NCBI RefSeq assembly: GCF_963921235.1
Contig: NC_086101.1
Coordinates: 30,070,001-30,134,000, forward strand
Reading direction: 5' to 3'
DNA length: 64,000 bases
Source: Mobula hypostoma
Lineage: Eukaryota
The position numbers and the translations under genes are program-made. How positions within the stretch are numbered: position 1 is the first letter of the stretch; every line of letters begins with the position of its first letter. This document shows, one piece after another, positions 1 to 64,000 of this stretch. The notes under the pieces were generated by a model, which was not told where the DNA came from, did no database searches, and saw only the letters and a list, made by a program, of their open reading frames with translations.

Positions 1-82
1 ATTCTCTTGCGGTTGTTAATTCTGTTGCCATCATGCTAGCTATTTACATTTTGCAGCACTTCAGATTGCACTACTATTTTTT

Positions 83-268
83 CACACATAAAAGTCGCTG
101 GTGAATGCAGCAGGCCAGGCAGCATCTCTAGGAAGAGGCGCAGTTGAAGTCTCGGCCCGAAACATCGACTGTACCTCTTCCTGGAGATGCTGCCTGGCCT
201 GCTGCATTCACCCACAACTTTCATGTGTGTTGCTTGAAATTCCAGCATCTGCAGATTTCCCCGTGTTT
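83..268. mobile_element. Fold-back of two Penelope-like 3' termini
   Basis: Arms 83-147 and 165-229 are inverted complements around a 17-nt loop. Same sequence as the termini of the 1102-2916 element. Confidence 0.8.
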
Positions 269-1198
269 ACTATTTTTTCACAATTTGGTTGTTTTCAACT
301 CATTTCTGTATTTATTGTTGTATTTAATATGATCCGGAACATCGTTTATTCTATGAGCATCATGCAAACAAACAATTTCTTTGCACTTTGATGTATATAG
401 GAGGCAGGGGTTAGTAACTAGACTGATAAGACTGATGATGTGGCAGTTGATATACAGGCAGATGCAGTGTGTAGTGAGACTGCAAGGAAAGGCAGATGAT
501 TGGGCATAATTGCAGTCAGTGGGATGAGTTGCAGTGTAACATGGTGACAAAATCAAAAAGTGTGATGAAGGCAGGACTGAGGGTGTTATATTTGAATGAA
601 CAGAGTATACAGAATAAGATAGATGGTCTTGTGCAGTTAGAGATTGGCAGGTATGAAGTTGTGGGCATCAAAGCATCATAACTGAAAGAAGATTATAGTT
701 GGGAGCTTAACATCCAAGAATACACATTGTGTAAGGGGACAGGCAGGGGTGGAGGTGGCTCTATCGGTAAAAAAATAAAATCAAATTCCAAGAGAAAGGT
801 AACAGAAGATCAGATGATTTAGAATCTGAATAGATAGAGTTCAGACAACAGAAAGAGTTAAAAGATGCTGATGGGAATTATATACAGGCCCCCAAACAGT
901 AACCTGGATGTGGGCTACAAATTACAATGGGAGAAAGAAAAGACATGTCAAAAAGACAATGTTCCAAAAGTCATGGCGATTTTGTTATGCAAGTAGATTG
1001 GGAAAATCAGATTGGTGCTGGATCTAACAGAAAGAATTCATAGAATACCCCTGAGGTGGCTTTTTAGTGCAGCTTATGCTGGAGCCCATAAGGGGAAAGG
1101 CTGTCAACAGGAATTCTGCAGATGCTGGAAATTCAAGCAACATACATCAAAGCTGCTGGTGAACGCAGCAGGCCAAGCAGCATCTATAGAAAGAGGTG

Positions 1199-1236
1199 CA
1201 GTCGACGTTTCAGGCCAAGACCCTTCGTCAGGACTA
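1199..1236 (-). ncRNA. Minimal type I hammerhead ribozyme (Penelope)
   Basis: Reverse complement reads TAGTC-CTGACGA-A-GGG tcttgg CCT-GAAAC-GTC-GACTG. Core intact; stem I TAGTC/GACTG. Confidence 0.75.
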
Positions 1237-2195
1237 ACTGAAGGAAGAGTGAGTAAGGGATTTGAAAGTTGGAGGGGGAGGGGGAGATGCAAAATGATAG
1301 GAGAAGACAGGAGGGGAGGGATAGAGCCGAGAGCTGGACAGGTGATAGGCAAAAGGGGATACGAGAGGATCATGGGACAGGAGGTCCGGGAAGAAAGACA
1401 AGGGGGGGGGTGACCCAGAGGATGGGCAAGAGTTATATTCAGAGGGACAGAGGGAGAAAAAGGAGAGTGAGAGAAAGAATGTGTGCATAAAAATGAGTAA
1501 CAGATGGGGTACGAGGGGGAGGTGGGGCCTTAGCGGAAGTTAGAGAAGTCAATGTTCATGCCATCAGGTTGGAGGCTACCCAGACGGAATATAAGGTGTT
1601 GTTCCTCCAACCTGAGTGTGGCTTCGTCTTTACAGTAGAGGAGGCCGTGGATAGACATGTCAGAATTGGAATGGGACGTGGAATTAAAATGTGTGGCCAC
1701 TGGGAGATCCTGCTTTCTCTGGCGGACAGAGCGTAGATGTTCAGCAAAGAGGTCTCCCAGTCTGCGTCGGGTCTCACCAATATATAAAAGGCCACATCGG
1801 GAGCACCGGATGCAGTATATCACCCCAGTCGACTCACAGGTGAAGTGATGCCTCACCTGGAAGGACTGTATGGGGCCCTGAATGGTGGTAAGGGAGGAAG
1901 TGTAAGGGCATGTGTAGCACTTGTTCTGCTTACACGGATAAGTGCCAGGAGGGAGATCAGTGGGGAGGGATGGATTCCACCTCCAACGGGATCCCACCAC
2001 TAAGCACATCTTTCCCTCCCCCCACCCTGCATTCCGCAGGGATCGCTCCCTACACAACTCCCTTGTCCATTCGTCCCCCCATCTCTCCCCACTGATCTCC
2101 CTCCTGGCACTTATCCGTGTAAGCAGAACAAGTGCTACACATGCCCTTACACTTCCTCCCTTACCACCATTCAGGGCCCCATTCAGTCCTTCCAG

Positions 2196-2522
2196 GTGAG
2201 GCATCACTTCACCTGTGAGTCGACTGGGGTGATATACTGCGTCCGGTGCTCCCGATGTGGCCTTTTATATATTGGTGAGACCCGACGCAGACTGGGAGAC
2301 CTCTTTGCTGAACATCTACGCTCTGTCCGCCAGAGAAAGCAGGATCTCCCAGTGGCCACACATTTTAATTCCACGTCCCATTCCCATTCTGACATGTCTA
2401 TCCACGGCCTCCTCTACTGTAAAGATGAAGCCACACTCAGGTTGGAGGAACAACACCTTATATTCCGTCTGGGTAGCCTCCAACCTGATGGCATGAACAT
2501 TGACTTCTCTAACTTCCGCTAA
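2196..2522 (+). pseudogene. Penelope GIY-YIG endonuclease domain (5'-truncated), mirrored at ~1530-1856 on the - strand
   Basis: HFTCESTGVIYCVRCSRCGLLYIGETRRRLGDLFAEHLRSV...VATHFN...GMN. The RT domain is absent. Confidence 0.85.
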
Positions 2523-2817
2523 GGCCCCACCTCCCCCTCGTACCCCATCTGTTACTCATTTTTATGCACACATTCTTTCTCTCACTCTCCTTTTTCTCCC
2601 TCTGTCCCTCTGAATATACCTCTTGCCCATCCTCTGGGTCACCTCCCCCCCCCGTCTTTCTTCCCAGACCTCCTGTCCCATGATCCTCTCGTATCCCCTT
2701 TTGCCTATCACCTGTCCAGCTCTCGGCTCTATCCCTCCCCCTCCTGTCTTCTCCTATCATTTTGCATCTCCCCCTCCCCCTCCAGCTTTCAAATCCCTTA
2801 CTCACTCTTCCTTCAGT

Positions 2818-2855
2818 TAGTCCTGACGAAGGGTCTCGGCCTGAAACGTCGACTG
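2818..2855 (+). ncRNA. Minimal type I hammerhead ribozyme (Penelope)
   Basis: TAGTC-CTGACGA-A-GGG tctcgg CCT-GAAAC-GTC-GACTG. Predicted cleavage after C2850 (GUC). Stem III is reduced to palindromic ACGT. Confidence 0.75.
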
Positions 2856-5420
2856 CACCTCTTCCTATAGATGCTGCTTGGCCTGCTGCGTTCACCAGCA
2901 ACTTTGATGTATGTTGAGGGGAAAGGCAGTTCCTGATTTGGTATTGTGCAATAAACCAGATTTGATGAAGGAGCTAAAGATAGGAAACCCTAGAAGGCAG
3001 TGACCTAATACATTCAATGATCTAAAAAGACATTTGTATAGGTACATAAATGTAAGGAAGTTGGAGGGATATTGACATTGTGTAGGTAGAAGGGATAAAC
3101 ATTTGGATGTTTTTGATTTGCTTTTTTGCTGGGTGGCCAACCCTGTGGACTGAATGCTCTGTAATATGACATAATTCACCCTGCAATTTGAGAGGGAGAA
3201 GCTAAAGCCAGACATATCATTATTAACGTGGAGTAAAGGTAGTTATAAAGGCATGAGAGAGGAGCTGGCCAAAGTTGATTGGAAGGAGACACTGGCAGGG
3301 ATGATGGCAGGACAGCAATGGCTGGAGATTCTGGGAGCAACTCAGAAAGCACAGGATAGATACATCCCAATGAAGAAGAAGCATTCAAATGTCAGGATGA
3401 CACCACGATGGCTGAGAAGGAAGTCAAAGACAATACATAAACAAAAGAGAGGGCATGCCATAGAGAAAAAAGTTAGTAGGAAGTTAGAGGATTGGGACAC
3501 TTTTAAAAACCAACAGAACTAAAAAGCCATAAGGAGGGGAAGGTGAAATATGAAGCTAGCCAATAATATCAAAGTTCTGTTGAAACTTTTTGTTCAGATA
3601 TATAAGGAGTAAATGAAGGGCAAGAGTAGATATTGGACCACTGGAGAATGATCTTAGAGAAGTATTAAGGAAATGATTGATTAACTAAATAAGTACGTTG
3701 CATCAATTTTCTCTTTGGAAGATAATAGCATTGTGCTGGAAGCTCAAGAGTGTAGGGGTAGAAGTGAGTGCTGTTGCTCTTACTAGGGAGAAGGTACCTG
3801 GGAATCTGAAAAGTCATAAGGTTGGTAAGGCAGCTGGACCAGATGGACCCCAGCAGTCTGAAAGTGGTAGCTGAAAAGACTGTGGAGGCATTAGAAAAAA
3901 ACTTTCAAGAATCACCAGATTCTGACATGGCTCCAGTGGAATGGAAATTTACAAATACCACTCTACTTTTAAAAGGGAGGGAGGCAGCAGAAAGGAAATT
4001 CTAGGTCAGTTAGCCTGACCTCAGTGGCTGGGAAAATGTTGGTGCCAATTGTTAAGGATGAGGTGTTTGGGTACTTAGAGACACATGATAAAATAGGCTG
4101 AAGTTAGCAAGGTTTCCTTCAGTGGAACTCCTGCCTGAATAATCTGCTGGAATTCTTGCAGGAAATAACAAACGGGATAGACAAAGGAGAATTGGTGGAG
4201 GGTGCATACTTGGATTTTCGGAAGGCATTTAACAAAATTCTGCATCTGATGCTATTTAACAAGATGAGGTATTACAGGAAGGACACTTGCATGGATAGAG
4301 CATTGTCTGAATGGCAGGAGAGGAAGACTGGGAATAATGGGAGCCTTTTCTTGTTGGTTGGTCATGATTAGTGGTGTTCTGCATGGGTCGATGTTAGGAC
4401 TGCTTCCTTTTATGTTATATTTCAATGAGCTAGATGATGAATTTGATGATTCTATGGTCAGGTTTGTAGACAACATGAAGCTTGGTGAAGAGGCACATAG
4501 GGTTGAGGAAGCAGGGATGCTGCAGAGGAACATAGGCAGATTAGGAGAATGGGCAATGCAACGGCAGATGGAATATAGTTTCTGGAAATGTATGTATATG
4601 CACCTTGAGAGAAGGAATAAAAGCAAAGACTGTTTTATAAATGAGGAGAAAATTCAAAAATCTGAGGCCCAAAGAGACTTGGGAGTTGCTTGGTTAGGAT
4701 TCTCTACAGGATGACTTATAGTATGAGTCAGTGTTGAGAAAGGCAAATGAAATGTTTACATTCATTTCAAGAGGACTGGGATATAAAAGCAAGGATGTAA
4801 TGGTGAGGCCGCCTAGAGTATTGTGAGCAGTTTTATGCCCCTTATCTAAGAAAGGATGAACTATCATTGGAGAGGGTTCAGAGGAGGTTCACAAGAATTA
4901 TCTTGGGTTTGAAAGGGTTATTGTTTGAGAAAAGATTGATGGTTTGGGTCATGTACTCACCGGAATTTTGAAAAATGAGGGAGGATCTCATTGAGACCTA
5001 TTGCATGTTGAAAGGCTTGGATAGAGTCAATGTGGAGAGGATGTGTCCTATAGTAGCACTAGAGGCATGGGCTCAGAATTGAGGTAATTCCATTTAAAAT
5101 GAAGTTGAGGAGAAATTTCTGTAGCAGAGGGTGGCAAATCAGTGCAATTCATTACCATAGGTGGCTGTGGAGGGCAGGTCATTGGGTGCACTTAAAGCAG
5201 AGGTTTATAGGTTCTTTATTTGTCAGAGTGTGAAAGTTTATGGGAAGAAGGCAGGAGAATGTGGTTGAAAGGAAAATGGACCAACCATGATGAAATGGTG
5301 AATCAGACTTGATGGGCTGAATGGCCTAATTCCACTCCTTTGTCTTATGGTTTTAAATGATAATAAGCCTATCAGAATCTGAATCTGCCCAGTAATCAGT
5401 ATAAGGATCATTGAGAAATC

Positions 5421-6125
5421 CATGTAATGAGGGTGAGGCAGTGTTGGATGATATCTACACTTTTACACCTTGATAAAATTTTAACCTGAGCTCCTGTCTG
5501 TCCTCTCATCTGACAGAAAGATGCCATGACACTACATCAAAGAATAACAGGGAAATTCCTTGCAACATCCTGATTCATAAATATTTCTCAAGCAGTACTC
5601 AAAAGAAGATATATTCCTGTTAATCCCAAAACTCTGTTTGTAGAACTGATGGCATTGTGCCTGGCTAAATATTTACACTTCTTTGTCTTTAAAGTGTAAA
5701 GCACTTCTTTGTCTTTAACGTACTGTGGGAAGAGTAGCTGAGATGAATGTTGTTCTGTAAATGCCAGTGTAAACTCGGATCATGTACTGAGGGTGAGGCA
5801 GTATTGGCTGATATCTACACTTTTACACCTGGATAAAATTTTAACCTGAGCTCCCGTCTGTCCTCTCATCTGACAGAAAGATGCCATGATGCTACATCAA
5901 AGAATAACAAGGAAATTCTTTGTAACATCTTGATTCATAAATATTTCTCAAGCAGTACTCGAAGGAAGATATTCCTGTTAATCACAAAGCTCCGTTTGTA
6001 GAATTGATGGCATTGTGCTTGGCAAAGTAATTACACTTGGTAAAGCACTTCTTCGTCTTTAAAGTGCTCTGGGAAGAGTAGTTGACACGAATGTTGTTCT
6101 GTAAATTCCAGTGTAAATTTGGATC
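5421..6125 (+). repeat. Tandem duplication (units 5421-5780 and 5781-6125), probably a decayed Deu-domain SINE
   Basis: Both units start CATGTA(A/C)TGAGGGTGAGGCAGT and end GTGTAAA..GGATC, with a 360-bp period. The core (AACCTGAGCTCCTGTCTGTCCTCTCA...AAAGATGCCATGACACTA) resembles the SacSINE1/AmnSINE1 Deu domain as I recall it; not searched. Confidence 0.8.
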
Positions 6126-6250
6126 CTCAGACTCCATTGACTGGTAATTAGTGACCAGAACAATCCCTTTCATTCCCATTGGATGCGGTTATCAGGTTTG
6201 CTATACACCCGGACCAATAAGTAGCTCCACGCCAGAGTTCTGTTAAAATG
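6121..6250 (+). promoter_or_regulatory. Proximal promoter of the class I-like gene (X2/Y/CCAAT/TATA-like layout)
   Basis: TGAC 6152-6155, inverted CCAAT (ATTGG) 6178-6182, CCAAT 6214-6218 and TTAAAA 6243-6248, with ATG at 6321. The order matches the vertebrate class I promoter. Confidence 0.6.
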
Positions 6251-6320
6251 CACACGAGATCAAGTTACTGTTACTGCTGTTAGTCACCTGGTTAATTAAT
6301 GCCCTGACCTCATTTAAAGC

Positions 6321-6372
6321 ATGCTGCTTTTTACTTTACTGAACATTCACTGTGTAGCCACAGTCTCTTCCG
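6321..6372 (+). CDS. MHC class I-like gene, exon 1 (signal peptide MLLFTLLNIHCVATVSS)
   Basis: ATG at 6321 (AAGCATGC) opens 17 codons of a hydrophobic leader ending VSS. Then G|GTAAGT, a perfect phase-1 donor. G+AT joins exon 2 as Asp. Lies ~70 bp downstream of CCAAT/TATA-like motifs. Confidence 0.85.
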
Positions 6373-8389
6373 GTAAGTAACTTAACTTCTTTAAAGGAAC
6401 CACTAAGATTTATTACATTTGCAAATTTAATATATTGTTGAGCAGTCCCTTGGTTTTTACTGGGTCACTGTCTTAAGTGTATGAATGCTTGAGAGAAACA
6501 GCGATCCCTGTGCTGCAGTAAAGACCTTGTGAGAAGTTGTATTACAGATATTTTTGTATTACATTGAGGAACAGAAAAGAATACAATGTAAGTTGCAACA
6601 CAAGTACAATAGAATACCATTTCCAGTTAAGGTGGCTCTATCGAACATGTGTGACAGTTCACTGGTAGTTGAAAAGGCAATAAATTTGACTAAAAACATC
6701 TAAGAACATCGTTTCTGAGGTAAATAGTGTTAAATTATTGCTGCAAACAGTCAGCAGGCAGGTGATGACAAGGCAAGATCTGGGGATGAGCTGAGAAAGT
6801 ACGTTGCAGAATCGATGTAGATGCAGTGAGCCAGCCATTTGGACAGGAGACGCTGGGACAGTGGAATTCTGATGCTCGTACAGCGGCCCAGGTGCCATTT
6901 TGGATTGTTCTGGGTGCTGAGTCGAGTGAGAGCCAATTTCATTCATTCTTGCAATGTTCACTCTATTCTCCACTCCGCTCTACGCTGGAGCCTTTTGCTC
7001 TTCCATTATTGGGTCAATTTAAATGTCGGCCCAGAAAAACTGAAAACACAGGGTGTCAGGATCTGAGGCAACAACCTATTTCACCCACTCATCACTATGG
7101 TCACTCCTTTCTTCATGGTGCTGCGGCTACAAAGAATGCCCCGGCTGCTGTGCTCCAAGCCCACTAATATGATAAACTGATAAGCTAGGCCTTGGGCCTA
7201 CTCCGGGATACCCTGGGGTTCAGATTTAAGAACTCAATTGGTTCAGAATATTGTCGTTTGGTTAAATTGTTTGCATGATTTGTGTTCTGATTTCCTTTCT
7301 CTTTTGCAATAGGGTTGGTCTTTTTTTTCATTTGAGTTCTTGCAGATTTCCTGCTTTGAGGTTCCATGTAAGCAAACAAATCTCAAGGCAGTATAATTTA
7401 TACATTCTTTAATAATAAATGTACCTTGAATCTTAAGAGTGGAATGGGTACTTTCCATAATGAAGCAATTTCTTCATTAATATATATTCCACTTCACAGG
7501 GTTCTCATTGGCTGAAATTTAACAATGGAACAATGTTGAAAATCAGCCTGTATTAACTGATCAATATGCGCAGCTGTTAAAAATGTTGACATCTTATTCT
7601 AGTTGATGTACTCTTCCTCTCTATTGCACTACCATTGATCGCCAGAGAACAAAAATATATTTCATTATTCTCAGTACACCAGCTGGATACTATCTGTTGC
7701 AGTCTTTAGTCTTACACCTTCATTCTGTCGACGTGTATTGCCTCTTTTGGAGAGCTAGCAATGTGCACCAGAACATCTCTCTCATTTACTGTATGTTTTC
7801 CACTTGAATTTGCTCTCCCAAATGTTTGTCTCCTCACACATGCCTGGATTAAGAATGCTAATGTTCTACCCCAATCTGCTCTCTGTTGCAGCATGACCAT
7901 TGCATTCTTTCTCTCTGTGCAATACATCAACAAAACTCCTTTTCTCTGATTTTCTTACATCTTAAACATTTCCTTCAGGCTTCCGCTGTTAATGGGGAAC
8001 TGAGTGATCCTCCTGTAGAGTAAACTGAGAGTGTGTCATGTCAAATGCTGTGGATTACAGTTACCTCCAAGGTACAAGCAACACACAATTAAACCCTTTG
8101 AGTCTATTCTACCATTAAACTGAACAGCTCCATCTACCATTTTGGCACTAGACCATTACATACTTAAATAGGAGAAAGCTATCGATTTCAATCTTAAAAT
8201 TTTCAATCGGTGCCCAGCTTTTACAGGTATTTTCCTGTAGAGAAATTTACAGATTTCCATTAGCTGCTTGTGTGACTAAGTGCTTCTGACCATTGCCCTT
8301 TCATGTTGTTTCTAATTTATAACTGGTTTTCTCTAATTTAGAACTTTCCCTAAGTTCTCCTTCTTTCAAACATCTTTGACAACAGTTTT

Positions 8390-8910
8390 TGACACCATGT
8401 CTCAAAAAGGATATGTTGTCATTGGTGAGAGTCCAGAAGAGATTAATAGGGATGATTCCTGGAATGAAAGGATTAACATATGAAGAGTGTTTGCCAGCTT
8501 TGTCCCTGTACTCACTGGAATTTAACAGTATGTGGGGGGGATCTCTTTGGAACCTACCGAAAATTGAAAGGTCTAGATAGGATGGATGTGGAGAGCACAT
8601 TCCCTGTGGTAGGGATATCCTGAACTAGAGGGCACAGCCTCAAAACTGAGTGGTGGTCTTTCAGAACAGAGGCAAGGAGGATATTTTTTTAGCCAGACGG
8701 TAGGGAATCGCTGGAATGCTCTGCCACAAGCTGCGGTGGAGGCCAATTCCATGGTGTATTTAAGGCAGAAGTTGATTATTTCCTGATCGGTCAGGGCATC
8801 AAAGGATATGGCAAGAAGTCAAGTGTATGGGGTTGACTGGGATCTGAGAGCAGCCATGATGGATGGCGAAGCAGACTCAATAGGCTGAATGGTCTAATTT
8901 TCCTCCTATG
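8390..8910 (+). mobile_element. CR1 3' fragment
   Basis: LVRVQKRLIGMIPGMKGLTYEE.L..L.LYSLEF plus the CR1 3' UTR ending CCTATGTC. Confidence 0.85.
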
Positions 8911-9411
8911 TCATACGAACTTTTGGTATTATTGTTTGGTGATTATTAACCTGTAATTAGAAGTTTGTTCTCAAACTTTTGTGGAATAAAATTAAATATA
9001 ATGATGTTTCTAGTGTTGAAGTAATAATTCCCTATGGGAAAAAGAACATCTCCTTAGCTGGGGATTGCTTCAGAAAATCACTTAGAAAGTTGCTGTCTCC
9101 CACTCTGAGCCTTGTCTGGAGAATTACGGTTGAGAATTTTCAACGTGGATTGCTGGAGTAGAGAAGGTATCCTGGCCTTGTATGCAGACATCCTTCCATT
9201 GAAATAAGTGTTCCTGATTTCCAACGCTCTTTCAGCCAGTATAACTGCAAAGTTTACACTCTGCAATTACTAACTAACCTGATCATGGGGGGAGGTGTTG
9301 ATTTTCTTTGGCTTCCAAAACCCTTTATTGTTGATAAAATGTCAAGTATCCCAACATTAGACTACCCAGCTGTGGAAATCCTAAAGACACCTCTTCCATA
9401 GCATAAATAGC

Positions 9412-9620
9412 ACAGTGGTACAGTCCGTAAAAATGATGCGTCATTGGTCAAATGTTCCAGCTTCAATCTGAAATTCCAGGACTCTCCCTTTGCAGTTTCC
9501 ATGTTGTCTTTGTGATCACATAGGTTTCCTTTGAATGTCCTTGTCCCCTCCCACAGCCAAAAGGTGTGCAGATTACGATGTGAATTGACTGCTGTGATTT
9601 TGCCCCAGTGGGAGTTAATG
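9412..9620 (+). mobile_element. Decayed tRNA-derived V-SINE/HE1-like SINE
   Basis: GCACAGTGGT head and TTTGCAGTTTCCATGTTGTCTTTGTGATCACATAGGTTTCC...CTCCCACAGCCAAAAG central block, resembling the V domain as recalled. Confidence 0.5.
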
Positions 9621-9758
9621 GCAGAATGGAGAGACTGAAATAATTTAGAGAAAAATCAATCTAAGTAGGTGCTTGATGGTTGGCTGAGATTTGCTGGACT
9701 GAATAGCCTGTATGCATGTTATATCTCTCTTTGATTCTATAATGCCTCCTAAATATCA

Positions 9759-9825
9759 CAGTACTGTGAAAAAGTCTTATTCACTTATATATAGCTGGGG
9801 TGCCTAAGGCTTCTGCACAGTAGTG
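9759..9825. mobile_element. 67-bp palindromic Tc1/mariner-type mini-element
   Basis: CAGTACTGTGAAAAAGTCTTA ... TAAGGCTTCTGCACAGTAGTG inverted termini followed by TA. A right half recurs at ~14637-14655. Confidence 0.55.
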
Positions 9826-10329
9826 TAGTAATTTTATGTATTGTAGTCTACTGTGGCCACACAAAAAAATTCATGACTTATGTGAGTGATGATAAACCTG
9901 ATTCTGATATGGGTCTCTATTGTGGACTGTGAGTGGGAAGGGAGCAGGGAGAGGGGATTCATGGCTGGGTAAATGTGAAGGGAGAGGAGAGGGAGCAGGA
10001 AGCACCAGAGAGACATTCTGTAGTGACCAATATACCAGATGTTTGGAATACAATGTACTTGCCTGGTGTCTCAAAGCTGGACGAGTCTGCACCTGCACCA
10101 CCCCCACCACAACCTCTGGCATCCCTTCCGTGCCCCCTGTCACACGCATTCCACAGTGCTCCACCCTTGCCATTCCCAACATCTTTTCTTCCCACCATAT
10201 TTACAAACCTGTTATCTGCTCCACATTGACAAATACTGTACATAAATCTTAAGCATCCTAGCTATCTATCTATGGTTGTTGTGATGCATCTAGTGTGGTA
10301 GTGTTGTGGGTATTGTTCGTCACTCTCAC

Positions 10330-10735
10330 TTACAGTTTCCACCACTGGTTAGCAGTCTTGCGAAAAAGAGAGTGGAATGTGTAAGTCACTCCCTGCCTGT
10401 ACATAGCCTCATGTTGTGCCTCCTCACTGGTGACACACGGGAAATGAACTTCGTTCAGACTCAGGCTGAACCACAGAGAACGGAGAGCAGGTCCAACCCC
10501 TGTACATGTTGCACGCAGGCCCAGTGGTGTCTGGACACACCTTGGTGCTCGTGAAACACATCTCCAGCTAAGGGTAAAGAGCCCCACTGCCTTGTGGGCA
10601 GCCTTGGGAGAGATGAAGGCTACGGGAGTAAACTCAGACAACAAATCCGGAGTGGAGCTCTTAAGGTGGATGGACGTCATTGAACGTTCTTCTGGCAGCT
10701 CCTGCAGCCAAGCTGGTGTCAAACGTATTGACCAT
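10330..10735 (+). mobile_element. RTE-like LINE 5' region fragment
   Basis: GGAGTAAACTCAGACAACAAATCCGGAGTGGAG...GGCAGCTCCTGCAGCCAAGCTGGT. A related block lies on the - strand at ~20415-20700. Family call from recall. Confidence 0.4.
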
Positions 10736-10740
10736 AATAA

Positions 10741-13700
10741 AGCCATAAGACTGTAAGACATAGGAGTAGAATTAGGCCATTTGGCCATTTGGCCATTTAA
10801 TCATGGCTGATCCTTTTATTTTCCCTCCTCAGCCCCACTACTGGCCTTCTCCTTTGATGCCTTGTGCAATCAAAAGCCTGGAAAGCTCTGCCTTAAATAC
10901 ATCCAATGACCTGACCTCCACAACTGCCTGTTGAAATAAATTCGTCAAAGTCACCACCCTCTGGCTACAGAAATTTCTCCATGTCTCCGTTTTAAATGGA
11001 TGCCCCACTATTCTGAGGATATGCCCTCTTGTCCTAGAGTCCCCACCATGGGAAACATCTTTTCCACATCTTCTCAGTCTAGGACTTTCAACATTCAAAA
11101 GGTTTCAATGAGATTCCCCCTTCATCCCTTTAAATTCCAGTGTGTACAGACCCAGAGCTATCAAACATTCCTCATAGGATAACCTTTTCATTCCCAGAAA
11201 TATCCTTGTGAACCACTTCTGAACCCTGTTCAATGCCAGCACATATTTTCCTAGTTCAGGAGTCCAGAACTGTTCACAATAGTCAAAGTAAAGCCTCAGC
11301 TGATGCCTTATATTGTCTCAGCATCACATCCCTGCTCTTGTATTGTTGACCTTTTGAAATGAATGCTAAAATTACATTCGCCTTCTTCACTTCCAACTCT
11401 ACCTGTCAGTTAACCTTTAAGGTATTCTGCACAAGGACTCCCAAGTCCCTTTGTATCTCTGATTTTTTGATACTCTCCCCATTTAGAAATAGTTTGCACA
11501 TTTATTTCTTCTACTAAAGTGCATGAACATGCATTTTCCAAGATTGTATTTCATTTTCCACTTTCTTGCCCATTCTCCTAATCTGTCTAAGTCCTTCTGC
11601 AGCCTATCTCTTTCCTCAACACTACCTGCCCCTCCACCAATCTTTGTATTATCTTCAGTCTTGGCAACAAAGCCATATGTTCCATCATCTAAGTCAATGA
11701 TATACAGCATAAAAAGAAGCACTTGCAGTCAATCAGAAAAGGATAATTTTCTTCCGACTCACAGCCTCCTACCAGACAGCCATACCAGTAACTTATCTTT
11801 AATACCATGGGTACTTAACTTGGTAAGCAGCCTCATGTGTGGCACCTTGTCAAACGCCTTCTGAAAGTCCAAGTATACAACATCCACTACATCCTCTTTA
11901 TCTACGCTACTTTCTATTGCCTCAAAAAGTTTCCAAATGTTTGTCAGGCAAAATTTTTCCTTAAGGAACTTATGCTGACTTTGTCCTATCTTGACCTGTG
12001 ACACAAAATACTCCATAACCTCATAATTAACAATTGACTCTGATATCTTCCCAACCACTGAGTTCAGGCTAACTGGTCTATAATTTCCTCTTTGCTTCCT
12101 TCCTCCTTTCTTGAGGAGTGGAGTGACATTTGCAATTTTTCAGTCCTCTGGCACCATGCTGGATTCCAATGAATTTTGAAAGATCATTACTAATGCCTTC
12201 ATAATCTGTACTGCTACCTCTTTCGCAACTCTAGTGTGCAACTCATCTGGCCTGGGTGAATTATGCACCTTTTGGTCTTCCAGCTTTTTGAGCGCCTTCT
12301 TCCTTGTAATAGTAACTGCACACTTCTCGTCCCTCGTACTCTTCAACATCTGGCACACTGCTAGTGTCTTCCATAGTGAAGATTATTGCAAAATACTCAT
12401 TTAGATCTTTTGCCATCTCCTTGTCTGCATTATTATTTTTGTGGCCTTATTTTCTAGTGGTCCTATATCCACATTCATCTTTTTTTTATTCTTACATACT
12501 CGAAAAACCTTTACTATCCACTGTGATATTGTTTGCGAGCTTGCTTTCATATTTCATCTTTTCCATTCTAATTATTCTTCACGTTGCTCTCTGTAGGTTT
12601 TTAAAAGCTTTCCATTCATCTGTCTTACCACTATTTTTTGAATTGTTATATGCCCAATCTTTTGCTTTATTTTACCATTTAACTATTTCTTTGGTTTTAG
12701 TATACATGTATCCTGCACCTTTGTATTTTTCCCAAAAAATCATGCCATTATTGCCCTGCTGTCATCCCTGACAGCATTTCCTTCCAAATTACTTTGGCCA
12801 ACTTCTCTCTCATACAACTGTATGATCCACTAACATACAGCTACATCAGACCTTATTTTCTCCCTATCAAATTTCAAGTTGAATTCAATCATATTGTGAT
12901 CATTGCTTCCTCAGGGCTCTATTACCTTAATCTCCCTAATCACCTCCAGTTCATTACGTAATACCCAATCCTACTCGGCTCAACGACGAACTGCTCTAAA
13001 ATGCCATCTCATCGATATTCAACAGACTCACTGTCTTGAGATACATTACCAGCCTGAATTTCCCAATTGACTCGCATGCTGAAATATCCCATGACTATGA
13101 TAACATTGCCCTTTTGATATGCCTTTTCTCTTTCCCATTGTAATCTGTGGTCCACATCCCAGCTACTGTTTGGAGGCCTGTTCTGAACTGCCATCAAGTC
13201 CTTTTACCCTTGCAATTTCTTCACTCGACCCACAATGATTCAACATCTTCTGATCCTATTTCACAGCTTTTCACTGATTTGATGCCATTCTTTACTAGCA
13301 AAGCCATGCCACCCCCTCTGCCTACCTTCCTATCCATCTGAAACAACATGTAACCTTTGACATTCAGCTCCCAACTACAAGCATCCTTCAGCCACGAGTC
13401 ATTGATGGCCACAACATCATACCTGACAATCTGTAACAGTGCAACAAGATATCCACCTTTTTTCTTATACTCTGCGCATTGAGATATAACACTTTGAATT
13501 CTGTATTTGCTACGCTTTTCGATTCTACATCCCTAATGCACTGATACTCTCCCTGCTGGCTGCAATTTCATCTTATCATTTGCCTGCCCTTCCTGACAGA
13601 CTGATTGCATGCAAACTTTGCTTTTTTACCATCTATCCTATCCTGAGTCCTTCACTCTGGTTCCCACCTCCCTACCAATTTTGTTTAAAACCCCTCCAAC

Positions 13701-14400
13701 AGCTTTAATAAACCTGCCGGTGAGAATAGTAGTCCTCCTTCGGTTCTGGTGCAACCCTTCACTTCTGAACAGGTCATATCTCCTCCAGAAGAGATCTTAA
13801 AGATCCAAGAGCCTGAAGCCCTTCCCTCTGCATCAGCTTCTCAGCCACACAATAATCTACCAAATCATCCAGTTTCTCCCCTCACTGGTGCGTGGCACAA
13901 GCTGTAATCCAGAAATTACTATGCTGTTGGTCCTGTTTATCCACTTTCTAAATTATATTTTCAGGACCTCTTTTCTTTTCCTTCCTCTGTCACTGGTACC
14001 AATATGTACCAAAACATCTGGCTACTCTCCCTCCCTCTCCAAAACGCTGTGGACATGACACAAGATATCCATGATCCTGGCACCAGGGAGGCAACATACC
14101 ATTTTAGTGTACTGTTCATCTCCATGGAATCTCTTGTCTGTTTCCCTGACTGTTGAATCCCCTATCATTACCACTACCCTCTTCTCCCTCTTTCAGTTCT
14201 GCATAATGGACGTATGCTCAGTGCCAGTAAACCAGTCTCCATGGCATTCTCCTGGGAGGTCATGCCCCACAACAGTATCCAAAGTGGTTTACTTATTATT
14301 GAAAAGAATGGCCATAGGGATGCTCTGCGCTAAATGCCTATTCACATTTCTATTTCTCCTGACAGTCACCCTGCTACTCACCTCTGCAATTTAGGACTGA
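10741..14400 (-). mobile_element. Decayed CR1 LINE in intron 1 (ORF1 esterase, APE, RT, 3' end)
   Basis: - strand ORFs show [27 protein letters not shown] and HILRIVGHPFKTE.WRNF. Esterase remnant at 14071-14394; 3' tail at ~10745. Confidence 0.9.
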
Positions 14401-14689
14401 TTACTTCCCTGTAACTCTGATAGATTATCTCCAAACTCTCCTGTGCAAGCTAAGTGTTGCTTCATAAACTTTCCTTTGGACTATGCTGGTGAGGCTGAGA
14501 GGGTGACCTTAATGACTGGGCATCTTAGGATCTCCATACCTTCCGCACATGCTTGTGATGATGATCCTCATCACCCATTGTCCTTCCAGACAGATAAATG
14601 CCAAACAATTAACCATATATGTATATATATTTTCTGAAGACTTTTGCACAGTACTGTATATCCAAATATCATCTTAATATTCTGATGAG

Positions 14690-15270
14690 ACTCAAGAGAC
14701 AGTAGGTACCAGAATCTGGAGTAACTGTCTGCTGGAAGAACTGAGCAGTTTGAGAAACATCTGTCATGGGAAAGGAATTGGTGATGAAAGAAGGGAGATA
14801 ACTCATAAAATGAAGAGGAAGGATCGATACAGAGATTAGTGAAGCAAGACATTATGGTGTATTGGGCAAAGGGCGAGTTTGGAGATAAAAGATAATGGGC
14901 AGAAGGTTCAGCGTAGGGGAGGGTGAGTATGGAGTCAGAAGACAAGATTTGTTTACATGATGGATGAAAGGCAATAAAGAAAAGAAAGATGAAGCCAGGA
15001 AGGGGGAGGTGAGGTGAGGCTAAGGTAAAGACCATGGAGGTTGATAATTATAAAGAAAAATGGATAGAAGTGCTGAGATCTGATAAGTCAGGAAGATGAT
15101 TGTGGAACCATTATGAGGGAGGTGAAGGACATATGAAACCAGGAGCAGCTGGGGAAAGAGAGAGCTGGTGAGGTAAATGAATGGATGGATGCAACTGGGA
15201 AGGGGAGGGGATTGAAATGAGTATTAATGGCTTGGAAGGGGTGGTGGGTAAAGTAAAATTTGTAAAACAT
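14690..15270 (-). mobile_element. Old Penelope-like 3' region (purine-rich on +)
   Basis: Terminus CAAGAGACAGTAGGTACCAGAATCTGGAG...CTGCTGGAAGAACTGAGCAG followed by the G/A-rich tract typical of these ends. Confidence 0.4.
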
Positions 15271-15604
15271 TAACCAGAGAAATGTTTAATAGATGAACAC
15301 ATGAATGACTAAGATGGACAGATTTTTCAAGATGGAGACATTGCAAACAGGCAAATGTATAGTATGTTAATGCAGATCATTTAGAAGTGGAATCATGATT
15401 GATGGACACGGTCTAAGAACCACCTGACATACCCTGGATCCAATGTTCCTAAGTTGTAATCAGGTTTAATATTAATTAATGCCTTTCTGCATTGTGGTCT
15501 TTACATCACTAACACAAGAGATTCTGTAGATGCTGAAAACCCAGAGTGACACATAACTAATTTCACATCACTTTGCATCACTAATTTGTGTTTCTATATT
15601 GCAG

Positions 15605-15856
15605 ATTTTCACATCCTTGCGTTTTACTACTTGTTGAACCACAGAAGGAGTGAGCTGACTGAATATAGCATAGTGGCAACGCTGGATGACCAGCAGATAG
15701 TGTACTTTGACAGTACGCTGCAAAGGGCTGTTCCCAGACAATGGTGGATGGCTTACTCTTTCCCGAGTGAACACTGGGATGAAATAGCCATCACAGTGGC
15801 AGGTTTTCATGGGATAATCAGAGGGAATGTTGAGATTGTTTACCAACAGCACAGTG
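15605..15856 (+). CDS. MHC class I-like gene, exon 2 (alpha1 domain, 84 aa)
   Basis: TTGCAG acceptor and G|GTAAGT donor, phase 1/1. DFHILAFYYLL...LDDQQIVYFDS...AVPRQWWM...EHWD matches class I alpha1 motifs (H3, D29-D30, FDS, PR, W51, W60). Confidence 0.93.
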
Positions 15857-16632
15857 GTAAGTGACCTAACAAAACCCAATGACTGTACAGATGGACTTGC
15901 ATGAAGTCAAAGCCTTATCTTTTTAGTTTAATGTCTCCTTATCACTGCACACCCAGTTAGCAGGTGATGGTCTCTTACAAGGTCCAGCCTTTGTCACAAC
16001 AGCTGCAATGAGTGAATGGATTAAGATTAAACGATCAGTTTTATTTGTCACATGTGCAGTGGAACACACAGTGAAATATGTTATTTTGCATCAAATCTGT
16101 GGAAATTGTGCTGGGGCAGCCTACAAATGTCAGCACACTTTCAGTGTCAACACAACATGCCCACAACTCATTAATCCTAATTGGTACCCTTTTGGAAAGT
16201 GGAAGGAATCTAAAGTGGTCATGGGGAAAGTGTACAAACCCATTACAGGCACTGGCAAGACCTACATCCTAATCCTACACTACATTGGATCATATACATT
16301 AGCTGGACTGCAGTGAAAGAGAAACCATTGGTTTATTTGTGTCCCAATAATGCAAAGATAGGATCCTGACTCTATCTGAACATTTGTATCACTGATAGTA
16401 TTCCCTCAGTTATAATGTTCTATTAATGTAGCCAACCCTCAGTACTGACAGTGATCCTGTGATATTGCAATGATCTCTCTCAGTCCAATTCCACAAAGTG
16501 CCTGTACTTTCCATCTATGTTGCCTCATTCCCACAGTCCTAATCTGCTGCTCTGTCTTCCTCCTTCAATATTGCCTCTCCAACAGTTTTGCCCATCTGAT
16601 ATTGTAGCTGTGACATAACAGAATTTCTTCAG

Positions 16633-16840
16633 AAACAAGAGAAACTTTGCAGATGCTAGAAATCTGAGCAACACACACAAAATGCTGGAGGAACTCAGCA
16701 GGCCAGGAAGCATCTATGGAAAAAAAAATATGGTCCTGCTGAAGGGTTTCAGCCTGAAACATCAACTGTACTTTCTTCCATAGATGCTGCCTAGCCGGCT
16801 GAGTCCCTCCAGCATCTTGTGTGTGTTGCTGGAATTTCTT
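16633..16840. mobile_element. Second fold-back of Penelope termini (intron 2)
   Basis: AGCAACACACACAAAATGCTGGAGGAACTCAGC...CATCTATGGAA pairs with TTCCATAGATG...GCTGAGTCCCTCCAGCATCTTGTGTGTGTTGCT. A mutated hammerhead (CTGCTGA) sits in the loop. Confidence 0.8.
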
Positions 16841-18508
16841 CAGTGTTGCTCTCTCAATAGTTAAGTATTCTCCAAGTATGGCACTTAATATTTGGGGGTA
16901 GTCCCTGTCTGCCATATGTAAACCTGGAGCCATCAGGTCATACAGCATGGAAACTGCCACTTCACCCCACTGTCCCCTGCTGACTATCAACAGCAAAAGC
17001 AAACAAAAGAGAATCTACACTGCTGCAAACCAAGTAACACACACACAAAATGCTGGAGAAACTCAACAGGCCAGGTAGCATCTATGGAAAAGAGTACAAT
17101 CAACATCCCTTCACTTTAGCAACAATAATTGCAGGACAGGTTATGCTAAACTGTGAGATTTGCCAAATGAGAGTACAGTCCACGTTTTTGCCTGAGACCC
17201 TTCGGCAGGATGACAATAGTCTTGCTTTAATCCCATTTTTATTCTTTCCATACTCTAATCAACTCTCCCAGCTTTTTTGTTACTTACCCAAACATTTGGG
17301 CAAGTATACATTAGCCAATTATCCTATGAACGCAAATTATCATTGGGATATGGGAGGAAACTGGAGTACTCACAAGGTCGCAGAGGGAACAAACTCCAAA
17401 CATTCAGAATTAGAAGCGGGTAAGGTTCTACCTCTACTAGTTGCAATGCCGTGCCTTCCTAATATGTTCTATTGAGCCACTAATAGTAAGATCTTGTTTG
17501 AAAAATGTCACTGTATTTAAGGTGCATTTGTGTTTGCTTCTGCATGTGCTGGCATTGGAGGTGATGTAGAAGAGAAGCATTTACTAATCCCTGGAATTAG
17601 AAGGCTGTCAAATCATAAACGGCTAACAATACCAGATGGGTACTCACTGGAATTCAGAAGAATGAGGAGTGAACTTTTTGAAACAAAAAGAATTCAAGGG
17701 TATACACGAAGGTGTAATTGGCTTAATATTTTCACATGTACTGAGTTACATTGAAAAACTTATTTTGCATGCTTTCCATATAGATTATTTCAGAACATAA
17801 GTAGATTGCATTAGAACAAAGGGAAATACAATAACAGAATTCAGAATGTTGTGCTATAGTTACATGTAAGTGTCGTGCAGCCAAACCATAAGATGTAAGG
17901 ACTATTTTGAAGTAAATGGTGAGGTCAAGAGTTACCTTTATGGCCCATTCAAGAGTCTATTAAGAGCAAGATAGATGTTGCCCTTGAGCCTGGTAGTAGT
18001 TATCTTCTGCCTGAAGAAGCGGGGAGAAGAGAGAATGACTAGGATGGGAGGTGACTTTGATATGTTGACTGATTTCTCAAGAAGGTGTGCATGGAAGGCA
18101 GGCAGATTTTCATAAAGTACTCTGCAACTTCTTGCATTGGTGGGCAGAGCAGTTACAATAACACGCTGTGTTACCAATGGATGTGATGATTTATGTGGTA
18201 CATCTGTAGGTAATTATATGTTGAACAGTTTCCACTCTTGGGAGAATTTTAAATGAGGAGAGAATATTACAAGGCTAGAGAGCAGTAATTTAATAATGAG
18301 GCTCTATGGTATTTCTTCTTGAAGTGCAATGAATTCTCTGGAACTCTCTACACTTGTGAGTGTGAAGCTTGGACCATTCGACATTTTTAAATGTAGAATA
18401 AAATGCTGAAATAGTGAGGAGTTGAGTGCTTGTGGAGGTAACAAAGAAGAACTGAGATCTGGGGCGGATTAGCCATGCTTTGCTGGCTCAAGTAGTTCCT
18501 ACTCATCC

Positions 18509-19600
18509 TCAAACAAGAGAAAATCTACAGATGTTGGATATCCAAACAACACACACAAAATGCTGGTGGAACTCAGTGGGCTAGGCCACATCTATGGAAA
18601 AGAATACAGTTGATGCTTTGGGCTGAGAACATTCAGCAGGACTAGAGGAAAAAAAGATGTGGAATTAGAGTTGAAAGGTGGGGGGAGGGGAGTGAGAAAC
18701 ATAAGGTGATAGGTGAAACTGGGAGGGGGTGGAGTGAAGTAAAGAGCTGAGAAGTTGTTTGGTGAAAGAGATGCAGGGCTGGAGAAGGGGGAACCAAATA
18801 GGAGAGGATAGAAGGCCATGCAGGAAAGAAAATGGTGAGGTGCACCAGAGTGAGGCAACGGGCAGACGAGAAGGTGTGGTCAGTGAGGAAAAGGGGAAGG
18901 GAAATGGTGAAGGGGGTAAGGGGGTTGGTCATTACCGAAAGTTAGAGAAATCGATGTTCATGCCATCAGGTTGGAGGCTGCCCAGACGGAATACATGGTT
19001 TTGCTCCTCCAGCCTGAGTATGTCCTGAACACAACAGCAGAGGAGGCCATGGATTGAAATGTCAGAATGGAAATAGAAAGTGGAATTAAAATGGGAGGCC
19101 ATGGGGAGATCCTGATTTTCCTGGTGGATGGAGCGTAGGTGCTCGGCGAAGCAATCTTCCAATCTACATCGGGTGGGAGGCCACATTGGGAGCGCTGGAC
19201 ACAGGAGATGGGCACAACAAACTCACAGTTGAAGTGTCGTTTCTCCTGGAAAAAAACTGTTTAGGGCCCTGAACGGTAGTGAGAGAGGAAGTTTAGAGGC
19301 AAGTGTAGCACTTATTCCACTTGCAAGGATAAGTACCAGGCGGGAGATCGGTGGGGAGGGATGAATGGACAAGGGAGTTGCATATGGAGCGATTCCTGTG
19401 GAAAGCAGAAAGTCGAGGGGGACAGGTGTAGGGAAAGATATTCTTGGATGTGGGATCGTGTTGGAGATGGTGGAAGTTATGGAGAATTATGTGCTGGACG
19501 TGGAGGCAGGTGGGGTGATAGGTGAAGCCAAGAGAAACCCTATTACTTCTGGGGCTGCAGGATGATGGGTTTAGGGTAGACGTGCACAAAGTAGAAGAGA
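18509..19600 (-). mobile_element. Penelope-like element, 5'-truncated (intron 2)
   Basis: RLEDCFAEHLRSIH...MASHFN...DGMNIDFSNFR and PPGTYPCKWNKCYTC on the - strand. Terminus at ~18509. Confidence 0.88.
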
Positions 19601-19689
19601 TACTCATGCTTCTACTTTCTTATATGCCTACATGCCAATCAGTTTATTTTTCACTTGCCTCTTCCCCCCTACCCTTCCCTCAGTCCCAG

Positions 19690-19965
19690 CTGATTTCTTT
19701 GTCCAGGGGGTTTGCGGCTGTGAATTGAAGTATGATAACTCCACAGATGGGTTCATAAGACTGGGCTATAATGGCGAAGGTGCATGTGTTTTTGACAAGG
19801 AAACAATGAGTTGGATTGTGCTAAATCCACAGTTCCAAGTGCTTGCAGATCGGTGGAATGTCAACATGCTCATGAACAAATACTTCAAAGCTCTCTTGGA
19901 GAAAGACTGTGTGAAGTGGCTGCTGATATATCTTGAGTGTGGGCAAGAAGCGCTACGGCAGAGAG
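19690..19965 (+). CDS. MHC class I-like gene, exon 3 (alpha2 domain, 92 aa)
   Basis: Pyrimidine tract plus CCCAG acceptor and G|GTATAA donor. The 276-nt length is the usual alpha2 size. VQGVCGC...GYNGE...DRW...DCVKWLLIYLE contains the C101-C164 pair, W147, W167 and Y171. Confidence 0.95.
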
Positions 19966-20917
19966 GTATAATACCTGGGTACTCTGAATGTTGGGTACAG
20001 GGGAAATACTCCAGATAGCCCAGGTGAGAAATGTGGCAAACCTCAGGTAATTGTTAACTGGAGTATTATTGTCACATACTCTGGACAAAAAATATTTTGC
20101 TTGCCATCCATTCAGATCATCCCAAACATTAGAATATTGAGATAGTATAAAGAGAAAAGAACTAATCAAATACAAAATACAGGTCCTCTGTTGGTTGGGG
20201 ATTTGACCATGGATATTGCATTCTAAGTGACTAGGTGATACACAAAACTGTAAACATAGAAGATAGAATAGTACAGCACAGTACAGGCCCTTCGGCCCAC
20301 AATGTTGTGCCGAACCTCAAACCCTGCCTCCCATATAACCCTCCACCTTAAATTCCTCCATTTACCTGTCTAGCAGTCTCTTAAATTTCAAGGAATTTAA
20401 AGGAATGGCAGAGACTGATACAGCTTGGTACCAACAGCATTGCAGGAGTTGCCAGTCAGTTTTGAACTCAACATCACATTGCCTTAGGGACTCCAGCTCT
20501 GGATATTTCCTCACGGTTTACTCCCAAAACCTTCCCCATGAATGAATCTAGCCACAAGGCAGCAGAGGTTGGAGATCAGAGTTTTAATTCTCCTAGGTGA
20601 GCTGTCAACCAAGGCTGATGAGCTCCATCTGCCAAAGTGACTAGTTTTAGGATGCCAACAACCCACCTTTCTCCTGATGGTAGAAACAGTTCTGCTGGAA
20701 TTTTAGCTTTATCCCACATAAAGGCCAGGAGAAGAATTTGTTTATCAGAGACTATTTGAGATGCATGCCAATGGGAGCATTTAATAGGTAGTAGGAGCTT
20801 ATCACCACTACCGCTCCAACTGTGACAACCTTAAGGAATGAAATGCAAAATATATTGTTGCAGTTACAGTTACAGAGAAAGAGCAGAGCAAATAAACAAA
20901 TAAAGTGTATGGGCCAT

Positions 20918-21510
20918 AATCAGAATCAGAGTCAGATTTATTGTCACTGGCATGTGTCATAAAATTTGATAAGTTAGCAGCAACAGTACAATGCAACAAA
21001 TGATAATAGATAAAGAATGAGTAAATAAATAAACAGGTAAATCAATTACAGTGAGTATATATATGTATATTGAATAGATTAAAAATAGTGCAAAAGCAGA
21101 AATAATGCATACTTTTAAAAAGTAAGTTGGTGTTCATAGGTTTAATGTTCAATTAGGAATCATATCACAGAGGGAAAAAAAAGCTGTTCCTGCAACATTG
21201 AATGTGTGCCGCCAGTCTTCTGTACCTCCTTCCTGATAATGACAATGAGAAGAGGGCAGTCCCTGGGTGATTGGGTCCTTAATAGTGGGCGTCACCTTCC
21301 TGAGGCACTGCTTTTTGAAGATGACTTGGATACTATGGAGGCTGGTACCCAAGATGGAGCTCAAGAAGTTTACAGAGTCCTGTAGCTGTACTTGGTCCTC
21401 AGCAGAAGCACTCCCATAACAGACAGTGAAGCAGACTGTCAGAATGCTGTCCACAGTACATCTATAGAAGTTTTCTGAGTGTTTTAGGTGCCAAATCAAA
21501 TCTCTTCAAA
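20918..21510 (-). mobile_element. Rex1/Babar-type LINE 3' fragment
   Basis: ENFYRCTVDSILTVCFTVCYG...LQ...F on the - strand, with an (AATCAG)n tail. Confidence 0.75.
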
Positions 21511-21711
21511 CTCTGAATAAAATATAGTGAAATACAATGAGGTAAATTGTGAGATCAAGAGCTGTCCCTTAAACAATTGTTCATTGACAGGAAATCAATG
21601 AGGGAGCTGGCAATGTACCCGTTAGATAAGGCAGATGGGTTAGAAATGCTTATGAGGAATGAATTCTGCACCAGCACCCAATCCAATTGTGCATGTTAAT
21701 ATTAGTTCAGG

Positions 21712-22195
21712 ATGTGTGGTCGTATTAGCACACAGACAGACAGCCATACGAAATGAATTAATACATAAAACAGATGAAGTAATTTGGCTCAAAGAGGAGT
21801 AGGCAGCTTAGTCTTGAATTCCACTGGCGAGGTCCTCTTTTTGGAGTTGAAATTAAGTAAGCCAATAAGTTGAAAAGACTTCAAATGACTTTAAAGTAAT
21901 TTACTAATTCAACTCCCTACTTAACCATGCAAATGGTTAACTGCTGCTGTAACTATGTGTTATAATTATGTGGTCTTGTCAGTGTTGGTCTTTGGTTTGT
22001 CCTGTTTTTTTGTGATATCACTCTGTAGGAACATTGTACCATTTCTTAATGCATGCATGCATTTCTAAATGACAATAATTGAGGACTGAGTGTCCTCATA
22101 ATCTAATCTAAATGTAGGAACAGAGCAAATCTAAAAGCAAAACAGATTGCACCCATCTAAGGACTCTTACCTTGCTAAGGCATCCAGTTAAGTTT
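21712..22195 (+). repeat. Direct repeat copy A (intron 3)
   Basis: Collinear with 27556-28019 from ATGTGTGGTCGTATTAGC to GCATCCAGTTAAGTT; offset 5844 bp. Confidence 0.9.
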
Positions 22196-23009
22196 GTAAT
22201 TGTCTTACATTGCCTCATTTAAATGCAGCAAAATCATTTGGCTGGAATGCTGCTTAAATTGCGAGTAATTCTAACAGTATTCTAATTAAAGTTATTTTTC
22301 TTGACTTATCTCTTAAAATAATTAGTGCTATCATTCAGCAGAGTCTTTCTTCATATGTGTCCCTGGAAACGCTCTGTAGATCAGACAGCCCTCTGTTATG
22401 CAACTGCTGGGAATGAACCAGAACAGAGACTTTTGCATTCTTCCCTATTCCCTCCTAGCAAATCTGGAAAAAGGTGGGTGACCAGATGCTTCCCACCACA
22501 GGTATCCTGAGAGCAGCAGGTGTTGGGGATGATATGACATCTGTACAGAGAGTATCTGACTGAGATAGTCCTTCTCACTGCCAGCCAAGCACTGTCTTAT
22601 TGCTCAGTGGTGAGATTTGATAATGAGACATTCCACCAGAAGATCTGGACAGTCAGGGAACAACATTATCTTATCCAGTGTCCCTATGTCATAGTACCTG
22701 AAGGAAATTTCATGCTGACCACTATCTGATGTAATTGTGGTCAAAGGTGTTTACCTGGAAGTGTTCTTAACAAAGGACAAGTAGAGTACCAATGTCCAGC
22801 AGACTGGAATGTTATGGATAATGCTGCCAGGCCTATCTTCCACAACACCAGGGATAGGCAAACCCTCAGTAAATAGTGACACTGGTGAAAAGGTGCTTTG
22901 GGTACACTGAGATAAACTCTAGTTGGAAGAGAGGGGAAGTAGAATTGATGTCACAACTAAAACTCTTTTTTCATATTTTCACTGATGTTGATACTCTTTA
23001 CATTTGTAG

Positions 23010-23282
23010 CAATCCCTGAAGTGTTTATCAGTATTAGGAGTGATGGATTTCAACCGCTGAGACTCTCCTGCCTTGTCACAGGGTTCTACCCACAGGCTAT
23101 CGATGTTTCATGGCTGAGAGATGGTGAGTGGGTCCCCGAGATTGGATCCAGTGATGTATTACCCAACCATGATGGGACTTATCAGGTGATGAAAATGATT
23201 ACACTGAATGAAGCTGAGGTGGCAAAATACTCCTGTTACATCGAGCATGCCACCCTCCTGCAGGGACTCAATATACCACAGG
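23010..23282 (+). CDS. MHC class I-like gene, exon 4 (alpha3, Ig C1-set, 91 aa)
   Basis: TTTGTAG acceptor and G|GTAAGT donor. LSCLVTGFYPQAIDVSWLRDG...LPNHDGTYQ...YSCYIEH is the class I alpha3 C1 signature. Confidence 0.96.
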
Positions 23283-23934
23283 GTAAGTGGCAAGTCAGAG
23301 ATCCTTGTTCTTGCTTCAGGCTGATCACTTGGGACAAGCAACAATGCAGAATACATTAAGAGCCTTAAAACACATGCTTTCATATGTACTGCTTAATTTC
23401 TAATTGGTCAGGAATAATGATATTCTGTGGAATATGAAATGACAGACAAATAACAGAATGTTAATACACATCAAGTCAAGTTTATTTTCACATACAGAAG
23501 TACAGTGACATACAGGTGCAATGAAATACCTGCTTGCAGCAGCATCTCGGGCACATAGATTCAGCCAACATTCAGAATATGATTAATTTACAAATTGTAC
23601 AAGACAGTGAAGAGAAAAAATCAAAGACTGTGCAAGACAATCAGGAAAAACACAATCAGAAGGAAGTCTATGCTAATGGGAGAGGTGGTCAGTGTTCTGT
23701 TGTTGAAGTAGCTTAAGGTTGCACAGTTCAATTCAAAAACCTGATGACTGAAGGAAAGCAGCTGTTCCTCAACCTTATGGTGTGGAGCAACAGGCTCTGT
23801 AACTCCTGCCTGATGCTATTAGGAAGAATAAAGCATGAACCGGATGGCAGGGATATTGGATGACATATGCTGCTTTCTTGATGCCGTGCTTCCTGACCTA
23901 ATATATTAGCACTTCTAGACTAGTTACTGCCTCA

Positions 23935-25290
23935 TAGAATCAGAATCAGAATCAGGTTTAATATCACCAGCATGCGACACAAAATTTGTTAACTTAGCAG
24001 CAGCAGTTCAATACATTATCCAGAAGAGAAAAAAAAAATTATAATAATAAATAAACAAGTAAATCAATTACAGTAGATTAAAAAAAACTTGCAAATAACA
24101 GAAATACTGTATGCTAAAAACAGTGAGGTAGTGTCCAAGGATTCAATGTCCGCTTAGGAATTGGATGGCAGAGGGGAAGATGCAGTTCCTGAATCACTGA
24201 GTGTGTGTCTTCAGGCTCTGTACCTCCTACCTGATGGTAACAGTGAGAAAAGGGCATGCCCTGGGTGCTGGAGGTGTTTAATATTGGATGCTGCTTTTCT
24301 GAGACACTGCTCCCTGAAGATGTCCTGGATGCTTTGTAGGCTAGTACCCAAGATGGAGCTGATTAGATTTACAACCATCTGCAGCTTCTTTCACTCCTGT
24401 GCAGTAGCATCCCCCATCCCCCATCCCCCATACCAGACAGTGATGCAGTCTGTCAGAAAGCTCTCCACGGTACATCTATAGAAGTTTTTGAGTGTATTTG
24501 TTGACATGTCAAATCTCTTCAAACTCCTAATAAAGTATAGCCGCATCATGCCTTCTTTATAACTTAATCAATTTGTTGAGACCAGGTTAGATCCTCAGAG
24601 ATCTTGACACTCAGGTACTTGAAACTGCTCACTCTCTCCACTTCTGATCCCTCTATGTGGATTGGTATGTGTTCCTTCATCTTACCCTTCCTGAAATCCA
24701 CAATCAGCTTTTTCGTCTTACTGACATTGAATGCCAGGTTGTTGCCGGGACACCACTCCACTAGTTGGCATATCTCACTCCTGTATGCCCTCTTGAGATT
24801 CTACCAACAATGGTTGTATCGTCAGCAAATTTATAGATGGTATTCGAGCTATCCCTATCCATGCAGTCATCTGTATATAGAGCAGAGCAGTGAGCTAAGC
24901 ACACGGCCCTGATGTGCGCTGATGTTGATTGTCAGTGAGGAGGATATGCTAAAAACCATCCACAAAGATTGTGGTCTTCCAGTTAGGAAGTTGAGGATCC
25001 AATTGCAGAGGGAGGTACAAAGGCCCAGGCAACTTCTCAATCAGGATTATGGGAATGATAGTATTAAATGCTCAGCTATAGTGGATGAACAGCACCCTGA
25101 GGTAGGTGTTAGTATTGTCCAGGTGGTCTAAAGCCATGTGGACAGCCACTAAGATTGCATCTTCCATCGACCTACAAATTGCAATGGGTTCAGGTCCTTG
25201 CTGAGGCAGGAATTCAGTCTAGTCATGACCTGCCTCTCAAATCATTTCAACACTGTTGATATGACAGCATCCAACATGTTCCTGTAGGTA
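23935..25290 (-). mobile_element. Rex1/Babar-type LINE RT 3' half
   Basis: WCPGNNLAFNVSKTKKLIVDFRK...VERVSSFKYL.V.ISEDLTWS on the - strand; (AGAATC)n tail at ~23935. Confidence 0.85.
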
Positions 25291-26317
25291 AAAATGTAAC
25301 AATAACTAGCCAATGGTCTTCTTTCTGAAATTTTAATGCATATCAACAGGGCTACCAGCAAGCTTTTCTCAGTATATAGGTGTGAAATACTTATATCCCC
25401 TGAAAGTGCAGATAGGGAGGCTATTTGATATTAAATACTCTGGCAGTGAAGAACTCCCAAAGTATTGTCCCCTCTGAAGTTCACTAATCTGTCAGGGCAG
25501 GTGAATGAGATTTATGACCAACAGTCAGCTACTTTTTATTACCTGCCAAAAATGGCAGTAAGTATTTCCTGCCTCAGATGTTGCAGACGTTCCATCTCCT
25601 ACATTTTTAACCAGTGATGATTTAAAAGCCAGGATGAGACAGACTGAGTGATGAAGATAATTCAACTGACCATAGAAGAAGTGGCAGAATTCTCCTGTCC
25701 AAGAATTCCTGGTTTTCCACATTACCACATAGTATAGATTGATTGATTGCACTATGTACTTATGAAAGGATTAATTTGGTGTTAAATGTACTGGTAGAGA
25801 GGCCCTGCACTATAATAATCTGACATTACTCATAGTTTGGGTCACTTAGATTAGTTCCTATCTGGACAAATCCACTACTGAATTGTGAAGACGTAAGAGA
25901 ATACAGATACTAGAATGTAGGGTAACAAACAAGTTGTTGGGGGAATTCGATTGGTCAAGTAGTATCTGTGGAGCGAAATGGAGATTTAATATTTTAGCTC
26001 AACCTTTATCAAACTACATATATGACACTATATTCAACCATTAGATCTATTTTCTTGTGGGAATACTCAATAAATCCAAAATAGAATAATAACTGTAACA
26101 GAATCAATGAAAGACTGCACCAACATGGCCTTCAGCCAGTGTGCAGAAGACAACAAACTGTGCAAATACTAACAGAAAGAAAAAATAATAAATAAATAAA
26201 TAAACAAACAAACAGACAATAAGTACCAAGAACGTGTGATGAAGATTCCTTGAAATTGATTCCTTTGGTTGTGGGAACATTTTAATGTGGCAAGTAAAGT
26301 TGAGTGAAGTCATCCTC

Positions 26318-26695
26318 TTTGACCACAAGACCATGTGATATAGCAACAGAATTAGTCCATTTGGCCCATGGAGTCTGCTCCACCATTTCATCATGGCTGA
26401 TCCATTTTTCCTCTCAGCCCCAATCTCCTGCCTTCTCCTCATATATCTTTGTGCCCTGACCTATCAAGAATCTATCAACCTCTGCCTTAAATATGCATAA
26501 AGACTTGGCCTCCACAGCTGTCTGTGACGAGTTCTACAGATTCACACCCTTGGGCTAAAGAAATTCCTCCTCATCCCTGTTCTAATAGGATGGTCCTCTA
26601 TTTTGAGGCTGTTTCCTCTGGTCTTAGGCACTCCCACCATAGAAAACATTCCCTTCTCGTCCACTCTATCAAGACCTTTCACCATTCTATAGGTT
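26318..26695 (-). mobile_element. CR1 3' end
   Basis: Reverse CR1 3' UTR (GACCACAAGACCATG...CCATTTGGCCCATGGAGTCTGCTCC) and the end of ORF2. Confidence 0.8.
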
Positions 26696-27555
26696 CAGGA
26701 GAATGATGGTTGAGGAGTAATAACTGTTCCTGAACCTGGTTATGTTAGTCCTGAAACTCCTGTACTTTCCTTCTGATGGCAGCAGCAAGAGGAAAGTATC
26801 ACCTTGGTGGCTGGGGTGATAAGTGGATGCCAGTGAGGACAGGTGATAAGCACATGAAATACAGGCAAGCAGGAATAGTGACAGATGCTGGGGAGGCAGA
26901 CAAAATTGACTGCAGCTGCTGGAATATTGAACAACAAAGTATTGCAGGAAGAGGTCTGAGGGTCAGGCAGCAATGAAGAAGGACATGGATTGTTTATGCT
27001 TGCAGACAGAAGAAATTGCAGATAGAAGAATCTGGAAGAGACACTGCTGAATCATGGCAAGACAACTCACTTTATGAATGTAAGCACAGTGAGCACAACT
27101 GTCATTGATCTCAATCAATGAATGGAAGCTTGGTTACACTGAATAATATAGATTACATGAAATAGGCAAAAAAATCTAAATAGTCCACGTTTATATTCAC
27201 ACTCTGCACTATTCCAAGTATTTGTATAGTCCTTCACCCATTCTCATTCATGTCCTTGTCCACATTCTTGCAAAATTCATCCTGACTAAAAGAATGATAC
27301 TTTTGAAAGTATTTTTTCATTCTTTCCCTTTGTCCTACCAAAGATGTTTCTCCTGAATTCCTTCCTGTGTATATTAGAGCTCATCAAGTCTGCACGGTTA
27401 CAATTTCTTGATTCCGCCAGCATGAGATTATCTCTTCTGTACATATATTCTTCACTTTTCTGAGCTCTGCTGAATACTCTTTTCTGCAGAGATCCATCTA
27501 TTGTATAGAAAGTTTTGACTCTATCTCAACACATTCCCTGGAGAGGACTGCAGAA

Positions 27556-28019
27556 ATGTGTGGTCGTATTAGCTCACAGACGGGCAACCATACTCAATGA
27601 ATTAATACATAAAACAGATGAAGTAATTTGGTTTAACGAGGATTAGGCAGCTTAGTCTTGAATTCCACTGGTCAGGTCCTCTTTTTGGAGTTGAAATGAA
27701 GTAAGCCAATAAGTTGAAAAGACCTCAAATGACTTTAAAGTAATTTACTAATTCAACACCCTACTTAACCATCCAAATGGTTAACTGCTGCTGTAACTAT
27801 ATGTTATAATTATGTGGCCTTGTCAGTGTTAGTCTTTGGTTTGTCCAGTTTATTTTGTGATATCATTCCGTAGGAACATTGTATCATTTCTTAATGCATG
27901 CATGTATTTCTAAATGACAATAAACGAGGACTGAGTGTCCTCATAATCTAATCTAAATGCAGGAACAGAGGAAGCAAAACAAAACAAACTCTTACCTTGC
28001 TATGGCATCCAGTTAAGTT
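27556..28019 (+). repeat. Direct repeat copy B (intron 4)
   Basis: Matches copy A with scattered substitutions and one ~20-bp indel near the 3' end. Confidence 0.9.
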
Positions 28020-29352
28020 CTGAACTTAAAGGGAGCTAATCCCAACGACACATCAAGCAAAAGTATGCTGCATCTATTTCATAACCTATGAACTTGCTTC
28101 ACAGATAAGTTCTGTAAAGATTTCATACTGCACTCTCCAGGGCCCTTCTGATGTTCTGAAGATAGCTGATCAGTACAAACTGATTGTAACTTTATCCATG
28201 TGTGTGTTTATGTAAGAGATAGACAGATACAGAATGAGGGAAGAAAGGAGGGAGAGAGAGAGGGAAAGAGGGAGAGAGAGACCACCGAATTGCAATGTGT
28301 CAACAGAGCTTAAAGCTTTTGAAGTCTTATAGTTATAAACTTCTTTATTTCCATTTGTTCTAGCAAATTTCTTTGCAGTCCAAAAACATAAGAAGGAAAT
28401 ATCTTTATTGTCTTCACAACTGAACACTAATCTATATATTTCTGGTACTTGTTTGTTTCTCTGAAATTTTAATTACTCCGGAGATGCTCTATTTTTGTTC
28501 CTACCATTGGGGATGAGGTACATAATCCTGAAGACTAACACTCAGTGATTCAAAAACATCTCCTTCCCCTCCACTATCAAATTGCTGAAATGTCCATCAA
28601 CCCATGAACACTATCCCATTATTCTTCTTTTTTGCACTGTGCATTTTTTTTTTGTAAATTAAAGCAATTTTATGTTTATATGCTGTGTTGCTGCTGATAA
28701 CTTCACTTCATCTATGCCAGTGATAGCAAAACTGTTTCTGTTCAAATCAAATCAAATCAAGTTTAATCATCATTCAACCCATACATAGATACAGCCGAAT
28801 GAGAAAGCATTCCTCTGGGGCCAATGTACAAAGCATTCACGATAGCAAGCAAACATTCAAAAGAGTAAGTAACATGATTCAACATAGCCAGTGAAGAAGC
28901 ACATTCATTCAAAAAAACATGTATATAGTTCAAGAACCTCAGTGACAAAGTCCGGCAATCATGGTACAGTGTCCCAGCAGCATGCAGATGCATGCAATCT
29001 AGCCTGTCATTCCACCTCTCAAACATGGGCGAACAGCAGCAATGGAAGAGGCCAAGTCCCAGCCGAGCATAGATGCCACGGTTCTCCCCTGGTCTGCAGT
29101 AGCAGGCAAGCCCAAGGCTTGAAACCTAGCCCTCACTAGACCCAAGGCCACACAACTTCCATGTCTTCTATCCCACCACCAGACAAGGGTAGGTAGGTAG
29201 AGGTAGGTTTACCTGTGTTATTTGTGGAAAGGAGGAAGTATGCGTGGTGTCAGATGCGGGAGGTCCTGGAGTTTCCCAGTCTTCTGGACAGCCATATCTG
29301 AACCAGGTGTGTCGAGCTGCAGCTTCTAAGAGACTGAGTTGGAGAACTGGAG

Positions 29353-30153
29353 ATGCAGTTCGATGACCCTCGCCTGGTCAGGGAGAGCGAGGAGGTGATA
29401 GAAAGGAGTTATAGGCAGTTGGTCACACCGGGGCCACAGGAGACAGACAAGTGGGTCACAGTCAGGAGGGAGAAGGGGAAGAGTCAGGTACTAAAGAGTA
29501 CCCCTGTGGCTGTACCCCTTGACAATAAGTACTCCTGTTTAAGTGCTGACGGCGGGGACAGCCTACATGGGGAAAGTGACAGTGGATGTGCCTCTGGCAT
29601 AGAGTCTGCCCTTGTGGCTCAGAAGGGTAGGCAAAGGAAGAGGAAGGCAGTAGTGATAGGGGACTCTATAGTTAGGGGGTCAGACAGGCGATTCTGTGGA
29701 TGCAGGAATAAAACTAGGATGGTAGCTTGCCTCCCAGGTGCCAGGGTCTGGGATATTTCAGATCGTGTCCAAGATATCCTGCAGTGGGAGGGAGAACAGC
29801 CAGAGGTTGTGGTACATATTGGTACCAATGACATAGGTAGGAAAAGGGAAGAGGTCCTGAAAAAAGACTACAGGGAGTTAAGAAGAAAGTTGAGAAGCAG
29901 GACCACAAAGGTAGTAATCTTGGGATTACTGCCTATGCCACGCGACAGTGAGAATAGGAATAGAATGAGGTGTAGGATAAATGTGTGGCTGAGGGATTGG
30001 AGCAGGGGGCAGGGAATCAGATTGCTGGATCATTGGGACCTCTTTTGGGGCAGGTGTGACCTGTACAAAAAGGGCAGGTGGCACTTGAATCCCAGGGGGA
30101 CCAATATGCTGGTGGGGAGGTTTGCTAAGGCTACTGGGGAGAGTTTAAACTAG
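29353..30153 (+). CDS. CR1 ORF1 SGNH/GDSL esterase-like domain (open, 266 aa)
   Basis: VIGDSIVRG (block I), HIGTND (block III) and WHLN at block V, where the usual DGLH reads GRWH. Confidence 0.7.
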   Translation: MQFDDPRLVRESEEVIERSYRQLVTPGPQETDKWVTVRREKGKSQVLKSTPVAVPLDNKYSCLSADGGDSLHGESDSGCASGIESALVAQKGRQRKRKAVVIGDSIVRGSDRRFCGCRNKTRMVACLPGARVWDISDRVQDILQWEGEQPEVVVHIGTNDIGRKREEVLKKDYRELRRKLRSRTTKVVILGLLPMPRDSENRNRMRCRINVWLRDWSRGQGIRLLDHWDLFWGRCDLYKKGRWHLNPRGTNMLVGRFAKATGESLN

Positions 30154-30254
30154 AATTTTTGGGGATTGGGAACTGAACTGAAGAGACTGGGGAAGAGGAG
30201 GTTGGCTGACAAATAGAGAAAGCTGGTAGACAGTGCGAGAGGGAGGATAGGCAG

Positions 30255-33062
30255 GTGATAGAGAAGGGATACGCTCAGACCGAAGGTTTGAGATGTGTCT
30301 ATTTTAATGCAAGGAGTGCTGCGAACAAAGTGGATGAGCTTAGAGTGTGGATCAGTACTTGGAGATACAATGTGGTGGCCATTACAGAGACTTGGATGGT
30401 TCAGGAACAGGAACAGTTCCTTCAAGTGCCGGGTTTTAGATGTTTCAGAAAGGACAGGGAGGGAGACAGAAGAAGTAGGAGCATGGCACTGTTGATCAGA
30501 GATAGTGTCACGGCTGCAGAAAAGTTGGACACTGTAGAGGGATTGTGTATGGAGTCTCTGTGGGTGGAGGTTAGAAACAGGAAGGGGTCAATAACTTTAC
30601 TGGGTTTTTTTATAGGCTGCCCAGTAGTAAAAGGGATATCAAGGAACAGATAGGGAAACAGATCCTGGAAAGATGTAGTAATAACAGAGTTGTCGTGATG
30701 GGAGGCTTTAATTTCCCAAATATCGATTGGCATCTCCCTAGATCAAGGTGTTTAGATGGGGTGGTGTTTGTTAGGTCTGTTCAGGAAGGTATCATGACAC
30801 AATATGTAGATAAGCTTACAAGAGGAGAGGCTGTACTTGATTTGGTATTGGAAAATGAACCTGGTCAGGTGTCAGATCTCTCAGTAGGAAAGCATTTTGG
30901 AGATAGTGATCATAATCCTATCTCCTTTGCAATAGCATTGGAGAGAGATAGGAAAAGACAAGTTAGAAAAGCGTTTAATTGGAGTAAGGGGAGTAATGAG
31001 ATTATCAGGCAGGAAATTGGAGGCTTAAATTGGAAACAGATGTTCTCAGGGAAAACTACAGAAGAAGTGTGGCAAATATTCAGGGGATATTTGTGTGGAG
31101 GTCAGCATAGGTATGTTCCAATGAGACAGGGAAGTTATAGTAAGGTACAGGAACCATGGTGTAAAAATGTTGTAATAAATCTAGTCAAGAAGAAAAGCAA
31201 AGCTTACAAAAGGTTCAAAGAGCTAAGTAATTTTAGACATCTAGGAGATTATAAGGCTAATAGGAAGGAACTGAAGAAGGAAATTAGGACAGCCAGAAGG
31301 GGCCATGAGAAAGCCTTGGCGGGAAGGATTAAAGAAAACTGCAAGGCATTCTACAAGTATGTGAAGAGCACAAGGATATGACATGAAAGAATAAGACCTA
31401 TCAAGTGTGACAGTGAGGACATGTGTATGGATCCGAAGGAAATAGAAGAGGTACTTGATGAATACTTTAGTATTCACTGTGGAAAAGGATCTTGGTGATT
31501 GTAGTGATGACTTGCAGTGGACTGAAAAGCTTGAGCATGTAGATATTAAGAAAGAGGATGTGCTGGAGATTTTCGGAAGCTTCAAGTTGGATAAGTCGCC
31601 GGGACTGGATGAGATGTACCCCTGTCTACTGTGGGATGTGAGGGAGGAGATTGCAGAGACTGCAGCGATGATCTTTGCACCATCAATGGGGAGGGGAGTG
31701 GTTCCGTAGGATTGGAGAGTTGTGGATGTTGTTCCTTTATTCAAGAAAGGGAGTAGAGATAGCCCAGGAAATTATAGACCAGTAAATCTTACCTCAGTGG
31801 TTGGTAAGTTGATGGAGAAGATCCTGAGAGGCAGGATTTATGAACATTTAGAGATGTATAATATAATTAGGAATAATCAACATGGCTTTGTCAAGGGCAG
31901 GTCGTGCCTTACGAACCTGATTGAATTTTTTGAGGATGTGACTAAACACGTTGATGAAGGAAGAGCAGTAGATGTAGTGTATATGGATTTCAGCAAGGCA
32001 TTTGATAAGGTACCCCATGCAAAGTTTATTGTGAAAGTAAGGAGGCATGGGATCCAAGAGGACATTGCGTTGTGGATCCAGAACTGGCTTGCACATAGAA
32101 GGCAAAGAGTGGTCATAGATGGGTCATATTCTGCATGGAGGTCGGTCACCAGTGGAGTGCCTCAGGGATCTGTTCTGGGACCCTTACTCTTTGTGATTTT
32201 TATAAATGACCTGGATGAAGAAGTGGAGGAATAGGATAGTAAGTTTGCTGATGACACAAAGCTTGAAGGTGTTGTGGATAGTGTGGAGGGCTGTCAGAGG
32301 TTACAACGGGACAGTGATAGGATGCAAAACTAGGCTGAGAAGTGGCTGATGGAGTTCAACCCAGATAAGTGTGACGTTGTTCATTTTGGTAGGTCAAATG
32401 TGATGGCAGAATATAATATTGATGTTAAGACTCTTGGCAGTGTGGAGGATCAGAGGGATCTTGGGGTCCGAGTCCATAGAACGCTCAAAGCAACTGCACA
32501 GGTTGACTCTGTGGTTGACAAGGTGTACGGTGTATTGGCCTTCATCAATCGTAGGATTGAATTTAGGAGCTGAGAGGTAATGTTGCAGCTATATAAGACC
32601 CTGGTCAGACCCCACTTGGAGTACTGTGCTCAGTTCTGGTCACCTCACTGCTGGAAGAATTTGGAAGCCATAGAAAAGGTGCAGAGGAGATTTACAAGGA
32701 TGTTACCTGGATTGGGGAGCATGCCTTATGAGAATAGGTTGAGTGAACTTGGCCTTTTCTCCTTGGAGCGACGGAGGATGAGAGGTGACCTGATAGAGGT
32801 GTATAAGATGATGAGAGGCATTGATCATGTGGATAGTCAGAGGCTTTTTCCCAGGGCTGAAATAGTTGCCACAAGAGGACACCAGTTTAAGATGCTGGGG
32901 AGCAGGTACAGAGGAGATGTCGGGGATAAGTTTTTTATTCAGAGAGTGGTGAGCCCATGGAATGGACTGCCAGCAACCGTGGTGGAGGTGGATAAGATGG
33001 GGTCCTTTAAGAGACTTTTGGATATGTACATGGAGCTTAGAAAAATAGAGGGTTATAGGTAA
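30255..33062 (+). pseudogene. CR1 ORF2 (APE-RT), disrupted
   Basis: Consecutive ORF-track fragments 30255-30653, 30695-31381, 31455-31709, 31722-32234, 32349-32573 and 32580-33062. Confidence 0.92.
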
Positions 33063-34110
33063 GCCTCGTAATTTCTAAGGTAGGGACATGTTCGGCACAA
33101 CTTTGTGGGCCAAAGTGCCTGTATTGTGCTGTAGGTTTTTTCACTGTTTCTATGTTTCTATAAAGAGACTGGCAATAGGCTACAGCCATGGAGCCAGGTC
33201 AACAGCGAGGCAAATGCTGATGGCTATATTTGGGATGTTCTGGTTTAGACCATAAGACTATAGAGAAAGGCCATTTGGCCTATCAGGTCTGTTCCACCAT
33301 TCCATCATGGCAAGGGCAACAGGCCTGTGGCAACTTAAATTATCACTGTTGATCAGCGTCTTGTGATTGCAAATGAAATGACCAAGACAATCTCCCACGG
33401 TTATATTGAACTAATTCTGATGCTTCCAAGTAGCAGACAGGAACACGGTCTTCAGCCAGGTCAGCTCTTTCATACTGAAACTGGCTCCTCTAACATCTTT
33501 ATCACCTCCTTTCCTGATATCTCAACTGGCTCCTTCTCCCACATCCAGTCGGTCCCTTCAATATCTCAGCTTACTCCACTTCCAACAGCAGTGCAGCTAT
33601 TGTGATCAATGAGTAGTTCACTGATGGAAGCCCTGCAGTACTCAAAATTCTTGGAGTAGAATTGTCTTTGGATTGTTAAAAGCAAATTGTACAAAGAAAA
33701 AGATATCTTTTTTTGGCCTCTAAGAAGCAGTTACTTTCGCTCATGCCGCAATCCTACCCAAAGTTGTAAATGATGTCTCAATGTTAATATGAACTTAAAA
33801 GTTTTTACATTGATTTATTTTAAACATAGCTCTGCAGAAGATCATGGACATTCTTGGATAGGTACTTGGAGCTGAGAAAAATAGAGGGCTATGGGTAACC
33901 TTAGGTAGTTTCTAAGTAAGTACATGTTTGGCACAGCATAGTGGGCCGAAAGGCCTGTATTCTGCTGTAGATTTTGTATGTTTCTATATTTTCTGTATTT
34001 ATGTCTAAATTACATTATAACTTGATGTGAACAGTACAAGTTTAATGCAGATAATAAAATGTTACAAAGTGGTTATCAAAAAAATTGAAATATTCTCTAT
34101 GTATCCACAG

Positions 34111-34328
34111 AGAGGACAACAAAGAAAGATACAAAGACAGTGCCTGTGGCTGGAGTTGCAATCATTCCACTCATTCTCCTCGGGATCATCATTGGAATTG
34201 GCTTCTGGAGGAAGAAGAATTACAGCAAACCTCTGAGTAACCAGCAAGGACCTGCTGAAATGAACGATGATCAACAGCGTACTGTTGTGACCGGGAGAGA
34301 CAAAGGCTTCCTCAGCGCTGACAAATAG
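34111..34328 (+). CDS. MHC class I-like gene, exon 5 (connecting peptide, TM, cytoplasmic tail, stop)
   Basis: CCACAG acceptor in phase 1. Reads ERTTKKDTKT-VPVAGVAIIPLILLGIIIGIGFW-RKK (hydrophobic TM plus basic stop-transfer), then a 39-aa tail to TAG at 34326-34328. Summed exons = 1071 nt, in frame. Confidence 0.85.
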
Positions 34329-35699
34329 CTTTTCATTTCATCCATTAGTGTTGTGATTGTTGTATTTACTACCTATTCCCTGATGTTCCAAACCTGTTAA
34401 TAGGGCATAGATTTGTTATGAGGGTTCATCCATTTAAAATAGAAATGAGGTGGAATTTCTTTCCAGAGACACATAAATTTCTTCAATTTCAATTCTTGCT
34501 CCAGTGTCAAGTTCAATGAATGTTTCCAAGACTGTGAAATTCAGGTTTTTGGAACATAGGTTAATCAAGGATTTGGGAAATTATGTAGAAAAATGCTCAG
34601 TATCGGACTGGCCATAATTTCACTGAATGATAGAACATGTTGAAAGGGGCTCACAACTGATTCCTGCTCCTAGTTCACTTGCCCATTTGTCAAGACTCTC
34701 CACAACATACTCTGCATTACTTCATCAGCTACTTGATGGTACAGTGGAGAATTAATTTTATGTTGCTTTTAACTCCTCACCATACTTCAGTGTACTTTTT
34801 GGGCTAGCCTTAAGGGCTACCTTTGTTTTAATCCTGGACCATGTCATACGTGTTTTTATTGAACAATGTAATGTGTGCTGGGCCTAGTTGTGGAATACTG
34901 TCTGGAGGGCAGACTGGGAACAAAACTCAGTGTCTAAGTGTGTGGTGTTGCAATAACTGTGAATATCTTTTACATGCATTGTACACAGTTTTATTATGTT
35001 TCCAATGAGCATTGCTTCTGATTTTTATAATTTATTAGAGTAGTCTTTGGGAGGATTGATTTTAAAAAAGCACACTATATCTGAGTTATACATCTGTCAT
35101 TGCTAACAGAGTAATGAGATTTTTTTATTTTACTTTTGTAGTGCTGTATTTGCATGAAGTTTCTTTAGTCAAAGAGAATATAAGCAAGTTTACTTTTTAA
35201 CCAGCCTTGAAATACCTGTCTGGAGATGTGTATTTCTATGTTGAATAATTACAATTTATATTTTCCTCTTTTTGACCGGTTGACTATTCCGTCATTACAA
35301 AGCGAGGAGATCATTATCCAAAAGCAGAGGTGCAGAACCCATCTCTCATCTCACATCAGTTGGATGTTTGTCTACAGCTGCCTAAAGATCTGAGCATTTC
35401 CAATTACCAAGCTCACCTTGTCTATAATATTTGGTGCACCCAAAGGAACATTAAGAGACTTTTAGATAGAAACATGGATGAAAAAAAACAGAGAGAAGGG
35501 TTAGATTGATCTTAGTGGAAGTTAAAGTACAACATCACAGGCTGAACGACCTGTAGTGTGCTGTACTGTTGACATCCTATAGTTTCAGCAACATCTTTAA
35601 GCTGATGGCAAAATAATATTTAAAAGAACTACAGATGCTGGTTCTGTGACTGAGTCACAGGAGACCGGAAGCTGATTGAAGCCAAATGTCTTTATCATG

Positions 35700-36500
35700 C
35701 CAAGCTTTCATAATTTCAAAAATAATCTTTATTCATAATAAATTATGCAGACTAAAAGAGAAACATTGCAAAATTCTTTACTTTGTTAGTATCATGAGGT
35801 CAATTCATACAATAGTATTAACACTTAATAGTAACTTAATATATAGAGCAGTTCTCTTACAAATGATGTAGTTCAATGTGCTTTAAGATGGGATAAAGTG
35901 CAAATATAAAGACAAAAAGTTGCTATTTGAAAGCAGGGTTAAATAAACAGACTTGGGCATTTAAATGTGTCAACTGAATCTGCATTCGTTATAGATTTAG
36001 ATATTGAGTTCCAAAGTTTAGGAGCATATTTTAAAAAGCTGATCTGCTAATTAGATTTTGAGGGTGATGGTTTAATTTTAAGGGAGCTGTGGAAGAAGAC
36101 CTGAGAGATTGAACAGGATTATAAAACAATAGTGATTCTGTGACGTACACAAGTCCCAGAGCACTGAGAGCATTATAAGCAAGTAAGAGAACTTTGAAAT
36201 CAATTCCAAAAAACACAGGAAGCCAGTGCAGGGTAGTTAAGATAGGAGTGATATGCTCCCTTATCCTGGTTTTAGCTGAGAGTGTAGCAGTGGCATTCTG
36301 AATGTGTTGGTTTATCAATAAATTTCTTCAGAAGACCAGTAAAACGTGCATTGCCATAACCTAATATATTCAATATAATGGTGTGAATTAGTTATCTGTG
36401 GCTCCATGAAGCGATAAACACTTTCATTGTTTGAGGGGCATCCTTACCCAACACAGCCCCTCCATGTCCATTAGTGGATGGAACCTAGAGAACAGAGTAT
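35700..36500 (-). mobile_element. L2 LINE 3' fragment
   Basis: IQNATA...REHITPILTTLHWLPV..IDFKVLLLAYNAL is the L2 ORF2 C-terminal motif. Confidence 0.8.
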
Positions 36501-37124
36501 TTCTACCATACAGAATCTTCACAATCATTATGAAGAGCATCATTCTCTTGGATATTCTTTCAGTAGAGTCTCCCTGAACTCAAAAACATATCAGATATTT
36601 ATATTCCGAAGAATACACATAACAGTGGATCTTTCAACACTAGTTCAATTACTACAATGATATAGTGTAATAGTTTGAGTCTGATAGATGATTCTGTATA
36701 ATCACAGTACATATTTAAAAAGAAAGCACACTGCAACTAACAAGAAAGCTCTGAATTTTCAGATACCTTCTCTGAGAAATTGTAATTCACATGGATATTT
36801 CATAATATTTTTGAGGACAGAAACCCCAGACACCTGAAATAGAATTTTGAGGCCAAATTTCTAGTGCATAAATAATCGCAATTACTAATATAGCAAATAA
36901 GCCAACGACAGTGTTTGATGTGCTAAGTGACACAGTATGTGGTCTGGAAGTGTCCTTGATCTCAGTTGTAAAGGTGCTAAATAACTTAAACTGAAAGTGT
37001 TTGATATCTACTCCGATTGGCTTACATCTGGCTAATGCACTTGACAACGTCTCATGGCCACTTTAGTTTGCTAGCCACAACTTTTGAGCATCCACCTGCT
37101 CTGGACAATTAGTCTGTGCTTTGT

Positions 37125-37550
37125 AGACCATAAGATTTTGTTAATTTCAAAAATTTTCATTGTTTATAAGAATACAAATCATCAGCTATAGGAGCCGAAT
37201 TAGATTGTTTGGCCCATTGCGTCTGCTCCGCTATTTGATAATAGCTGATTTATTTTTTCTCTCAACACAATTAGCCTACCGTCTCCTGGTAACCTTTGAT
37301 ATCCTGACTAATCAAGAACCTCTTAATTAACAACTTAGCCTCACAGCCATGTCTGACAATGAATTTCATGGATGGACCACTCTCTGGCTAAAGAAATTCT
37401 TCTTCTTCTGTATTCGAAAGCAACATCCTTCCATTCTGAGGCTCTGTCCTTGACTCTTCCATTATTGAAAACATCTTCTTCATATCCACTCTATGCAGTC
37501 ATTTTAATATTTGGTTGGCTTGTGAAATCCCCTCACATTGTTCAAAACTC
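37125..37550 (-). mobile_element. CR1 3' end
   Basis: Reverse CR1 3' UTR and ORF2 tail, starting GACCATAAGA. Confidence 0.75.
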
Positions 37551-37569
37551 CAAGATAATTTCCTTTTAA

Positions 37570-39660
37570 GTTTTTCTAGTCTGTAACTGAATAAACGTGC
37601 ACCAAGTATATCGTTCCCTCTTTGCTTGTTTTCTGTGTGTCCTGCACATGCCCAGTAGAAGGAGATTCGCCGAAATATCCGTTTTAATGTGGACAGAGGT
37701 ATTTTTAAAAACGCCTAGTGTGAACACCTGTTGTTTTTTACGCAAAGCCAGCTTTTTCAAAATTATCCGGTCTGGTGTGGATGTAACCTGAGTTCTACTC
37801 CTTTAGGAAACCCAGACCTGATTCTTTTTACTAATGATTCATTGTGGAAACCTAATGATTTTGAGACACTGACTGAATATGCTGTGCTGACTCCTTCTAA
37901 GGTATTGGAAGTGGGTTCCTCCCTTCAGGAACATCATTGCAAGCCACTGAGCTATTTGTACTCACTAGAACTTGCATCTTATATGAAAGTAAAACTGTGA
38001 ACGTCTATACTATTTATGAATCTGCATATATTCATAAATATGCATTTGTATATATGAATTTGTATATATGTCAGTAAGTGGGTGAAGTAAGAATCTGTTC
38101 GTAATAGTGGACATATGTTCTAAATGGATAGAGGCCTTTCCCACATGAAAAAATGACACTAGTACAGTAATTAAATTAATGATGCAGAAAATTATTCCCC
38201 GATTTGGAATTCCTTGTAAGTTTAACAGTGATAGAGGAACGTACTTTATGGGGAAATTAATTAAAGCATTGGCGAAATTTCTGGTATTCTCCTGGGAGTG
38301 GCATGTGTCCCACTAACCACCATCATCAGGATTGGGGGAAAGGATGAATGAGTACTTAAAGACATTCTGGCCAAAGTATGCTAAGATTTGGGATTGATAA
38401 TGGCATGATAACTGCTCTGTGTACTTTAAGAAATATATTAATTGGACGACCAAACTGGCCCCTTTTGAAGTATTGATAGGAAGACCTATCCCCATGGTTC
38501 TAGACTCCTATTACAAGTGTCAAATCTGGGGAGGGAAAAACACATCCATTTAAGCCAGATGATTATGTAGAAATGTAATCAATGGAAAAGACTCGCTTTC
38601 TTTCCTTGGTGGAAGGGACGCTATCAAATGCTGCTAACCACTCATAATGTGGTCGAGGTAAAAGGCAAAGCCCACTGGGTGAACAAAACCAAGTGTAATC
38701 TGTATCAGCTCTCTCTTCTGTAGCCCGATAGTGTACTGGAAAGGAAGGAAAACTGAAGGAAAATGAAGTTTCTAATGATATATGGACTTATTTGCCTTAT
38801 TGCTTTTGCATCTAGACTTATCTGTGATTATAATACTTAGGCTTAACTGCTGAAGTAGTAGCCACTTGAAATGTGGCCCTGAAAAACAGGCTGGTCTTAG
38901 ATCTTATTTTAGCTGAGAAATGAGGAATGTGTGCCATTGTAGGCAAGAATGTTGTACCTATATCCCAATGAATCTGAAAACATTCATTGGCCAGCAATAT
39001 CCAGAGAAGTAGAAGTGTAAGATGGATATGTAAGATTAGAGAATATTTCCATAGTTATAACCCTCCTGGGGGCTGGGGGCCCTTTGGGAACACCTTTGGT
39101 CATTGGTGGGGAACGTTAGTACATGACAGAATTATTATCATTATAGTAATAGTGTGTGTTTTGCCTCTTGACTCATATGTGCAACCTTACCTTGTTTAAT
39201 GAACCTCCCCATTTCTATGTTCCCTCGGGTTAACACTGATACTCATGACCTGGAGTATAATGAAGAAAGAATGTTTAAAAATTATACTCTTAGCATGGGG
39301 TTATAAGACCCCATTTGCAAACTCAAATATTTATGGTTGATCTTCAGATCAAAAATGAGTGGATGGTGGAGGAAAATTATTGTGATTTAAAGATTTTGAT
39401 AGACAATGGTTTAATATTGGCTCTTCGAATATGGAAAGTAGTTGCAGCTTTGTTTGTTTTAGATATGGCCTTGGCTTTTAACAGAGACAATTATCTATCA
39501 TTTATAAAATAAGCTGTGTTCTCTGCATTACTTGGAGTTCAAAACCCACTCCACACCAACAATATCATGAATAAAGCTCTCTTTACCGTGAAGTCCATGT
39601 CTCATTTACTTGTGATCAATTTTAAGTGAGTTTCCTTAGCAAATTAATTTCCCTAACTCA
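37570..39660 (+). mobile_element. Decayed class I (gamma/epsilon-like) endogenous retrovirus: RNase H, integrase, env TM, probable 3' LTR
   Basis: PDLILFTNDS...YAVLT...VNVYT (RNase H). VIVD...WIEAFPT...IIPRFGIP...SDRG-(35 codons)-ERMN (integrase, from 38101). LKNRLVLDLILAEK*GMCAIVGK[fs]CCTYIP (env immunosuppressive domain and CX6CC, ~38879-38966). AATAAA at ~39570. Confidence 0.85.
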
Positions 39661-39719
39661 GTGGGTCAGACAACATCTGTAGGAAGAATTGAGTTCAATT
39701 GAATTGGATTGACTTTATT

Positions 39720-40520
39720 TCTTACATCCTTCAAATACATGAGTAAAAATCTTTAAGTTACGTCTCTATCTAAATGTGCAATGCGCAATTTATAGTAGTT
39801 TGTAATAAATAGTATGTACAATGGGACAGTCAATATAGCATAGAAATACAATTGTGTCAGTGTGAATTAATCAGTCTTATGGCCTGGTGGAAGAAGCTGT
39901 CCTGGAGCCTGTTAGTCCTGGCTTTAATGCTGTGGTATCTTTTCCTGGATGGTAGCAGCTGGAACAGTTTGTGGTTGGGGTGCCACGGGTCCCCGAAAAT
40001 ACTTTGGGTCCTTTTTATGCACCTGTCTCTAAATGTCCTGAATAGTGCTAAATTCACATCTACAGATGCACTGGGCTGTCCACACCACTCTCTGCAGAGT
40101 CCTGTGAATGAGGGAAGTACAGTTCCCATACCAGGCAGTGATACAGCCAGTCAGGATACTCTCAATTGTGCCCCTGTAGAAGTCCTCAGGATTTGGGGAC
40201 TCATGCCTATCTTCTTCAACCATCTAAGGTGAAAGAGGCACTGTTGTGCTTTTTTCACCACACAGCCATACAGACCATTGAAATCCTTAGTGATGTGCAT
40301 GCCGAGGAAATTAAAGCTGTTCACCCTCTCGACCCCAGATCCATTGATATCAATAGGGGTTAGCCAGTCTTAATTCCTTCTGTATTTCACAACCAGCTCC
40401 TTTGTTTTTGCAACATTGAAGGAGAGGCTGTTTTCTTGACATCCCTATGTCAGGGTGATGACTTCTTCTCTGTAGGCTGCCTCATTCTTATTTGAGATAA
40501 GGCTAATTAATGTAGTATTG
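39720..40520 (-). mobile_element. Rex1/Babar-type LINE fragment
   Basis: FYRGTIESILTGCITAWYGNC...LQRVV and FRDRCIKR.QSI.GDP.HP.H.LFQLLPS on the - strand. Confidence 0.85.
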
Positions 40521-41699
40521 TCAGCAGATTTAATTAGCAGAAGCAAAGCTAACATTTCTGTTTGAGTGGCCCTTAAGAAATGCCTATCATCTTGAAATGT
40601 TTGCTCTTTTTCTCTTTCTCCTGAGGTGACCTGACTTGCTGTGTATTTCCTACATTTTCTGTTTTTATTTGAATTGATGAGTTTGACAACTGCAAAGGCT
40701 GCTATTGATGGGTATCTACTTTTGTAGAACACTTATACCTTTGTTCTCAAATAAAAAACTCCTCATTTTAATGTGAGGAAGAGCAAATTTGTATTAATAA
40801 TGCAGCTTGAACATATCTCCAGACACTAGCGAACAGGAGTGCAATGGTATGATCCTTTAACAGATGAGAAGACCGGTCTAAAAGGACTGTAGAAATGTGT
40901 CAGGACGATAATATGTAATAATTTGATAATAAAACGCATATTAACTTGATTGTTGATATCTCAAATGCAGATAATAAGTTCCTGATACAACTGCTTCCCA
41001 CCCCTATTCAGAATTATATGACTACTTTGCCTTAATCAACATTTATCATGTATGAACCTATTTATTTTCTATCAATATTTGTCCATGCCATATTGATTCA
41101 CTAAATTATAATTAAGATGTTTTCCATTACATTATGATGGAAACTGCAATGATGCAGATTTTTTAAAATCTCTTTATCCTGGTAAAAGTGCAATGAATTC
41201 TTGCTCTGTTTTAGCTTCAAGGAGTGTTCGTATCCATGGTAAATTCAAAGTTCAAAGTAATTTTAGTATCAAAGAACATACATATCCGCATATACTTCCT
41301 TGAGAATCATTACAGGTTGAAAGAAAGACAATAGAATTTTATGAAAAATTATACGTAACAGGCAAAGACAAACTAAATCTAATATGTAATCTATAATAAT
41401 TGATATGAAATCAAAATAAAGAAACAATATGCAATCAAAATAAAGATCATGTCAAGGATATCAGTTGTAAAGAGCTAGTAATACTTCTTACATGATTGAC
41501 ATAAAATCCTTTAAACTTCCACATGGAATGCAGAAAAGCTATTATTCATTAACAGGAGATTGCACGCACCCTACCCACACTGTTGAACATTCAGCTAAAG
41601 GAAAAGAAGGCTAATTGTTCAACAGCCTGATATGGATTACAGACAAATTCAGGAAACCTGGTATCAAGCTCAGCATTTCTGCATGAAAAATCAAACAAA

Positions 41700-43030
41700 T
41701 GGTGGCCTTACAATCAATAAATATTCTTCAAGCATCCCAGACCATATTAGATTTTGGGGTTGATTGTTGAGGATATTGTTCCGGGATACTTGGAGGCAAA
41801 TGATAAAGCAGGCCATAGTCAACAGAGTTTCTTCAAGAGAAAACCTTGTCTGAAAAATCTGCTGGAATTCTTTGAAAAAATGACAAACAGGATAGACAAA
41901 GAAGAACCGGATGATGTTGTATGCTTGGATTTTCAGAAGGCCTTTGACAAGGTGCCCTACAGGAAGCGCCATGGTATTACAGGAACCTTCTCGCATGGAG
42001 AAAGCTGTGGCTGATTGACAGGAGACAAAGTGTGGGAATAAACCAGAGCCTTTTCTAGAGGTGATCCACAGGCGTCCTTTGGGACCGTCCCTTTTTACAT
42101 TAAATGTCAATGATTTGGACAATGGCTTTTTTGCAAAGTTTTCAGACAATTTGAAGATAGGTGGAGGGCCAGGTAATTTTGAGGAAATAGAAAGGCTACA
42201 GAAGGACAGATTAGGAGAGTTGGCAAAGAAGTGGCAGATGGAATACAGTGTCAGGAAATGCATGGTAATGCACTTCGGTTGAAGAAATGAAAAGGTTGCC
42301 CATTTTATAAGTGGAGAGAAAGTACAAAAATCTGAGGCACAAAGGGGTTTGGGAGTCCTTGTGTAGGATTCCCTAAAGATTAATTTTCAGGTTGATACTC
42401 TGGCGAGGAAGGCAATTATGATGTTAGCATTCATTTCAAGAGGATTAGAATATAAAGGAAGGATGTAAATGTTGAGACTTCATAAATAACTGTGGAAGCC
42501 TCACTTGCAGTACTGTGAGCAGTTTTAGATCCCTTATCTTAGAAGGGGTATGATGAAACTGGAGAGGAGCCAATGGAAATTCACAAAAATGATTTCAGGA
42601 TTAAATGGCTTGTCTTATGAAGAGTGTTTCATGGCTCGATGTCTGTATTCACTGGAATTCAGAAGAATGGATTACAAATAGAAAACTATTGAATGGTGAA
42701 AGGCCTTGATAGAATGGATGTGGAGGGGATGTTTCTTATGATGGGAGAGTCTAAGACTAGGGTATTCAGCCTTAGAGTGTCATCCTTTTAGAATGGAAAT
42801 AAGGAGGAATTTCCTTAGCCAGAGAGTGGTGAATCTGTAGAATTCATTGCCACAGGCAGCTTTATGTACATGTCTTTATATACATGTTAGGCAGAGATTA
42901 GATTCTAGATTAGCTGGAGCATGAAGAGATATGGGGGGAAGGCAAAAGATTGGGGCTGAGTTGAGAGGCAAAATAGATCAGCCATGATGAAATAGCAGAG
43001 CAGACTCGATAGGCCACATGGCCAAATTTG
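41700..43030 (+). mobile_element. CR1 RT and 3' end
   Basis: CLKNLLEFFE...LDFQKAFDKVP, WQMEYSVRKC.VMHFG and a CR1 3' UTR. Confidence 0.88.
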
Positions 43031-43129
43031 CTCCTATATCTTAAATCCTATATAAATCCTCACAGCATCCCATGACCCTATTAGGATTCCAATGCCAGCA
43101 TATCTATTCCTCAAAAGGGTGAAACTCCA

Positions 43130-44240
43130 AACAGTCTTAACTATGTATCTGACTGGCTACTAAAAACCAGGATGGAGTTCTCAGGTACATCTTCAATAAA
43201 CTCTCACTGCTTCAAAGGGACAGCAATCATACCGATGCCCCAGAAGAACAAGGTGTGCTGCCTAAGTCATTATTGCTCGGTTGCACTCACATCCAGTGTG
43301 ATGAAGTGCTTTGTGAAGTAGGTCTTGGCTGGAAATAACTCCTATCTGAGCAATGACCTGGATGTGGTGCATTTTGCCTACTGCCACACCAGGTCTCAGC
43401 AGCTAAATTCTCACTGCTGCTTCACTCTGATTTGGAGCACCAAGATAACATCAAAACATACGACAGGCTGCTGCTGACCAATTACTGTTCAGAGTTCAAC
43501 TATATTACCCCTTTAGTGCTAATCAGCAAGCTTTAAAATCTGGGCTTCTGAACCTCAGGTGGCAATACTGTGTTGTATCGGACTGCGGTAGCATAACAGC
43601 TTTGCACTCATTATCAGAAAGAACAATAAACCAACTGTAACTTGGGAAGGGCATGTCAGGAGAACATGCACCAGCCATCAGTGAGGGTTCAGTGGATGAA
43701 AGGGAGAGCAGCATCAAGTTTCTAGATGTCAAACTTCAGCAGATCTATCCTCAGCCCAACGCATTGTAGTTCTACTTCATTAGTAGTTTGAGAATTGCTC
43801 TGTCACCAAAGTCTCTGGCAAATTTCTTTCAATATATGTTGGAAAGTATTCTGACTGGCTGCATTACACCCTGGCTCCATTGCACCAATTTAAAAGAGGC
43901 CGCATCATGATCACAGCCCTCCACACCATCAAGGATATCTTTAAGAGACTGTGCTCAGAAAGCTCCTTCACTATTTGAGATATGCCTTCTGTTCATTTTT
44001 ACTATCGGGGAGGGGGCACAAAAGCCTGAAGACCCATGATCAATGTCTTAGGAACAATTTCTAACCTCAGTCATCAGATTTATGAATGCATTATGGATCC
44101 ATGAACATGATTTCATCATTACTGTTTGCATTATTTACTTTTTGTAATATATAGAATCTTTATGTCTTGTGCTGGACTGCTACCACAAAGCAACAAATTT
44201 CACAAAACAAGTCAGTGTTGGTAAACCTGATTCTGATTCT
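43130..44240 (+). mobile_element. Decayed Rex1/Babar-type LINE
   Basis: Remnants of P.ALT..VMKCF and F...SS.FN; CTGATTCTGATTC tail at ~44227. Confidence 0.65.
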
Positions 44241-45049
44241 ATTTCTGGAAACAGGACCTTCAACCATCTTGTCCATGATGAACATTGTGCTAGTCAAAGG
44301 CTAATCCCATTTGCCCATGTTTGTCCCATATCCCTGTAAACAGCTCTAAAACAACCACTTTTCATTTTAAATATCTTTTAAATGTTTATGATTGGGAGGA
44401 AGGGGAGCTGGGGGGGGGGCACTTTTAGGTTCTAACGTAAATTTGTCATTCATTCTTTGGGGCACTTCTCTGCTTTTGTGGATGTTTGCAAAGAAAAATC
44501 ATTTCAGGACGTATATTGTTTACATTTCTCTGAAATTAAATTGGACATTTGAAGCCTTGAACCTTTGAAATGTTATTGTACCTACTGTTAATAAACCAAT
44601 TTACCTGGCAGTCCATGCTGTGTATGCTTCTCCCAATGCAGAACGAATTTGCCCCTCAGGACCTTTTCTAAATATTTCACCTATCAACTTTAACCCAAGC
44701 ACTCTAGTTCCGGACAAATGAATTTTGAAATAATTATTGACTGTAACATACACATGGACTGAAGTAACAATGAGTGCAATTTTAAATTTAGTGCAGAACA
44801 TCAGGATTGTTCTTGTTGAGAATTAATACCTCAATGTTATCTGAATTCCATGAAATAATTAGCCATTATGCTAATTATTTCAAGATTTTTCAAAGTTACT
44901 AGAGGGGCATTCTGACAATGTTGCCTACCTATGCCACTTCTGGTACATTTAAGGACAAATCTGAAGTATTGTATTCACTTTTTGTCACCCCATAATGGGA
45001 GGGATGCAGAGGCATTGGTGTTTTGTATTGCTCTATGTTCTATTAGCTA

Positions 45050-45230
45050 TGTTTAAAAGGAAGTTAGATATGGCCCTTGTGGCTACAGGGGTCAGGGGGT
45101 ATGGAGGGAAGGCTGGGTTCTGAGTTGGATGATCAGCCATGATCATAATAAATGGCGGTGCAGGCTCGAAGGGCCGAATGGCCTACTCCTGCACCTATTT
45201 TCTATGTTTCTATGTTTCTATGTTTCTATG
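45050..45230 (+). mobile_element. Short young CR1 3' end with (TTTCTATG)4 tail
   Basis: GGCCGAATGGCCTACTCCTGCACCTAT followed by four octamer repeats at 45199-45230. Confidence 0.85.
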
Positions 45231-48200
45231 TTAGGGAACTGGAGATGCAGCTCAATGACCTTCAGTTTGTTAGGGAGAGTGAGGAGGTGATAGGCACGAG
45301 CTACAGGCAGGTTGTCACCCCAGGGCCACAGGAGACAGATAAGTGGATGACCATAAGGAGAGGGAAGAGACGGCGTCAGGTAGTGAAGAGCACCCGTGTG
45401 GCTGTCCCCCTTAACAATATACTACATTTTAGTGTCATTGGGGGAAGCAACAATGGCCAGAGGGTAGGGAATGGGAAAGGATGGTAGTGGTAATAGGGGA
45501 CTCTATAGTTAGCTGACAGATAGGTGATTCTGTGGGCACAAAAAAGAAACAAGGATGATAGTTTGTCTCCCAGGTGTCAGGGTTCGTAATGTTTCGCAGT
45601 GCGTCCACAATATCCTGAAATGGGAGTGTGAGCAACCAGAGGTCATGGTGAATATTCGTATCAATGACATAGGTAGAAAACGTTTGGCGGTTCTGAAATC
45701 AGAGTTAGGAAGGAAGTTGAGAAGGTAGGATTGCTGCCTGTGCCACGAAACAGTGGGTATAGGAATGGAATGAGGTGGAAGATAAATGCATGGCTGAAGG
45801 ATTGGAGCAGGGACCAGGGATTCAGGTTTTTGGATCATTGGGACCTCTTCTGGGGCAGGTGTGACCTGTACAAAAAGGACGGATTACACTTGAATCGGAG
45901 GGGGACCAATATCCTACTGGGAGGTATGCTAAAGCTACAGGGGAGTGTTTAAACTAGATTTGCAGGCGGGGGTGGGAACCCAAGTGAAAAGACAGAGGAT
46001 GTGGAGATTGGAACAGAAGTAGAGACAGCTTGTAAGGAGTTTGTGAGGAAGGATAGGCAAAGATGCACTCAACGTAATAGTTTGAGATGTGTCTATTTTA
46101 ATGCAAGGCGTACCATAAACATGGCGGATGAACTTAGAGTGTGGATCAATACAAGGAACTATGACATTGAGGCCATTACAGAGACTTGGATGTCTCAGAA
46201 GCAGGAATGGCTGCTGAGTGTGCCGGGCTTCAGATGTTTCAAAAAGGACAGAGAGGGAGGCAAAAGAAGTGGAGGCGTGGCATTGCTAATTAGGGATAGT
46301 GTCACGGCTGCAGAAAAGGAGAAAGTCATGGGGGGATTATCTACTGAGTCAGTGTGGGTGGAAATTAAAAACAGGAAAGGGGCAATAATTCTATGGGGTA
46401 TTTTTATAGACCTCCCAATAGTAACAATGATATCGAGAAGCAGATAGGGAGGCAGATTCTGGAACGGTGGAATAATAACAGGGTTGTTGTGATGGGAGAT
46501 TTTACTTTCCCTAATATTGATTGGCATCTCCTTAGCGCAAGGGGTTCAGATGGGGTGGAGTTTGTTAGGTGTATTCAGGAAGGTTTCCATACACAATATG
46601 TAGATAAGCCAGCTAGCGGAGAGGCTATACTTGATCTGGTAATGGGAAATGAACCTGGTCAGGTGTCAGTTCCCATGGTGGGAGAGCATTTTAGAGGCAG
46701 TGATCACAACTCTGTCTCCTTCACCATAGTGCTGGAGAGGGCTAGGAGCAGACAGTTCAAGAAAAAATTTGATTGGTATAGGGGGAAATATGATGGTATT
46801 AAGCAGGAACCTGGGAGCAGATGTTCTCAGGGAAATGCAGGGCAGAAATGTGACAAATGTTCAGGAAATATTTGCATGGCGTTCTGCATAGGTATATTCC
46901 ATTGAAGCAGGGAATGGATGATGGGGTTAAAGAACCATGGTGTATAAAGGATGTAGAAAATCTCTTGAAGAAGAAAAGCTTACAAAAGGTTCAAGAAACT
47001 AGATACTGTTAGTGCTTTAGAAAAATACGAGGTTGCTGGGAAGGAGCTTAATAATGGAATTAGGAGAGCCAGAAGGGGCCATAAGAGGGCCTTGGTGAGC
47101 AGGATTAAGGAAAACCCCAAGGCATTCTACAAGAATGTGAAGAGCAGGAGGATGAGCCATGTGAGAACAGGACCAATCAAGTGTGATAGTGGAACCATGG
47201 AACCAGAGGAAGTAGCGGAGGTACTTAATGAATACTGTGCTTCAGTATTTACCAGGGAAAAAGACCTTGGCATTGTGGGGATGACTGAAGTTAACTGAAA
47301 TGCTTGAGCATATAGACATTAAGAAAGAGGATGTGCTGGAGCTTTTGAAAAGCATTAATTAGATAAGTCACCGGGATCGGATGAGATATACCCCAGGCTA
47401 CTTTGGGAAACGAGGGAAAAGTTTGCTGAGCGTTTTGTGATGATCTTTGCATCATCAACAGGGACAGGAGAAGTACCGGAGAACTGGAGGATTGCAAATG
47501 TCATTCCCTTGTTCAAGAAAGGGAGTAGAGATAACCCAGGACATTATAGACCAGTGAGTCTGACTTCAGTGGTGGACAAGTTATTGGAGAAGATCCTGAG
47601 AGACAGGACTTATGAACATTTGGAGAGACATAATCTAATTAGGGACAGTCAGCATGGCTTTGTCAAGGGCAGGTCGTGCCTTACCTCCTTAAGGAAGTAA
47701 CAAAACACATTGATGAAGGTAGAGCACCGGATGTAGTATATATGGATTTCAGTAAGGCATTTGATAAGTTTTCCCATGCAAGGCTCCCTCAGAATGTAAG
47801 GAGGCATGGGCTCCAAGGAGACATTGCTTTGTGGATCCGGAATTGGCTTTCCCACGGAAGGTAAAGGGCAGTTGTAGGTAATTTGTATTCTGCACTGAGG
47901 TCAGCACCAGTGGTGTTCCACAGGGATCTGTTCTGGGACCCCTCCTTTTAGTGATTTTTATAAATGACCTGGATGAAGAGTGTAGAACAGTGGGTTAGTA
48001 AGTTTGCTGATGACACAAAGGTTCAGGGTGTTGTGGATAGTCTGGAGGTTAGTTAGAGATGACAGCGGGACATTGATAGGATGCAGAACTGGGTTGAGAA
48101 TTGGCAGATGGCCTTCAACTCAGATAAGTGTGAAATGGTTCATTGTGGTAGGTCAAATTTGAAGATAGAATATAATATTAATGGTAAGACACTTGGCAGT

Positions 48201-48830
48201 GTGGAGGATCAGCAAGATCTTGAGGTCCATGTCCATAGGACACTCAAAGTTGCTGAGCAGGTTTACAGTGTTGTTAAGGAGGCATATGGTGTGTTGGCAT
48301 TCATCAATCATGGGACTAACTTCAAGATCCTTGAGGTAATGTTACAGCTATATAAGATCTTGGTCAGACCTCACTTGGAGTACTGTGTTCAGTTTTGGTT
48401 ATCTGACTACAGGAAGGATGTGGATACTATAGATAGACTGCAGAGGAGATTTACAAGGATGCTGCCCGCATTGGCGGGTGTACCTTATGAGAGTAGTTTG
48501 AGTGACTTTGGCCTTTTCTCCTTGGAGCAACGAAGGATGAGAGGTGACCTGATAGAGGTGTATAAGATAATGAGGAGCATTGAACATGTGGAAGCCAGTG
48601 GCTTTTTCCCAGGGCTCAAAGTGCTAACATGAGAGGGCATAGATATAAGGTGCTTGGAAATAAGTATCGAGGGGATGCCAGGGGTAATTTTTTCACACAG
48701 AGAGTGGTGGGTGAGTGGAATGCATTGCCGGTGCTGGTGGTGGAAGCGGATATAATACGGTCTTTACAAGCCTCTTAGATAGGTATATGGAGCTTAGAAA
48801 AATAGATGGCTATGTGCTGGAGAAATTCTA
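45231..48830 (+). mobile_element. CR1 LINE (truncated ORF1, APE, RT, 3' end), disrupted
   Basis: KDGLHLN (esterase), LRCVYFNAR...ITETW (APE), [10 protein letters not shown] (RT) and LVRPHLEYCVQFW. Confidence 0.92.
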
Positions 48831-49009
48831 TTGCATGTAATGTGCTGTAGATTACGATGTTCTCTGTTTTGTTCAATGTTCCCCTTACCACAAAGTTAGA
48901 AATATCCCCAGTGTGTTATACATAAATAGACTGCAACATGTTTCTTTGCACATTAGAACTTATTGAAAAAACACTCTCATTAATTATTAATTAAATTAAT
49001 TGGCTTAAT

Positions 49010-49715
49010 TGTTGGCAGAATTTCAGATAGTGACAAAAGAGTGTATAGGAGTGAGATACACCAATTACTTGAGTGGTGTCGCAGCAACAACTTTACACTC
49101 AACGCTACCGAAACTAAAGAGCTAATTTTGGGCTGCAGGAAGGATAAAATAGGGGAACAAAAGCCAGTTCCCTTAGAGGGAACAGAAGTGGAGATGGTAA
49201 GCAATTTCAAGTTGCTGGGTGTCAATATCTCTGAGGAATTAACCTGGACACAACATATTGATGCAGCTATAAAGAAGGCAAGATAATGGCCATATTTCTT
49301 TAGCAGCTTGAGGTGATTTGGTTTGTCAGCTAAAACACTCAGAAATTTCTACAAACGTAGCATGGAGAGCTAACTTTGGTAGGTGACATCCATCATTAAA
49401 GATCCCCGCCACCCAGGACGTTCCCTCTTCACACTGTTACCATCAGGAAGAAAGTAAGGAAGACTGAACACACACACTCAGCGATTCAGGAACAGGTTCT
49501 TCCCATCTGACATTGAACCCATGAACACTACCTCACTATTTTTTTATTTCTGTTTTTTTTTACTATGTATTTTAAAGTAACTATTTAATATATATATACT
49601 TAATGTAACTTAGCTCAGCTTTTTTCTCTGTATCTATTTATCATGTATGTCATTGTATTGCTGCCATAAAGTTAACACACATATGCCGGTGATATTAAAT
49701 CTGATTCTTATTCTA
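49010..49715 (+). mobile_element. Rex1/Babar-type LINE 3' part
   Basis: WCRSNNFTLNATETKELI...VEMVSNFKLLGVNISEELTWTQH; CTGATTCT tail. Confidence 0.8.
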
Positions 49716-50199
49716 ATTCTGATGTAACTCAATGTTATGTACCTAGGCAAAGTACTCAGTAACAAATATCTGGCACATGAATGACCTTCCTTGCACAATA
49801 AAATTAAAAGTGTAGGTGGATTCTGTTGGTTTCTGTCAGTTTCATTTTCACGCTCATTTCTTCACCAATGTGGTTTCAGGATTTCCCCTCTGCAAGATGC
49901 ATTGCGGTTATTACTATAGCCTTGTGCTCTCAACCACACAAACTGAGTATTATAAGAACAGGAAGAGCAAGGGGATCAGATGTGTGGGAAACTGATCTGA
50001 TGTCTGTTCTGACTTGAGAATCAATCACCATTTCCTTGTCTTCTTTATGGGCTGCCCTCAGCACATCTTTAGGTTGCGATGGTTGCTAACATGAATTATC
50101 TATTTCCCTGTATGTTTTGATATAAACAGGATAAATAAATCAATCTGAATCTGATTGTCCTCAGTGAAAAGTAACTGCAACATATAACATTATGCATCT

Positions 50200-51225
50200 G
50201 CCCGTCGCCACACCAGGGATAAAGTTCCTCTTGTTGTCACCCACCACCCACAAGTCTCAGCATCCAGTAAATAATTCTCTGTAACTTCTGCCAACTCCAA
50301 TGGGATCCCACTATCAAGCACATCTTTCCCTCACCCCCACTTTCCATTCTCCACAAGGATCGCTCCCGTTGTGACTCCTTTGTCCACTCGTCCCTCCCCG
50401 ATGATCTCCTTCCTGGCACATATCCTGCAAGCAGAAAAATGTCACGCCTGCTCCTACACTTCCTCATTCACTACCATTCAAGGCCCTAAACAGTCCTCTC
50501 AGGAGAGGCAACACTTCACCTGCATGTCAATTGCGATCATCTACTGTACTTGGTACTCCTAGTGTGGCATCCTGTATACCAGTGAGATCCAATGTAAATT
50601 GGGAGACTGCTTTATAAAGAATATTCACTCCATCTGCCACAAAAAGTGGGATTTCCCGGTGGTCACGTATTTCAATTCTACATCCCAGTCCCATTCTGAC
50701 ATGTCAGTCCATGGCCTCCTCTACTCCACAATGAGACCACACTCAGGTTGGAGGAGCAAAACTTTATATTCCGTCTGGCTTGCTTCCAACCTGATGGCCT
50801 GAACATTCATTTCTCAAACCTCTGGTAATTTGCCCACCTCCTCCCCTTCACCATTCCCCATTCTTGTTTCTCTCTCACACCTTTTCTTCTTACCTGTTCA
50901 TCACCTCCCTCTGGTGCTCCTCCTCTTCCCTTTTTTCCATGGTCTTCTGTGCTCTCCTATCAGATTCCCCCTTCTCCAGCCCTTTATCTATTTCACCAAT
51001 CAACTTCCCAGCTCTTTTTACTTTACCCACTCCCTCTTTCTTGGTTTTACCTATCACTTGCTACCTTGTACTACCTCCCCTCCCTCTAACTTCTTATTCT
51101 GATTCCTTTCCCCTTCCTTTCCAGACCTGATGAAGGGTCTCAGCCTGTAACATCAACTACTGACTCTGTTCCATCCACGCTGCCTGGTCTGCAGAGTTCA
51201 CTCAGCATTTTCTGTGTGTTGCTTA
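50200..51225 (+). mobile_element. Decayed Penelope-like element
   Basis: TTIQGPKQS..RQHFTC...IIYC and VVTYFNSTSQSHSDMSVHGLLY; mutated hammerhead (GTAA in place of GAAA) at ~51122-51158. Confidence 0.85.
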
Positions 51226-51414
51226 AAATTATGCACGCCTAGATCGGTAAACAGGTTGTCCTAATCTCTTCAGACCAATGGCAATGACATTTTGTAAAGG
51301 AATCAGATAATATCAGAGGAATATGTTCATTACCTGAATGGTGATAAATGATTGTAACTTACTTCTGAAATGAGTGAGAAATGTATGATAACAGACTGAG
51401 ATATAATCCACTGG

Positions 51415-51950
51415 GCAGAACATAGAAATCTACAGCACATTACATGCCATAGAATTTCCCTAGCGCAAAGCCATCTATTTTATTCAGCTCCATATACCTA
51501 CCTGAGAGGCTCTTAAAAGACCATGTTGCATCTGCTTCCACCACCACTGCCAGCAGTGCATTCCACATACCCACCACTCTCTGTGCAAAAAACTTACCCC
51601 TGGCATCCACTCGGTACCCATTCTGTAAGCACCTTGAAACTTTGTCCCCTCATATTTGCCATTTCAGCCCTGGGAAAAAGCCTCGGGCTATCCATACAAT
51701 CTTCATCTTATACACCTCTATCAGGTGAAGTTCACTCAACCTATTTGCATAAGGTATGCCCTCTAATGCAGGCAACATCCTTGTAAATCTCCTCTGAACT
51801 CTCTCTATGGTATCTACATCCTTCCTGTATTGGGTGACCAGAAGTGACCACAGTATGCCAAGTCACATTATCTCACAGCTCTTGAATTCATTCCCACGGT
51901 TGATGAATGACAGCAGACCATATGCCTTCCTAACAACACTGTCAACCTGC
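51415..51950 (-). mobile_element. CR1 3' fragment
   Basis: Reverse CR1 3' end starting GAACATAGAAATCTACAGCAC. Confidence 0.8.
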
Positions 51951-51959
51951 GCAGCAACA

Positions 51960-53030
51960 TTCTAAATGATGACAGTAAAATTTTATCAGGATATGTCTTG
52001 AGATGTTAAGTTTCATAAATTAGTGTAGGAAGAACACTCTCTGCTGGGCTTTCCCGGTGAGGAGTGTGATGTGCTTGTCCCACATCAATGTGTTGGCATT
52101 AGTAGTCCCCAAGAATTTGAATGATTCGATCACAGACAATGCCTGACAATTAATTTCCAAGGGTAGAGGGTAGGTTGGGGGATGTTGTCTGAAGTTAATT
52201 CTCATTTCCACTGTCTTGAACATATTAAGCTCCAAGTTGTTATGAACATACCATTCTGCAAGAAGGTCTACTTCTCTTTGATAGCAGATCACATCATTAT
52301 TAGAGATAAGACCAATTACAGTCATGTGATCTGCAAACTTTAGGATTTTAATGGATTTGTCTATGGATGTACCTTCATTTATATGAAGTGAGAACAGGAG
52401 AGGTAAAAGAACACAACCTTGGGGAGAGCTTGTGCAAGTTTGTAATCCACTGACAGATACTGTAGAGTACAGCTAGCTGCGTTAGTTTGCTGTGGAGCAA
52501 CTCTGGAACAAAAATGTTGAAGGTGGAGTTAAAATCCACAAACAAGATCCTCATAGAGGTGACAGGAGGAATCCAAATGTTGAAGAATGTAATGAAGGCA
52601 CAAATTAGCTGCATCCTCAACTGAGCAATTTGCTCTAAAGCAAACTGTAGCGGGTTAATAAGAGAATCAATAATGGACTTACGGCAGGCCAACATCAGAC
52701 ATTCAAAGGTTTTCATATATTCTGAACTCAGAGTGACTGGCCTATAATCATGAAATCTAGTGATCTTGTCATACTTGGGAACGGGCATAATTGTAGCAAC
52801 TTGAAGGCAGTCCAAACTTTGCATAATTGCAGCGAGGTGTGAAGACCGATGCTAACAACAGGAATTCTGCAGATGCTGGAAATTCAACCAACACACATCA
52901 AAGTTGCTGGTGAACGCAGACCGATGCTGGTTGTTTGCACAGTGCTTTAGAGTAACTAGGTGAGACAGCATCAGGGCCCGCAGCTTTCTTAATGTTCTGT
53001 TTTCCAAATAGCTTGCAAACAATTCCTGCT
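51960..53030 (-). mobile_element. Rex1/Babar-type LINE RT fragment
   Basis: KKAAGPDAVS, HDYRPVTL...MKTFE, RILFVDFNSTFN and VEM.INFR...VIESFKFLGT on the - strand. Confidence 0.85.
52854..52917 (-). mobile_element. 64-bp Penelope terminus insertion with 11-bp TSD
   Basis: AGACCGATGCT at 52843-52853 and 52918-52928. The insert matches the tip of the 1102-2916 element. Confidence 0.9.
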
Positions 53031-53829
53031 TCACAGAAAGCATAGAAAGGGATGGAGGGAGGGGTCAAGAAGTGGAGGAGGGGAAGAGGCTGAAGAAGGT
53101 GAATGGGACTGGGGTGAAAGGGAATGGTGACATTGGAGTGGTTGTGAAAGGGTGTGGTTGTTGAGAAGAATAATGAATGATGCGGTAGAATGAAGATAAA
53201 AATAAAGATTAGATTTATTGTCACATGTATATTTGAAGATCAACACATCCAGTGAAATGTGTTGTTAGCATCAACAATCAACCTAGTCCAAATATGCGCT
53301 GGGGCATTTCAAAATTGTCATCATGATTCCTATGCCAACATAACATGGCCACAACTTACTAACTCTAACACATTTGTCTCTGCGACGTTGGAGGAAACAG
53401 AAGCACCTGGAGGAAGTCCATGCAGTCATGGGAAGAATGTACAGACTCCTTATAGAGAGCAGAGAGAATTGAACCCTATTCATCTGATCACTTACTGATC
53501 ATTAACTACTACACTGTCATGCTGTTGTTCTGGTGTGAAACATAGGGTGTGCAATTGCTCAGGATTAGGGGCACAGAGATTTCAAAACCTTCAAAAAAAT
53601 TCTTGAAGAGGTTACATAGCTGGGCAGAACAATAGGTAAGGGGGAATTTGTGCAGAAGTACATTACTTCAATGTGAAAATAGGTGTGTGTTGATTGGTAC
53701 TGAAGCTGTAGGCTGAAGAGCCTGTTTCCATGCTTTTGTTATGCATCTGTGACCCCACAAATACTTGGAGGGAATGAGCAAGGGATGAGAATCTGCCACT
53801 GTAACTTCACTAAATGACAGTGTAATGAT

Positions 53830-53960
53830 GCTGCCGATAGTCTGGCTGCTTCACAGCTCCAGCCACAGGGTTCAACAGTTGCCTGTATGGAGTTTTTACA
53901 CTTTTGTTGTGCATACATGGATTTCCCCTTGGGTTCTGACTTCTTCTCTATCCCAGGAAT
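53830..53960 (+). mobile_element. Decayed V-SINE/HE1-like SINE (another copy on - at ~53370-53480)
   Basis: GCTGCTTCACAGCTCCAG..CAGGGTTCAA head and TGTATGGAGTTTTTACAC...GGATTTCCCC block; family call from recall. Confidence 0.55.
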
Positions 53961-54138
53961 ATTCTGGCTATTAGGAGATCAGTCATTATAAATTACCCTT
54001 AATGCAGCTGACTGGTGGGAATTAGGGTTAATGTCATTGGCATATGTCATGAAATTCATTGGTTTGCAGCAGTAGTACAGTGCAATTCAAAGAAAATTAT
54101 ATCACAGTACATTATGATATATAAAAAAACCCATAAAT

Positions 54139-54272
54139 NNNNNNNNNNNNNNNNNNNNNNNNNNNNNNNNNNNNNNNNNNNNNNNNNNNNNNNNNNNNNN
54201 NNNNNNNNNNNNNNNNNNNNNNNNNNNNNNNNNNNNNNNNNNNNNNNNNNNNNNNNNNNNNNNNNNNNNNNN
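54139..54272. other. Assembly gap (134 N)
   Basis: Run of N. Confidence 0.99.
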
Positions 54273-56549
54273 AGTACCTTTGATTAGTTAACAGTATTAA
54301 TTAAACGGTAATTTTGCTTTTGGGGAGGTGGGGTCATTGCTTTGTTGCTGCTTACGTGTTGGAGGGGGGAGCTGGGTGGAGCTTTGGGGTTCTGACATTT
54401 AATTGTCATCCATTCTTTGAGGCACCCCTCTGTTTTTGTGGATGGTTGTGAAAAATATTTCAGGATGTATATTTTATACGTTACACTGACATTAAATGTA
54501 CCTTTGAAACCTTTGATATAAATTTAAATTAAGTTGTGCCTGAGGTGATCTCAGAGCCAGATTAGACTTGAAGGGTGAAATGATCCCTTCTCTGATGTAA
54601 AATCAGACAAATATTATCAGTGGGACCCTAGGAATTTTTAATTAAAATTGGGAATTCCTGATGAACTTTGGGAGTTTTACCCACAAAATTGTACATAAGG
54701 TAAGGTATGCAATGGCAAGTCAAAGTTATTGGGAAAGTTGCTGAGCAGGACCTAAATTTTGTGCATAATTTATGTGACTGCACAATATTTGGGGGCTGTA
54801 AATTGTGGCAAATATCATACCTCCTTGAGAAGAAAATAGTCATCCTACTGACCAGTACGTGTTTGGAGACCAGAGAGAACTTGTTCGTTGGCTGACCAGG
54901 CTACCTGGATGGCAGCAAATCACAAATGTGTATTTGCAGGTTGTGGTCATCATCTCATGCTCAATTATTGCCTTTTTTCTCTGTACAACATATGAGACGT
55001 TTCCTGTAGCAGTAATTCCTTCTATATGGACTTGATTAAGGCATTTAGCAAGGCTCACAAGAGCGACTAGGCAAAAGATGAGAATAGATGACCTACAGCA
55101 AGATAGCAAATTTAATCCCAAATCTGGTTTAGCAGAGAGTAATAGTGGATAGCTGTTTTTGTGGTTGGAAGCTTGTGACTAGTGGTGTACCATGGGCATG
55201 GTGCTGGGATCCGTATTATTCATCAATTAAGTTTGGCCACACAATGACCACTCTTTTCTTTTACTTTGCACTATAATGGACTTTATTCTTTCTTCTGTGT
55301 GTGATTTATGCTTAATTTATAATTTGATTGTGAATGCTACTAGATGGTGCTATGTACCAGTGATGCTGCTGCAGGTTCTGCATTACACATGTGCTTATGA
55401 CAATAAGCTCAACTTTGATTTTGACCGTGATTCAGCAGCTCTGTTATCTGCAACACTGTGTCCATATCTTGATTCGGGATGCTCTTACTCTTCAATTAGT
55501 GCGGAGCAAACATGGTTAATTTTGATATATAAAAGTCCCGAGTCAAGAGATACATCAGCTTTCATTGTCCCTTGCACTAGGAACAATGTTTTCAGTGCAT
55601 AGAGAATGTTTCAGGTGTTTTAAGAAAACTAATGCATACAGTACATACTCGTTTCATTTCTGTCGTTGTTGCACACCTCCACAATTTGATCTTGATATCA
55701 TGGAAAAGGTATAGGTTATAAAATTAAATCACAAATCACAGTGCATTTTCAAGGGTAGTTGCTACTTTTTTAACAACATAGTTTACTTGCAAAGATAGAC
55801 ACTCAACATCCAGGACATGTCCTCTTCTCATTATTACCAGCAGGGAGGAGTTAAAGGAGCCTCAGGATACGCATTCAACATTTTACGAACAGCTTCTTTC
55901 TCTCCATGATCAGATTTCTGAATGACCCACAACACATGAATACTACCTCACTATCTTGCTCTCTGTTTGTACGATTTATTCACATAAATATGTAATTTTA
56001 TATTTATTATTGTAATGTAGCAAGTTTTATGCATGACACTGTCCGCTGCTGCAAAACAACAAATTTCATTCATGTGTCACAGATAAATAAAAAAGATTTG
56101 ATTCTGATTCAGTGGCCTCTGTTGACATTTCCAGCCAAAACAAAAAAAAACCAAAGCATGAGTCAAGCCCTTCCTTTTGCTTGGATTCCCTTTCTTATTA
56201 TAATTTCTGTCAATTAATCTATGCTGCATGTGAACTCATAAATTGACGTTTGCTCTGCACTGTAATTTGACGCAATTTTGCTACTGAATTGACACTATAA
56301 ATTTTTCAACAGTTCAGTCTCTCCTTTATCTGTCTGGCAGAATTATCACTTCATTTCATGTAAATATGCTCAGCTTTCCCCTCATTCTAGCTCTGTTGCT
56401 CCTGGCTATTGAACTGTGTTTTAACTTTGCTAATTCCCCTGGCCTGACCTGTTGAGTATTTTCTGCATCCTTTATCATAATCATTGCTCTTTGGAAAGTC
56501 AATCACAGCAGTTTGAATGCAAAATAAATCAGGTCAACAAAAGGCATTG

Positions 56550-57830
56550 AAACATAGAAAACCTACAGCAAATTACAGGCCCTTTGGCCCACAAAGTTGT
56601 GCCGAATATGTCCCTACCTTAGAAGCTACTAGACATCCCCATTGCCCCCTATTTTTCTGAGCTCTATGTACCTATCTAAAAGTCTCTTAAAAGACCCTAT
56701 CATATCCGCCTCCACAAGTGTTGCTGGCAGCCCATTCCACACACTCACCACCCTCTAAGTGAAAATCATACCCCTGACATCTCCCCTGAACCTACTTCCA
56801 AGCCCCGTAAAACTATACCCTGTCATGCTAGCCATTTCAGTCCTGGGAAAAAGACTCTGACTATCCACATGATCAAAGCCTCTCATCATCTTATTCACCT
56901 CTATCAGGTCACCTCTTATGCTGCGCCACTCCAAGGAGAAAAGGCCGAGTTCACTCAATCTATTCTCATAAGGCATGCTCCCCAATCCAGGCAACATCCT
57001 TCTAAATCTCCTCTGCACCTTTTCTATGGCTTCCACATCCTTCCTGTAGTGAGGTGACCAGAACTGAGCACAGTACTCCACGTGTGGTCTGACCAGGGTC
57101 CTATATAGCAGCAACATTACCTCTTGGCTCCTAAATTAAATTCCATGATTAATGAAGGCCAATACACCGTATACCTTCTAAACCGCAGCGTCAGCCTGCA
57201 CAGCTGCCTTGAGTGTCCTATGGACTCAAACACTGAGATCCCTCTGATCCTCCACACTGCCAAGAGCCTTACAATTAATACTATATTCTGCCATCATATT
57301 TGACCTACCAAAATGAACCACTTCACATCTGGGTTGAACTCCATCTGCCATTTCTCAGCCCAGTTTTGCATCCTATCAATTTCCCGCTGCAACCTCTGAC
57401 AGCCCACCACACTATCCACAACACCTTGAACCTTTACATCATCAGCAAATTTACTAACACAGTCCTCCACTTCCTCATCCAGGTCACTTATAAAAATCAC
57501 GAAGAGTAAGGGTCCCAGAACAGATCCCTGAAGCACACCACTGGTCACTTACCTCCATGCAGAGTATGACCCGTCTACAACCACCCTTTGCCTTCTGTGG
57601 GCAAGCTAGTTCTGGATCCACAGAGCAATGTCCACTTGGATCCCATGCCTCCTTACTTTCTCAATAAGCCTTCCATGGGGTACCTTATCAAATCCCTTGC
57701 TGAAATCCATACACGCTACATCAATGGATCTACCTTCATCAATGTGTTTAGTCACATCCTCAAATAATTCAATCAGGTTCGTAAGGCACGACCTACCCTT
57801 GACAAAGCCATGCTGACTATTCCTAATCCC
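56550..57830 (-). mobile_element. CR1 RT to 3' end
   Basis: [31 protein letters not shown] and LVRPHVEYCAQFWSPH on the - strand; tail at ~56550. Confidence 0.92.
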
Positions 57831-58709
57831 TGTCACAGGCTGAGGTGGAGGCCAAATACTTGATTATATTTAAGTTAGAAGCTGATCATCTCCTGATCGG
57901 TCAGGGCATCAAGGATATGGCAAGAAGATAGGTGTATGGGGTTGGGTGGGATCCAGGATCAGCCATGGTGGAATGGCTGAACAGACTAAATGGGCTGAAT
58001 GGCCTAATTCTGCTCCTATGTCTTATGGTCTAAGTGCAGCACTGTGTTTGCATCACTCTCCAGCAGCTGTCTCCACTCTTTAGATCCCCCATTCCTCTCC
58101 TACTTAATCTGCCTCTCCATATATTTTTACTCTATCTGTCTGCATCCATTTGCCATTAACTTGATACAGTCTCCTAACTCTCTCCCCAATCCCCTTCACT
58201 TCCAAGCACCAAAGCCCATAAGACAAAGCATCAGAATTAAGCCATCATCATGGACCCCCACCGCCCAGGACATGCCCTGTTCTCAATGTTACCTACAGGA
58301 AGGAGGTATGGAAGCCTGATCACACCCACCCTGTGATTCAGGAACAGCTTCTTCCCCTCTGCCATCTGATTTCTAAATGGATATTGACCCTATCTCACTA
58401 TTTTTTTAATATCTGTATTTGCACTGATCAATTTAACTATTTAATATACAAATATATACTTAACATTTTCAGTTTTTTTTTTCTATGTTTATCATGTATT
58501 GCATTGTGCTGCTGTCATAAAGTTGACAAATTTCATTCCATATAACGGTGATATTAAACCTGATTCTGATTCTGAAAATGGATCCCAGGGTTGAATATGG
58601 CGACATATATGTACTTTGATAATGCTTCCTCCAAACACTTTTTAATAAAGTGAAGCCCACAACTTTTTAATGTTATGTTTTTTCAGTCAAATCGGTCAGA
58701 CTGTGGTTT

Positions 58710-59990
58710 CCCCCAGATGGCTACCATTGCTGGTCTACTATAAGCCTACGGACTCTCACAGCTAACCGGATTATTCCTCGTCCCACCCTGTCTCTTGTAA
58801 AAATACCATTACCTTCTCGCAATTCCTCCATCTTCGCCACATCTTCTCTCAGGATGAGGCTTTTCATTCCAGGACGAAGGAGATGTCCTCCTGTTTTAAA
58901 GAAAGGGGCTTCCCTTCCTCCACCATCAACTCTGCTCTCAAACGCATCTCTCCCATTTCACGCACATCTGCTCTCACCCCATCCTCCTACCACCCCACTA
59001 GGAATAGGGTTCCGCTTGTCCTCACCTAACAACCCACCAGCCTCCGGGTCCAACATATAATTCTCCGTAACTGCCGCACTTCCAACAGGATCCCACCACT
59101 AAGCACATTTTTCCCTCACCAACCCCCCCCCCAAGGCTTTCCGCAGGGATCGCTCCCTACATGACTCCCTTGTCCATTCGTCCCCCTCCATCCCTCCCCA
59201 CTGATCTCCCTCCCAGCACTTATCCTTATAAGTGGAACAAGTGCTAAACATGCCCTTACACTTCCTCCCTCACTACCATTCAAGGCCTCAGACAGTCCTT
59301 CTTGATGAGGCAACACTTCACCTGTGAGTCGGCTGGGGTGACATACTGTGTCTGGTGCTCTCGATGTGGCCTTCTATATTTTGGTGAGACCCGACATAGG
59401 CTGGGTACCGTTTCGCTGAACACCTACTCTCTGTCTGCCAGGAAAAGCAATATTTCCCAGTGGCCACACATTTTAATTTCATGTCCCATTCCTATTCTGA
59501 TATGTCTATCTATGGCCTCCTCTACTGTCAAGAAGAAGCCACACTCAGGTTGGAGGAACAACACCTTATATTCTGTCTGGGTAGCCTCCAACCTGATGGC
59601 ATGAACATTGACTTCTCTAACTTCAGTTAATGCCCCACCTCCCCTTCGTACCCCATCCCTCATTTATTTATGTATTTATTTATTTTCTCACTCTTTTTTC
59701 TCCCTCTGTCCCTCTAACTGTAGCTCCTTGCCCATCCTCTAGGTCTCCTGTTCCATGATCTTCTCCCTTCTCCAACCTTGTATCCCTTTTGCCAATCACC
59801 TGTCAAGCTCTTGGCTCCATCCCTCCCCGTCCTGTCTTCTCCCATCATTTCAGATCTCCCCCTCCCCCTCCCACTTTCAAATCTCTTACTAGCTCTTCTT
59901 TCAGTTAGTCCTGACGAAGGGTCTCGGCCTGAAACATCGACTTTATCTCTTCCTATAGATGCTGCCCGGCCTGCTGCGTTCACCAGGATT
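58710..59990 (+). mobile_element. Penelope-like element (RT C-terminus, GIY-YIG, 3' terminus), disrupted
   Basis: IPFSQFL.LR.I.SQDEAF remnant, RQHFTCESAGVTYCVWCSRCGLLYFGET and a hammerhead at 59906. Confidence 0.88.
59906..59943 (+). ncRNA. Degenerate Penelope hammerhead
   Basis: Core present, but GAAACGTC has become GAAACATC (CpG decay), destroying the ACGT palindrome. Confidence 0.55.
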
Positions 59991-60500
59991 CCACATTCAG
60001 TCAATCTAGGCCTTTCAATATTCAACAGGTTTCATTAGTATTCTCCCTCATTCTTCTAAACTTCACTGAGTACAGGCTTAGAGCCATCAGAGCCATCCAT
60101 TAACCCTTTCATTCCCAGAATCATTTTTGTGAATCTACTCTGGACCCTCTCCAGTGGCAACATATTTTTTCTTAGATAAGAGGCCTACAACCTCAATGAT
60201 GACCTCACACGAATGTGGGGAGGATGATGAGGATCAGACTGTGCAGCCTCAGAATAGAGGTTAGAAGAAAATTCTTCAACCAGAGAGCGGAATTCATTGC
60301 CATGGATGGTTGTGGAAGAAAAGTAATTGAGCGTATTTTAAATGGAATTTGATAGGTTCATGATTAGTCAGAGCATCAAAGTTTAAGGGAAGATGGAAGG
60401 AAAATGTGGTTGAGAGGGATAATAAATCAGCATGATGGAATGTCAGTGCAGACATGATGGTCCGACTCACCTAACTCTGCTCCTATTCCTTATGGTCTAA
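59991..60500. mobile_element. CR1 3' end with inverted 5' segment
   Basis: 59991-60210 is antisense CR1 ORF2 C-terminus and 60211-60500 is the sense continuation. GAATGTGG is present at both breakpoints. Confidence 0.7.
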
Positions 60501-60914
60501 TAAACTTCAACTGTTTTTTTGTTGTATCGAATGAAGCAACGGAGACTGAGGGAAGATCTGATAGAAGTTTATGTAATTATGAGAGACATAGAAACAGTGG
60601 GCAATGAATAAACTTTTTCCAAATTCATGCTGTCTAATATTGCCCTCTACAAAAAAAAACCCTGTCTCACACATCTCCTTTAAAATTAGCCTATTTCATT
60701 GGGCTAAGTTCAAAGCAGAGTTTTGTGGGATTTTAATGAAGACCACATAGACGGCACTAGATTAGGATACGACATGAGCCCTGAGGCGACTCCCCAACTG
60801 GTTGTATCACTGACATCTCAGGCATCTTTCAACTGTGCATGGCACAAAACAAAGTGGACGTAGTTGAATACTGATCTGGTTCAATTAGAAGAAAAAATAG
60901 TGGACAACCAACCA

Positions 60915-62190
60915 GCAATACACAGAAAAAATCCTGGTGAACGCATCAGGCCAGGCAGCATCTATAGGAAGAGATAAAGTTGACATTTCAGGCCAAGACC
61001 CTTCATCAGGACTAACTGAAAGAAGAAATAGTAAGAGATTTGAAAGTGGTTTCCCTTCTGCCATCATCGATCGTGGTTTCCCTTCTGCCGTCCTCAATGA
61101 TGCCCTCACCCGTATCTCCTCCATTCCCGCACTTCGGCCCTCACCCCATCCTCCCGCCACCACAGCAGGGTCAGAGTTCCCCTTGTCCTCACCTACCACC
61201 CCACCAGCCTCTGGATCCAGTACATTATCCTCCTCTACTTCCGCCACCTTCAACAGGACCCCACCACTAAGCACATCTTTGCCCCTCCACCCCTCTGTAC
61301 TTTCCACAGGGATCGGTCCCTCCATGACTCCCTGATCCACACGTCCCTTCCCACGGATCTCCCACCCGGCCATTATCCCTGTAAGCGTAAGTGCTACACC
61401 TGTCCCTACACCTCCACTCTTGCCACCATTCAGGGCCCCAAACAGTCCTTCCAGGTGAGGCAACACTTCACTTGTGAGTCTGTTGGGGTCATCTATTGCA
61501 TCCGGTGCTCCCGGTGCGGCCTCCTGTACGTCGGTGAAACCCGACGCAGATTGGGGGACCGCTTCGTCGAGCACCTCCGCTCCGTCCATCACAACAGACA
61601 GGACCTCCAGGTAGCCACCCATTTCAACTCTGCTTCCCATTCCCATTTGGATATGTCCATACATGGCATCCTCTACTGCCATGATGAGGCTAAACTCAGG
61701 TTGGAGGAGCAACATCTCATATACCATCTAGGTAGTCTCCAGCCTCTTGGTATGAACATTGAATTCTCCAACTTCCGGTAATTCCCTCCCCCTCCATTCC
61801 CCTGTCCCTATTTCACTTTGCCCCCTCCCCCAGCTGCCTATCACCTCCCTCATGGTTCCGCCTCCTTCTACTACCCATTGTGTTTTCCCCATTCCTTCTT
61901 CACCTTTCCTGTTTATCACCTGCCTGCTTCCCCTCCCTCACCCCTTTATCTTTCCCCTTACTGGTTTTTCACCTGGAACCTACCAGCCTTCTCCTTCCCA
62001 CCCCTCCCCCACCTTCTTTATAGGGCCTCTGCCCCTTCCCTCTTCAGTCCTGACGAAGGGTTCCGGCCCGAAACGTTGACTGATCGTTTCCACGGATGCT
62101 GCCCGACCTGGTGAGTTCCTCCAGCGTGTTGTGAGTGTTGCTTTGATCCCAGCGTCTGCAGAGTATTTTGTGTTCCCAACCTATCTAATC
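60915..62190 (+). mobile_element. Penelope-like element with an inverted terminus fused at its 5' junction
   Basis: 60915-61049 is an antisense terminus. 61046-62190 is sense RT tail plus an intact GIY-YIG frame (ORF 61455-61781) and the hammerhead at 62044. Confidence 0.88.
62044..62083 (+). ncRNA. Minimal type I hammerhead ribozyme (second Penelope subfamily)
   Basis: TCAGTC-CTGACGA-A-GGG ttccgg CCC-GAAAC-GTT-GACTGA. Perfect 6-bp stem I and 3-bp stem II; predicted cleavage after T62077. Confidence 0.75.
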
Positions 62191-62199
62191 CTTCTGTAG

Positions 62200-62375
62200 A
62201 CTCAAGCAACACACATCAAAGTTGCACGTGAACACAGCAGGCCAGGCAGCATCTCTAGGAAGAGGTACAGTTGATGTTTCAGACCGAAACCCTTCGTCAG
62301 GACTAACTGAGGAAAGAGTTAGTAAGAGATTTGAAAGTGGGAGGGGGAGGGGGAGATCCAAAATGATAGACTCCC
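62200..62375 (-). mobile_element. Penelope 3' terminus fragment
   Basis: Antisense terminus with a degenerate hammerhead at 62268-62305. Confidence 0.8.
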
Positions 62376-62499
62376 TGCTTCATCAGCACTACCTGCCCCT
62401 TCACTTATCTGTGCGTTATCTGTAAACGTGGGCACAAATGTGTCAATTGCATCATTCATATTGTTGATATACTACATAAAAATAAGTGGTCAGAATACA

Positions 62500-63640
62500 G
62501 ACTAGACACTGGCAACCAACCAGAACAAAAACTCTATTCCCACTGTTTGCCTCTTGCCGACCAGCCAGTTTTCTATCCATGTTACTATCTTTCATGTGAT
62601 ACCATCACTTCTTATCTTGTTAAACAGCCTCATGTATGGTCCCTTGACAAAGGCCTTATGAAAATCGAAGTTAACGTCATCAGACTCTCCTTTGTCTATC
62701 TTGCTTGTATCTTTCCTCAATGCATTGTAGGTATCCTCAGGCATGATTTCTCCCTTAGAAAACCATGTTGTCTTATGCCTGTTTTATCATGTGCCTCACA
62801 GTACCCTGAAACTTCATCCTTTATAATAGACTCCAACAACTTTCTAACCACTGAAGTCAGTCAACTGGCTTATAAATTCCTTTCCTCTGCTCCCTCTATT
62901 TGTAAAGGATGAGAGTGACATTTGCAGTTTCCAACTCCTCAGGAGATATTCCAAAATCTAGTGATTCTTCAAAGATCATTACTAATATCTCCTCAATCTC
63001 TTCATCTACCTCTTTCTGAACACTGTGCTCCATCTGGTCCAGACCTTTCAGCTTGCCAAGCAGCTACTCCTTCGTAAGAGCAACTACAACTCACATCTGC
63101 CCTCTGCCACACTCGAATTTCTGACACACTGCTGGTGACTTCCACATTGCACACTGATGCAGAATACTTATTAAGTTAATTCACTATTTCTTTATTCCCC
63201 ATTAATACCTCTTCAACATACTTTTCCAATGGTTCAATATTCACTCTTGCCTCTCATTTAATCTTATAGACAGTAGACAACAGACAATAGGTGCAGGAGT
63301 AGGCCATTTGGCCCTTCGAGCCAGCACCACCATTCATTGTGATCATGGCTAATCATCCACAATCAGTATCCAGTTCCTGCCTTATCCCCATAACCTTTGA
63401 TTCCGCTATCGTTAAGAGCTCTATCCACCTCTTTCTTGAAAGCATCCAGAGACTTGGCCTCCACAGCCTTCTGGGGCAGAGCATTCCATATATCCACCAC
63501 TCTCTGGGTGAAATATCTTTATATATTTGTAAAATGTTTTGTAGCCTCTTTTATATTATTGGCTAGTTTACCTTCATATTTCATCTTTTCTCTTTTTGTG
63601 CCTTTTTAGTTTCTTTCTGTTATTTTTTAAAAGCTTTCCA
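62500..63640 (-). mobile_element. CR1 RT fragment with a nested younger CR1 3' end (~63268-63512)
   Basis: Reverse RT motifs. The nested piece starts GACAGTAGACAACAGACAATAGGTGCAGGAGTAGGCC. Confidence 0.8.
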
Positions 63641-64000
63641 ATTCTCTGGTCCGGTGACTACTGGACTTTGTTTGGGAATCAAACTTTCACATTGCCCACT
63701 TCAACAAAGAAACAAAGACACTGCCATTTGATACAGTCACCCAGTGATTTAACCACATAACAATCCTTTAATGTTTTGCAGCTTGCTCCATAATACTAAA
63801 GCAATTCACAACATATTAACAATATCCATTTAAAGCCTAATAACAGCATACCAAAATCTGAGTGCTACCAATATATTTTCTGATGAGTTTCAGAATTCCT
63901 GGAAGCTCACTTTTATTCACTTCTGACAAGGAGGTTAAGCACAATGTTTCAAATATAGAACGTTGAGCACTGCACAAGATAGGCCCTTTGGCCCATGATA

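Follow-up and report, generated by a model that had tools for sequence, protein, structure and literature searches.

Sequence comparison places the MHC class I gene of Mobula hypostoma described here in an ancient, mostly single-copy elasmobranch lineage, the sister paralogue of UGA, and the product of the gene probably displays a conserved hydrophobic ligand (a lipid, an acyl chain or similar) to a conserved receptor. The groove of this product is under purifying selection, being conserved between species rather than variable.

Gene model and annotation

The gene occupies positions 6321-34328 on the + strand of the window (the whole stretch of 64,000 nt that was analysed). It has five exons, all with GT-AG borders in phase 1, and its coding sequence of 1071 nt specifies 356 aa with no internal stops, as expected from the initial sequence-only reading of an intact class I gene. 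The parts of the gene and its surroundings are as follows:

6223..6320, + strand: conserved block of proximal promoter and 5'UTR, 5' of the start codon (putative promoter role)
6321..6372, + strand: exon 1, start codon and signal peptide (17 aa plus 1 nt), with a GT donor in phase 1
15605..15856, + strand: exon 2, a short alpha1 domain of 84 aa, with AG/GT borders (Pfam MHC_I)
19684..19965 (RefSeq) or 19690..19965 (sequence-only reading), + strand: exon 3, alpha2 domain (Pfam MHC_I)
23010..23282, + strand: exon 4, alpha3 Ig C1-set domain, with AG/GT borders (Pfam C1-set)
29353..33062, + strand: LINE in the 10.8-kb intron 4, outside the gene product, with an ORF1 that has a GDSL esterase domain, and a reverse transcriptase
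34111..34328, + strand: exon 5, connecting peptide, transmembrane helix, 46-aa cytoplasmic tail and stop codon (34326-34328), with an AG acceptor and an open frame

The 5' end of the gene is conserved beyond the start codon: positions 6223-6380 match segment 1-159 of a skate sequence with 77% identity (E 2e-28), and the 5' block contains a TATA-like element, TGTTAAAA, near 6243, with a CCAAT box at ~6212, just outside the block. Exon 1, 9.2 kb 5' of alpha1, is conserved in skate and sharks: it is 82% identical to a skate exon at a like distance (~9.8 kb) from alpha1, and the leader that it encodes is 71% identical to that of the Heptranchias orthologue. In exon 3, splicing to the tandem acceptor at 19684 lengthens the product by Val-Pro, to 358 aa; this is the acceptor chosen by RefSeq, and the resulting length agrees with the shark orthologues. 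Both 19684 and 19690 are correct acceptors, and a third candidate at 19707 was rejected because it breaks the frame.

The RefSeq protein (XP_062905773.1) is identical to the spliced open reading frame from residue 19 to the end, except for the Val-Pro at the exon-3 acceptor, and has the same C-terminus as the exon 5 product. The RefSeq model is corrected here in three respects: its N-terminus is false, being derived from a GPCR, the true leader exon is missing, and the name 'MR1-like' is misleading. Gnomon models of several species in RefSeq share the same exons, which constitutes indirect RNA evidence for them.

The alpha2 and alpha3 domains match Pfam MHC_I (54 bits) and C1-set (60.6 bits), respectively, and alpha1 alone gives a sub-threshold match to MHC_I (22.8 bits, under the cut-off of 28.3); with a transmembrane anchor, the C101-C164 pair and the disulfide cysteines of alpha3, the product has the attributes of a class I heavy chain. 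Exon 3 encodes C99, C101, C164 and a conserved N-S-T sequon, and the glycosylation site at N86 is absent from alpha1. The product is a type I membrane glycoprotein with a leader, alpha1-alpha3 domains, a transmembrane helix and a short tail, and most likely pairs with beta2-microglobulin.

The LINE in intron 4 is recognized by its Pfam matches (Lipase_GDSL_2, 5e-14; RVT_1, 7e-28). Elsewhere in the window there are only transposon open reading frames, with no second class I gene or framework MHC gene; therefore, the linkage of the lineage to the MHC rests on orthologues that share chromosomes with other class I genes.

The lineage and its relatives

Orthologues of the M. hypostoma gene (13 proteins from 12 elasmobranch species, 53-95% identical) are clearly set apart from the following matches, which fall to 32-38% identity, and are present at roughly one copy per species in rays, skates, sawfish and sharks. 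Phylogenetic analysis, which the sequence-only reading had proposed, unites them in a clade with support of 100/100 that is sister to the UGA-type proteins (98/89). On a single contig of the little skate, a member of each lineage forms a tandem pair with a spacing of 42 kb; in Heptranchias they are again tandem neighbours, on one 530-kb contig and with consecutive accessions; and in M. hypostoma the two genes, 39% identical, are located on one chromosome. Given this co-occurrence within species, the lineage is the sister paralogue of UGA. Orthology with UGA was rejected on the basis of the separate 100/100 clade and the co-existence of UGA-type genes in the same species, M. hypostoma included.

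Identity with UFA, another elasmobranch non-classical class I lineage, was also rejected: the UFA structure (8gm8) is 30% identical to the Mobula protein, its fold score (Z 22.7) is under those of ZAG, chicken CD1-1, HFE and FcRn, and its alpha1 sequence is clearly different. Thus, the question that had been left open, whether this gene belongs to a CD1-like lineage already reported from cartilaginous fish, can be answered for the two that have been crystallised: neither UFA nor UGA includes it. UEA is reportedly a large multigene family of sharks only, and UCA is said to occur in Squaliformes only; these distributions argue against identity with either, given a lineage that is roughly single-copy and present in rays, skates and sawfish. 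Literature searches on shark UFA, UGA and UHA and on CD1-like class I genes returned no paper that names the lineage, with UFA and UGA mentioned only in passing. UFA has been described as CD1-like and MHC-linked, and in the supplement of the same paper genes are labelled only 'MHC-Ib' (PMC10751288).

Groove, structure and candidate ligand

Classical class I molecules have a variable groove in which nine residues (Y7, Y59, Y/R84, Y/F123, T143, K146, W147, Y159 and Y171) anchor the peptide termini. HLA numbering of the Mobula protein was rebuilt from conserved landmarks by sequence alignment rather than from coordinates. The alignment has gaps of one residue near 17, 40 and 104, the alpha2 helix carries one extra residue, and alpha1 ends four residues early on its C-terminal side. 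By this numbering the groove residues are L5, F7, I24, A26, H59, I63, V67, F70, I73, I74, I80, V81 and Q84, followed by V95, G97, C99, I114, L116, A123, L143, R146, W147, L159, W167 and Y171. Only two of the nine anchors (W147 and Y171) are kept, R146 being a conservative replacement of K146. Identity with UDA, which reportedly keeps 8/9 anchors, was rejected accordingly.

The groove lining is almost wholly aliphatic or aromatic, with small residues on the floor (A26, G97 and A123) and an invariant, unpaired Cys99, also on the floor. Over 40 groove positions the mean Kyte-Doolittle hydropathy is 1.58, with two charged residues; in a panel of 84 class I sequences this ranks second, after bird CD1 (about 2.0), and compares with about -0.6 to 0.6 for classical-type proteins, 0.35-0.89 for UGA-type proteins and 0.35 for MR1. 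Among orthologues, 23 of the 40 groove positions are invariant and the majority residue has a frequency of 90%, compared with 81% in the rest of alpha1-alpha2, 76% in alpha3 and 62% in the tail; comparison of Mobula with Leucoraja gives dN/dS values of 0.19 for alpha1, 0.21 for alpha2 and 0.43 for alpha3. The residues named in the sequence-only reading were all recovered, and its assignment of the gene to non-classical class I with an unusually apolar groove agrees with the loss of seven anchors and with a groove better conserved than the remainder of the protein.

An AlphaFold2 model built from an 84-sequence alignment has the class I fold (pLDDT 92), and the fold part of the structural check that had been proposed identifies UGA as the nearest solved structure: 9ch4, titled 'shark nonclassical MHC class I, UGA' (TM 0.94, Z 30.1, rmsd 1.7 A). 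By sequence, too, this entry is the nearest relative (E 9e-58), and it is the best PDB match of alpha1 (E 6e-18); its own affinity is to UGA-type proteins, as it matches one of Stegostoma with E 7e-170 and the Hemiscyllium member of the Mobula lineage with only 4e-66. According to a personal communication in a 2025 review (PMC12562908), crystallography and mass spectrometry show UGA and UFA to be lipid binders, a report that strengthens the hydrophobic-ligand reading; that the statement is a personal communication, and that UGA is only 36-41% identical to the Mobula protein (36% for 9ch4), counts against the reading.

Since the groove is both apolar and conserved, a hydrophobic ligand is a reasonable reading, and presentation of a lipid or another hydrophobic ligand, as proposed at the outset, is, we infer, the best one: the apolar conserved groove and the proximity to UGA stand behind it. 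The groove, which no longer has the polar side chains that hold the ends of a peptide and has an apolar lining over a floor of small residues and the free Cys99, would remain open and capture a conserved ligand such as a lipid or acyl chain. On the cell surface this ligand would be shown to a conserved receptor, most probably a T-cell receptor of the innate-like kind. CD1b-d rely on a tyrosine-based endosomal sorting signal in their tails to sample lipids. Among the tails of the orthologues compared, neither a YxxPhi nor a dileucine motif is conserved, which counts against a lipid presenter.

An unlikely alternative is that the groove is closed or ligand-free, its apolar residues packing together, and that the molecule itself serves on the cell surface as a ligand or receptor, in the manner of HFE, FcRn or MIC/ULBP. 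Many of the lining residues are bulky and apolar, and F70, I73, I74, W147, Y155, F156 and W167 might occlude the groove, as in FcRn, HFE and MIC; in a non-redundant fold search the scores of HFE (Z 26.2) and FcRn (Z 24.7) are similar to those of CD1 (chicken CD1-1, 26.4; human CD1d, 24.1); and the non-groove surface of alpha1-alpha2 is conserved as well, as expected with a fixed protein partner. However, no other part of the protein is as conserved as the groove, there is space in it owing to small residues at 26, 69, 76, 97 and 123, and the closest structure, within 1.7 A, is reported to hold lipid. Somewhat less probable again is a presenter of hydrophobic or N-terminally modified peptides or lipopeptides, like H2-M3 or chicken YF1*7.1, in place of CD1-type lipids, although the fold is nearer to chicken BF2 (Z 28.4) and to YF1*7.1 (Z 27.5), which presents lipid and acyl-glycine, than to CD1, and W147, Y171, W167 and R146 are kept at the C-terminal end of the groove. 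With Y7, Y59, Y159, T143 and residue 84 all replaced, neither peptide terminus could be gripped as usual, and only two of the 40 groove positions are charged.

The RefSeq name would imply a presenter of small metabolites of the MR1 type, which we consider very improbable. Mammalian MR1 provides the best PDB matches of alpha2 (E 5e-16, before UGA at 3e-12) and is the best non-elasmobranch sequence match, chiefly in that domain; it ranks directly after UGA in Foldseek, and the AU test does not reject a grouping of MR1 with the lineage and UGA (p-AU 0.14), but in the best tree MR1 falls outside the Mobula lineage. MR1 captures its ligand as a Schiff base on Lys43, within a cradle that includes R9, R94, Y62 and W69; in the Mobula protein, as read from the alignment, Lys43, R94, Y62 and W69 are replaced by Ala, Gly, Ile and Phe, and the groove is far more apolar than that of MR1.

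Comparison with known systems

UGA resembles the Mobula lineage in its short alpha1, its hydrophobic groove, its presence in both sharks and rays, and the motifs AGFHG-I/L-I/V, VPRQ-WMA and MN-YFK-LLE-DC. It differs in having Y7/Y59 and Phe99 where the Mobula lineage has F7/H59 and Cys99, in carrying the N86 sequon, in a less apolar groove (hydropathy about 0.35-0.9, against 1.2-1.6), and in copy number (three in sawfish, against roughly one). Because UGA keeps Y7 and Y59, the ligands of the two may differ.

CD1 shares with the Mobula gene an apolar groove, the loss of peptide-terminus anchors and low variability, and to this extent the earlier description 'CD1-like' stands, by analogy only. 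There is no CD1 among the best 60 PDB sequence matches, the CD1-type Pfam model MHC_I_3 scores 22 bits against a cut-off of 35, UGA, chicken BF2 and MR1 all resemble it more in overall fold than CD1 does, and the tails lack a conserved counterpart of the YxxPhi motif of CD1b-d. In an unrooted alpha1-alpha2 tree, a branch with support of 95/72 separates bird CD1, the Mobula lineage and UGA from the other sequences, but CD1 has a very long branch (2.2), and this grouping may be due to attraction or shared composition. MR1 is likewise conserved and monomorphic in style, but has a polar and aromatic cradle where the Mobula protein has aliphatic residues. Specific membership in CD1 or MR1 is not shown.

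To our knowledge, lipid presentation of the CD1 type was long considered absent from fish. The CD1-like UFA and UGA of sharks and rays have recently been reported by specialists, and their structures deposited (8gm8, released 2024-11-27, and 9ch4, released 2026-03-18; identified from fold-search titles). What is added here is a conserved sister gene, in tandem with UGA, whose groove is even greasier and more strictly conserved; therefore, a small gene family, and not one gene alone, may account for the presentation of non-peptide ligands in the oldest jawed vertebrates. More tentatively, and on balance doubtfully, the lineage may be a third, so far unnamed 'CD1-like' member in elasmobranchs, a tandem duplicate with UGA from before the split of sharks and rays, with Cys99 perhaps capturing the ligand covalently or in a redox-dependent manner, by analogy with Lys43 of MR1. 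In that case, no fewer than three separate presenters of hydrophobic ligands, rather than one CD1 ancestor, were present in early jawed vertebrates. The Mobula gene offers a well-defined object for studies of ligands and T cells.

Gene structure and leader exon

The non-classical MHC class I gene of the window consists of five exons:

6321-6372 (+), exon 1
15605-15856 (+), exon 2
19690-19965 (+), exon 3
23010-23282 (+), exon 4
34111-34328 (+), exon 5

Every intron is GT-AG, every exon is phase 1, and the stop-free coding sequence of 1071 nt encodes 356 aa with Pfam matches to MHC_I at alpha1 and alpha2 and to C1-set at alpha3, confirming the intact gene described from the sequence alone; the exon-3 acceptor at 19690 keeps the frame. 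A second acceptor, also in frame, precedes it by 6 nt at 19684 (tcag/TCCCAG/CT); this upstream one, chosen by RefSeq, adds Val-Pro and restores the length of the shark orthologues, and both isoforms may exist. There is no second class I copy in the 64-kb window.

Starting at residue 19 and through to its C-terminus, the window protein is identical to the RefSeq protein of this gene (XP_062905773.1, P0091 of Mobula hypostoma, 'MHC class I-related gene protein-like'), except that the RefSeq model uses acceptor 19684. Residues 1-204 of the RefSeq protein are spurious, joining a fragment of a rhodopsin-family receptor resembling GPR139 (Pfam 7tm_1, 5e-10; no coding match within the window) to transposon sequence, and the model is a chimera without the real signal peptide. 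The M. birostris and Hypanus models begin at an internal Met. One skate cluster also mixes GPR139-like with UGA-type models, and conserved linkage to a GPR139-like gene is therefore possible. That 6321-6372 is the true leader exon is supported in three ways by sequence comparison: it shares 71% identity with the leader found in a shark orthologue; little skate has an exon 82% identical to it, likewise ~9.8 kb before alpha1; and a 158-nt block (leader exon plus ~100 nt upstream) aligns to skate with 77% identity (E 2e-28).

The ~100 nt 5' of the start codon (6223-6320) are kept between Mobula and Leucoraja and contain a TGTTAAAA box, with a CCAAT (~6212) and an inverted CCAAT (~6179) just 5' of this block; inspection by eye revealed no clear SXY/ISRE module of the class I type. 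Outside the gene, the window is transposon debris, and related elements lie within introns:

11483-13412 (-), LINE copy of the GDSL/SGNH-esterase ORF1 kind, antisense, inside intron 1
29353-33062 (+), LINE with GDSL/SGNH-esterase ORF1, endonuclease and reverse transcriptase, inside intron 4
45152-48632 (+), LINE copy of the same kind
1530-2522, 18932-19215, 59302-59604 and 61455-61781, repeated GIY-YIG endonuclease ORFs (Penelope-like)
1530-2207 (-) and 2196-2522 (+), a head-to-head inverted pair among these GIY-YIG ORFs
54139-54272, 134 consecutive Ns, either masked sequence or an assembly gap

Groove composition and conservation

HLA numbering rebuilt from conserved landmarks recovered all of the residues listed in the sequence-only reading; all nine peptide-terminus anchors except W147 and Y171 are replaced. 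The groove was scored as mean hydropathy at 40 HLA-A2 contact positions in an alignment of 84 sequences.

Groove composition (mean hydropathy; charged residues)
Window protein: 1.58; 2
Its orthologues: 1.20-1.59; 2
UGA-type proteins: 0.35-0.89; 3-6
Sequences with classical anchors: about -0.6 to 0.6
Bird CD1: about 2.0; 1-3

The CD1-like apolar groove proposed earlier is partly supported: its apolarity is upheld (1.58, two charged residues), and its likeness to CD1 is one of analogy, CD1 being absent from the best 60 PDB sequence matches. Among 13 aligned sequences (the window protein and 12 orthologues), the groove is the best-conserved part, with 23 of 40 positions invariant and a majority frequency of 90%, as against 81% at other alpha1-alpha2 positions, 76% in alpha3 and 62% in the tail. 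Between Mobula and Leucoraja, dN/dS is 0.19 for alpha1, 0.21 for alpha2 and 0.43 for alpha3. This pattern is the reverse of that of classical class I. Cys99 is invariant across all orthologues, without a conserved partner. In a separate shark class I-like lineage (proteins P0015, P0017 and P0021), both cysteines of the alpha2 disulfide, C101 and C164, are missing.

A sister lineage of UGA

The window gene is a sister lineage of UGA among the recently recognised hydrophobic-groove elasmobranch MHC-Ib genes. Orthologues with 53-95% identity, mostly one per species, are found in Mobula, Hypanus, Pristis, Leucoraja, Pristiophorus, Heptranchias, Scyliorhinus, Hemiscyllium, Mustelus, Cetorhinus, Stegostoma and Chiloscyllium, and the next matches drop to 32-38%. 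Heptranchias perlo has eleven copies (P0006, P0256-P0265) that are >90% alike on several contigs of 76-530 kb, either a real expansion or uncollapsed haplotigs. A RefSeq model of Mustelus asterias (P0014, 611 aa) carries two full alpha1-alpha2-alpha3 units in tandem in one chain.

By sequence, 9ch4 ('shark nonclassical MHC class I, UGA') ranks first in the PDB at E 9e-58, ahead of MR1 and of classical molecules from fish or sharks; by single domains, alpha1 is nearest 9ch4, and alpha2 is nearest mammalian MR1 with 9ch4 behind. An AF2 model of the ectodomain (pLDDT 92) also matches 9ch4 best (TM 0.94, Z 30.1, rmsd 1.7 A). UGA-type proteins are a separate lineage, present in Mobula, stingrays, skates and sawfish as well as many sharks: a Stegostoma UGA-type protein matches 9ch4 at E 7e-170, whereas the Hemiscyllium member of the window's lineage does so at only 4e-66. 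A maximum-likelihood tree of alpha1-alpha2 places the window's lineage in a 100/100 clade of its own, sister (98/89) to the UGA-type clade (100/99). The two genes lie 42 kb apart on the same strand of one 127-kb contig in little skate, encode proteins with consecutive accessions on a single 530-kb contig in Heptranchias, and share a chromosome in M. hypostoma (39% identity); the duplication is therefore older than the shark-ray split.

UFA, described as an unpublished CD1-like, MHC-linked lineage (PMC10751288, 2023), was rejected as the identity of the window gene: its structure in the non-redundant fold search, 8gm8 ('shark nonclassical MHC class I, UFA'), reaches only Z 22.7 with 30% identity, and the alpha1 sequence differs. 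According to a personal communication cited in PMC12562908 (2025), sharks and rays have one or a few copies each of UFA and UGA, and crystal structures and mass spectrometry suggest that both bind lipid. No published description or name for the window's lineage was found in the literature searched.

Proposed function and comparison with known lineages

On the best reading, the window protein would be a beta2m-associated cell-surface molecule, the apolar groove of which would hold a conserved hydrophobic ligand for display to a conserved receptor. Alternatively, the groove may be closed. No endosomal sorting motif is conserved in the tails of the window's lineage, so endosomal sampling in the manner of CD1b-d is not indicated.

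UDA retains eight of nine peptide-terminus anchors, UEA is a multigene family known only from sharks, and UCA is known only from dogfish; by these descriptions, the window's lineage probably fits none of the three. Bird CD1 joins one side of a branch with the window's lineage and UGA (95/72), in an unrooted tree in which the CD1 branch is 2.2 long; a clade of the three would be possible and was not rejected, and the published caution that orthology to CD1 is difficult to judge (PMC10751288) stands unchanged by the present analysis. A clade including the window's lineage and MR1 was likewise not rejected in a topology test (p-AU 0.14). MR1-type chemistry is unlikely in the window protein, because, as read from the sequence alignment, Lys43, R94, Y62 and W69 of MR1 align with Ala, Gly, Ile and Phe, respectively.
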